A stretch of DNA of 64,000 nt from Lepidodermella squamata (taxonomy: Eukaryota; Animalia; Gastrotricha). Below, piece after piece: positions 1 through 64,000 of this stretch. The DNA is taken from contig JBLDXI010000007.1 of assembly GCA_047495785.1 (NCBI GenBank), positions 3,038,001-3,102,000 on the forward strand, written 5' to 3'. The notes below the pieces were generated by a model, which searched no databases, was not told where the DNA came from, and saw only the letters and a program-made list of their open reading frames with translations. A program made the translations under genes and the position numbers. Position 1 is the stretch's first letter; every line of letters begins with the position of its first letter.

Positions 1-138
1 CTCAATTTTCGTTTCCTCAATTGACATAGAACCGGTCCTGCTCGTGTTTCCTTTTTATTATTTAATCGAATTTGACCCCTTTTAAGAAACTATTTTCTGC
101 TAGATACCTAGTTTTTTTCATTTTTAGAATTTATCTTC

Positions 139-2136
139 ATGTTGAAATTGGTCTTTGGCAACGACGCCGTACCAGGCTCAACCGGAATTCAGACCAAACT
201 CCTATCGCTAAGAGCCCTAGAGGACATCTCAAAATTTGCGGAAGAGATTCGAACTCGCTGCCATGGTGGATTTGTTGCCTTTAAGGAGCATAAACTACAA
301 AAATTACAGTGGAAAATGCAAGGCGATAAATTTCTCCGAGAAGAAAACTGGGACGAGGCGTTCAACTGCTTCATGAAAATTGCCGATAATTACTTCGATT
401 TATCGCCCGAAATTTGCGAAAAACTCAGCAAAGCCGCCGTTGAAAGTTCCCGGCCGAAAATCGCCGCAAATTTCAGCACTTTCGGCTATTTACTCTACGG
501 CATGTCCGACAATATTATGGAAATTTATCGAAAAGCGTCCGGCGAACTTGGCTACAAAGTTGTTGGCTACGACCCAGCTTTAGGTAATATGTACCGCGGA
601 TTCAGCCCGATCGATTTCAAATACCACTGGATTCGACTTGAAGAAAATAATTTCGACGAAAATTGGGACGATGCGGCTAATTTAATTCGCCATTTATTCA
701 TGTATGCAAATAACTCGGAACAGGGCGAATACTACGCTGGCCAGTGTTTCGAAGCTCTTGATTCGAATCCGAGTTTTAAACAATTTGTCTCGAATTTTTC
801 AATTGAAAACATGACTTCGCCTCAATTTCGATTTTTAATCATGTTTTTAATCGTGGCGAAACATAAAAATTTCGCGATCGCTCTTCGAAAATTAGCGATG
901 GATCAGTGGTTTTACGAATTTTTGCAGAAAATTACCGAATCTTTTGTGAGTGATTCTGGCTTTCGGAAATGTTTGCAATTCAACGACATTTTCACGGCGA
1001 ATTTGCCTTGTTTAAACATTTACGCGAACCTATTATGGCCGAAAATTGAAAACAGCGAATTTTGCGATCTTGCTTGGATTGTGAGATTCATCCTGCTGCA
1101 GGTCCTCTCGGAAAAACGGCCAAATATCGAAATTTTCCGGCCAATTTATGCCATTCTTGAGAAAATTAATGGCAAAAATCTGCCGAGTGAAAATTTGCTG
1201 GAAGAAACTGTTGAATTTATTCCGTTTATTACCACGATTTTTTCGACTATTTTCACGCCTGATTTTTTGGCTGAATTTCTGACTAGCGTTAACGTGATAT
1301 TTCAACAAGAAGAAATTCGGCGAAATTTCGCGAAGAGCTCAACTTTTTCCGTCATTTTAGCCGCGATTTTGAAGCCGGAAAATTGCGCTAAAATTTGCTC
1401 GATTTTGAGCTCGTTATCCGACGATGAAAATGGCTGGAAAATGATGACAAGCTCCCACAATTTTTCGAAGCGATTATTGGAAAGTGCTGAGAATATCGCA
1501 AATGACGACGAAGTATATCGCTTTGATGAGTTGAACTATTTAATCGCGAAACTTATCGTTAATCAAGGCCGCGATCGAATTGATTCGTATTTTTCCGGCC
1601 AACTTTTCGCGCGTGGGAATTCTTCGTTCGCAAAATCTGTTTTTAGTACGATTATTCCGAAAAACTTTGGAATTTGCTTGTTGCTGCTTAAATACGCGAA
1701 TGATGAAACGAAACGGCGTTGGCTCAAGTTGTGTTCTGAATGGGATTTTCCGCGTTTAGCCCTACTGGCCATACTTAAATTCCACGAAATAGCCCTCGGT
1801 TGCTTTTCGTCCATCTCGGCGCGTTGTGAAGCTGTTGAATGCCTCCTGCTGGTTCGTCTATTGATTCTAACCAATTCGAAAGTCGCTAGTGATATCCCAT
1901 TTTTGAAAATTGAATCGGTTTTTCACTTGGAAAAAGCTGGCCGCCAAACGGACCCTTTCGTCCCAGAACTGAGCCTTTCTCTTGCGATTTTGCTGGCCCT
2001 ACTTGTTGAGAAAAACGATGAATTTCGAGCAAGTTTGAAGCGGGATAAAAAGATGATTCGAGGCATGATTGGTCAAGTGAAAGCTGCATTCAGCACGATT
2101 TTCAATAGACTGGGCAGGATGCATGTAACAAAATAA
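139..2136 (+). CDS. Intronless 665-aa unknown alpha-helical protein (N-terminal TPR-like motif, ARM/HEAT-like remainder); paralog of 61041-63017
   Basis: Long ORF. TPR-like segment GDKFLREENWDEAFNCF. N-terminus LVFGNDAVPG..IQTKLLSL..F.EEIRTR aligns with TVFGTDVHPG..VHQKLVDL..FLTEIRSR of the 61041-63017 ORF; DLAWIVR/DLNWAVK and LPSENLLEETV/LPTGDLLIETL also align. Fold assignment is inference. Confidence 0.8.
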   Translation: MLKLVFGNDAVPGSTGIQTKLLSLRALEDISKFAEEIRTRCHGGFVAFKEHKLQKLQWKMQGDKFLREENWDEAFNCFMKIADNYFDLSPEICEKLSKAAVESSRPKIAANFSTFGYLLYGMSDNIMEIYRKASGELGYKVVGYDPALGNMYRGFSPIDFKYHWIRLEENNFDENWDDAANLIRHLFMYANNSEQGEYYAGQCFEALDSNPSFKQFVSNFSIENMTSPQFRFLIMFLIVAKHKNFAIALRKLAMDQWFYEFLQKITESFVSDSGFRKCLQFNDIFTANLPCLNIYANLLWPKIENSEFCDLAWIVRFILLQVLSEKRPNIEIFRPIYAILEKINGKNLPSENLLEETVEFIPFITTIFSTIFTPDFLAEFLTSVNVIFQQEEIRRNFAKSSTFSVILAAILKPENCAKICSILSSLSDDENGWKMMTSSHNFSKRLLESAENIANDDEVYRFDELNYLIAKLIVNQGRDRIDSYFSGQLFARGNSSFAKSVFSTIIPKNFGICLLLLKYANDETKRRWLKLCSEWDFPRLALLAILKFHEIALGCFSSISARCEAVECLLLVRLLILTNSKVASDIPFLKIESVFHLEKAGRQTDPFVPELSLSLAILLALLVEKNDEFRASLKRDKKMIRGMIGQVKAAFSTIFNRLGRMHVTK

Positions 2137-2437
2137 CGAATTGTCCATGGGCTAAGCGGGTATATTTTTGCTGTTCAATTGAAGCTGAAATAAACAGGAT
2201 GATTTTTTTGTATTTTTCTTCTATATTCATATCGTTATTGATAAATATTTCGAATAGTAGTTTTGGAGAACTTATTTTTCGCGTGCCAGTAATTTTTTGA
2301 ATTATGAATAAGCTATTTATCACGATTTCTTCAAAGCTTGTAGGTACTGACAGATTCAAGGTTTGGCAAAATAGTTCATTCAACCTTTCTAGAACAATTT
2401 TTTTAAATTAATTAGAGAGTTTGTTGGACTGCATTTA

Positions 2438-3058
2438 ATGAAAATGAAACCTCCTCACGCCGAAGTTGTTGACTATTTCAACTGCTTCCGCGATGTTGAA
2501 AACTTGATGGGCTACGGTACAATTCGAATGGCGATCGAAGTTGCCAATCGAACGATGAAATACGTCATCCTGCCAATGCTAAGATCCGGCACTAAAGCTG
2601 TCTACTGCGATCCCAGCGTTAATTTCAGATCTTGGACAATGTCTGGCCGGTTCGTAGAACACCTTACTATGTTAAAGTACAAGCCGGAGATCATGCGGAG
2701 ATATTACATCTTTACGCTTCACTTCTTCAAACATGAACAGTTAACAGCTGAACTGTGGCAATTGATGGATGACGACGAGAATCGTGGTGAAAATTCTATA
2801 GCCGATCAAGTTGGCCTGCGAAACATTTCGACTAGCGATGTCTACAAGCGTATCTACAATGAATTGCAGGGTTTGTACCCGTTTTCACTTCAAGCATTTG
2901 CTCGCTCGGCGGTTTTGAGGCAACTACCTTCTGGGTTGGAAAATCGCCGAATGGCCATCGAAGAACTGGATCTTCCTCTTAGTTTGAAGCAATTTCTCAA
3001 TTTTAGCGAGTTGGATTTTGATCCTACAGTCAGTGATGACCCAATTGTTCGCGATTAA
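2438..3058 (+). CDS. SOCS-box family member, C-terminal half only (206 aa)
   Basis: YPFSLQAFARSAVLRQLP...AIEELDLPLSLKQFLNF = BC box plus cullin box. Shares KYVILPMLRSG and RRYYIFTLHF motifs with exon 2 of the other array genes. Acceptor-like AATTAG ends at 2415. No family exon 1 fits in the 300 bp upstream. Confidence 0.75.
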   Translation: MKMKPPHAEVVDYFNCFRDVENLMGYGTIRMAIEVANRTMKYVILPMLRSGTKAVYCDPSVNFRSWTMSGRFVEHLTMLKYKPEIMRRYYIFTLHFFKHEQLTAELWQLMDDDENRGENSIADQVGLRNISTSDVYKRIYNELQGLYPFSLQAFARSAVLRQLPSGLENRRMAIEELDLPLSLKQFLNFSELDFDPTVSDDPIVRD

Positions 3059-4238
3059 TTTCTAAAGTTAAGAAAATAATAAAACAAAATATTTTTTGAA
3101 GGTCAGGATTCTTTTGAGAGCTTAAGCATTTTAGCTTTTTAGTCCGATTTTGGGCCGCGCGCATGCCTGCGAATATTGCGGCGATTTTAGCAACAAAACT
3201 GAATTCAGAAAATTATCTATAGAATAAATAAATTGATTTCGCGTGTGAATATTGAAATGCAACACACTCTAGAATGTTGGTGATGATTCTACAACCGTGC
3301 GTATAACGGGACTACTCCATAACAGCCAAAGAAAAACGGAAGAGACCAAGAGACATTTGAATGGGTGATCCTAGTGGGCCAATTTTTCTACCACAGGTAA
3401 GTTCTTAGGTACAGCTAACGCCAAGTAAAATTTTGCTGTTATCGGGTCGTTCATGAACAAAAGTTCGTAAAAAGTTCGTAAAAAAAGTCGTTCAGTAAAC
3501 AAAATTGCAAATTTACACTTTTCCTTCGATCGCAACCCTGATAGAAAATTGTTCTAATTTTGTTAAAGCAGCCGCAATAATCGAAGTAGCTCTTTAAATT
3601 CAGCGCGCGTGGTCAAATATTATAAAATTATATTACAATTTAGAATTTTTGCGTGCGCGCCCAAGATCACAGTTCTCAGTTTACCCTCCACTTGCGCAAC
3701 ATGATGGTGTCTCAAACTTGGACTCATTCCTCCAAGGTCTCAAAGCGACATTGGGAAATTTCCAGCACGTTAGCATAGTGCAGCCGAAACAGTATAATTA
3801 TAATAAAACGGCCTCTGCGCCTTGGAGGAATCATTCCGCGCACGCACTCCTATTATAGTTGGCGGGTCTCGTTGCGCAACAGCTAATTATAGTAGTGCGC
3901 GCGCGGAGGAAACACCGGCGAGCGGGAGAATTAGCCAAAATTACACGTTACAGGTTACGCGCGCGGTCCAAAATTAGGCTAAGTTTCATTCCGCTTCATT
4001 CAAAATTAGATTAACATTCAAATTTCGCAGAAGCTCACAGTTTAACCTCAATTGCATGATGACTGTTTTAGTGGGATTGAGAAAAGTGTGACACCACGTG
4101 AAGTCTCAATTGAAGTCTCAAGACGCACCTGTTGCCAATAGCAGAAGTCGTATTACTCTTCTCAGCCGAGTAAATCCGAGTCTTCAAACGTTTATTTCTA
4201 ATGTAAATAGAATCGACCCTTTTTGGTTTATTCCTAAA

Positions 4239-4405
4239 ATGAATGCTCATGACGATGAAATTTGCGATCAATTGGTTACTTGCCCGTTATCTGGGCTTAG
4301 CTTTCGCGCAAATATATTCGACTTCCTTCAAGAATTAATCGACGAAGCAGCGGATAGCCTTGAATTGCCTGCCGAGAAGTTCATTTTGGTAACGGATGGT
4401 TATAG
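4239..4405 (+). pseudogene. Truncated exon-1 fragment of SOCS-box family gene
   Basis: AHDDEICDQLVTCPLSGLSFR...ADSLELPAEKFILVTDGY aligns with ANHDEKCDEYTTCPLSGREFR...ASSLELPADEFFMITDGY (6678). Homology stops at ~4405. Confidence 0.8.
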
Positions 4406-5267
4406 AAATTTTTTGGATTCACATTAACTCAAGGCTATTACCGCACATGTTCAAGGCATTAGGAATTTTTCTGGCCATGAGACACAATTTCGTCACTCAT
4501 CGTAGGCTTTTTTCTTGTATTATCGCTGTTTGCGTTATTCATAAAACAAGCTGTAATAGGCTGGCTAAAAAACCAGCAGCGGTATTTTTGATTTATTTTA
4601 TTTCAATTTTGATTTATTTTTATCAAAACTAGCTACAAATGTGAAAAATCCCAAATTTTGCGCGCATCGATTGGACATATCAGGGAAATTCTCATTCATA
4701 AGTTTGCCCTCTATAGCACATGCCGTGACCTAGATTGTACCGCCTTTGATCATTTTACGCTCGCCGTTGATGATAGGCCTTACGCGCTTGTTGGTAATAA
4801 AGATGAGTAAATATGTGCGGCATTTATTTCGTCTGTTTCGCGTGCTCGTGCCAATGAAGACTTCGAAACGTGTTAAATAGCGCTGGTCAGTCTAATAGTC
4901 TTGCTAATCTCATCTTTTCCCCATTGTCCTTCGTTTTCGGTTTTTCGTAAAACAAATCAGTTCGAAATCGATCAATCAAGAATCGCGAAAATAGAAAATA
5001 CAAACTCTAGTTTTAACAAATCGCTATGTTCAGAAAATCTTCTCGAGAAAATCACGTTGAATCTCATTTTCCGTTGTCCCAAGTCTTTGTTATTCTTTTT
5101 GATAATTTGAATTGATAATTCTAAAATAATCAAGTTGGTTACGGTAACAGGAGGGCCCATTCTTTATGTAAGTATCAGGAATTTTTTGAGCATGAATTTC
5201 GGAAAAAAGTCACATAATTGTTTATTTATTTAATTTATTTTACTTATTATTAATCGATTACCAAATC

Positions 5268-6290
5268 GGTAAAATAAAATCTGCCGCCCCAAAAGGTGAA
5301 AGTTCGTTTAATCTCAGCCCTCATTTAATAATAGCGCGCCCTCTCGTTTTAAATACGCGCGCCCTCGTTTTGAAGAGGCGCGCCCTAATAGTAAACAAAG
5401 TCGCCCAGGTTGGTTAAACCACCGCCCAATTTCATTTATTCAATTTGGGCGGCTTTCAGCTCATTTTTCATTTAAATCAGTGCTCCGAAAACTCGGATTT
5501 TTTTCCGGCCGCGTGTGGCCGGCATGGCGGCCGGTTTCTCAAAGAATTGCTGGAATGCGGCCGGAAGCCTAGTTTCGCACGATCATAACCCGAAAATCAG
5601 CTTGTTTTGCACTATTTTCAGCCGGCGTGTAAACACTCGAACGCAGATAATTCCTTGATCCCCGGCAAGTCGCTTTAACGCGGCGAGCTTGCAACACCTT
5701 CGACAGGCGTGCGAGGGGCGTAGCGGGTGTATGAACTTTACACGCGGTGTGCAATTATTAATAAAATGCTTGAAGAGACACGCTTCCACGTCGTAATTTG
5801 TTCGGCCTGTAATAAGCATCCCTTGAACATAAAGCCGCCCCTAAACCTGGCCGTTAGACGATTGATAAGTGTCTCATGTCCTAACATGTCCCTGCTCAAG
5901 CATTAGAGGCTATTGCTTTTACGGATATTGCTTCGCTGCTCCGATTGCCAAATTGTCCCAAAAAATCGTCCGCTCGCTGTTAATCATATCCCAGGTGGTA
6001 GGCATTTTGGTTCTTATACCGTTTCAGCCGATGTTATGTTGATACCAATGAAGGAATAGAGGTGCGGCTAATAGGCGCATCATCATCACATTTGCAATTT
6101 TCTTATTTTAACGGGGCGACGTTTTATATTTCAAGGCGACTGATTATCAGTCAGGTGCGGCCTTCCGCCTTGAGGGGCGGATTAAGGCGAATTAGTGCGG
6201 CGATCGCGCAATGAGGGCGACTTTATTTATTGTTAGGCGACACAAATGGGGCGAACTTTTACCTTTTTGGGCGACAGATTTTACCTCACC
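5268..6290. mobile_element. Non-autonomous DNA transposon/MITE with long degenerate TIRs
   Basis: taaaatctgccgccccaaaaggtgaaagttc (~5276) is the reverse complement of gaacttttacctttttgggcgacagatttta (~6253). A further inverted pair aaagtcgccc/gggcgacttt lies inside. No transposase ORF. Confidence 0.7.
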
Positions 6291-7291
6291 CATTACCTAA
6301 TCGCCAGAATTTTTCATTGCAATTTTCCTTAATTTCTGGAAAATTCCGAAAACAGATGAATTTCTGAAAGATTTACTCACACTTTGAATGATGTCGCGCC
6401 AGAACAGTGTGCCGAAAATAGAAACAAATGGCGTAATGCATTTGATGCGCAGAAAAAACTGGCGTTCAACTTTTTTCCAGCGATCATAGGCACGCGACTG
6501 ATTTGGCGAAGATGCAAATAGCTAGTTTTACGCCATTTGTTTCTATTTCCGGCACACTGTTCTGTGAAAGTCTCCCAGACAAGCAAGAAATAATGACGCG
6601 TTTCTTAGGCTCCTTCGGGTAAATTTTGTACCCTCAGGTTAATTCACTGTCAATAGATCTTTAAATATTCTGGTTGAATGATCGAAGCTAACCATGATGA
6701 GAAGTGCGATGAATACACAACTTGCCCGTTATCTGGGCGTGAATTTCGTGAAAAATTGGACGATTTCTCGCAAGAATTGATCAAACGAGCTGCTTCCAGC
6801 CTAGAATTACCCGCCGACGAATTTTTCATGATAACTGATGGCTACATGATTAATAATGGCTACGTCATAGCGCTGGTGCCATGCCGCTTTCTTGGCAATT
6901 TTCTGGCTGCTGGGCGGCAAAGTGACCCGCAAACTTTCGGCTCAACTCTAATTCAATGCTGCCTCGATCGAGTAATGACTTCAGGCCCGAAATTTAGCCC
7001 AAATGACGCTATCCTTCTGTACTTGTCTATCTGCTTCGCGCAATATGAACCTTTGAAAGCTTTCATGGAATCGAGAGGGCACCTCATACCACGCTGTTAT
7101 CTTCAGGCTATGTTAGAGCCGGCGTTCAAAACCCACGCTGATTGTCTGAAGAGCGCGCCAGGGCATCAGAATTACGCCCCGTTCGGGGTCCGATGTGAAG
7201 CTGTCGACCTTTTGATGGAATCAGGGGCTGATTTAGCGACGTTATCTGCTCGCGATTGTGAGCGTGAGTTTCCGAGAAATTAAAAATGTTA

Positions 7292-7735
7292 AGTTGCGCA
7301 ACGATTTTGTAAATTTGCGAATTTTTGAAGAAAATTGAACTAATTTTTTGAAATTTAGAGAATTTTCACGATTTTACCGAAAAGTAAAAAGAATGTACTG
7401 GAGAAACCCCTGAAAACCCCGATGGTAACTGGTTCAGTAATTTTCCGTTTTTACCTGGTTGGATCTAATTTCATCGGATTTTTTTAATCCCATTTGCAAA
7501 TTGGCGGAAAAGGAATCACAAACTCTAAAACGATAGGAAAAGTTTTGCTGACGGCCAAAAAAATCCTTGAAGAAAAATTCAAAATGGAACAAGAATAGCA
7601 ATAAAGTAAAGCAATGAGTTAATTCCGAGGAAATTTTGTGTAAAATACCGAAAATTACCGAACCAGTTACCATCTGGATTTTCAGGGTTTTTTCTCCGGT
7701 AAATTCTTTTAATTTTCGGTAAAATCGTGGATAGA
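7292..7735. mobile_element. Intronic fold-back remnant of a Tc1/mariner-like MITE family (also 16936-17379)
   Basis: Inverted arms ~7365-7452 / ~7643-7733 (gatggtaactggttc / gaaccagttaccatc). The same sequence occurs at ~11000-11180, where it ends in cttatgggacacgctgTA (TA|CAG terminus). Confidence 0.6.
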
Positions 7736-8064
7736 ACATTCTCCCGGTCTTTTTAGTTAAATAATTAGGCGAATTTTCTACAAAATTTTGCGAAATTGGA
7801 AAATTGATGAGAATTGATGATTGAAAGGTTGATGAGAAATCTCGCTGGAATTTAAAATTATTGGTAAAATTATGGAATTAACTGACCGGACTTTCTTGCT
7901 TTTTTAACCTATTTTCAATCACTAAGAATTATCTGCCATTTACTTAATAATTCTTAAAAATTCTATTAAATTTCAGAAATTCTTGGCAATATTTTCAGTA
8001 GCTATCTTCAACTTGGATTTGATCAGCAAGTTCCGACTGAAGCGCTTGGAAACGTGTTTAACAA

Positions 8065-8486
8065 ACGATAGGAAAAGTTTTGCTGACGGCCAAAAAAATC
8101 CTTGAAGAAAAATTCAAAATGGAACAAGAATAGCAATAAAGTATAGCAATGAGTTAATTCCGAGGAAATTTTGTGTAAAATACCGAAAATTACCGAACCA
8201 GTTACCATCTGGATTTTCAGGGTTTTTTCTCCGGTAAATTCTTTTAATTTTCGGTAAAATCGTGGATAGAACATTCTCCCGGTCTTTTTAGTTAAATAAT
8301 TAGGCGAATTTTCTACAAAATTTTGCGAAATTGGAAAATTGATGAGAATTGATGATTGAAAGGTTGATGAGATTGAAGATTGAAGGCGCTGTGGTGAGGC
8401 GCCATAACTTAACGTTTTGTTAATTCCTAATTGCTAAATGTCGAAAGACAAATTGCAAAATAAAACAGTATCAGTATCAGTAACAA
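8065..8486 (+). mobile_element. Chimeric insertion: copy of the gene's own intron plus a non-LTR-like 3' tail, 6-bp TSD
   Basis: 8065-~8370 repeats ~7530-7835. Then ~115 bp unique sequence ending AATAAAA-cagtat-cagtat-cag. TAACAA is present at 8059-8064 and 8481-8486 but only once in the intact copy. Confidence 0.7.
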
Positions 8487-9657
8487 GGTGACGAAAACTC
8501 TGCATTTTCCTCCTGATTTCTGGCTTCGCTACCTCAATCGACCTCTAGCGCACCTTGAAATTTTCTTCCACAATCCGTCAATTCTGAGCTACATCATGAA
8601 AGAATTTGTCGAGATTAAATTGCCTGATTCTGGCAACTTCAAGCTGAACTTTTTCGATATGGTCAACCCCAGCCAGTATTTCGATAATCATGCCGTCAGG
8701 CCTTATTTAGCCCTGAAGCTCGTCGCCTTGCCTTATTTGAGATCTGGCCTGCCTATCGATAACATTTCTTGCTTAACCTCGCCGAATTACGCCCGGCGGC
8801 TTGTCGAAGACTGGGATTGCCGGTGACTTGGGCGGTTACATCGCGAAACGATACTTCCTATTCGCCTTGCACTTCATGGATCTCAACGGCTTTAATTTAT
8901 CTAAAATAATAAATTTTACGTCAGCTCGCGGGAGTGAAATTTTCGATTTATTCATCGAATCAGGTCGCCAATATCCATTCACGCTGCGGGGATTTTGCCG
9001 CCGCGTTATCTTGAGGCATCTCCCAGCTGGCGTGAACAGGCGCCCAGCGGCGATTAAATCGCTGGATATTCCGAGCAGCTGGGAGGACTTTCTGAATTTC
9101 AGCGATTTGGATTTCAAAGTCGACTGGAATGTTGTTACAAGGTTTTTGGCCAACCGCAGCTTTAATGATCTGGATTAACTCGAAAACATGCGCCAAAATG
9201 ACAATTTCGTTGAATTTACACCTGTTCTCGTTTTTTGTTATCGTTTTTACGGATTTTCTTTGACGCTGATACGTTATACTTTTATTTGCTCATTTTATTA
9301 TATTATCACCGTTTTTACTCGAGTTCCAGCTTTGACTTGTCGTAACATCTACTTGTTTTGTTATTTATGAAGTATTTATCGATTTTTCGTTCATAATATT
9401 CCGTGTTTTTTCTCTTTTTTTTAGGTGTAATTTTGATATTAAATCTTCATGGCAAGCCGCGGCAAACGATGCTCTTGAAAAGGTTTTCCTCGAGATCCTC
9501 GAATGGGTCCTCGAATTAAGCTGTATTTAAATTTGAGCGTTCTAAAATAATTTTCATTAATAATTTGTTAATTAAATTAAGCGTTAAATTTTCTTAGTTC
9601 TTAGTCTTAAAAATTCTCACCGCCAGGAATGATTAACATCAGATATACCCTCAACTG

Positions 9658-10030
9658 GGGTGACTTTTGCATCCCAAAAATCGAAGATAGTAAGGTAAAT
9701 ACCCCGTGAGTGGGGTGCCGTTGGATAGCCCAAGGAAAAGCCAGCCTGAATGTGTGCAATGCACATCGATACAACCCATCTAGGGACATATAATAGCAGG
9801 GTAAGTTTTGAGAAAATTTTGAAATGTTTTTATTAAAACTTTGGTGACTGCCCAATTGAAACGGTATGATTAAACTGATGCGATTTTCAGACAGCATTTT
9901 CTCCGGGCTATCCAACGGTACCCCCATCGGGGGCATTTACCTTACCATCTTCGATTTTTGGTATGCCAAAGTCACCCTATTTTGGTACGTCAAAGTGACC
10001 CCACTGCCCAAAGTCACCCTATTTGACGGT
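9658..10030. mobile_element. MITE-like inverted repeat with aaagtcaccc subrepeats (also ~18893-19270)
   Basis: Arms 9658-9730 and 9905-9978 are near reverse complements (gggtgactttt...ttggatagccc / gggctatccaa...aaagtcaccc). Confidence 0.7.
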
Positions 10031-10793
10031 AGATATGTGTTACTAACTTTCAAGCGAAAAAATATCACATGTGTGTACTCTATCCAGCGAATCCAGGGGT
10101 TGAATACTTGTCCAATGCGATCGTTGATCTTATTGCGTAAGACAAATGGGTCAAGTTGAGCACGATTCGACCCGGTTTTCGACCCTGTCCCAAACTGGTC
10201 GTGACCCAATTACGATCACGCGGTCGCGATTTTGATGGGCCGTGCTTGTCCCAATTTTCCATTGAACATTTTTGCTCGATATGTCGTGATAAGAAACGTT
10301 GTCGCCATTCGTGACCTGATGGTTGTTTCCTCGTGATGTATATTTAGCATCTCCAAGTCATGTGATAAACGTCAGGCATTCGATAAGAAAATTGGTTCAC
10401 GGATAATCATTCACGTCCGTTTTCTAGCGAAAGCACGTGCTTGGAATTTTAAAATGCGTCATATCAGTCCCATTTTGGTTGTTACTGTCGTAGTGCTGAT
10501 CATTTTCGCCGGAAAAATCGCTTATTTTTTGAGTTTGACGTGTTCCCTGAAATAGCAATTATTTTTATTTTATTTTGCCCACACCCGATAGACGCGTATT
10601 TTGCGATATGAGCGGTCTAGGTTCGAGGGGACGGAGTAATCGGTATCGATTTTCTGTTATCGATTAAATAAATCAGTCGTTATCAGCCGAAGAAATTTTT
10701 CATAATTATCTGGGTAGCTACAATATTCAATCTAAGGGTAGTTGGGTGCATCATCGAACGAGAAAGGCAATACTGGAAATCGAAAACTCCTTA

Positions 10794-10972
10794 TCCCACT
10801 CACAAGAGGCATACTTTACCTACTACTATTCTTATGGCATTTTAGATTTTTTTAAGATTTTTCTGACCATTAGACATGACTTCCCCTCTCATCATTTTAG
10901 TAGGAGAAATCTTAGAAAAATCTAAAATGCCATACGAATAGTAATAAAGTATTATGTCTCTTGTGAGTGGGT
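10794..10972. mobile_element. Hairpin MITE (longer version at ~20019-20238, TTAA-flanked)
   Basis: tcccactcacaagag...ctcttgtgagtggg terminal inverted repeats; TTAA on both sides in the 20-kb copy. Confidence 0.7.
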
Positions 10973-10999
10973 TTAAAAAATCCGAAGAAAGTTGATCCA

Positions 11000-11180
11000 G
11001 CCAGGTAAAAACCGAAAATTCCCGAACCAGTTACCATCGAGTTTTCCGGGTTTTCTTCGGCAATTTTTAAATTTCTTCGGTAAAATCATGGATAAAGGAT
11101 TGAAGACTCCTCAGTTGGCTAAATTTCAAAAATTAGTTTCGATCTTTTAACAACTTTGGAAATTACAAAATGGTTGTGCA
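11000..11180 (-). mobile_element. Tc1/mariner-like MITE end (also ~20265-20465)
   Basis: Reverse complement begins TA-CAGCGTGTCCCATAAGTTGC. Homologous to the intronic element at 7292-7735. Confidence 0.55.
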
Positions 11181-11683
11181 ACTTATGGGACACGCTGTAT
11201 CAGATAAGGTATGAATAGCAGAGTATATAGCAGCGACTAATATGGTTTTAGGCTTTTGATAGATGATAATTATTGGTGGCAAATTTTATGGTTTAAATAT
11301 CGCTTTTTCCAATTGTTACATAAGGCTTTCAGGAGGCAACTATTGTCTGTGGCGCCCAGTCGCAAATATAGCTAGCGCGCGATGCCAAGATCGCGTGCCT
11401 GTACGTAAAATTGTTTTTTTTTGAACTTTTCATCAGACAGCTATGTCACCCGACAACCTACATCTTTTGTTAAATTTGCCTAAATTCAAACTTTGCCGAT
11501 CATTTTTGAACTATATCGCCTAGCCCAGGAACCTGAAAACTTGGTTCTTTACATTCGATCCAAGGCTCTTACCGATTCGAGGACTAGAAATGATTTGTGG
11601 AACCCGTTAATTGGCGGAATCGGGACTTCAAAATGACGTCCTTAGACTTGTTGTACCCTTAAAACTGGGTTCTTGCATGTCTC

Positions 11684-11708
11684 TGTGTGTGTGTGTGTGT
11701 GTGTGTGT
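11684..11708. repeat. (GT)n microsatellite
   Basis: Seen directly; the duplicate at 20950-20984 is (CT)n(GT)n with a different length. Confidence 0.95.
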
Positions 11709-11719
11709 TTGAATACATG

Positions 11720-12010
11720 GGCCATGTGCTTCGTTGATCAAGCCGATGCATTGAAGGGCGAAACAAAACGCAGCCATCTGCGATGTTTGCTCCTCAATTT
11801 TTATGAAATTGAAATGCGTGAATTATTTAAAACTGCTAAGAACAAGCGGCTTCGCCCTCTGCCACTCCAATAATTGTGATGTCTCAAGATTTTGAATAAC
11901 AAGTACCTTTAGCAGTTGAAACTATATCAGTTATTTCGGCGAAATTTCTCAGATTTTCGGATCTCGACTTTGAATGCGATTTTGAAGATGATGCTACATA
12001 CTACTCTCAT
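11720..12010 (+). pseudogene. Decayed SOCS-box exon-2 relic related to the 21799-26253 gene
   Basis: MCFVDQADALKGETKR vs ICFYEQAGTLSGETKR, and tttctcagattttcggatctcgactttgaatgcgat vs tttctcaaattttccgatcttgactttgaatgcgat. Contains stops and frameshifts; preceded by a (GT)n tract. Confidence 0.75.
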
Positions 12011-12536
12011 GATTATTTTAATATTTCAGTAAAAAAATTTTTATTCGAAATGTGGAATATTTAAATTTTGCTTGGAATTTGTGTGCGAATTTTTCTTCAT
12101 TCGAATTCATTACCCTTCAGCAATCCTAAAGCCTAAAGCTTCGAATTTTTCGGGTTTTTTAATTTAAAGCCAGCCGGGAAAACCTCCCATCAATGGATTT
12201 CGTCAAATCAATTGGATACTGAAGAATTTCCGCAGTTCCTGGAACTCAACATAAAAAAACGGAATACTGAAAATTTTAGCAATGGAATTGAGGAAAAGGT
12301 GGAAGTCCTGTTGGAAAAATATGTTTGGCACGCGAATTTTTTATTAATAATCAACATTTTTTCTTTTCATGAAATTTCCCATCCTCTCTAGTCAAAATCA
12401 GCTTTTTTGAAAGATCCAAGATACTTAATTATATTAGTAAATCCTGAGAATTATTCCATCTAAAAGCTCAGGAAAATGTTATTTTTCAATATTTATTGCC
12501 TCAATTTTTACGATTTCTGATTTTTAGAGCATTAAA

Positions 12537-12736
12537 ATGAACGATTTTGCTGGAGCTGGCGAACCCACCTCTGAAATCGAAGCTTACTTCGCATCTCTAA
12601 ACAGCCACGACCCCCACATTTTGTGCAAAAGAGACGAGCGATTCAAAAATTGCCCCCTCGAAGCTCCGCAATTTCGCAAAGATTTCCGGCAACTCGTCGA
12701 GCGTTTGATCCTCGATGTTCGAGCTAATTGCAAAAT
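12537..12736 (+). pseudogene. 5' fragment of the 21799 gene cut by the duplication breakpoint
   Basis: Near-identical to 21799-21998 (MNDFAGAGEP...RANCKI), then unrelated sequence and a stop. Confidence 0.9.
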
Positions 12737-13570
12737 ACGCGTAATATGGAGGTCTATCGGTTAGGCATGGTAACAAAAAATTTGAGATTCCAGTGAAGAC
12801 TAGAAATCTGAAAAAACAATAAATAGGGGAAATGTAGGGCTGGAGTCTCAAATTTAGTCCTGAAACCATAGATTTAGGGTGCGCACTTGGCACATCCATC
12901 TAATATGCCCGAACTGTGGCAGCTCATCAAACTATTTTCACAGCCGGTAAAGAATTGCGGCCGGCTATTAGGCCCCTTTCCAGCCGCAATTTCACTTTAA
13001 TCCTGATCCGGCCGCTGGCAATAATAAAACAGAAACTTTCCGGCCGCAAACCTCTTGAAGCAAAAAATGAAGGTTCGGAGTATTTTTAAGCGAACGATCA
13101 GTTTGTAAATTTGATTTTTTGGGTGTTACCCTACTTGGAAGTGAAAATTTAAGCATGGTGTAATTTCATCCACTTTTCACGGCTTCAGTTTTCCCAGCAT
13201 AAAATTAGGTAATAGAGGAGTTTTAAAGCTGAAATCGATGTATTAGAACCTGACTGGTTATGAAAATCCACATTTGTAAGCGCGTGGATCTCCGGAATTT
13301 CGTAAAAATCGTGTGCGATTTGCTAATTTTTGGTTATTCTTGCTTTCTGGTTTTCAGGGCATAAGAACTTACAAAAAATGGTATAAATCGGGTATAAATC
13401 GATGAATTCAATCGCCCAAAAATCCAATTTCGCATTTTTGGATTATTATTGTTTTCCATATTATTTTTTTTATATTTGTTACGCAACTTATGCGTATTAT
13501 CGTAACTATTTGTTTTGACAATTTTTAAATCTGGTCCTGCGGTTCTATGTCAATGGAGCAAACGAAAATT

Positions 13571-13720
13571 GAGCAAAATGACTTTTGAGCAAAACGAGAT
13601 TAGAGCAAAACGACACGAGAGCAAATTTTATTTAAAATAAACAACAGCTGCAATTAATTATAAAATTTGCTCTCGTGTCGTTTTGCTCTAATCTCGTTTT
13701 GCTCAAAAGTCATTTTGCTC
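13571..13720. repeat. Perfect 60-bp inverted repeat (fold-back element remnant) at the duplication junction
   Basis: 13571-13630 is the exact reverse complement of 13661-13720, with a 30-bp spacer. Built from gagcaaa subrepeats. Ends 5 bp before copy 2 begins. Confidence 0.95.
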
Positions 13721-13882
13721 TAATAAAAAGTGTGACACCACGTGAAGTCTCAATTGAAGTCTCAAGACGCACCTGTTGCCAATAGCAGAAGTCGTATTAC
13801 TCTTCTCAGCCGAGTAAATCCGAGTCTTCAAACGTTTATTTCTAATGTAAATAGAATCGACCCTTTTTGGTTTATTCCTAAA

Positions 13883-14049
13883 ATGAATGCTCATGACGAT
13901 GAAATTTGCGATCAATTGGTTACTTGCCCGTTATCTGGGCTTAGCTTTCGCGCAAATATATTCGACTTCCTTCAAGAATTAATCGACGAAGCAGCGGATA
14001 GCCTTGAATTGCCTGCCGAGAAGTTCATTTTGGTAACGGATGGTTATAG
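13883..14049 (+). pseudogene. Truncated exon-1 fragment (duplicate of 4239-4405)
   Basis: Identical translation to the 4098-4427 ORF. Confidence 0.8.
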
Positions 14050-14911
14050 AAATTTTTTGGATTCACATTAACTCAAGGCTATTACCGCACATGTTCAAGG
14101 CATTAGGAATTTTTCTGGCCATGAGACACAATTTCGTCACTCATCGTAGGCTTTTTTCTTGTATTATCGCTGTTTGCGTTATTCATAAAACAAGCTGTAA
14201 TAGGCTGGCTAAAAAACCAGCAGCGGTATTTTTGATTTATTTTATTTCAATTTTGATTTATTTTTATTAAAACTAGCTACAAATGTGAAAAATCCCAAAT
14301 TTTGCGCGCATCGATTGGACATATCAGGGAAATTCTCATTCATAAGTTTGCCCTCTATAGCACATGCCGTGACCTAGATTGTACCGCCTTTGATCATTTT
14401 ACGCTCGCCGTTGATGATAGGCCTTACGCGCTTGTTGGTAATAAAGATGAGTAAATATGTGCGGCATTTATTTCGTCTGTTTCGCGTGCTCGTGCCAATG
14501 AAGACTTCGAAACGTGTTAAATAGCGCTGGTCAGTCTAATAGTCTTGCTAATCTCATCTTTTCCCCATTGTCCTTCGTTTTCGGTTTTTCGTAAAACAAA
14601 TCAGTTCGAAATCGATCAATCAAGAATCGCGAAAATAGAAAATACAAACTCTAGTTTTAACAAATCGCTATGTTCAGAAAATCTTCTCGAGAAAATCACG
14701 TTGAATCTCATTTTCCGTTGTCCCAAGTCTTTGTTATTCTTTTTGATAATTTGAATTGATAATTCTAAAATAATCAAGTTGGTTACGGTAACAGGAGGGC
14801 CCATTCTTTATGTAAGTATCAGGAATTTTTTGAGCATGAATTTCGGAAAAAAGTCACATAATTGTTTATTTATTTAATTTATTTTACTTATTATTAATCG
14901 ATTACCAAATC

Positions 14912-15934
14912 GGTAAAATAAAATCTGCCGCCCCAAAAGGTGAAAGTTCGTTTAATCTCAGCCCTCATTTAATAATAGCGCGCCCTCTCGTTTTAAATAC
15001 GCGCGCCCTCGTTTTGAAGAGGCGCGCCCTAATAGTAAACAAAGTCGCCCAGGTTGGTTAAACCACCGCCCAATTTCATTTATTCAATTTGGGCGGCTTT
15101 CAGCTCATTTTTCATTTAAATCAGTGCTCCGAAAACTCGGATTTTTTTCCGGCCGCGTGTGGCCGGCATGGCGGCCGGTTTCTCAAAGAATTGCTGGAAT
15201 GCGGCCGGAAGCCTAGTTTCGCACGATCATAACCCGAAAATCAGCTTGTTTTGCACTATTTTCAGCCGGCGTGTAAACACTCGAACGCAGATAATTCCTT
15301 GATCCCCGGCAAGTCGCTTTAACGCGGCGAGCTTGCAACACCTTCGACAGGCGTGCGAGGGGCGTAGCGGGTGTATGAACTTTACACGCGGTGTGCAATT
15401 ATTAATAAAATGCTTGAAGAGACACGCTTCCACGTCGTAATTTGTTCGGCCTGTAATAAGCATCCCTTGAACATAAAGCCGCCCCTAAACCTGGCCGTTA
15501 GACGATTGATAAGTGTCTCATGTCCTAACATGTCCCTGCTCAAGCATTAGAGGCTATTGCTTTTACGGATATTGCTTCGCTGCTCCGATTGCCAAATTGT
15601 CCCAAAAAATCGTCCGCTCGCTGTTAATCATATCCCAGGTGGTAGGCATTTTGGTTCTTATACCGTTTCAGCCGATGTTATGTTGATACCAATGAAGGAA
15701 TAGAGGTGCGGCTAATAGGCGCATCATCATCACATTTGCAATTTTCTTATTTTAACGGGGCGACGTTTTATATTTCAAGGCGACTGATTATCAGTCAGGT
15801 GCGGCCTTCCGCCTTGAGGGGCGGATTAAGGCGAATTAGTGCGGCGATCGCGCAATGAGGGCGACTTTATTTATTGTTAGGCGACACAAATGGGGCGAAC
15901 TTTTACCTTTTTGGGCGACAGATTTTACCTCACC
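14912..15934. mobile_element. MITE, duplicate of 5268-6290
   Basis: Same TIRs at offset 9644. Confidence 0.7.
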
Positions 15935-16321
15935 CATTACCTAATCGCCAGAATTTTTCATTGCAATTTTCCTTAATTTCTGGAAAATTCCGAAAACAGA
16001 TGAATTTCTGAAAGATTTACTCACACTTTGAATGATGTCGCGCCAGAACAGTGTGCCGAAAATAGAAACAAATGGCGTAATGCATTTGATGCGCAGAAAA
16101 AACTGGCGTTCAACTTTTTTCCAGCGATCATAGGCACGCGACTGATTTGGCGAAGATGCAAATAGCTAGTTTTACGCCATTTGTTTCTATTTCCGGCACA
16201 CTGTTCTGTGAAAGTCTCCCAGACAAGCAAGAAATAATGACGCGTTTCTTAGGCTCCTTCGGGTAAATTTTGTACCCTCAGGTTAATTCACTGTCAATAG
16301 ATCTTTAAATATTCTGGTTGA

Positions 16322-18405
16322 ATGATCGAAGCTAACCATGATGAGAAGTGCGATGAATACACAACTTGCCCGTTATCTGGGCGTGAATTTCGTGAAAAAT
16401 TGGACGATTTCTCGCAAGAATTGATCAAACGAGCTGCTTCCAGCCTTGAATTACCCGCCGACGAATTTTTCATGATAACTGATGGCTACATGATTAATAA
16501 TGGCTACGTCATAGCGCTGGTGCCATGCCGCTTTCTTGGCAATTTTCTGGCTGCTGGGCGGCAAAGTGACCCGCAAACTTTCGGCTCAACTCTAATTCAA
16601 TGCTGCCTCGATCGAGTTGTGACTTCAGGCCCGAAATTCAGTCCAAACGACGCCATCCTTCTGTACTTGTCCATCTGCTTCGCGCAATGTGAACCTTTGA
16701 AAGCTTTCATGGAATTGAGACGGCACCTCATACCGCGCTGTTACCTTCAGGCTATGTTAGAGCCGGCGTTCAAAACCCACGCTGATTGTCTGAAGAGCGC
16801 GCCAGGGCATCAGAATTACGCCCCGTTCGGGGTCCGATGTGAAGCTGTCGACCTTTTGATGAAATCAGGGGCTGATTTAGCGACGTTATCTGCTCGCGAT
16901 TGTGAGCGTGAGTTTCCGAGAAATTAAAAATGTTAAGTTGCGCAACGATTTTGTAAATTTGCGAATTTTTGAAGAAAATTGAACTAATTTTTTGAAATTT
17001 AGAGAATTTTCACGATTTTACCGAAAAGTAAAAAGAATGTACTGGAGAAACCCCTGAAAACCCCGATGGTAACTGGTTCAGTAATTTTCCGTTTTTACCT
17101 GGTTGGATCTAATTTCATCGGATTTTTTTAATCCCATTTGCAAATTGGCGGAAAAGGAATCACAAACTCTAAAACGATAGGAAAAGTTTTGCTGACGGCC
17201 AAAAAAATCCTTGAAGAAAAATTCAAAATGGAACAAGAATAGCAATAAAGTAAAGCAATGAGTTAATTCCGAGGAAATTTTGTGTAAAATACCGAAAATT
17301 ACCGAACCAGTTACCATCTGGATTTTCAGGGTTTTTTCTCCGGTAAATTCTTTTAATTTTCGGTAAAATCGTGGATAGAACATTCTCCCGGTCTTTTTAG
17401 TTAAATAATTAGGCGAATTTTCTACAAAATTTTGCGAAATTGGAAAATTGATGAGAATTGATGATTGAAAGGTTGATGAGAAATCTCGCTGGAATTTAAA
17501 ATTATTGGTAAAATTATGGAATTAACTGACCGGACTTTCTTGCTTTTTTAACCTATTTTCAATCACTAAGAATTATCTGCCATTTACTTAATAATTCTTA
17601 AAAATTCTATTAAATTTCAGAAATTCTTGGCAATATTTTCAGTAGCTATCTTCAACTTGGATTTGATCAGCAAGTTCCGACTGAAGCGCTTGGAAACGTG
17701 TTTAACAAGGTGACGAAAACTCTGCATTTTCCTCCTGATTTCTGGCTTCGCTACCTCAATCGACCTCTACCGTACCTTGAAATCTTCTTCCACAATCCAT
17801 CAATTCTGAGCTACATCATGAAAGAAATTGTCGAGAGTAAATTGCCTGATTCTGGCAACTTCAAGCTGAACTTTTTCGATATGGTCAACCCCAGCCAGTA
17901 TTTCGATAATCATGCCGTCAGGCCTTATTTAGCACTGAAGCTCGTCGCCTTGCCTTATTTGAGATCTGGCCTGCCTATCGATAACATTTCTTGCTTAACC
18001 TCGCCGAACTACGCCCGGCGGCTTGTCGAAGACTGGGATTGGATTGCCGGTGACTTGGGCGGTTTCATCGCGAAACGCTACTTCCTATTCGCCTTGCACT
18101 TCATGGATCTCAACGGCTTTAATTTATCTAAAATAATCAATTTTACTTCAGCTCGCGGGAGTGAAATTTTCGATTTATTCATCGAATCAGGTCGCCAATA
18201 TCCATTCACGTTGCGGGGATTTTGCCGCCGCGTTATCTTGAGGCATCTCCCAGCTGGCGTGAGGAGGCGCCCCGAGGCGATTAAATCGCTGGATATTCCG
18301 AGCAGCTGGGAGGACTTCTTGAACTTTGACGATTTGGATTTCAAAGTCGACTGGAATGTTGTTACAAGGTTTTTGGCCAACCGCAGCTTTAATGATCTGG
18401 ATTAA
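16322..18405 (+). CDS. SOCS-box family gene A (~456 aa), join(16322..16907,17621..18405)
   Basis: Donor GTGAGT at 16908 and acceptor TTTCAG ending 17620 give a phase-1 in-frame join. Ankyrin-like AVDLLMKSGADL. SOCS box YPFTLRGFCRRVILRHLP...AIKSLDIPSSWEDFLNF. Confidence 0.85.
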
Positions 18406-20994
18406 CTCGAAAACATGCGCCAAAATGACAATTTCGTTGAATTTACACCTGTTCTCGTTTTTTGTTATCGTTTTTACGGATTTTCTTTGACGCTGATACG
18501 TTATACTTTTATTTGCTCATTTTATTATATTATCACCGTTTTTACTCGAGTTCCAGCTTTGACTTGTCGTAACATCTACTTGTTTTGTTATTTATGAAGT
18601 ATTTATCGATTTTTCGTTCATAATATTCCGTGTTTTTTCTCTTTTTTTTAGGTGTAATTTTGATATTAAATCTTCATGGCAAGCCGCGGCAAACGATGCT
18701 CTTGAAAAGGTTTTCCTCGAGATCCTCGAATGGGTCCTCGAATTAAGCTGTATTTAAATTTGAGCGTTCTAAAATAATTTTCATTAATAATTTGTTAATT
18801 AAATTAAGCGTTAAATTTTGGCAAAGCTTGAGTTCTTAGTCTTAAAAATTCTCACCGCCAGGAATGATTAACCTCAGATATACCCTCAACTGGGGTGACT
18901 TTGGCATCCCAAAAATCGAAGATGGTAAGGTAAATACCCCGTGAGTGGGGTGCCGTTGGATAGCCCAAGGAAAGGCCAGCCCGGATGTGTGCAATGCACA
19001 TCGATACAACCCATCTAGGGACATATAATAGCAGGTGAAGTTTTGAGAAAATTTTGAAATGTTTTTATTAAAACTTTGGTGACTGCCCAATTGAAGCCGT
19101 ATGATTAAAATGATGCGATTTTCAGACAGCATTTTCTCCCGGCTATCCAACGGTACCCCCCTCGGGGGCATTTACCTTACCATCTTCGATTTTTGGTATT
19201 TGCCAAAGTCACGCCATTTTGGTACGTCAAAGTCACCCGACTGCCCAAAGTCACCCGAGTTGACGGTAGATACGTGTTACTAACTTTCAAGCGTAAAAAT
19301 ATCACATGTTTGTACTCTATCCAGCGTGAGTTAGCGAATCCAGGGTTTAAATACTAGTTCAATGCGATCGTTGATCTTATTGCGTAAGACAAATAGGTCG
19401 AGTTGAGCACGATTCGACCCGGTTTTTGACTGTCCCAAACTGGTCGTGACCCAATTACGATCACGCGGTCGCGATTTTGATGGGCCGTGCTTGTCCCAAT
19501 TTTCCATTAAACATTTTTGCTAGATATGTCGTGATAAGAAACGTTGTTGCCATTCGTGACCTGATGGTTGTTTCCTCGTGATGTATATTTAGCATCTCGA
19601 AGTCATGTGATAAATGTCAGGCCTTCGATAAGAAAATTGGTTCACGGATAATCATTCACGTCCGTTTTCTAGCGAAAGCACGTGCTTGGAATTTTGAAAT
19701 GCGTCATATCAGTCCCATCTTGGTTGTCACTGTCGTAGTGCTGAACGATAATGGGAGAATATTCTGATAATTTTCTCCGGAAAAATCGCTTAGTTTTTTA
19801 GTTTCACGTGTTCCCTGAAATCGCAATTATTTTTATTTTCTCTTGCCCACGCCCGATAGACGCGTATTTTGCGCTCTAAGCGGTCTAGGTTAAGGGGATG
19901 AAGTAATTGATATCGATTTTCCGTGATCGATTTAATAAATGGAAGTGGCTATAACACCGACTAAAGGGTGTCACAAGGTGACCATTTACACCCAGTGACT
20001 AAAAGGTTAAATTTTTAATCCCACTCACAAGAGACATAATACTTTATTTCTATTCTTATGGCATTTTAGATTTTTCTTAGATTTTCCCCTGTCATCATTT
20101 TAGTAGGAGAAGGCATCAGAAACTCTAAAATGATGATAAGGGAAGTCATGTCTAATGGTCAGAAAAATCTTGGAAAAATCTAAAATGCCATAAGAATAAA
20201 GAATAGTTATGAAGTATTATGTCTCTTGTGAGTGGGATTAAAAAAATCCGAAGAAAGTTGACCCACCCAGGTAAAAACCGAAAATTCCCGAACCAGTTAC
20301 CATCGAGGTTTTCCGGGTTTTCTTCGGCAATTTGTAAATTTCTTAGGTAAAATCATGGATAAAGGATGGAAGATCCTTCAGTTGGCTAAATTTCAAAAAT
20401 TAGTTTCGATCTTCTAACAACTTTCAAAATTACAAAATGGTAGCGCAACTTATGGGACACGCTGCATCAGATAAGGTATGTATGAATAGCAGAGTAAGTA
20501 TAGATATGTAGCAGCGACAAACATGGTTTTAGGCTTTTGATTGATGATATTTATTGGTAGCAAATGTTATGGGTTTTTCCAATTGTTACATAAGGCTTTC
20601 AGGAGGCAACTATTGTCTGTGGCGCCCAGTCGCAAATATAGCTAGCGCGCGATGCCAAGATCGCGTGCCTGTACGTAAAATTGTTTTTTTTTGAACTTTT
20701 CATCAGACAGCTATTTCACCCGACAACCTACATCTTTTGTTAAATTTGCCTAAATTCAAACTTTGCCGATCATCTTTGAACTACATCGCCTAGCCCAGGA
20801 ACCTGAAAACTTGGTTCTTTACATTCGATCCAAGGCTCTTATCGATTCGAGAACTAGAAATGATTTGTGGAGTCCATTAATTGGCGGAATCGGGACTTCA
20901 AAATGACGTCCTTAGACTTGTTGCACCCTTAAAACTGGGTTCTTGCATGTCTCTCTCTCTCTGTGTGTGTGTGTGTGTGTGTGTTTGAATACAT

Positions 20995-21290
20995 GGGCCA
21001 TGTGCTTCGTTGATCAAGCCGATGCATTGAAGGGCGAAACAAAACGCAGCCATCTGCGATGTTTGCTCCTCAATTTTTATGAAATTGAAATGCGTGAATT
21101 ATTTAAAACTGCTAAGAACAAGCGGCTTCGCCCTCTGCCACTCCAATAATTTTGATGTCTCAAGATTTTGAATAACAAGTACCTAAAGCAATTGAAACTA
21201 TATCAGTTATTTCGGCGAAATTTCTCAGATTTTCGGATCTCGACTTTGAATGCGATTTTGAAGATGATGCTACATACTACTCTCATGATT
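20995..21290 (+). pseudogene. Decayed SOCS-box exon-2 relic (duplicate of 11720-12010)
   Basis: Same degenerate motifs as the 11.7-kb copy. Confidence 0.75.
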
Positions 21291-21798
21291 ATTTTAATAT
21301 TTCAGTAAAACATTTTTTATTCGAAATGTGGAATATTTAAATTCTGCTTGGAATTTGTGTGCGCATTTTTCTTCATTCGAATTCGATGTCAATTCGAATT
21401 ACCCTTCAGCAATCCTAAAGCCTAAAGCTTCGAATTTTTCGGGTTTTTTAATTTAAAGCCAGCCGGAAAAACCTCCCATCAATGGATTTCGTCAAATCAA
21501 TTGGATACTGAAGAATTTCCGCAGTTCCTGGAACTCAACATCAAAAAAACGGAATACTGAAAATTTTAGCAATGAGGGAAAGGTGGAAAAATATGTTTGG
21601 CACGCGAATTTTTTATTAATAATCAACATTTTTTCTTTCTTAAATTTCCCATCCTCTCTAGTCAAAATCAACTTTTTTGAAAGGTCCATGATAGTTAATT
21701 ATATTAGTAAATCCTCAGAATTCTTCCATCCGGAAAATGTTATTTTTCAATATTTATTGCCTCAATTTTTTACGATTTCTCTTTTTTAGAGCATTAAA

Positions 21799-24700
21799 AT
21801 GAACGATTTCGCTGGAGCTGGCGAACCCACCTCTGAAATCGAAGCTTACTTCGCATCTCTAAACAGCCACGATCCCCACATTTTGTGTAAACGCGACGAG
21901 CGATTCAAAAATTGCCCCCTCGAAGCTCAGCGATTTCGCAAAGATTTCCGGCAACTCGTCGAACGCTTGGTCCTCGATGTTCGAGCTAATTGCAAAATTT
22001 CAGCCGATAAATTGGCCGTGAAGGAGTTACAGCGTTTAACCTGGTCGGCTAGCTGTTCGCATTTGAAAGCTATCCCGACCCGAATCTGCGGCGAGTGGAT
22101 CATCAATTGCAGGGAATTCTCAGCTTACAACCGCCATCAAATTCTGAAATGCTTCTACGGTTGTTTCATGGCGAGACGCGAGAATCTCACGGTCCAAGCA
22201 TTTCAAGGTATCAAACCACGGCTGAGCCATGTCGATTTTCTATCGCTGTATCTGTTCGCAATTTTCGGCGAGAAGAAGCAATTCTGCGAGCTTTTCCACG
22301 TAAAATGGCTCCACAACCTCGTCCCGCCGTGTTTGGCATCCGCCCTGTTGAAGGCAGCCTTGGATCCTAACTGCGACGATTTTGCCGATGAAAAGCCTGA
22401 TCGAAGTCCGATAGCGTTGTTCCTCTTCGAAACAGGCGTTCATGTGAACAATTTCATGGATTTGGAAGGTTAATTTGAAACTTCGATTTATCGATTCAAG
22501 ATTTTAACAACAGTGTGTCCCATTGCTAATAAAAAGAACGAAAATACACGGAAATGGGATCAAAAACTCTAAAAGGGGAGGCGAATTCGTGTCTCATGGC
22601 CGGAAAATTCAAAGTGAAATGAAATTGTTTCAAACATTTACAAAATTCAAATTTGGTACGCGTTTTAGTTTAATCGAATTCGGTTAGTCTTTGGTGGCAG
22701 TCTTTCCTGTTGCATTTTTTGGCCTGGTCCGGGACCAGCCATGTTAGCAGAGTGATTGAATGGCTTGGATCGAATTTCTCTCGATAAGGCATTTAAATTG
22801 GCAATATTTTTGAGGAATAATTCCAACTTGAAGTGAAAGAAAAAGTATTTTTTGCTGAGTACATGAGGGGTCGAATTTCCGGGTGGATGAAAAATATATT
22901 TATCGAATTAAACGAAAATTTCCAAAACGATCAATTTTCAGGACAAAATTATGGTTAGATCGAAAACGATGTTGGCAAGATAAAAAATGGCACAGCCCCA
23001 GTAATTATCCGTAATAACCACGTGGAAGATTATTGGAACGTTAGACGAAAAGACCATCGCTAGATTCGGGATCAGCGCGAAATTCCGCGTGAGAAGAAAT
23101 GTTTCATGACTCCTTCCATGATGTTCCCCTTTCAAGGGACAATAAATTCTATCACTCTCAAAATTTCAAATTCATTGGCCTTTTCACCCTTTTTACTCGC
23201 AATTTCCCGACAATTTCCAGAACATTTTCATCGGTTATAATTTTCGATATTTTACCTGATGGTACCATTTTTTGGATTTTTTTTCAACTTTCATACATAC
23301 CTAAATTTTCGTATTATTTAAAGCATACTGGCCGTGAAACGGACATCGCCTCTCGTTTTCGAGGTTCTGAACCCTTCCCCGCGAATTTCCTTCGATTACA
23401 CAGTATTTTTGTAATTTCAATTGCCCAAGTTTAAAATTTTAATTTTTTAAAATTTTTAACTTTATTTACCCGAAAATGCATTTTCTAATGGGTCTTACTT
23501 TTAGCGGATCCAAAATCCAAATTTGCCTGAGTTAGCAGAACCGAATTGGAATTTGGAATTTTCATAGGGCCCAAAACCAATTTTCGAGCATTTTTAAGGA
23601 TGTCATGATGGTTATGTCCCGTAAGCGCAACCTCAGGAGCGTAACCTCGCTTGTGCGTAACTTTTCGTGTGCGCAACCGATGTGCGCAACTATTGGGCGA
23701 AACCTGCTGTGTGTAAATAAATAAGTAAAAACTCGAGGTAATTCCCATTATAGTTCAACCGCACAAAAGTGCACATTCACGGAATTTTCAACTAGCCGTG
23801 TATTTGTCTACCAAATTCGCCCAACTCTGCGAACACAAATTAAAAAAATTAATTTACCTTATTTGCTCCAATAGCAGCCCGTGCTACTAAAATTTCAACC
23901 TCAAATTTCGAAAATTTCAAAAAATAATTGTTGGTGAATCGCTCATTTTTTATGTGACTTGACTCCTCAACCCTGGGCTACTTTTAGGGATGGGCGATTA
24001 TTAGCGGATGGGCTACTATTGGAACAAATAATACGGCCTTTAAAATGTAAAAAAATTGTATTGTGTTATGAACGGAGCTACAGTTTTGATCACCATCTTA
24101 AACCGTTTGACAGCAGACATTTATTACTTTAAGTGTTGAGAACATGATCCCCCTTAACATAAATAGCACCCCGGCCGTAGCTGTGAGCGGATGAAGAATC
24201 ACAGTTACTAAGCGGACGCGGCAGGTCTCTGAGACTCAAAATGAATCAATCTCGCAAACAAAATGGATTTTGAAATGTGGCTATTAGCTGTAGACGGGCA
24301 GCGAGAAATTTTGATAAATTACTGCGAGGCCACGCTATTAGGCTCCTGTGACGAAGTCGATGTTCGCGTTAATATTAATGCAATTACTATTACGACCCAC
24401 CTTGATAAATATAAAAAAGTAAACACGGATGAAGTATCTCCTGAAAGCGGAAAAGCGACAAGTCCTTTTGGAGATCAAATCTCAACGGGCTATGCTAAAG
24501 CAAACAAGCCGCTGTGAGTGCAGCGCGCCCTCACACATAGAGTCACCCTCACCATCCTCGTCGCCTCTCTACAACTCCCCATGGTCTCCGCGCAATGAGA
24601 CACATTGCGGAACCACTAAATAAGAGCTTAACTTAGGCGCGCACGCTGATTGGTCAATTGATCCTAGCTATGACTCCGGGATTTTTTGCGCACTTTGATA

Positions 24701-26253
24701 ATTCCAAAAATTGCGTACCTATAATAAGTAAGATCATAGCTATAATAAGTCGAAGGACTTGATTTATAGGTGACATTTCGTCAGCGGCGTTTAAAAATTA
24801 ATGGTAATTTTAAACCTTGGCATACAGTTGTAGCATAAACGCTTTTGACAAAGGAAAAAAATTACCGAATTTTTTTTATAATGTAGGGGTTTATCACCCT
24901 AGCATATAGGGTTTCCATTTTTCTCCCTGCTTTATGGTCAAAAAAATTTCCACCGTCTTCTGACAATTTTCCAGCTTAAATACAAAAGGTTGCGCACAGC
25001 AAAAGTTACGCACAGAAAGTTACGCACGTGCGGTTGCGCTCTTGAGGTTGCGCTTACGGGAATTGACCGTCATGATTGATCAGCATAATTTAAAATAAAT
25101 TATCTTTGAATTCAGCATGAAATTCTGTATAAGACGCACTCTTCATTATAGAATTCATAAATTGCCTTAATGTCGTGAAAATATTCGAAAAGCGACCTTT
25201 TTCTTATCTAAAATTAGGTTCCGCAACAGGCAAATTTGGTTCCGCAAAAGGATATTCTGTTTTCTAATTTTGAAGAATTTCATGAATAATAATAGGAAAT
25301 TCCAATAAATAACCGAAATTTTTTGCATGAATTTCCGAATAAAGTCTAATCATCACTTTTGGAAAACTGGAATCTTTATCAATGAAATTCTTCGAAAAAT
25401 GACACTTAGCTAATTTATGAATTTTGGCTTTTCATTCAATTTTAACAATAATTTTAATATCAATGTTTCAGCTTCAATTCGAGAAATCTGTCGTCAATTC
25501 AAGTTTTCCGACCTATTTCAAAGTTCGAGAGACCTGCTTAAGCGAAAAGAAATTCTGTATGCTGTCGTTAGAGACATTGGCTACACGAAAATGACGCTGA
25601 GAGTCGATCGTGAACTTTTGCTGTGCTTACCCATCATGCTGGCTGGCATTTGCTCGAACCCAGGCGTAATTGAGGTGATATGTAACGGCGTTACCGGCGA
25701 ACCGTCCACTCATCACTTCGACTGGTTCAGCTATTTCAGCTTTTTGGAGGACAATAATTCGACGATCGGCGATTTCGATATTGACGAAAATGACGAAGTC
25801 GACGAAGTCGACGAAGTTCCAGCAAATAAAAAAACTGATCTCATGTTGAAATTTTTGATCACGCCCATGTTGAAGTCTGGCTTTTTGCACACGTGTAAAT
25901 TCAACGCTAGACTGGGCTGTTATCGCAGAAAGCCATGTGACATTTGCTTCTACGAACAAGCTGGCACGTTGAGTGGTGAAACGAAGCGTAGATACCTGTT
26001 ATTTGCCCTTCAATTCATGAAATGGAACTGCGTTGACTACTCCGGGTCCGGTAGGCCCTATCCCTTGTCACTTCAAGGCTTTTGCCGCCTGGCGATTTTG
26101 AAAAAATTACCGTTCGGTTTGAATAATCGGCAAAAGGCAATTGAAGGTCTGAATCTACCGGATAATTTGACGAATTTTCTCAAATTTTCCGATCTTGACT
26201 TTGAATGCGATTTGGACCTGGACGATGATGCTGCATCGGACTATTCTGACTGA
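21799..26253 (+). CDS. SOCS-box family gene B (~483 aa), join(21799..22468,25472..26253)
   Basis: Donor GTTAAT at 22469 and acceptor TTTCAG ending 25471 give a phase-1 in-frame join. ALFLFETGVHVN half-ankyrin. SOCS box YPLSLQGFCRLAILKKLP...AIEGLNLPDNLTNFLKF. The 3-kb intron is filled with nested elements. Confidence 0.8.
23604..25076. mobile_element. ~1.47-kb TIR element inside gene B intron, nested in an older TIR element (~23500-25255)
   Basis: tcatgatggttatgtcccgtaagcgcaacctc vs gaggttgcgcttacgggaattgaccgtcatga (inverted), with gcgcaacc/gcgtaac subrepeats. Outer inverted pair ccaaatttgcctg / caggcaaatttgg. Inner pair ttatttgctccaatagcagccc / gggctactattggaacaaataa (~23860-24030). Confidence 0.7.
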
Positions 26254-26338
26254 GTTGAAATATCTCGATTATTTGGCCTATTTTTCAATTTGAATTTTTG
26301 GGCTGATTTTTTGAATTTTTTTTAGGTTTTTTTGCAAA

Positions 26339-27927
26339 ATGGTTATTTCTTTCCCAAATCATGAAAGTCTTCCATGTTTTGAAATCGATCGACCCTGCCG
26401 ATTGGATTCCGAAGATTTTCGCCAATCTTTGACTTCAACCCTTGAGCGACTGGTCGAAAAACTTCAATCGAAGCATAGCTCAGTGGAAATACGGCTGAAA
26501 ACGCCGTCAACCCAGCATGGCTCAACTATGTACGAGTTCGTAGTTTTCGCCGTTCCGAAATCGATCTTCGGCTCGTACCTGATTTTAACGAAAGGATTTG
26601 ACGGTCGAACGATTGGCGACGTCCTTCTCGATTGCTGCATCGAATTATTGAATGAGCGTGGTCCAAGTCCGGAATTTACTTCACTAGACGCTATCATCCT
26701 TACCCTAGCTGCTTGTTTCAACAGAAAAGATGCGTTTGAGCGAGTTTTCGATTCGAAAATTTCCGAAATACCTCGTTGCTTTCTATTGGCCTTGCCTGAG
26801 ATTGCCATCATCTCCAGCTCAACCGTTCTGTATTACCGAAACAGGCCTCTTCGCGTGTCGATGAATTCCGGCAAAAGTTGGGCAGTTTCGAAGCTGCTCG
26901 AAGCCGGCGCATTCGTCAATCCAGAAATTTCTCGAAGTAATTTCACTTTTATTTTTAAACGCTGAAATAAATTTTTTGATTTTTGAATATTTTAAAATTC
27001 CATTCAATTAAATATTTTAATAATTAAATATTGGATTGTATGTATTCATTTTCAAAATTTAAATTTTTTTAAATTTGAAATTTTTGGAACATTTTTTTAA
27101 ATTTCTTAAAATTTGAAATTTTTTTAAATTCAGCTGCTATTAGGTTTGCGATGATAGAATATGGCCGTCACCCGTTGGACCCTGATTTAAAATCACTGGA
27201 ACTCGATGAAGTCAATAGAAATCTTCGCTATTTGTTGGAAAAATTGCCAAAATCCACATTTTCTAATCGAAATTTTGTCAATTTTATTTGCGGCTTTATC
27301 CGAATCGCTTGCCATTTTCCTGATTTTATCAATCAAGTCTACGATGCCTTCATTTCAAGTTGCGATTATCCATCGATAAATTGGTTCGCAATTTTCAACT
27401 GGGACATGCTCAGGTCCAGTGAAGATGACAGATTCGCTGCAACTTGTCTGCGCCTTAAATTCAACGCTCTTCAAGCTCTACGATCCGGAGTTCGACCTTC
27501 ACCCGATTCCAGTTTGGATTTAACTATAAATCAGCAGAAACTCGTTGAACACAGCCTGTTTCTGAGCAAATTTGACGTCGAAATCGCTCGAAAATTCTAC
27601 TTGTCTTCTCTCAATTTTATCGGACTAAAAAGTTGCACGTCCGATGCGATGCTTCGCGCGTATAAAAATGCCTGTCGTAAGGTGAAAAATGCCCCGGAAT
27701 TGGCGAGTTACCTAGAAGCTATCCGAGCTTTCCCATTTTCGCTGCAAGATTTCAGCCGACGGGCCATCGTGCGAAGCCTGCCGATGGGTGTTGAAGCTCG
27801 CCGAGTGGCGATCAAGTCACTGCAACTGCCGCTGTGTCTCGAAAACTATTTGAATTTCTGCGACTTAGATTTTGACGTTGATTCTAAATTCTTCGCTAAT
27901 TTTTCTGGTCTAGATCGTGATGATTAG
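26339..27927 (+). CDS. SOCS-box family gene C (~463 aa), join(26339..26936,27134..27927)
   Basis: Donor GTAATT at 26937 and acceptor ATTCAG ending 27133, phase 1. AVSKLLEAGAFVN half-ankyrin. SOCS box FPFSLQDFSRRAIVRSLP...AIKSLQLPLCLENYLNF. Confidence 0.87.
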
Positions 27928-28418
27928 CATTTTAATATCAAGTCTCATTTAATGATTATTGTAAATGATGATATAGCAGCTCGGGCTCTGAAATCTCAAA
28001 AATAAAAACTTGTGATAGCCATAATTTTGATTTTTTTTTAACCCTTCATTTTAATATTAGCAACCGCATTTCGTCTCATTTTGTTTAGTGATGAGACGTT
28101 GGCCTATAATTCATTTTTTATATGTTTAGATTTTGGCCATAATTTGTTATCGGTGAATTTTTTTGGAGCTATTTTATATCGAACCAATTCTGAGGTGAGT
28201 CTGATATTTTCAACATACCTTTTCTCATTTTTTTTCATTTTTGTTCCACTGAGTCGTAGGGACAATGACGGGAAAATAGCAGTTTATGATTAAATTGCTG
28301 GCCTAGTTGCCGTAGTTCTTGCGTTTTTTTCAAAATCACTTGAAATAATAATTTCTTAAAATTTTGGATTTACCGGTTCCACTAAGTACTGTACTGACCT
28401 CCGATGTTTTCATCGATC

Positions 28419-29276
28419 TGTAGCTTCGTCGCACTTATCCTAAGAAGTAGAGGTTTATTACACTTTGATAGAATAGAAAATTACACTTTGATGGCTGTGT
28501 AAATTACACTTTGATAAGTAGATGAATCATATTATTGTCGATTTTTTTCTGCTGCGCAGCTCTTCGAGAAAATACGCTAAGTCAGAGATTTCAGCTGATA
28601 GCTGATCACTCAAACAACAAGACAATACTTTGCCCCCATTACCATGCGAGCGGAGCGAGCATGTGAGCCGGCCTCGATAGTTTTTTTTGTGTTGAGTCAT
28701 AAGTACGGGGAGAGTTTTCGAAATTACCAAAGTTTCAAGTGATACTTTTTGATTGGGGTCCCGTGCTACGATGGGTTACGTTACTTCTTGGTCAATGATT
28801 TGCATATGCACACGTGCTTGTGTGTGCAAAAAATGCTGTGCGCGCGTGCGAACCGAAACAAAAAAACTAGCAACACGAGCTGGGAGCGATCTCTCAGCGC
28901 CAATTCAGCTGCACTGCTGATGGTTTTTCGCAATAAAAACTGTCGCGCATATGCAAATCAACGCCATTTCTTTGCCGCATCTCACTAAAAAAGGTGGTGA
29001 TTGCTTTTTAATTGAAGGTTACGCATTATTACCAGCTAGTTATTCTGCCCGTTTTACGCTCTAGTAGTTTACTGCGATGAAGCTAGTTTTTTGGAGGGGC
29101 ACCTCAGCCCCCTGGGGAAAGCTGGCTGGTAGCTTTTTGGGAGGCCTTTCACTAGGTCTTCAAAAAGCTGCCAGCTTAGTTTTCCCCAAGGGAGCTGAGG
29201 TGCCCCTTTTTAAAGCTAGTTTTATCAAAGTGTAATTTTCATTTATCAAAGTCTAGGGTATGCGTCGAAACTGCAG
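28419..29276. mobile_element. Degenerate TIR element with internal hairpin
   Basis: attacactttgata repeats at ~28457-28515 are inverted against tatcaaagtgtaat at ~29223. Internal palindrome ggggcacctcagc...gctgaggtgcccc (~29096-29205). Confidence 0.55.
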
Positions 29277-29997
29277 TATGAATCGTAATGTGCTGCTGCA
29301 TGTTGTAGTATTTATATTTTTCTATTATGTTGGCCATTTTACGTTGAATCCTCGTCCTGACTCATAAGCACGCATTTTATACTATCTCGAATTAATAGCA
29401 GTTTTTACACAGCTCATATAGCTTACCATGTTGAATTTATGCCTGACTTTATTGTCGTGATACTATTTTCAGGTATTTTTCAAAACTAACCGCAACCGTT
29501 TACTAAAAAAATTGCATTAGCTCCTAAAGCAAAATGATAAACCAACTGCAGTTCTTAGAAAATAATGTTCCTAAAAATAAATGTTTATCTGGAAATAATT
29601 TATTTTCTAGAGTATTTAATTTCTCGAATTGCTAGAAGACTCGACGATTTCACATTTTTGGCTGTCACAAATTCGCAAACAAATGATTTTATTGTCAAAT
29701 TTGGAATGAAGAGGCCTTTTTAAATATCATGAAAACAGCAGATTTTCTAAAAAATCTCAACCTATCCGTAAATTTCTAAGGCATTGGGTTCAACACGGAA
29801 AATTTGACGAACTATTCAACCTCTTCTCTCGAGTTGTGATTTGAACAATTATATAAGAAATATGTACACTACCCTATTAGACGATATTTTCCTGCTGAAT
29901 ACAAACTTCCATTACAAAAACAATATGGATTGATATGACGTTATTTGTTTTATATGTTCCGTGTACCTATTTAGACTAATTACTGTTTGACGCGAAC

Positions 29998-31456
29998 ATG
30001 AATTTCGATTGGAGAAAGTACCTGCCAAAAAGCGATTTCGATGCAGATAGCTTGCTTATATCCCCAGAACTTCTTGAGCAAATGACAACATCCGTCGACC
30101 TATTGATAGCTGATTGCACTCAAAAACTCAATCTGAATTCTGGTAGTCTGAAAATGATGGCCGAAGTCAACGGCACGTGGGAACATCAGTACCACTTCAG
30201 CTTATCTCTAGTCCCAAAATGTTATTCTGAGGACTTTGTTGTAGTGGCGAAATCAACCGAGCCGGAAATTCTGGCCCGATCGATCATCGATCACTGTATG
30301 AAAGCCATTTTCGACTCCGGAGACGATAAATCTTCAACCTTTATACCGGAAGATGTTATCGCCTCGTATCTAGCCATTTGCTTCGAAGACCGAGATACTT
30401 TGAAGCGAATCCTCGACTCGAAGAAATACGTCATTCCTCCTCAAGTTTTAGGGGCGTTACTGATTACTTCTTTCGGCGAGCGCGAAACACGCAGTGGCAT
30501 CAGAAGATGGGCAGTTGTCAGTCTCATCGAAGCTGGGGTTGATTTCAACTACTTGATGTCAGCTTTCGATAACTTTGACGAATTTTTTCACCATGGCACC
30601 TGGGGAATGGCCCCCGAGTTCAAAAGTGTGCGCAAATTTTACCGAACTTCAAACTTCTATTTTCCCTGATTTTTCAGACCCTTTCGAAATCATCATGGAT
30701 GAGTACGAAAGTGTTGCTATGAATTCTCCGGAAATGGGGGAATTGACCAAAATTGTTCAAGCTTTCATCGACACCGACTGGAAGGAAAACGTCGTAGAAT
30801 GGATGGGCTACCTTATCAATCCTTACTTGAATCTACGTGCATTCGCGCGGAATCCGAAATTGTTCGTAAAATCACTTGAAGAGTACTGCAGCGTGGGAAA
30901 GGCCGGATTTGAAGAGTACGATAAGATAACATTCAACATCGTATCGTTTCTACATCACTCTCACCATTCACGCATCGCCGATGCATACCTTAGACATCAT
31001 TTGGTGTCAAAGTTCATCATCCTTCCAGTTTTACGATCAGGCATTCATGAATTCGGCTGCTATTTCCCGAAGCTTAATGATGAAGATTTTTTGAACGAAT
31101 TGGTGAGATATTGGCTGGAAATGGAGAGTTTGCTGTCTGAAGTCGACCGTCAGAGGCTGTTTACGTCTGTAATGATTTGGGCTGATTGCAGCAAATCTTA
31201 CGATCTTTCGCGGATTCGAAGTGTTTACGATCAAGTTAGCGAAGAACTTGGCGTTACAAGCCCGTCTTTCCTTGAAAAGTTTAGCCGATATCCGTTGTCA
31301 CTGCAGAACTTATGCCGTAGTTCAATCTTGCGCCATTTCCCATTTGGGTTTACAGAGCGTTCGAAGGCTATTCATAAACTGGACGCTCCGTCCTGCATAC
31401 ATGACTATTTAACATTTAGTGATTTGGATTTGGATATTGACTCTCGCTATTTGTGA
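29998..31456 (+). CDS. SOCS-box family gene D (~468 aa), join(29998..30625,30678..31456)
   Basis: 52-bp phase-1 intron (GT at 30626, TTTCAG ending 30677). AVVSLIEAGVDFN half-ankyrin. SOCS box YPLSLQNLCRSSILRHFP...AIHKLDAPSCIHDYLTF. Confidence 0.87.
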
Positions 31457-31812
31457 ATGTACCTAAGATTTTCGGTTTTAGAGTGATAGTTGATAGATTT
31501 TTGAGTTTAATAAAACAGCTCAGTTGGACTTTATAGATAGTGTTATCTTTTATATCACCCAATTTACAAGTTATAATAGAGTTTAAAGCTTATTGACAGT
31601 GCGAAACCCAGAGATTCGTACATGCCGAAGAAATGGTGCGGTTTTTGTTTATTTTCACTCAACAAAACCTCCAATCTCCAGTCAAGCAAACTGCTAACAT
31701 CCTTATGTGACTGAGTCGTATCAATCTGATTGTAAGTTAAACATAAATTGCCACGATTTCCGAATTTAAGGAAATTCTTCACGCAGAGCAATTGTTAAGC
31801 TTGGCTGCGTTC

Positions 31813-34800
31813 TCACTGACGGGTGATTCGCCAACGCATGGCCGACAAGCCAACGGCTGTATTGTTGAAATCATTGGCGTACATGCCGAACTTCCCCGTC
31901 GACAGGGCTTCACCAGGACGGTAGGGCCCGGTGAGCAACCCATTGATGCAGGTAGGCGAGGCAGCGTACCACCAGCCTGAGAAGGCATACGAACCCAGGC
32001 AGGCTGAATTTGCGGATGGTGGGGAATCTTTAGCCAAGAATATTTGATTATTCATGCTTGTTGCCATTGTGCCTGTTGTCGACAGAACGATGCGGTAGTT
32101 GTCACTGGCTGGTGAGATTTTCAGCGGCTGGCTTGGGCCGCCAAAGAGCGAAGGAAACGACCCACCAGCAATGCTTCCATCAAATGCATAGGTATAGTTG
32201 AATTGGCTTGTCAGTTGGGACATGGTGTCCAAACCCAGCCAATACTCCCCGTTCGGATTACCGAAGAATTGCTGGTACTCATCAAGGCGGCGATTGCTGA
32301 ACCTAGTGACCCCATTGTTACGATTGGCCAAGATCGTCCAACCTCTGTTGCTTGCAGTATCCATTTCGCAGTAAGTCATAGTTGCTATTGAAGTTAATGT
32401 TGGTTGGATTAGGTAGGTTCCACTTGCCCTGTAGCCATTTGTGAATAGGCTAGAACAGTCTCGAGGCATGTAGCAGCTATGGAGGGTTTCCAAACAGCTG
32501 CAGACGTACATGTCCGTATGTGGCATGGCAGCACAGTTCCTGGTCAAGGTGCATCGGGTTGAATCAAGGGTGCAAATGTGATGCAATCTCTGTTTGCACA
32601 ACAAATTTATCCCTCAATGTTATTTGAGCCACGGTACTACTTACAGTTTCAAGCTGAAAAAATGCCGAAGGCACTCTCGTAGTAGAAACTGTAGCCGGGG
32701 CGGCGTTGAAGTTCAATGGATCAGCCTCTGGAATATTGTCATTAAGCTGACATAACCCTGAGCTTGAGTCGAAATTGATGGATCTACATTTTCGATTAGA
32801 TCGGCACAGTTGGAGACACGTAACATAGGTTAAACCAGTGAAGTTGGCGACACTGTGTTGATATACCGCAAAGCCGCTCTGCATCCGATATGAATCAATA
32901 GATGACGCATTGATCATCGAGTTCAATTCTAAATGAATTTATGAAAAGATATGGACGAAGCAAAGGAATAGATTTACTCGAGCCGCAAGGGCCGTCTGTT
33001 ATACTAATATCGTCCAAGCCGAGCTCAGCGTATTGCGATGAAGCCGAATACGTAATTCGGATGTTGAAAGGTGAGTTGGAGCTGATCGTTGTAGAAATGC
33101 GCCGCCAATCGTAACCAGTAGTGCCAGCACGGATTCTGTACACCGCGCTTGAGTTTCTTGATATGGTCAAAGTTCCGACTGATCTCCCACGAAGGTTGTA
33201 GTAAACCTGAAAGCAAACAGTCGATGCGCCTGGGATTGTGGGGCTCACCAGGCTGGCGAAAGAGCCAGCAGGTCCGCCTGTTCCAGGAGCATAGGCGTAG
33301 AAACCACCTGCATAAGCGCCAGTGTTATCGCCTTCCGGACCACTTATGGGAGAACCCGGTGTCTTGCCCCGGCGGACGGTGAATTTGCGATTGGCTGCTG
33401 GATCGTTGATCCAGGCACAGGTGTCACCTCGCTCGAAGCTGCAAGAAAAAGACCGATCTTGAGGGCACGAACCACGGAGTAGAACCACATCATCGATCGC
33501 AATATCACCTCGGTCACCGTTGCCTCGGATCGCTTCGAATGTAAGGATTTGAGGGTGATTCAACTGCAGGGGAACCAACGCGCGTAGCCAATAGTTGGCC
33601 TGTGACCCTGACCGTCCAAAAACTTGAATTTCACGATATGGGGGGTAGTTTCCACCATAAGTTGACGATGCGTTTTGGGGAACGTAGAAAACTCGTAAGG
33701 ATCCGAGATCGCTGCCCCACATGTGGTAGAAAAAGGTGAGGCAGTGGTTGCCAGCAGCGATCGGTGGCATGTGAATTCTAGCTCGTGCCCCAGACTTTAC
33801 ACCGGTTGCGTCAAAGTACAAGTAATATCCCGCGCCTGTTCGTTGGTCTGCATTCGGTCCTGTTAATCCGTTTCCCGCTGGAGTTTCTCCCGTGTTTCGT
33901 TCCCAGTCGCTATCATCAGTTTCATTTTGACGCCACCCGCAGTCCGCAATACTCGTAGGAGAATCGAAGTCACAATCCATGTATCCCATGCAAAGATCAG
34001 TTCCATTTCTAACGTAGATATCATCGATTTGAATTGCTCCGAATCTTTGATAGTGAGTGAAACCGTCAAAGAGAGCCGAGCTGCTCGTAAAGGTCAGTAC
34101 AGTTGGCGTTAGCTCATTCAGCAAAATGCGATGTTCTCGCCACGTTGGCGATTGATCACCCTGAACGGCGAACAAGAATCGCCCGGTTTGATCGCTGAGA
34201 CGAAATTCACCAGCGTCGTAGCCGAACTGAAAATAGTGGAAAATGACGCATCGGAGACCGGCGGGGACGGCTGGACCGCTCAGCCGGGTGACTCCCGTCA
34301 ACGAAGTACCTAGGTCATTATCGGCGTTCAAGTAGTTGCCCTCGCCTGTGTAGTCTGACTGAGGGCCGGTTCGCTGATGCGTGGCTGGAAGGTCGAATGA
34401 GTTGCATGTCCAAACGTCATCGCTAAATCTTATCGGTCGCCATTGCGGCAAGTTCAAGTCAGTGCAATAGAAAAAATTGGCGTCGTTTATCGAATCAGTC
34501 GCATCCTGCCACGTTGGCAGAGGTCGAATGCTGTTTGTTGTATAAGTTGCGTATAGAGAGTTTGGTGTAACAGTACAAGGTCCGTCAAATAGCATAAAAT
34601 CGTCGACAGCTTGGTTAGCCAGGCCTTTTCCGTCGCAAACGCTCCAGATCCGCAAGCTGACGCGATAGTCCACCGGGAAGTTCAGTTCAACTTGAAATGT
34701 TCTCCATGTAAGAGCCGTACCATCAACATTACCGGTTACAACCCAGCCAGGTTGAGGAGCCATACCGGGCGTGACTGCTGTTATTACTTCAATTTTATTG

Positions 34801-37800
34801 GAGGAAGCTGATCGGTAGCTACGGAAGCGGAAGCATCGCGGCCCTGTTGGTTTGATAATTGGCGAGCTAAGTTCTGTATACAAGCTTGTGCAGGTTGGCG
34901 TTGCTTTATCTGCAGTCATCAAGTAGTAGCCACGGGTATCTAGTATAGTTCTTTCAACTCCATTCCATGATGAATAAGGCTTAACTTACTTCCCTGGTTC
35001 CAGTCCCAATTTGGACCATTTTGTTTGAAGTCATTTTCCCATTGGCCCCCAAGGCCTGACCAGACATCAATATCCATGGAGCCTCCTGTAACGGGGTCAT
35101 CTCCGTCACCATCCACATTCCACCAACCACACAAATGCTTGTTATCGAACGTGCAGTTGAATGTTAAATACTGGGCTTTCAGTTTATCGACCTCGCAAAC
35201 TAATGCTCTCGTTGTTGTTGATGATATGCCGAGAAAACCAGCTGAGCTCATCGCCATGTACCCAGCGGATCCCGGGTTTCCTGATGCCCAAGCTTATGAA
35301 ATGAGCATTTCAGCTGAGTAAACTTGTTTGGAAAAAGAAAAATAGCAACTAACGCAAAAATTGGATTGGATAACCGTCTGCGTCAAGCCAATCGGTTCCA
35401 GATTTCCATCCGTCTATGACGATTGTTGTAGATCCGATTATGGTTTTCAAAAAATTGAGCTCGGCTTGGTTCTCCGGTCTTGCTGGTGTTGAGTGAAATC
35501 GTCTACGGCACCACCAGACCGCATTAAACGAACCGGTTGGAACAGCAGTGACTTGCAGCAACGGGTAGTAGCATTTCCTGCCAAATTCGACCCAATCTTT
35601 TGGGCACGGCGCTGAATAACGATGGTAATGACTTCAAATCTCTGAATATCACGTGCGAATAACCTGGTGAGTCACAGAAACCTTCCGTGACACGTATGTT
35701 GTCAATCGCAACATCTGAGTATTTCGAGATGCCAGTTGCAGAAGTGATGGAAATCTGCAAGATATGGCGGCTAATCTTGAAACCAGCTGATTCACAACTT
35801 ATATTATTAATACCTGGTCAGGAGAGCTAAGGTATATTGTTTTCGTAGCCAATCGCCATTGTTTCAATTGGAAGCCACTTCTGCGCCAGAACTGTTGCCC
35901 AGAAATGAATAACGATGCGGCTAGATAATTGGCGTCAGCTCCCGCCATGTAATACCAGAACGAGATGCATCGCCAGCCAGGCTGTATCACAGGAGATATT
36001 AGCCGGGCCACCTTACTATTGAGACCAATTGCAGCAGCGTTCATCAAAGCGTATTGGTCAAGTGCTAATCAAAAAAGAAGAATCAACTACAAACATGGAA
36101 GTATAGCGAGAATGCATTTTAGAGACGAAGGCGAGTGCTAAATTTGCTTTTTAGGTCTCCTTTACGTTGAACTCACCATCGCTTCGCTGCTTTGAAATTC
36201 CGAAACGTGGACCTGTTGTGAAAATCTGAGGTTGCCCCGTGGGCGTAGCGTCATGCCCCAAGGTCCAGTCGCCATCGTCGTTAGTATCTTGAGTCCAACC
36301 GCAGAAATCAGAGTCGAAATCGCAGTTGACTTCGCCAACTTGTCGACTGGTTTCATTGTACATTGCCGAGTCCATGAGGTATGACTGGCACATGCCCATA
36401 AGTTGCGATATTTCGTCCTGCATTAACATTCTTGCGTAAACCGTCAAGCATGCAACTTTTGCTTTCAAGTTTTCCCCACTATTTATCCGTTTTCCGAGAT
36501 TGAAGCCGTATGTCGACGCGACGCTGGGCACTGAGTTCCACATTCCAAGTAGAGCTGAGTCGCGAAACATTGCAACTTGCCCGTTCTTTGAATCATATCT
36601 TACTGTGACGAACTGCCACTGTTGCCAATTGTAACCATCCACAGCTGTATAAAATCCATTCTGAAAATTGACGAAAAACGTAGAGGCATAGACCCAGATA
36701 TGGAAACCAGGTTGATTTCCTGCGACTAGATATTCAAGAAGCGGACCGCCAGCAGAGTCCATGTTTTTCACGTAACACGAAATTGTCCAAGATCCTGTTC
36801 CCAGGTTTAGATCAGCGTAAGGAAAGTTGATGTAGCTGTTCGTGTCGTTCCCAATCTGAAACGCAGTATTTGGAACGCCGAAGGGTCCATCAGTCAACAC
36901 GACATTTGATGACTTGGGAACACCATGAAGCTCGTTGCCACTAATATCCAGTGTTCCGGTCAGTCCCGTAAGAGGCCAAAACCCATAGAGTTCAGGAAAA
37001 ATTGCAGGTCTACGATGGCCAGACAAGCACGCATCCATGACGTCTTTTATTTGGGCTGAATTTAGCGCAACCTGATACATGGACAAGCACGACATTTGCC
37101 CTACCCATGGAACCTTGTCAGACGCAGTCCACGGTATGCCCAACAGGAAGCCAAGTGTGGGAGATATCCCAACGTTGACTGCTCCGGTGACCCTTGAGTA
37201 AATTTGAGCCCCGTTGGAATAGAACAACAATTTGCCATCTCTCTTATCAAAAGTTACTGACAGAAAGATCCACTGCGAGTAGTCAATACCGTCGACAACT
37301 GGATCTACGCCTTGATTGCTGTTGGCAAATATGTTAACGTGGAATTGAGTAGCAGTGCCGTGTCGGTACACGCTCAAACCACCGTAACCGGCCTCGCCGA
37401 ACATTAAAATGCCCATCCGACTCGCAGTGGATGACTTCACAAAAACATTGATAGTAAAAGCGCTTTTCATGGCAGTGAAGTCGCTGACAACAGAACCCCA
37501 AGCGTTTGAAGCTCCGTTGAAATTCAATGCTGTATTAGTTATGTTACTGGGACCGGTTGTGACTGTAATACCCGCGATCTGATCGAAGACGCCGTGTCTT
37601 TGATTTCCGCTGATGTCCTCGAATACCTTGTTGCTGTCGTAGCCATCCAAGGGCCACCATCCCATCAGACTATTCGGGGCGAAAACTTCGTATTGACGCT
37701 GAAGTTTGCTGCACATAACCTTGACCTGCGCCAGCTCTTCAGCTGTCAAAGTTTTGTTATAGATACTCAGACAAGAAAGACGCGAAATCGAAGGTTTTCC

Positions 37801-39301
37801 GCCATTACTAAGGCGATTATCGCGGTAGCCAACAAGAAATCCTTGTCCTGATGGCGATACTGCATATGTAGCAGTCTTTTGCCCTTTGATTATGTTGTCC
37901 TGAAGGGCGGTGACCGTTTTCGTTGTAGCATCGAATTGGGCGGAGATGAATTGGTATTTGTCTACAGATGGGTATGTCCAAGTGATGTAATCCGACCCAC
38001 CACTCTGTAGCTGTGGATTGAACCACACGCTACCTGGAGCATCATAGCTTACATGGACGCCAAATCCCCCGCTCGCCGGATTATAAAGCCACTCTGCTAA
38101 CGCTGTTGATAATCGCGACTGGGCGAAGAGTGATATAGCGTAGCTGCCAGTCAGAGTAGTTGACGCTTGACATGTTGGACTTGTCATGTTGAGATAGGCC
38201 TGATTGAAGTACAGCCCGCCTCCAATCGAGCCAAAAGGGCCATAGGCTGGCGTGATGCTCCCTGTCGTTGGATACACTAAAGGGTCGCAACCGCCAATCA
38301 AGTCTCTTCCTCTGTGAGCCGCTGTCATAGGCCACAGTCCGATCAGATTTTCCGGTTTGTACAACGAATATCGCTCTGTTTTCAATTCCAATTGAAAAAA
38401 CTGTTCGATTTTACGCTAATTTTACCTTTGGATATTAGGCGCCAATAGATTTGATAGCCGTAGCTGACTGCTTTGTGATCCGACGTGAATGTTATCTTGA
38501 CGTCAACTCCGTACAGTCGAAGAGTTCCCGGATTCCCGGCAAATGATTTGTAAGATACCCAGTTGCCCCAAGCCGCATCTCCGACGGAAAAGGTCAGGCT
38601 GTCCCCATCTTCCAGATCATACTGATTAGTGACAAGTTCCACCGAATCAACAGACTGATCGACATCGATGATCACACTACACTGCACGTTAGTCGGGTAC
38701 GGATCCGGAAAAAAGGGTGAAGTCAGCACTCCATGTCTTGAGGTGTTCGGGAAAATGTATGGTTGTGGGCTCAGTTCACAGCCGAACACAGCTCGCTGAT
38801 ATGTCCAGGTCAGTCGAAATTTTGCAGGGTCAGAATAATAAGCGTAGTAGCTATAAGTGTCACTAGACCATCTCATCTGGAAATGACCAACGTTCCTTTG
38901 GCTGTTGAACCAATCTCCACCGATATGCATCCACGTATCCACAAGCTGAAAAATATGCAAGATTACGTCCGATGACTGTAATATGATAAGCAATTAACGT
39001 AATTATAGCCGGATCCAGTATTTGTCCAGCCTTGAAGTCTGTCACCGCCTGATCCGTCGTGATTCCATTCGAGTACCCTGAATGAAATGTAGTCGTAGTA
39101 GGGGTTGGCGACCTTGAACTCGAAATTGCACGAGACCCCCATTCTGTAGTAGTTCGGATACCTATCACTTTGAATATAGCCCCACTTTTGAACCGAAGCG
39201 TCGATTGATACAGGGGATGAACATAGAGTATACGAATCTCCCGGTGCTTCGTGAGAAATTTGTATAAACGCGCTGACAACAACACCCAGCGCGAACAACA
39301 T
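31813..39301 (-). CDS. Secreted mosaic protein copy 1 (~2315 aa): SP-CUBx2-LamG/pentraxin-like x3-MAM-CTLD-MAMx4-PAN-EGF-fibrinogen(FReD)
   Basis: 10 frame-consistent exons: 39301-38999, 38945-38426, 38375-36177, 36064-35814, 35754-35664, 35611-35354, 35292-34990, 34939-32978, 32928-32645, 32589-31813. Motifs: TSPFFPDPYPTNVQC (CUB), WQFVTVRYD (LamG), CDFDSDFCGW and GDIAIDDV (MAM), CPKDWVEFGRKCY (CTLD), CLQLC..C.S.NF....CQLN (PAN), PRDC...GEYWLGLD...GWWY (FReD). Confidence 0.88.
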
Positions 39302-40850
39302 TTCTCTTTTGAAAAATTTCGGATGAGATAACGGAGCTATATTATTGAATGAAAGAGGATTTGTTTTCACAAAATGACAGTTTTCAATGAACGCGCGTTC
39401 CCCTAAAAATTGCGAAAAACGCGTGTTCCGCTAGCTATTCCAGCGCAACGCGCTTTCATCTGTTGCGCGCATTCCCCTACGACATCTATACATGTATAAT
39501 GACAGCAAGGGTTAGAGACTTTCAGAGCTGGAAATTCTAATTTAGTTCACACAGGCAGGTATCAAATGACTGGTTTGACACTAGCGGGAGCAGCGCAAGT
39601 ACTAGAAAAACTGTCTCGACTATATCGCGAGGAAGTTGTTTCATGATGAGCAAATATTCGCGGATCTAGATATTCGCATTACTTCGCGTCAAAGCCGCGA
39701 AAAAGAACAGTTTTACGGGAATTGCGCTGTAGTTAGGTGTCACAGAACCGAGAACAAAGTAACCGCTCACTTTGTTTCCACATGGGGCGATAGGGTGCTC
39801 AATCGGGACCCTAAAGATAACGGCAGCTTATCTCAAACCAAGAGTTATCTTGGCTATGCTAAATGTAAAGCATAGCTTACTCATCCGGTCCAGGAGTCAG
39901 CCTATCCCATACCAGCGATCTGATTTCCAATCTATCAGATTCTATCGAACTTCGCTTAGTAAAAACTTCAATAAACGAATTTTACTTTGGGGTTCAACGT
40001 TGTTTATCGGGGGTGTGCGTAATACAAAACCTTCAACGGATTGTTTACATGAAACAAAAAAGTTATGTGAAAGTAGACCACGGAGGTTGTTCATGCGGGA
40101 AGTAAATACATTCGGTTCATGTAAAAGCGCTGTTTCTGCAATGTCTCATGGAGTACAGCTTGCTTCGTCAAGACAAATGTAGTGACGTATGACATGACGG
40201 ATGGCAATATTGCGCCGAGTTTTATCTGTTGGGGAACTGTTTTGTTAAATTATTAATCATTTCACGGAAAGGCACATGGTCGCTTACTTCCTGAATGAAC
40301 TTTAATATTTATGCCTTATTCCTTCTGATGGTTCAAGGACATCAGATAGGTGTGATACTCATACGATAAGTGATTATTCATGCTTTTAGCGGCTGACTTG
40401 GTGATCGACCCATCTCACCATAGTGATACATTGTGAACGCTCAATGAGCCCCCAGTTCCTTTCAAGCATTTGTTTGCGCTGAACAAATAGCTTCATCACC
40501 TTGGAATGAAATACTGCCCAGGGTGATCGGGGTTGAATTAATGCATTTTCCGAATTCTGAGTGCTCCTCAATGGAATATTTAAAACGTTGGAAGTGAAGG
40601 CAAGACGGAAACATTATTAATTTACCGTAATTCTCGAAATGCCAGCTAATAAATGTTAGATGTTAAATTTTTGCGCGATAACGCTATCGAGTTTTTCTCA
40701 GCCTTTATTTCGGTTAAATTTATGTCACTAAACACTGATAGGACAGCTCGATATGGGGCCAATCATGCTCCAATCTTGATCCAAGTGCATCTGGTAATGC
40801 CTATGTTGATGAAAGTTGGAAAAATACGTATTAGATATATGTCTCAAAAT

Positions 40851-41135
40851 GTGGTTTAGTTTTATAGCCTCTACATAGCTACGCAAGCCCTTGAGAGCGA
40901 GGTTCGACTCCCGGCGACAGCAGTCGTTGCGGAAAAAAATCGAACAGGATGAGCGTCATCTATCATCCACTCGCTTTCGGGCCTGCGGTCGACCAAGCCG
41001 CCAGAAAGTGGTACCGCTTTGCGGGTAATGGGCTGAAATGCTGCGAACACCTAGCCCCAGATCCAGCATGCATACCTCGAGATGGGTTCCAGTTTACGCT
41101 CAGGGCCTAGAAAGGGAAATGAGCGCCTCAGTATT
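40851..41135 (+). mobile_element. Probable tRNA-derived SINE
   Basis: A-box-like gtggtttagt (40851) and B-box GGTTCGACTCCC (40901), followed by a GC-richer body. No complete cloverleaf visible. Boundaries approximate. Confidence 0.45.
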
Positions 41136-41694
41136 TTCCCACAGGAACTTGCTACCCAATGTCTCAAAATCATTGAGAACAAAGACCAGGGTAAAGCTAA
41201 AGTTAAAATTTTGATCTGCATTATTAAATCAAGTGCTTCCCAAAACGAATATCTCCGTCGTTCACCAAATAAAATTTGAGGTAGGCAATTGCTGCTAAGT
41301 CTTGATCACGTCAAAATGAATGAAAGCGTAGTGAAAACGAGGTTTTTGTATCGTAACAACGGTTGAGTTGCCCACCTCAAATCTTATACCATGTGAAAGA
41401 GCAGCTCGCGTTCTATATACCTGCAAAATTTGGTGAACGATGGAGGTGGAGACGTTTGGAGTGATCCATAGTGAGTGATCTATATTTAGTAAACCCGTTG
41501 AGTTGCAGATGCTGAGGAATTAATGCAATAGCTGTTTATTATCACCCAGCAAAATCTTTCTTCAGTCACAAAGAACTGCGAGTATCCCTGTGACTGAGTC
41601 ATGACAATTTTACTCTAAGTTAAACATAAAATATCACGATTTCCGAATCGACGGAAACTCTTTAGAAAAAGTCGTTGTTAAATTTGTCTGCATT

Positions 41695-44600
41695 TCACTG
41701 ACGGGTGATTCGCCAACGCATGGCCGACAAGCCAACGGCTGTATTGTTGAAATCATTGGCGTACATGCCGAACTTCCCCGTCGACAGGGCTTCACCCGGA
41801 CGGTAGGGCCCGGTGAGTAGCCCATTGATGCAGGTAGGCGAGGCAGCGTACCACCAGCCTGAGAAGGCGTACGAAGCCAGACAGGCTGAATTTGCGGATG
41901 GTGGGGAATCTTTAGCCAAGAATAGTTGATTATTCATGCTTGTGGCCATTGTGCCAGTTGTTGATAGGGCGATGCGGTAGTTGTCACTGGCTGGTGAGAT
42001 TTTCAGCGGCTGGCTTGCACCGCCAAAGAACGAAGTAAACGATACACCAGCAATGCTCCCATCAAAAGCATAGGTATAGTTGAATTGGCTTGTCAGTTGG
42101 GACATGATGTCCAAACCTAACCAATACTCTCCGTTCGGATTACCGAAGAATTGCTGGTACTCATCAAGCCGGCGATTGCTGAACCTTGTGACACCGTTAT
42201 TTCTATTGGCCATAACAGTCCATCCTCTGTTGGTTACCGTATCCATTTCACAGTAAGTCATAGTTGCTATTGAAGTTAGTGCTGGCTGGATAAGATAGGT
42301 TCCACTTGCCCGGTAGCCATTGGTGAATAGGCTAGAGCAGTCCCGAGGCATGTAGCAGCTTTGACGGGGCTCTAAACATCGGCAGACATACATGTCTGTA
42401 TGTGGCATGGCGACGCAATTTCTGGTTAGGGTGCATCGAGTTGAATCAAGGGTGCAAATATGACGCAATCTCTGTGGCAAGAAACAATAAATAATGTGAA
42501 TTTCTGGTAATGCTTTATTTATGACATCTTACCGCCTCCAGTTGGAAAAAAGCTGACGCTATTCTGGTTAAAGAAACTGTAGCAGGGGCGACGTTGAAGT
42601 TCATAGGATCTGCCTCTGGAATGTCGTCATTAAGCTGACATAAGCCTGAGCTTGAGTCAAAATTGAACGATCTGCATGTACGATTCGCTCGGCAAAGTTG
42701 CAAGCATGCCACGTACGTCACGCCAGTAACGTTAGCAATACCGTGCTGATAAACTGCGAAGCCTGTCTGGCTGGGATAGGAGTCTATGGATGATCCATTG
42801 CTTGCAGCATTAGGATCTAAAAGAAATATATATGAATGAACGAATCATGATCAAAATATGCGGAACTAACTCGAGGCACAAGGACCATCTGTGACACTTA
42901 TATCATCCAGACCGAGCTCAGCGTATTGTGATGAAGCAGAATATGTGATTTGGATGTTAAATGGCACGTTTGATCTTATCGTTGTCACAATTCGCCGCCA
43001 ATCGTAACCAGTAGTTCCACCTCGAACTCTGTAGACAACATCTGAGTTTCTTGACACAGTCAACACTCCTATGGATCTTCCACGAAGGTTGTAGGAAACC
43101 TGGAAGCATACAGTAGATGCGCCTGGGATTGTGGGGCTTATAAGTCTGGCGAAAGAACCAGTCGGGCCGCCAGTTCCTGGAGCGTAGGCATAGAAACCAC
43201 CCGCATAATCTCCTGTGTTATCACCCTCTGGACCGCTTATAGGAGAACCCGGTGTCTTGCCGCGGCGGACGGTGAATTTACGGTTTGCAGTTCTGTCGAT
43301 GATCCAGGCGCAAGTGTCGCCCCTTTCAAAGCTGCAAGAAAATGACCGATCTTGAGGACATGATCCACGGAGTAGAACAACATCATCGATGGCGATATCA
43401 CCCCGATCACCGTTGCCTCGGATGGCTTCAAATGTCATGACCTGAGGATGATTAAACTGCAAGGGAACCATCGCCCGCAGCCAATAGTTTGCCTGTGACC
43501 CTGACCGTGCGAAAACCTGAATTTCGTTATACGGAGGGAAGTTGCCGCCATAAGTTGATGATAGGTTTTTGGGGACGTAGAAAACTCGTAAGGTTCCGAC
43601 ATCGCTGCCCCACATGTGGTAGAAAAATGTGAGGCAGTGGTTGCCAGCAGCGATCGGTGGCATGTGAATTCTTGCTCTCGCTCCAGGCCTTACACCGGTT
43701 GCGTCAAAGTACATGTAATGGCCAGCTCCTGTCCGCTGGTCAGCATTTGGTCCTGTCAATCCGTTGCCTGCTGGAGTTTCACCTTTGTTGCGTACCCAGT
43801 CGCTATCATCCGTTTCATTCTGACGCCATCCACAGTCCGCAATACTGGTGGCGGTATCGAAGTCACAATCCATATATCCCATGCAAAGATCAGTTCCATT
43901 TCTGACGTAGATGTCATCGATTTGAATGGCGCCGAATCTTTGATAGTGAGTGAAACCGTCAAAGAGAGCCGAGCTACTCGTAAAGGTCAGTACAGTTGGC
44001 GTTAGCTGATTCAGCAAGATACGGTGTTCCCGCCACGTTGGCAACTGATCACCCTGAACAGCGAACAAGAAACGCCCGGTTTGATCGCTGAGACGGAATT
44101 CGCCAGCGTCGTAGCCGAACTGGAAATAGTGGAAAATGACACAGCGGAGTCCGGCGGGAACTGCTGGACCGCTCAGCCGGGTGACTCCCGTCAACGAAGT
44201 GCCCAGGTCATTATCGGCGTTCAAGTAGTTGCCTTCCCCCGTGTAGTCTGACTGGGGGCCGGTTCGCTGATGCGTGGCCGGAAGGTCAAATGAGTCGCAC
44301 GTCCAAACGTCATCGCTAAATCTTATCGGTCGCCACTGTGGCAAGTTCAAGTCAGTGCAATAGAAAAAATTGGCGTCGTTTATCGAATCGGTCGCATCCT
44401 GCCAAGATGGCAGCGGTCGAATGCTGTTTGTTGTATAGGTAGCGTATTGAGAGTTTGGCGTCACAGTACAAGGTCCGTCAAATAACATGAAATCGTCGAC
44501 AGCTTGGTTAGCCAGGCCTTTTCCGTCGCAAACACTCCAGATGCGGATCACGATTCGATACTCCACTTGGTAATTCAATTCGACCTGGAATGTTCTCCAT

Positions 44601-47600
44601 GTCAATGCAGTTCCGTCTACATTTCCGGTTATAGTCCATCCTGGTATAGCACCGAAGCCATTTGTAATTAGACCTGGCACAATCTCAATTTTATTTGACA
44701 CTGCCGATCGGTAGCTACGGAAGCGGAAGCATTTCGGCGCTCCTGGTTTAATGATGGGCGAACTCATATCAGTATACAAACTGCTGCACGTTGGTGCTAT
44801 TTTGTCAGCAGTCATCGCATAGTAACCACGAGTGTCTGGCTCAAATATATTAGAACCAAATCGCAACAAATTTGAATAAAACTCACTGCCTTGATTCCAG
44901 TCCCAGTTGGGGCCGTTTTGATTCACATCAGTTTCCCATTGGCCGCCGAGGCCTGACCAAGTGTCAAAATCCATGGTAGCTCCGGTAGTAGGGTCGTTAG
45001 TGTCCCCGTCGTAATTCCACCAACCGCACAGGTGTTTGTCGTCGAACGTGCAGTTGAAAGTAACATACTGCGCTTTCAACGAGTCGATTTCGCAAACAAT
45101 AGCATTGGTAGCTGAGCTTGTTATTCCAAGAAAACCGCTCGAACTCATTGCAATGAGAGTGTTAGATCCTGGTTGTCCTGAAGCCCAGGCTAATTTTGGA
45201 AGCACAGATAGATAATAAGCTCGACTGTTTCCACTAATATTTTACGCAAGTATTGAATAGGATATCCGTCGGCGTCGAGCCAACTCGAGCCAGATTTGTA
45301 TCCATCGATGTTGATAGTTGTAGAGCCGATCACGCTTTTCAAGAAATCGAACTCGGCTTGATTCTCTGGGCGAGCAACATAACCATGAAATCGCCTTCGG
45401 CACCACATATTATAGGCATTAGAAGATGTGTCCACGGATGCAAGCAGTGTGAAATAGCATTTCCTTCCAAATTGAATCCAGCCTTTAGGACACGGGGCTG
45501 AAAATCATTAACGGGAAACATTAACGGAAATGGGATAAAGTGTTAACTAACTCGGCGCATCACATACGCCATCTGTGACTCGCACACTGTCAATCGCAAC
45601 GTCCGAGTATTTGGACACTCCGCTTGCTGCAGTGAACGAAATCTGTGAGATGATGACTCTGGTTTTAAGCTGCTAACATTTAACAACTATTCATACCTGA
45701 TCTGGGGAGCTGAGATAAATTGATTTTGTTGCAAATCGCCATTGCTTGAATTGGTTGCCAGTCCTCGTCCAGAATTGCTGACCAGAAATGAACAGGGTAG
45801 CAGTCAGATAGTTTACGTCCTTCCCGCCCATGAAATACCAGAACGAGACGCACTTCCAACTAGGTTGAATCAGCGGAGATATCATCCGAGCCACTTTGCC
45901 ATTAGCACCCATAGCGCCGGCGTTCATCAGGGCATATTGATCAAGTGCTAATTCAAAAAACGAAATAATAAAAAAAATCACTGAAAGTTGCTTCAAACCC
46001 ACCGTCACTGCGCTGCTTTGAAATTCCGAAACGTGGACCTGTTGTGAAAATTTGAGATTGTCCCGTGGGTGTCGCATCATGCTCCAAGGTCCAGTCGCCA
46101 TCGTCGTTAGTATCTTGAGTCCACCCGCAGAAATCAGTGTCGAAATCGCAGTTGACTTCGCCAACTTGTCGACTGGTTTCATTGTACATTGCCGAGTCCA
46201 TGAGGTATGACTGGCACATGCCCATAAGTTGCGATATTTCGTCCTGCATTAACATTCTTGCGTAAACCGTCAAGCATGCAACTTTTGCTTTCAAGTTTTC
46301 CCCACTATTTATCCGTTTTCCGAGATTGAAGCCGTATGTCGACGCGACGCTGGGCACTGAGTTCCACATTCCAAGTAGAGCTGAGTCGCGAAACATTGCA
46401 ACTTGCCCGTTCTTTGAATCATATCTTACTGTGACGAACTGCCACTGTTGCCAATTGTAACCATCCACAGCTGTATAAAATCCGTTATTAAAATTGGCGA
46501 AAAACGTAGAGGCATAGACCCAAATATGGAAACCAGGTTGATTGCCAGCGACGAGATATTCAAGAAGTGGACCACCTGCAGCGTCCATGTTTTTCACGTA
46601 ACACGAGATTGTCCAAGATCCTGTTCCCAGGTTCAGATCAGCGTAAGGAAAGTTGATGTAGCTATTCGTGTCGTTGCCAAGGAGAAAAGCTGTATTCGGG
46701 ACTCCATAGGGACCGTCGGTCGGCACCACATTCGATGACTTGGGGACACCATGTAGCTCGTTGCCACTGATGTCAAGTGTTCCTGTTAAACCAGTGAGGG
46801 GCCAGAATCCATAGAGTTCGGGAAATATCGCAGGTCTACGATGGCCAGATAAGCACGCATCCATGACGTCTTTTATCTGGGCTGGGTTTAGGGCCACCCG
46901 ATACATGGACAAGCACGACATTTGTCCTGCCCAGACTGTTTTGTCAGACGGATTGGATGGAATGGCAAGAAAAAAGCCCAGAGCGGAGTTCATGCCAACC
47001 GTAACAGCGCCAATCGTGCTCGCGTAGATTTGATTTCCGTTGAAATAAAATATCAGTCTTCCAGACCGTTTATCATAGGTTACTGAAACGAATATCCACT
47101 GCGAGTAGTCGACACCGCCTACGATAGGGGTAACGCCTTGATTGTTGTTGCAAAATATGTTAACGTGGAAACTGGAGGCAGTATCGTGACGCAACAAGCT
47201 CATACCGCCACAGCCAGCTTCGTCGAACTGTAGAATGCCCATTCGACTCGCGGTGGATGACTTCACGAAAATATTGATGGTAAAAGCAGTTTTCATGGCT
47301 GTGAAGTCACTGATAACAGAGCCCCAAGCGTTCGAGGCACCGTTGAAATTAAGCGCTGTGTTAGTTAAGTTACTGGGACCGGTTGTTAGTGTGATACCCG
47401 CGATCTGATTGAATACGCCGTGCCTCTGATTTCCGCTGATGTCATCGAATACCATGTTGCTGTCGTAGCCATCCAGGGGCCACCATCCCATCAGACTGTT
47501 CGGGGCGAAAACTTCGTATTGGCGCTGAATTTTGCTGCACATGACCTTGACCTGCGCCAGCTCTTCAGCTGTCAAAGTTTTGTTATAGATACTCAGACAA

Positions 47601-49147
47601 GAAAGACGCGAAATCGAAGGTTTTCCGCCATTACTAAGGCGAGTATCTCGATAGCCAATAAGGAGTCCCTGCCCCGTTGGCGGCGATGCGGAGCTTGTTG
47701 AAGTCTTCTGACCTTTGATAACCGTGTCTTGATAACCAGTAACAGCTTTCGTTCCTGAGTCGTATTGGGCAGAAAGAAATTGATATCGATCAGCAGATGG
47801 AACTGTCCAACTAATTGCTTCAGCGCCGCCTGTTCCAGCTAGCTGCGGATTGAACCACGCCGTACCTGGTGAATCATAATGCACGTGCACACCATAGCCT
47901 CCGCTCGCGGTGTTATAAAGCCACTCTGTTAATGGCGTTGCGAATCTCGACTGGGCGAAGAGAGATATAGCGTAGCTACCAGCCAGAGTAGTTGAGGCTT
48001 GACACGTTGGACTGGTCATATTGAGATAGGCCTGATTGAAGTACAGCCCTCCTCCAATCGAACCGAAAGGGCCATAGGCTGGCGTAATGCTCCCTGTAGA
48101 TGGATACACTAAAGGGTCGCAACCGCCAATCATGTCTCTCCCTCTGTGAGCCGCTGTGAGAGGCCATAGTCCGATCAGGTTTTCAGGTTTGTATAACGAA
48201 TATCGCTCTATTAGCAATCAAAAGTTATACACCTAAGATTCCGTGCAAAAGTTATCCTGAGCAAAATAAACCTTTTGAGATGAGGCGCCAATAAATTTGA
48301 TAGCCATAGCTGACTGCCTTGTGATCAGATGTGAATGTTATTTTGACGTCGACTCCGTACAGCCGAAGAGTTCCCGGATTCGAAGTATATGACTTGTAAG
48401 ATACCCAGTTGCCCCAAGCTGCGTCTCCGACGGAAAAGGTCAGGCTGTCCCCATCTTCCAGATCATACTGATTAGTGACAAGTTCCACCGTATCAACAGA
48501 CTGGTCGACATCGATGATCACACTACACTGCACGTTAGTCGGGTACGGATCCGGAAAAAAGGGTGACGTGAGCACTCCATGTCTAGAAGTGTTCGGAAAA
48601 ATGTATGGTTGTGGGCTCAGTTCACAGCCGAACACAGCTCGCTGATATGTCCAGGTCAGTCGAAATTTTGCAGGGTCAGAATAATAAGCATAGTAGCTAT
48701 AAGTGTCACTGGACCATCTCATCTGGAAATGACCAACGTTTCTTTGGCTGTTGAACCAATCTCCACCGATATGCATCCACGTATCCACAAGCTGAAAAAT
48801 ATGCAAGATTACGTCCGATGACTGTAATATGATTAGCAATTAACGTAATTATAGCCGGATCCAGTATTTGTCCAGCCTTGAAGTCTGTCACCGCCTGATC
48901 CGTCGTGATTCCATTGGAGCACTCTGAATGAGATGTAGTCGTAAAGGGGGTTGGCGACCTTGAACTCGAAATTGCACGAGACCCCCGTTCTGTAATAGTT
49001 CGGATACATATCGCTTTGAATGTAGCCCCACTTTTCAACAGAAGCGTCGATGGAGGATGGAGTCTTGCACAAGGTATACGAATCCCCCGGTGTTTCATGA
49101 GAAATTTGTATAATCGCGCTGATAACAACACTCAGCGCGAACAACAT
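41695..49147 (-). CDS. Secreted mosaic CUB-LamG-MAM-CTLD-MAM-PAN-EGF-FReD protein, copy 2
   Basis: ORFs 48833-49159, 48252-48839, 45953-48217, 45691-46182, 45190-45435, 42866-45205, 42515-42721 and 41695-42480 are colinear with and highly similar to the copy-1 exons. ATG of MLFALSVV at 49147. Confidence 0.86.
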
Positions 49148-50450
49148 TAGACCTTTCACGGTGTTTATACAAAATATTGTATGACAAAACTAAGAAGTAT
49201 CGAATGGCAAGCTAGGAGAATAAAACAAACCTTCCCTGAGAATAAAACAGGTTTGATTAATAATTAAGAATTACTCAAAAAATGCATATCTTAGTTTGCT
49301 TTTTGACGGCGCTTTAATATTAATCACCTGATATCTCGTTCGAACGGGCTTATACCCACCTGGTAATTAGTAATGCCTGCTTAGCGGCTGACTTCTCTGA
49401 TCGAGCCATCTCACCATAGTGATACCTTGTGATACTTTGTGAACGCTCCATAAGCCCAGAGCTACTTTCAAGCCCTTTTGTTCGCCCTAAGTAAACACGG
49501 TGCAACTTCAGAAATTTCTCTACATTTCGAATAGTTGTTAGTTGCATGTATTACGCACTAGACGGAATTATCGAATAACATATATAATTTAGGTAGTTCT
49601 TTCTTGTAACATTTTGTACGTCTAACATCGATTACAGTTTTCATTTTGCAACATCTTGAGGGTCAACATTGCTTCCATTTAGAGTTCAGCTGTGAAAAAT
49701 GGCGATAAAAAATTAGTTCAGGTTGGATCAACAAATAATATTGAAATATACCCAGATAAAATTAACTTTGGGCGTGTAGTGAATGTTCGATGTTCATCAT
49801 CTATGAATTCTGAATATGCATTACTCATCTCTATAGCTATATAGCTATCAATTCTTTCCCTCCTTGGGAAGCAGCAGGTCAGATTTTAATTTTAACATTT
49901 GCACTGCTTTGAGGGATTTTATTATTATAGTTTTTCATCTCATCATCATTTTTGACTTTGCTAAAAGCGAAAAACTAAACTCCAGCTTTGAATGTGGGAA
50001 CCTGTAGCGAATCTTTCTTCATTTTTGAGGAGGGATGTAGGGGATGTTGTCTGCTCCAATATAGGAATTCTGTGTGAAACATGTAATTCGTGGGTTCACC
50101 TTCCACCGTGATGTCAGCTCAATGCCAGCTGCCAGCTGTTGACTCTGCATCTAACATCATGTAAACATATTGCCAAGAACTATTATGTATTACTGTTTTA
50201 TTGGTATTTATTGATGCAGCATTCTGAAAAGCATATTGCAAGAAAATCCTTTCTCCTTCTCCTTTAGCTTTCTCGAGGACTTTATCCAATTATTTTGAGG
50301 TGCTGCTTAAATCATGAACAAAGATGGCTGACATAACACAATGCACTTCATTGGAGCAACTAAAAATCAAGTTGTTGATCTTCAAAATTGTTTTATTCCA
50401 GTTTCTAGGATTTAAGTATCTGAGAATCACGTAAAATTGTTTCCTAGCCA

Positions 50451-51253
50451 ATGCCGCCGAAAAAGAGCACTCGAAAGCGTAAATCCTCGGTAGAGGAGGA
50501 AGTTGATGGATCGAAATCAAAACGATGTGAAAGCCGCCCCAAGAATCCTACTTCAACACGATGTGATTTCGAGTTCTTCAATACCGACACCATCAATCTT
50601 GCAAGAAACCTCCTGGGGCATAAACTGGTCAGCGAGTTCAAACAAGGCGAGCGTTTATCTGGAATTATCGTGGAAACTGAAGCTTATCCAGGCGGTTCGG
50701 ATCTTGCCTCTTCGACGTGCGGCGGTAAGCAGACGAAGCGAAATGAAGGTCTATTCAAACCAGCCGGTACGCTCAACGTTCATCAAAGTCACGCCGGGAT
50801 GTTCATCCTTAACATTTCGTCCGCAGGTTTGAAGCTACATTTCATCCTTCATTCTTGTTACAGAGAATTTTTTCAGAAAATGGCGGCGGCGTGCTGATTC
50901 GGGCTCTTGAGCCTATCGAGGGAACTGAGATAATGCGTTTGAACCGAGGCCTGAAAGCTGATAATGCAAGTTCATCAGTAGAAGAAACTGAGAAGGAGAC
51001 GAAGAAGTGGATGGGAAATCTCTGTAATGGTCCGGCTAAACTTTGCCAAGCTTTGGGTCTATCCAAGGCCAATACTCACCTGACAGATGCAGCCTGCGGC
51101 GACAGTAAAGTCTACGTTGAAGTAGTGCCGGGGTCACAAGTGGAAATTGTCGAGTCGACTAGGGTCGGTATCGACAATGCCCAGGCCGAGTGGCGAAACA
51201 AACTGTGGCGTTTTCTTTTGAAGGGCTCAAAGTTTGTTAGTAAGAAGGCATGA
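50451..51253 (+). CDS. MPG: DNA-3-methyladenine glycosylase (AAG/MPG family), join(50451..50826,50877..51253), ~250 aa
   Basis: Family motifs GIIVETEAY, LNISS, VLIRALEP, NGPAKLCQALG, RVGI, WRF. 50-bp phase-1 intron. Basic NLS-like N-terminus PPKKSTRKRK. Confidence 0.93.
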
Positions 51254-51638
51254 TTGTTTGAAATAAATTGATGATTGAAATAAATTGAGAGCGTTGATGT
51301 CTTTCTCTTTCTTTGAATGGTGATTTGTTCTGGGGCCTAAACCGACCAACGATACCATCCTGAGAACAAATCCATAAATACAAGGCGCGTCCCTATGCTA
51401 GCAGGAATCTTCCAAAGAATTTTCCATTTTATTATTTGTAGGTAATACAACTTTGGACAGCTGAAAGCAGCTTTCCCATTTGAGTTCATCATAGGCTTTT
51501 AAATTCATCAGTTCATTTCAGGTTTCCATTTCTTAAATCAATAGACGAGAAATCAACAGATAATGATTTCGGCTTTATGTATTTCTAGGTAAATTATCCG
51601 CGCGATTTTTATCGCTCTTCCGCTATATTGGCTGGTTT

Positions 51639-54118
51639 TCACCTCAGAAAAGCTGCGATGTTTGTCAAAGTCACATGCATTAGAGCATAGCATGATAGAA
51701 CTATGAGCATATACTGGTCAATTATCACCGCTATTAAAATAGCAGATGCAGCAGTAATGAGCAGGATACACGATGCCGCAGCCATGTTCTTGTCCGCCCT
51801 TTTCCGGATATATCTCAGCTATAAAGAATGAAAAATAAAAAATAATAGTTTCAAGGTTAAACAAATGATTAGGCATACCGTTTGAATGTTATAGCACGCA
51901 AAGCCAACTCGAAGAGCAGCTATCGCCACCGCCGAGCAAACGAGGGCAAATAGAACCGTCGAAATCGGATCCGATGTCACTTCGAGCGTGCATTGTTTGT
52001 AAAAAAGTTGAAATACTAACGCATTGTCGGCAATATACGCCTCCAGATGTCGATCAGTGACACCCAAAGGCTGAGTGCCGAAAATTAAGAAAATATTCAA
52101 TACAACAGTTGCCGCGTACACGGCTCCTGCAAATACTTTGAAGTGCCATGAACGATTTCCTATTGCCACCTCCATTTTCAGGAGAATCGCAAGAAAAGAA
52201 GTCAGAAAACCAATCGAAAATAAGGTTGCCGTAGCTTTGCAATAACCCAGAACATTGATACTCAAATCGGGGTAAGGAAGCGTGAAGATGCTGGATAAAA
52301 GCACCAAATTTCCCGCAAAAAGCCCTGAATCAAGACTTATCAGCTTATAGTTCGAATGGCCTTGAATAATCTTCGTCAAAGTGCGATGAGAACTAACAGG
52401 TAACAGTTTCAATTTGATTTTAAGCAATTCCAGCGCTTGGAAAATAATTGCTTTCAAACTGAGAGTTGCTGCTAGGCCAGTCAATACCACATACTGAGCC
52501 ACTGAAAGTTGTGAAACTTGAAATTTGATGTAGCGTTTCGAATCTAAAGGAGCCAGGCCATCTTTTGTTTGCCATTTTAATCGATCCAGGTGTAATATCA
52601 ACTGCCCGTCATCATCAGAGATCCCAGGATGGTATGTTGCTATGATTCTCGGATCCTGAAGAAAAACAGACCCCTTTTCATCGCGTCCAAAGTCAAACTG
52701 ACTGAGAGTGATAGGAACATAGCCCTTCGTGTTCAGCTGTGTCGATCTCTCAAATGAATAATTTCCTTTCATTCCAGACATTTCGATCGAATAAATGTTC
52801 TCTTTAAGGAGGTCCAATAATTCTGAACTTCTTTCCATATTATTGGTTGAACCAATAATCCAGTCAAGCAAGGTTTCGTTACGACTTCGAAGCACATCTT
52901 CGGTCCTGTTCAAAAGAAGCCCGGCAAAAATAACTAGATCGTAATTCGTCAATCGATAATATCCCCAAAAGCCACTTTCACTAGGGTTGGTTATCTTGGA
53001 ATTCATTTCCTTCTCCCAAGCTTCGGCTGTAATTCCACTGATATCTTTATGTTGTTTCCCATTGATGTCGACCAAATTTGTGTCACCAAAGAACACAGCA
53101 CTAGCCATCACCTCATTCACCATGCTTACTGTGCACCACTCCGCTTGTTCCGGGGGAACATACCCGCTTGGGAAGTTGTCCGACCAGTACCAGAACATAG
53201 TAACGTAATTTGCCCCATACATTCCGTAGCGGTGCAACCAACATGCTTTACCTGCAGCTCGGTCTGCGTCCATTAGGAAAATTCGGGCATCGATCTCTTT
53301 CAGCTCGTCGAAAACAGGCATCATTTCTTCATCGAATACAGCAACATGAGATGACTTGCTGAGATGAATAATACTAATATTGTTCTTGTCTAAACGTGGA
53401 AATAGCAGGTTTTGGAGAATGTCGTATAGAAGGAAGCTTTCCGATATTATCGCAACTCTCCGCCATCCCATTTTGACGATAAATTCTACAGCAGCCATGT
53501 GCCCACCTTCGAATCTTTGAGATAGCGGGAAATGGTTTGGAAATCGTTGCCTTTGATAATAAGGCGGAGGAGAAACTATAATGTGATGGAGGGCTAGCCA
53601 GTTGTAATACTTAACGGACTCGGCGATCGTCTGTATTCCGACTGATTCGCAAGCATGGCTGAGAAAGATGGGCAATCGATTCACGCCTTGTTCAATGCGG
53701 CGGAGACGCTTGAACATCTCTTGAATAGACACGTAGTCGAGACACTTCAAATAATAGTTTAAATTTTGGGCAAAGGAGACAATTGGCAAACTACCTGGTC
53801 GTCGAACAGTTCAATTACGAGTTCGTAGTGATCTAAAATATTCGGCATAGATTTCAACCTATCAAGGGCCAGTTCCATCGACTTTGAGGCTATCGAGCCG
53901 ATTGGCATCTCACCAGAATAGCTAATTCCGGCCAGAAGCGTGATTATTGTTTTGTTTTTGCTAGAATAACTCGCAGATGTAGCATACTTGGGCATAGGTT
54001 GTTCGTCTAACGCTACGCCTTGCTTGTAAGCTGTTGTTAGATTGAAGGATATCGAGAATGTTTTTGCCAATTTGCTACCAAGTATAAGCGCCGTGATCGT
54101 CAACAAAGTAGCATGCAT
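51639..54118 (-). CDS. Class C (GABA-B-receptor-like) GPCR, join(54118..53795,53744..51879,51818..51639)
   Basis: Signal peptide MHATLLTITALILG. ANF-receptor/Venus-flytrap motifs ELALD...PNIL.HYEL...FDDQC, MGWRRVAII, DARIF, CWLHRYGMYGANYV. Hydrophobic TM region. The 3' end and a possible extra in-frame intron are uncertain. Confidence 0.8.
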
Positions 54119-54711
54119 ATTTCTATATGCTATTTCTCGATAATAAAACAAGCAGATCGATTGGGTATTTAAATACGCCGTATTAATGTATCCAGCTTTA
54201 GTAGTATAAAAAGACATTTCGTCATTTCCGTGTTGAATTTTGAACTCTGTTCAAGGTATTTTAGCAGAATGTGTTCACGTTTCTTTTTATATACTTACAT
54301 TTAATCGCCTGTTAGCGTGGGGAGGCGCCGCATCGATCTGCGAACATGAAATGAAAGGAAAAAGGAAGTGGAACGATATTATATCGTTCGATGCCGAAAC
54401 ACTTCGTTGTCCGTTGCAACAACTTTTTTCTATCATAGCTGGCACAATGACGCCGAGCAGAGTCTATTGGACGAACATAAAATGTTCCATTATTCGTTAA
54501 TGACTCTTTGGCCTCTTTAGCTGACCATAAGCTCCAAGCGTATCTGTTTCTCGACGAACACGCGAAAACACGAAGAAAACACGACGAACACGAAAATTTC
54601 GATTTATCGCAGCGTCACTCTGAGCTCTGAGCTCTGAGCAATCCCAACAGAGGCTTCTGCAAATGAAAAATCATTCACTGTTCGATCGACTTGCTTCGAG
54701 GATCGAGGTTA

Positions 54712-55034
54712 CAATGGGGGTTATTTTCGAAGCTGTCTTTATGATAAAGTCGACTCTATCGATAAAGTCGGCTTTATCTCCTAAAGTCGACTTTAGCTAA
54801 AGTTAGCTGATCTCAGCTAGTTTATATGATAGACATAGAGCTAGCTTTGTCCACAACGTGATTTTCGAAGATAAAGCCGACTTTATTTATAAAAAGTCGT
54901 ATTTATCCTGTATATAGATATGTACTAGAGCCGATAAAGCCGACCATCCTCGTCTTTATCGCCTTAAACCTTAAAGTCGGCTTTATCGGCATATTTTTGT
55001 CCCCAGACGAATGATTTGAAAATAACCCCCATTG
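54712..55034. mobile_element. MITE with TA target duplication (Tc1/mariner-type)
   Basis: TA|CAATGGGGGTTATTTTC ... GAAAATAACCCCCATTG|TA; internal gataaag(t/c)cg repeats in both orientations. Confidence 0.8.
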
Positions 55035-55627
55035 TATTAAGTGGAATGGCTGCCGAATGAGGCTATTTCACTCTTAATCGGGCTTGAGCCTTACCATAGA
55101 GAGCAGAGGAATTATGGATCAGCTGAAAAATGCAACGTCTGTAATTAACTATTAGGGGTGAGCCCCGGCGGAAAAAAATGGGCGATGATAAAGGATGAAG
55201 TGACTGAGTGAGAGTGTTGAGTATACCAATTTTCGTCGCTCACTTGCGATGAAAATTGAAATATTTCTACCACTGTACTGCTACTGTTTAACTTTAGTCT
55301 TTTTCTTAGTTCAAAGTTCAAACTGGACGAAAAGAGGTAAGGAACCAAAAACTTGATAAACAGGAAGGGAGATCCGGTCGACATCATTGACGTCTCCCTA
55401 ATTATATAGGAGTAGAGTTGGATGGCAGAGTTGGAATGATTGCTTTCACGAAATATTATAAGATTTGATTCAAAGCATGGATATGTCAAGGCTCCAGGAA
55501 AGCGAGACACTTAGAACCTTGGCCGCTTCCGACACGATTGTTGACACTGAGAATCAAATTACCTTGATATTAAGAGCAAAAAAATCTCAGCAACATTATA
55601 CTAATCAGCTTTTTTCTGCAATCAGAG

Positions 55628-58277
55628 ATGTTTTCGATCGCGTTGATAGTTTCAATCATGTTTTTGATATCAAGCTGTCAGAAATTACTGATGGATAGCC
55701 CAATACCGAATCGAATTTACCGGACAAAGTACAATGCAAATGGTTCCCGCCCGGTGATAAGCCTAGTGGCCTCGTGTAATTATTTCGGTACTCCCGGAAT
55801 AAATCACGGTCCAATAACAACAGAAGCTTTGCGTTACGCTTTGGACTCGATATCTAACGTCCCGAATCTCCTTTCGAAATATGAGCTTACAGTGGATCCG
55901 TTCAATGATTACGTGAGTATTTAAAATTGGGCTTCTATCCCTATTTGGGAAGAGGAAATTTTAGCCTTTTTACGCCCAGGACAGGGCAACTCGGCAATGA
56001 CTAGGAAATTCAGTTATTCAGTTTACTCAATTTACAGTGTAGTCGGCCGCCAGCCATTGAAGCGTTTCATTCAAAGATGGCTGGAAATGCAAAGGCCCCA
56101 GACAGATTGCCTCTCCTTATTCAATCAAGTTGCCCAGCTCACTATTACACGGGACTATCCTTGCCGGTCTATAACTTCGTGTCCGTAAGTTCAGACTATT
56201 ATGATTGACTTACATGATAAAATAGTTTATTTCTGCCAAGATAACATATTCAACCGTAATGGATGATGTGGATTTGAGGCGAGATCTGTTTAGAAACCTG
56301 TTCAATATCTCGCCGTCTGTCAGTGAAACATTCGATGCGGTTGGCCAATTCATGCGAATGATGAACTGGCAGAAAATTGCGCAGATTTCAGAAATGCACA
56401 GTATAAATAACCAAATGGAATTAGACGCGTCGCAAATGTTAGAAGCGAGATACGGCGTGAAAACGCTTGGCATCTTCAAAATTCCCTTCGTCTACAACAT
56501 CCCCCCAGAATCTGAAGATGTTCGGTCAACGGTAGAAGAGATGGAAACTGTTGACCCACGAATCATTCTGCTCGGAGCCATTTACCCGTCAAGAGTTGCG
56601 TGTTGGCTACACCGTCTTGGCCTCTACGGCCCTCATTACGTGTTTTTTGTATCTTCAAGGAGCATTTACACGCCGGGCGATCCGGTTCGTTTCAGCTGGT
56701 GTACTACTAGCATGCTTACCGAAGTTTTACGAAGCACTATAGTGCATTACCAAGCTACAACCATGGAGCTTGGACAGTGGACAAAGACTGACTCTCTCGG
56801 AAATTCAGCCCGGGATTTCGACGCAGCGATTGCCTCAAGGGTTGATTTCACCCCTCAGTCATGGGGTTCACGGCGTCACTTCTACGATCCCGCCCTACTC
56901 GCAATTTTCGTTCTCAACGCCACCGAAGCATCTCTCAACAAGAAGAACCAGACTCTGTTAGATTGGACTACTAACAGCGAGAATTTCAAAAGAAATGCAT
57001 CTTTCATTGTTGACGAGTTGAAAGAAGCTCTCTTTACAATCCGTGTTAGAGGTAAGCTGGGCGAATTCAGATTCGAGCGTAATACTACTCGTAACACCGG
57101 CGGAGATGTCGCTTATGGCTTTTTCCAGTATATATCAGAGAATAGCTCGAATTCGTTAACAATGCGACCAGTGGCAGTCTACATGAGCGGGTCAAAGAAA
57201 GTAAGAATGGGTCCTTTTCCTGCCGACTGGCGAACGGCTAGCGGAAATCCACCATTTGATGAGCTAATCGTGGTTGAGCTGAAGAACCCTCTTCTTTCCA
57301 CAGCCAGCTACGTCTCAATCGTTGTTGTGTCAAGCTGTGAGTTGCTTTGCGTGTTCGGAGTTTTATTAATCCTGGTTCTCAAGAGACGATCAGTTTTGAT
57401 CAGGAAATCCCTACCAGCTTTCAATTACGTCATTCTGATTGGTGACATCATGACACTGATCTCCGCCCTTATTCAATCTCCAATTTATAGCGAGGCATTG
57501 GGTCTATATTGCACGATATCAATGAGTTTCCTATTGATAGGCATAGGAGTTATTTTATACGGTATGACAGCTAAGCTCTATTTGGCTTTCAAAATATGGG
57601 CTTCCATCGGAAATGTATCACAGCCGCGGATAAGTTCCAAGATTTCCAGCTTCCGAGTTGGTAGTCTTGCGTCAATGACCACGACAAAAGCTCCAAAAAG
57701 GCAACTGAATCGGAAGCGAATCTCCCGCTCCATTGTTTGGATTGGTTCGATTATTTTAGCATCAGGAATTATGATGCTGTTCATCTGTTTCTACATGCTC
57801 CCAATGCTAGCTACGCGCTACCTCAACCGTATCAATGAATCTGAACTTGGAGCAGAAGTAGAATATCAAGCCATCACCTACAAATGCGAAATAGGAGACT
57901 CCGCTTTGGCGCAGGGAATTTTAGGCAGCTTCGGTGCATTTTACGCGGCTCTCGTCATTCGTGGAGGACTGCTAGCCTTCGCCTTACGTTCAGTGAGTTT
58001 TTTTAATATTAAAATCAGACAAATAACCGTGGCTGATTTTTTCCAGAAATCCTTGAATACCGTTAATGACCTTAAAGGAGTCATTCACAGCTTCTACGGA
58101 ACGATTTTACTTCTATTTTGTGGCGGTGTCATAGCGATTTTGATCTTCAAGGACCAAGAATATCAGCGTATAGCCTTATCGCTAACCATATTTTCGTGCG
58201 TTGCGCTTAACCTTGGATTGATTTTTGCGGGAAAGATTACCGCTCTATTTTCGGAAAATCAAGCACGAATAATCTGA
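55628..58277 (+). CDS. Class C (GABA-B-receptor-like) GPCR, join(55628..55912,56038..56184,56241..57992,58047..58277)
   Basis: Signal peptide. ALD.ISNVPNLL.KYEL..DPFNDYC, MNWQKIAQI, DPRIIL, CWLHRLGLYGPHYVF. GABA-B-like TM motifs IRKSLPAFN and NDLKGV. All joins phase 0. Confidence 0.85.
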
Positions 58278-59039
58278 TGTTCGACCGTCCGCAGGAAAAG
58301 TGGAGCAAAAGCTTTTCGATCTCACGAGTTGTCTTCCTTCTTCTTGCCACGCATGAGACACTCCGCAACTAAAAACATTAGCAAACTGGGGAGATGAATC
58401 ACTATCGAACAAGACAAACCATTCATTATTCTCAGCTTTATTCTTTATTCGTGCGGAAGGTATCATATTTCGCAGACAGGCGTGGATAAGATAAGTAATA
58501 GTATAATTGTTGCCACATTGATTTCCGAGTACGGCTTTGTAGAAAGTGTAATAGTTGAGCTCGTTCGAGACTGAAACTTCCTGATATTGAAAGATGCATC
58601 TTTCTACAAAGCTTTAATAGCCCGCAGATCGAACGCATATTTCTTGATATCTGATTACTTATTTAACCATTTCTTCCTTCGGTTGAACAGTATGACAAAC
58701 TCACAACTGACAATGCAAGGATAAAGGGTGGCTTAGCTCAGCGGTTCCCAAACTTTTTGTCTCGTAGGACACAGTACCTAATGTCCTACGATGAAATTTT
58801 TATCACTGAAATTTGGTTGGGGATGGGTACAATTTTCGGAGCTACAAATTGATTGCTTGGTATCACTTATTTTTGATGACAATCTAGCTCGAAATTGAAG
58901 AAATTTCAGCGTGCAAGCGAAGCGAGGGAATTTTTCGAATTTGACACTGAAAAACGACGTATAACTCCTTAAAAATGAGCCAACGACCCAGAAATTCATT
59001 CAGTGGTTCTCAATTATTAAATTTGTTTTCAGCAATTAA

Positions 59040-59544
59040 CACTTTAACTGCCAAAAATAAACTGCGAGGTCCGATATTTGGGTCTAATTCCTGGGTCTGT
59101 CAAAAAGTCATTTTTTTCGGGTCAACGATGCGTCGAGGGGCAAAATGCCCGACGGCAAAGTGTAGGCCATGACCTGGCGGTTCTTTTGACACCGAATTCG
59201 GGGCCACAAGGTCTGAGCAGGTCATTGAAAATGACAGTGAAATAACGTCGAAAATTTTGGATTAGAGCCAAAAATCAGACCCAAGAATTGGACCTAATTA
59301 TTAGACCCAGATTATGGCGCAACAATCGAAATTTCACTGTTTTTCAAGTTTGATTTCTGTGCGTTCCTTGAAGTCTTTGGCCCCAAATTCGGTGTCAAAA
59401 GAACCGCCAGGTCATGGCCTACACTTTGCCGTCGGGCATTTTGCCCCTCGACGCATCGTTGACCCGAAAAAAATGACTTTTTGACAGACCCAGGAATTAG
59501 ACCCAAATATCGGACCTCGCAGTTTATTTTTGGCATTTAAAGTG
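59040..59544. mobile_element. Young piggyBac-type MITE with ~170-bp TIRs and TTAA TSD
   Basis: TTAA at 59036-59039 and 59545-59548; arms ~59040-59206 and ~59378-59544 are near-perfect reverse complements. Confidence 0.88.
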
Positions 59545-59733
59545 TTAAGCGGCTGGAAAAAACATCGAGGTAAAACGGCTTTTATTCGTAATCCTTATTT
59601 AGAAAACATTTGCGGTTTAATGAACTTAAGTTCTCGCGATCTCATAACTTCTTGGACGGACCCCAGTTAACGGGTTGCTTATCGTGTTGTTAAACAATCC
59701 TGACAGATATATCATAGTTCAAGTCTCAGTTTT

Positions 59734-60241
59734 TTAAGCTCCAATACGAGAGGCCAAAACATAGGCCGCTGATGTAGTAAACGTGGCCAGCAATTGAGCG
59801 GAAGTCATCTGTGACGTTGCCTTGTTACAGTTCGAGCCTTGGCAGCAAAACGTTTCCGCGCAATTGCTATTGGTGTCGCATATCTTGCCTGCATTGCAAA
59901 GCAGGACGCAGTTCTTAGTCGTCGTGGTGAAGGTTGACGAAGCAGGTGTTGATACAACTTTCTAAGGAATATTATATCCAAGTTATCGACTGTAGGCAAA
60001 GATGCGCTTGATTTGACATACCGTGCAGTAGCCATTCATCGTGTAGCTGCATGTGTTGTAATTTAGCGTAGTCGTCCCGTTGGTGTATGATATGCCGGAA
60101 CCCGAGATACAAGTGGTCGTGGTCTGAGCATCTGTTGCCAAATTAATTTCCTATCATGTAATATTCAAGGCTGTTCTTACCTGTGTTAGGGATAGCCAAC
60201 AATCCGATGGCTAAGCTAGACAAAATAAAATATCCAGTCAT
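59734..60241 (-). CDS. Ly6/uPAR three-finger (quiver-like) putatively GPI-anchored protein, join(60241..60181,60131..60022,59961..59734), ~132 aa
   Basis: Spliced translation MTGYFILSSLAIGLLAIPNTDAQTTTTCISG...TCSYTMNGYCTKVV...KNCVLLCNAGKICDTNSNCAETFCCQGSNCNKATSQ...AAYVLASRIGA*. Signal peptide, 10 Cys, CCxxxxCN, hydrophobic tail, canonical GT-AG sites. Confidence 0.85.
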
Positions 60242-61040
60242 TATTAAAACTGTCAACAAATACTGGCAATATAATAGAAATTGCTCGTGCTAATACAATT
60301 TTATAAGAATAATTATACACCCACTTACCTCTCATTCGTTTCGTTAGAGTTTATGAAATTGCCGGCGTAATTTGCTCCACGCATTATTGTCGTGTTTTTT
60401 TATAACAATTGACTGATGAGCACGGCGTTTTATTATGCGTCTTTCTTACTAAAGGTGCTGCAGTTTGAACTTTAATCAAAGACAGTAGAAAAATATGTTT
60501 TCGAGAAACTATCAATGCAACGCACTTGGAGAATGAACTAGACCAATCTTATGGCTTGAGAAATATCAGCCAGATTCAGAATAACTTCTGATTCCACGCG
60601 TTGAGATGAGATTGACGGAAATATTTCCATTTCGATATATCTTCACTTTTATGTTTTAATAATTCATTCAATAGTTTCGCCATGAACATCACTTATGATC
60701 GTTCTTTGAAGGCATTCCCTTATTTTTCAACTTTGATAAAGAGTTGACTTGTTTATTATTTTCGATTTTCAACATCCTGACAAAGGTAGCGCTGATTATT
60801 ATAAAGGTTCTTCAGAAGTCGTAATACTTGCATCACGCGAAAGAAACCAGATGTTACAACCACAAGTATATAAGCGCGAAACTGGAAAGCTTTTTTAACC
60901 TGATACTGTTCGCTATTACCGATAACCAATAATGATACAAAAGACAGTTTTTCACGCGCTTTTGTAATTTTATTGTCTGAGTTTATTCTGTCTGAGAAAA
61001 ATTCAAAAGAACCTGAGAAACAGAACTGGAGGAGTGAAGT

Positions 61041-63017
61041 TTATTCCAGTTTGACGAGAGCCGTTTTGATAATAGAAATTAGTTGGCGAAGGGTTCGCCG
61101 ATCTCCAGAGAGTACATTCAGAATATCTTTGTTCAACTTAAGAAGAACGGCCAAAAAGTTGGCCAGTGCAAGGTCGCGTTCGTAAACACAGCTCAATGCA
61201 TTTTGAGTTTGTCCCTTGACTTGCCGGTCACGGTTCATAGCAGAAAATACTATCGTTAAATGATTGATTGTAATTTTGTTCGCTACATTGGGGAAGATTG
61301 AACAGATCTGTTGAAGAACGCCGAAATCATGCACATCCACAAACATTTCTGCGAAGAAAGGAGCTTGAGTTTTATGGCGGCACAGGTGTCGCAATGCTTT
61401 CATCGCGATTTGCTGGAACATTCTCTCGTTAAAAGTAGCCCGCCATTTCGCGATGACATGCGGTTCAGCGCACCGAAGAACAGCGTACAACAAGCCAGTC
61501 ATTGACCCGTAGCAAGGTCGATTGAAAAGCGTTTTCACAAAAGTTGCACTCCCGTCGCCGTACAACAGCTGAGAGAACCGGGAAGTTCCAGATTCAACAA
61601 AAAGCAAATAAAAGATAGAAACTGAGAATTGTTCCTCATCAAAAGAAAATTCCTGCATCATTGAGGAAAAAACATGTTCCGCGAAATATTTGTTATTCGC
61701 TAACTCGAGACGCGTTTTCATGTCAAGTTTTGAGAGGAACGAAATAAAGAACTTATCAATTTCAGCGACATTCGTCTTATTATAGAAGAGCGCGAAAACC
61801 AGCGGCAATGAGGCATTTTCTGCTACAAAAGCTGCGAAGCTCTTATCGGCGCAAAGGTAGCGAATGCAACTCATCAATAAGGCCATATCTTGCTGATTCG
61901 ATTCGTCATTCGATGATGCAAACAGCGCCACACAAATTGAAAGCAGGTCAAGAGTTTCAATCAGCAAATCACCGGTCGGGAGTTCTCGTTTTGCGGCATG
62001 ATCAAGTAATTGGATACAGCTGGTAACAAAACAGAAGGGTGGTTGCGGTTGCACTATCAAATGAAGCAGCAAATTTTTTACTGCCCAGTTCAGATCGAGG
62101 AAATCTTGGTCAAATAGTTGAAACCCATTCTCAGGTTCAACGGCACAGTATGATAGCATGGCGGAGAACAGGCAAGAGTAAGCCTCTGGAGAATTGATTG
62201 CTGCTCGAAAAGCTTCTCCCGATGTCAGCGAAGCAAGAATTTCACAGATTATCAATTCAAACATGTCGAACCCCATTCTGCCACGGAACGTTGTAAGTTT
62301 GTCATTCCCGGCGTCGAAAGCGAAGCAAAGTGTTCGAATTTGACTCGGTGTGAGCTTATCAAATGAAGAGGTCACCCATAAATCGTTGAGTTGAGAGTTG
62401 GTCAAAGCATCGAACATCTTCAGCGCCTTCTCACGGTAATTTCTATCACCTTTTCTCGGCAACGATAACAAACATTGGCAGAGTTGGTAGGCAAACTCCT
62501 CCCAGTCATTTGTTTCAGACAGGGACAATTCTTCAGCAGTAAATGAAAATAGCCTCTCACAACGAACAAAATCTGCAGCTTCCGAGGACGACATGCTATT
62601 CGCGTAACGACTTCCGGTGTTAATACTTTCTTCCCAGCGACGCAACACCTCAGAATCTTCGAAGAAAAGTCTTGACATGAAGGTGAAATTGTACATAAGA
62701 ACGGAGTCAGACGATTCACAAGCTGCTTCTGCTATTTGCTCGAAGAATTTTTCCGACCAGCCAAACATTGAATCGACGGTTTTCAGGGCCTTCAAAGCGT
62801 CTTCGTAGCGTTTTTGCTGCATTAGAGTTTCACCTAGGCGCATCAAGCTCGATATTTTTCGTTGCCTCGCTTTCAGTTCTTCTCGACTGCCAATCGCTCG
62901 ACTGCGAATTTCGGTCAAGAATTCTTGAACTGACGATTTAAGGTCGACCAGTTTCTGATGGACAGAAGATCCGCCAGGATGGACATCGGTGCCAAAAACG
63001 GTTTGGAAAACAGACAT
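61041..63017 (-). CDS. Intronless 658-aa unknown TPR/helical-repeat protein; paralog of 139-2136
   Basis: Long ORF. TPR-like LGETLMQQKRYEDALKAL. Colinear similarity to the 139-2136 product. Confidence 0.8.
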   Translation of the reverse strand: MSVFQTVFGTDVHPGGSSVHQKLVDLKSSVQEFLTEIRSRAIGSREELKARQRKISSLMRLGETLMQQKRYEDALKALKTVDSMFGWSEKFFEQIAEAACESSDSVLMYNFTFMSRLFFEDSEVLRRWEESINTGSRYANSMSSSEAADFVRCERLFSFTAEELSLSETNDWEEFAYQLCQCLLSLPRKGDRNYREKALKMFDALTNSQLNDLWVTSSFDKLTPSQIRTLCFAFDAGNDKLTTFRGRMGFDMFELIICEILASLTSGEAFRAAINSPEAYSCLFSAMLSYCAVEPENGFQLFDQDFLDLNWAVKNLLLHLIVQPQPPFCFVTSCIQLLDHAAKRELPTGDLLIETLDLLSICVALFASSNDESNQQDMALLMSCIRYLCADKSFAAFVAENASLPLVFALFYNKTNVAEIDKFFISFLSKLDMKTRLELANNKYFAEHVFSSMMQEFSFDEEQFSVSIFYLLFVESGTSRFSQLLYGDGSATFVKTLFNRPCYGSMTGLLYAVLRCAEPHVIAKWRATFNERMFQQIAMKALRHLCRHKTQAPFFAEMFVDVHDFGVLQQICSIFPNVANKITINHLTIVFSAMNRDRQVKGQTQNALSCVYERDLALANFLAVLLKLNKDILNVLSGDRRTLRQLISIIKTALVKLE

Positions 63018-64000
63018 TTTTAAGGCTTTACGAAGTTTTTATCCTATAGAAATATTATAAATTTGACGTAACAAAGCGTCTCATTGCGAGATAATATTTA
63101 TGCCGGTCAGGATTGGGCACTTCAAAAACTTAATATTCACCCTGGAAATTCTGATTGAAGATTGATTGAAGTTGATGGTTTGAAAATGTTAGAAAAATAG
63201 AGGTTGAGGTCGCCATCTGGCGTCCACGGTGTAACACCTTTTCGTCATTCATGGCCTTCGCTTTTCGAGTAGGATTATCGCAACATGTCGCCTTACTGCG
63301 GCTGTGCTCTTTGGAATAGAGCTATTTTCTTCTCAACCGGCTGATAACAATGGCTGCTTGATTATGATGACTCATTGGCAATCTTGTAATTGATGAAAAT
63401 CAATAAAAAATCATTGCACATTTTAGAAATTATAAAGTATGTTTTATAATGCCTAATGGCTTCATGTGGTGCGGTAATTGGATCAGCCCTCAACCGTCCT
63501 GAACCTGGAACAATCTGAGTCGTCCAAAGAGATAGCTGTAAATTCATCACAGCGCAAAAGTTGCTTGAAAATAATGTAGGAACCCGGGATTAACTAGCTC
63601 AATTATCTGCATGAAACGACCGTCAGTGTTTATTCCTGTAGCCGGAGCATTTCAGGCTTCTTTTCTCACAAGACGCTTCACCAAAACATTTGAAATGACC
63701 TCCATTAGATCGATTCCGGATGACGGTAACTCTACAGAAATGCAACAGAGCAAATAATCATTAAATTCTGGTTAAGAGCTCAATTTCCCGATATAAAAAG
63801 CCGAAACAATATAATACAAATAACAGCCAGTGAGAAATTGTTCAATTAATAAGCAATAGTCACGTGGTTCCACTCATTACGTCTGCCAATCAGCCTCTCT
63901 TTTCAACGCAACATTTATTTGATTTCAACGCCTTTTTGAAAAATAAAAATAAATTTTCATCTCTGACCGATTCTGGACGGTTCAATTTCCAAGGATCAAA

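Follow-up and report, generated by a model that had tools for sequence, protein, structure and literature searches.

A tandem array of SOCS-box genes in the gastrotrich Lepidodermella squamata, probably a highly diverged ASB-like branch

The L. squamata DNA analysed here, a stretch of 64 kb (the window), carries 11 loci of one SOCS-box family, all on the + strand and spanning positions 2438-31456. The array is probably a highly diverged ASB-like branch of the SOCS-box proteins, made up of substrate receptors of Elongin B/C-cullin-RING (ECS) ligases. It is an unusual expansion of a known, ASB-like kind of protein and not a new kind. The ASB-like reading is preferred because the exon-1 profile is homologous to colinear relatives with real ankyrin repeats. 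The loci, together with an upstream ORF and a segmental duplication, are listed below.

139..2136, + strand: 665-aa ORF directly 5' of G1
2438..3058, + strand: G1, 206-aa ORF with the C-terminal module alone; SOCS box 2879-3001; HMM positions 311-457
4257..4397, + strand: relic of an exon-1 start, ~50 residues (CPL motif region); HMM positions 10-56, E 2e-5
6678..9178, + strand: G2, broken duplicate of G3; exon 1 (6678-7263) intact, exon 2 in pieces
11942..11995, + strand: short relic of a SOCS-box end; HMM positions 447-460, E 0.003; duplicate of the relic at 21185-21271
12537..12740, + strand: truncated copy of G4 exon 1, codons 1-67; tblastn, 95.5% identical to residues 1-67 of G4
13901..14041, + strand: relic of an exon-1 start, duplicate of 4257-4397 (tblastn and HMM)
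16322..18405, + strand: G3, intact, 456 aa; exons 16322-16907 and 17621-18405; SOCS box 18202-18321
21185..21271, + strand: SOCS-box relic 5' of G4; HMM positions 434-460, E 7e-4; tblastn E 4e-4
21799..26253, + strand: G4, intact gene model, 483 aa; predicted exons 21799-22468 and 25472-26253; SOCS box 26062-26184
26339..27927, + strand: G5, intact, transcribed, 463 aa; exons 26339-26936 and 27134-27927; SOCS box 27730-27855
29998..31456, + strand: G6, intact, transcribed, 468 aa; exons 29998-30625 and 30678-31456; SOCS box 31292-31414
4082-12736 versus 13726-21998, no strand assigned: tandem segmental duplication, mosaic

An HMM built from the four intact genes and run over all six frames placed family matches at 2537-31453, exclusively on the + strand, and returned none in 31.5-64 kb. 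The initial annotation had counted at least 11 loci on one strand, and the scan bears out both the number and its composition: four two-exon genes that are intact (456-483 aa), a single ORF with the C-terminal part alone, and six loci that are broken or relics. G4 and G5 lie 85 nt apart. The high divergence that it had attributed to the paralogs is likewise real, with 24-33% identity in alignments of the window genes. G1 comprises the LP.LRSG and RY.LF.L.F motifs and the SOCS box, and the relic at 4257-4397 is 58% identical to G3 residues 2-56 (tblastn). A weaker exon-2-like piece lies at 20928-21056, near the SOCS-box relic 21185-21271.

The 665-aa ORF represents a helical-repeat gene of its own or else G1's first exon. 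An AATAAA at 2189, after the ORF, argues for a separate gene, and a possible phase-0 intron (2125-2392) joining the ORF to G1 would yield 883 aa. No Pfam family was found in this ORF and a word-indexed protein search with it gave nothing useful; its language-model Atlas features point, as a lead only, to ARM/TPR/UNC45 (0.87-0.89).

The SOCS box was defined as a domain of ~40 residues at the C-terminus matching Pfam PF07525 above the gathering cut-off of 23.5 bits. Five ORFs score 26.1-32.8 bits (E 8e-8 to 1e-5), as the earlier SOCS-box identification had implied: G1 (2.2e-6, 28.2 bits), G3 (1e-5), G4 (3.1e-7), G5 (8.4e-8) and G6 (1.2e-7). All five boxes lie <=40 residues from the C-terminus, and the key residues are invariant among the window paralogs in the alignment. 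The BC box, the Elongin C contact, was tested with the pattern (S/T/P)LxxxCxxx(I/V/L) and is intact in 6 of 6 window copies in the form (S/T)LxxxC/S/AxxxI/V, position 6 being C in G2, G3, G4 and G6, S in G5 and A in G1.

In the Cul5 box, LxΦP takes the place of LPΦP. Its first proline is missing from all six window copies (variants LDIP, LQLP, LNLP, LDAP and LDLP) and from 55 of the 65 family members checked; the second proline and L..(Y/F)L are retained in every window copy. According to the review PMC4812663, LPΦP is needed for Cul5 binding, and for SOCS1, whose Cul5 box is incomplete, an interaction with Cul5 was not detected. These observations would suit proteins that bind Elongin B/C without a cullin, as non-degradative binders, competitors for Elongin B/C or adaptors stabilised by it. 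Such a role is nonetheless unlikely: the remainder of the box, ΦP..L..(Y/F)L, varies hardly or not at all even between paralogs that have diverged strongly, which argues for a conserved partner at this surface, and a minority of relatives keep LPΦP. The missing proline raises the question of which cullin, if any, serves the putative receptors. Elongin and cullin genes of the species were not found within the 64-kb window, nor does it contain a conserved housekeeping gene. Elongin B/C binding, the cullin used, ligase activity and substrates are all predicted properties of the family.

Searches and folds were run exon by exon. SOCS_box was the sole Pfam family found in the window proteins; Ank did not appear even at E<=1, which counts against the ASB-like reading. 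Profile searches with exon 1 revealed one full ankyrin repeat at the exon's end (positions 153-202), where DARPins and ankyrin proteins in the PDB match at E 1e-9 to 1e-4. The "ankyrin-like half repeat" of the initial annotation is therefore ankyrin by profile, and whole rather than half. Further repeats in the window genes are suggested by the Ank-bearing relatives described below and by weak matches to ASB8, ASB9 and ASB7. The exon-2 profile gave a weak SOCS-box match alone against the PDB, which also counts against an ASB-like protein, and PDB ASB chains match the profiles solely in the SOCS box or at generic ankyrin positions. The motifs listed earlier could be recognised in the alignments, with K108, L115, S117 and G118 among the invariant columns of K...LP.LRSG, except that G6 lacks the CPL motif and G5 has an altered form of it.

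AF2 models were built for both G5 exons. In the exon-1 model, residues 25-107 fold into an alpha-beta3-alpha unit distinct from an ankyrin repeat; the exon-2 model is all-helical and ends in the SOCS box. The longest natural matches of the exon-2 model in VIA-align include ASB8 (Z 6.3, 172 aligned), ASB9 (Z 5.9) and ASB7 (Z 4.8), all with Z <8, so that no more than a general likeness among helical repeats may lie behind them; a TOG/HEAT domain tops them slightly (Z 7.0, the best for exon 2; 5.6 for exon 1). The AF2 and Foldseek comparison proposed earlier yielded no PDB match at E<=1e-3 for either exon model. Shape searches of the ESM Atlas reached TM<=0.40. The N-terminal alpha/beta cap, for which no clear structural match was found by Foldseek, VIA-align or ESM Atlas, is left without a fold assignment because these matches were absent or weak. 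Language-model features, taken as leads only, place exon 1 near ankyrin (0.92, with few shared features) and exon 2 among SOCS-box clusters. The lone Pfam family, the empty Foldseek result, the low Z scores and the alpha-beta3-alpha unit would all be in keeping with a substrate-binding part made of two new, non-ankyrin domains, in which the single repeat is a chance match or a vestigial add-on.

The relatives of the family make this improbable. An exhaustive search of 1.84 billion representatives with the exon-2 profile retrieved 45 representative proteins (P0001-P0045), 11 of them at E<=1e-10; word-indexed searches with G6 exon 2 and a 12-sequence family alignment gave nothing useful, and the exhaustive profile search alone succeeded. 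The relatives are encoded on eukaryote-like contigs of ENA metagenome assemblies from other samples, and some are likewise arrayed, with seven same-strand SOCS-box genes within 11 kb on L007, so the family is not private to this genome. Like the window genes they are about 420-490 aa long (e.g. P0003, P0010, P0025) and follow the same motif order (C.G.CPLS, IP.C..SLL..AI....GV..LL..GA.PN, ILPLLRSGA, SOCS box). The relatives have ILPLLRSGA, WGR and a SOCS box in common and are about 20-25% identical to the window genes. Unlike the window genes they are single ORFs without the phase-1 intron, and their ankyrin repeats are clearer. Pfam Ank exceeds its cut-off in several of them (P0006, P0008, P0022, P0031), and their profiles match ankyrin proteins and ASB7/8/9. 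In a tree the window copies group apart from the metagenome relatives, with weak support.

Compared with the N-terminal part of the relatives, the exon-1 profile aligns over 151 columns (hhalign 96.9%, E 1.9e-10). Colinearity with the relatives extends from end to end, and they have real ankyrin repeats in the matching region, and the intron of the window genes falls exactly before the first helix of the next repeat in the relatives. Each of these three points speaks against two new domains. In place of the "two unrecognised domains" of the initial annotation, the bulk of the protein shows positional homology to the ankyrin-repeat region of a broader, ASB-like family. By this sequence comparison the bulk is probably a worn ankyrin-repeat domain, homologous to that of the Ank-bearing relatives, rather than new domains. 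Orthology to a named ASB (ASB1-18) was not found: the search of 1.84 billion representatives gave unnamed metagenome ORFs only, none at E<=1e-30, and the expectation that no full-length match to a named ASB ortholog group would emerge from the exon profiles held.

Duplication is ongoing in the array, and the birth-and-death process proposed for it is real, with intact, broken and relic copies side by side and a segmental duplication of 9.3-9.6 kb. The left 4 kb of this segment are 99.6% identical and the remainder 92-94%, with indels; its right end at 12736 cuts off the G4 exon-1 copy at 12537-12740. Exon 2 of G2 is broken by a 416-nt insertion (8065-8480) and by the loss of 5 nt after 8813, which throws the reading frame off ahead of the SOCS box. 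Transposon-driven amplification was rejected as the principal cause: judged by their sequences the paralogs are ancient, and the only young duplication is a simple tandem segment.

According to the splice models, G3-G6 each have one GT..AG phase-1 intron. That of G3 measures 713 nt (AGC/GTGAGT ... TTTCAG/AA) and that of G4, in the predicted model, 3003 nt, including a TIR-flanked insert (inverted repeat 23603-23653 / 25025-25075). The phase-1 intron, already described for all intact genes, was recovered in spliced RNA-like contigs for two of them. Across the 52-nt intron of G6, a 687-nt contig of the RNA-like run X1 joins 30625 to 30678 (GT..AG), and the DNA-like run X2 is unspliced there; at the 197-nt intron of G5, an X1 loose end at 26936 runs on into the first 17 bases of exon 2. 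Transcription and splicing are confirmed for G5 and G6.

The only pair young enough for a measurement of selection, G2 versus G3 in exon 2, gave a dN/dS of 0.21, i.e. purifying selection; the other paralogs are saturated, with branch lengths >1 per site in the tree. Positive selection was set aside on these two grounds. That the array arose largely as a neutral side effect of a region rich in duplications and transposons, its copies decaying and without function for the organism, is very improbable. Seven of the 11 loci are incomplete (six broken or relic, one C-terminal-only), and MITE-like inverted repeats and a high-copy repeat (28.4-29.3 kb) occur in and among the genes, as would fit such an origin; yet four long ORF pairs are still open at 24-33% mutual identity, two genes are transcribed and correctly spliced, the young pair is under constraint and the key SOCS-box residues do not vary.

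ASB proteins combine ankyrin repeats with a SOCS box; vertebrates have ASB1-18, and ASB9, ASB7 and ASB8 have been solved with Elongin B/C. The window genes resemble them in having the SOCS box at the C-terminus, immediately behind a helical repeat domain, in the intact BC box, in one detectable ankyrin repeat (several in the relatives) and in structure, ASB8, ASB9 and ASB7 being some of the longest matches to the exon-2 model. They differ in that most repeats are degenerate past Pfam detection, and in the extra N-terminal alpha/beta cap with C..CPL, the conserved K...LP.LRSG / RY.LF.L.F module that precedes the SOCS box, the LxΦP form of the Cul5 box, the large tandem arrays and the lack of detected orthology to a named ASB. 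Each intact protein would consist of four parts: a family-specific cap with the C..CPL motif; a helical solenoid derived from ankyrin repeats, of which a single one, closing exon 1, can still be recognised from sequence; the conserved pre-SOCS module; and the SOCS box. Docking on Elongin C would be the task of the BC box; targets for ubiquitination would be bound by the variable cap and solenoid. The array itself would grow and decay through tandem duplication, gene conversion, insertions and frameshifts.

Among the receptors of cullin ligases, the F-box and BTB types are well known to have undergone large expansions within single lineages, examples being the nematode F-box and MATH-BTB families and the plant F-box families. 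The array shares with them tandem, same-strand, diverged paralogs, a conserved ligase-docking motif next to a variable binding domain, and intact copies beside pseudogenes. Its docking motif is the SOCS box (Elongin B/C-cullin), whereas theirs is the F-box (Skp1-Cul1) or BTB (Cul3), and no published description of a comparable SOCS-box receptor expansion was found in the literature. By analogy, the genes might encode diversified Elongin B/C-cullin receptors that recognise foreign or selfish proteins, whether of viral, microbial or transposon origin, through the family-specific cap and a degenerate ankyrin surface and mark them for degradation, a SOCS-box counterpart of the immune repertoires proposed for nematode F-box and MATH-BTB proteins; this idea is tentative and rather doubtful.

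Mammals have 18 ASB genes. If the genes of the array encode working receptors, this animal and its relatives would have diversified the Elongin B/C-cullin arm far past that number, and they would have done so with a binding scaffold so diverged that standard annotation detects just the 40-residue SOCS box.

The 64,000-nt stretch looks like animal DNA, with a G+C content of about 40%, spliced genes and, on the opposite strand, neighbours encoding MAM, fibrinogen, CUB, laminin-G and class-C GPCR domains. SOCS-box family coding sequence was mapped in the window with tblastn, the queries being the long ORFs from its left half, and with a six-frame search by an HMM built on the four intact genes. 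Both methods confined it to the plus strand (2537-31453) and returned the 11 loci on one strand that the initial annotation had counted: four intact two-exon genes (G3, G4, G5 and G6), a C-terminal-only ORF (G1), a broken gene (G2) and five short relics. The proposed SOCS-box identity agrees with a Pfam search, in which five ORFs passed the gathering score for this domain and the same ORFs matched no other family. The private motifs are visible in alignments of the exon-1 and exon-2 products, and the high divergence of the paralogs is reflected in identities of 24-33%.

G3 to G6 can each be joined by a single GT..AG phase-1 intron (713, 3003, 197 and 52 nt, respectively) to give products of 456-483 aa. 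Contigs of two public sequencing runs, of which X1 is RNA-like by guess and X2 DNA-like, were placed on 26300-31500, a span covering G5 and G6. X1 depth falls to near zero between the genes and is reduced in the G5 intron. A 687-nt X1 contig links 30625 to 30678, omitting exactly the 52 nt with GT..AG ends predicted for G6, and X1 contig ends at 26936 run on into the first 17 bases of G5 exon 2; X2 is unspliced over the G6 intron. Both genes are thus transcribed, with splicing as modelled. The phase-1 intron ascribed to all intact genes is predicted in the four GT..AG models and has contig support in two of them. At about 97% identity to the window, the spliced contig stems from a different individual or from a closely similar copy. 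The G4 stop and the G5 start codon are separated by 85 nt (26254-26338), in which neither AATAAA nor ATTAAA was found downstream of G4; by arrangement, this spacing appears operon-like.

The C-terminal-only ORF G1 lies next to a long reading frame:

139-2136: ORF of 665 aa

This ORF matched no Pfam family and no homologue in a word-indexed sequence search, and a language model gave an ARM/TPR/UNC45-like lead and nothing further. Because an AATAAA occurs at 2189 and an ATG at 2438, the balance tips slightly towards a putative helical-repeat gene followed by a separate short SOCS-box gene. Somewhat less probable is a single fused gene of 883 aa, for which a phase-0 GT..AG intron (2125-2392) is possible.

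The birth-and-death turnover proposed for the array is borne out by intact, broken and relic copies lying side by side. G2 arose from G3 in a tandem segmental duplication (4082-12736 versus 13726-21998), which also duplicated two relics and codons 1-67 of G4. Exon 2 of G2 is interrupted by a 416-nt insertion (8065-8480) and has lost 5 nt after 8813, a deletion that shifts the frame ahead of the SOCS box. The duplication is a mosaic, its left 3983 nt (4082-8064 versus 13726-17708) being 99.6% identical and the remainder 92-94%. Exon 1 holds 14 of the 15 differences seen in the left block, at 6803-7218 (nine synonymous, five not), and the roughly 3.4 kb of intron and flanking DNA hold one. Given this clustering, synonymous divergence in exon 1 resembles the old 6-9% of the right part, and intron and flanks have been homogenised. 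This pattern is most simply read as gene conversion that was patchy or had a third copy as donor, and it does not look like positive selection; the mosaic might also be an assembly artefact, which it would take long reads to dismiss.

In exon 2 of G2 and G3, a dS of 0.091 and a dN of 0.019 (dN/dS 0.21) indicate that purifying selection has acted through most of the period since duplication, and they do not show adaptive change behind the rapid evolution suggested earlier. In a tree built on the last 175 residues, the five window copies group together with low support (49/95), G3 and G4 are sisters (100/92), and terminal branches are longer than one change per site. It fits a local expansion followed by long divergence and does not prove fast adaptive evolution.

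Several repeats and mobile-like elements lie in the array:

7401-7694: short MITE-like element with terminal inverted repeats
9653-9982: short MITE-like element with terminal inverted repeats
10821-10946: short MITE-like element with terminal inverted repeats
20012-20244: short MITE-like element with terminal inverted repeats
28388-29257: high-copy repeat between G5 and G6

The MITE-like elements occupy the G2/G3 intron and intergenic DNA of the array, and a pair of terminal inverted repeats (23603-23653 and 25025-25075) lies within the 3-kb G4 intron. Summed X2 contig depth reaches about 900-3900 on the high-copy repeat, which contains a 50-nt inverted repeat (29071-29231), versus about 40-110 on genes. 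At 13571-13720, a perfect 61-nt inverted repeat with arms 28 nt apart and 16-nt tandem units alongside directly precedes the start of the second duplicate (13726), and is possibly a rearrangement junction.

Beyond the array, a large multi-ORF unit encoding laminin-G-like, CUB, MAM (three to four repeats) and fibrinogen C-terminal domains occurs twice in tandem at 31813-49131 on the minus strand and resembles a duplicated gene for a secreted protein or receptor. Three further ORFs of about 650-670 aa follow:

51819-53789, minus strand: ORF
56259-58277, plus strand: ORF
61041-63017, minus strand: ORF

Two of them have weak ANF_receptor/7tm_3 (class-C GPCR) matches below the Pfam cut-offs, and the three may form a diverged chemoreceptor-like cluster.

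The BC box, (S/T)LxxxC/S/AxxxI/V, is kept in all six window copies. Their Cul5 box retains the second proline and L..(Y/F)L but has D, Q or N where LPΦP has its first proline, so that LPΦP is found in none of the six and in only 10 of the 65 family members checked. According to a review (PMC4812663), LPΦP is required for specific Cul5 interaction, and no Cul5 binding was detected for SOCS1, whose Cul5 box is incomplete. Docking to Elongin C is a reasonable inference from these motifs; they do not assign the cullin partner.

Relatives were sought by scoring a profile of the window exon-2 products against 1.84 billion representative proteins. Of the 45 matches at E<=1e-3, 11 reached E<=1e-10 and none reached E<=1e-30. 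The ten looked up were all unnamed ORFs from ENA metagenome assemblies, and the contigs fetched are eukaryote-like, with haspin kinase, RabGAP, saposin, CLC channel and TAF1-like genes as neighbours. The relatives share ILPLLRSGA..PDP, a WGR motif and the SOCS box; many also carry an N-terminal C.G.CPLS and IP.C..SLL..AI....GV..LL..GA.PN, the latter an ankyrin repeat, and several (P0006, P0008, P0022, P0031) have Pfam ankyrin repeats above cut-off. The window exon-1 profile aligned with their N-terminal part over 151 columns (hhalign probability 96.9%, E 1.9e-10). Alone, it matched designed and natural ankyrin proteins in the PDB (E 1e-9 to 1e-4) within positions 153-202 only, that is, one repeat; profiles including the relatives matched a longer stretch of ankyrin proteins, and ASB8, ASB9, ASB7 and SOCS4 in the SOCS box, where the window-only exon-2 profile had found a weak match and nothing else. 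The intron lies just ahead of the point where the relatives begin their next repeat helix.

In the AF2 model of G5 exon 1 (20 sequences, pLDDT 81, pTM 0.83), residues 25-107 form an alpha-beta3-alpha unit, after which come paired helices; the model of exon 2 (31 sequences, pLDDT 78) predicts an all-helical product ending in the SOCS box. Neither matched the PDB in Foldseek at E<=1e-3. VIA-align related exon 1 to TRPM N-terminal regions, TPR-like proteins and a few ankyrin proteins (best Z 5.6), and exon 2 to a TOG domain (Z 7.0), ASB8 (Z 6.3; 172 residues covering repeats and SOCS box), ASB9 (Z 5.9) and ASB7 (Z 4.8), values that, by the calibration of the tool, are not enough to establish a common fold among helical repeats. 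The models are thus compatible with, rather than proof of, a degenerate ankyrin solenoid plus SOCS box. For the N-terminal cap, neither search of the exon-1 model found a known counterpart. The cap opens with a conserved H..(x)C..(G).CPLS..F in G3, G4 and G5 (e.g. 16322-16400) and in the relatives P0010, P0025 and P0030; its histidine and two cysteines might bind metal, in a part of the model of low confidence (pLDDT 51-74). The putative binding region, initially described as two unrecognised domains, probably combines a family-specific cap with a degenerate derivative of ankyrin repeats.

One metagenome contig (L007) carries seven SOCS-box genes of the family head to tail in 11 kb and another (L005) two adjacent ones, so that array formation is a trait of the wider lineage. 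In partial agreement with the initial interpretation, the array in L. squamata is a real, partly transcribed, birth-and-death set of predicted SOCS-box receptor genes. Although without orthology to any named ASB protein, these genes are best filed as working like ASB-type receptors, from which they probably descended.
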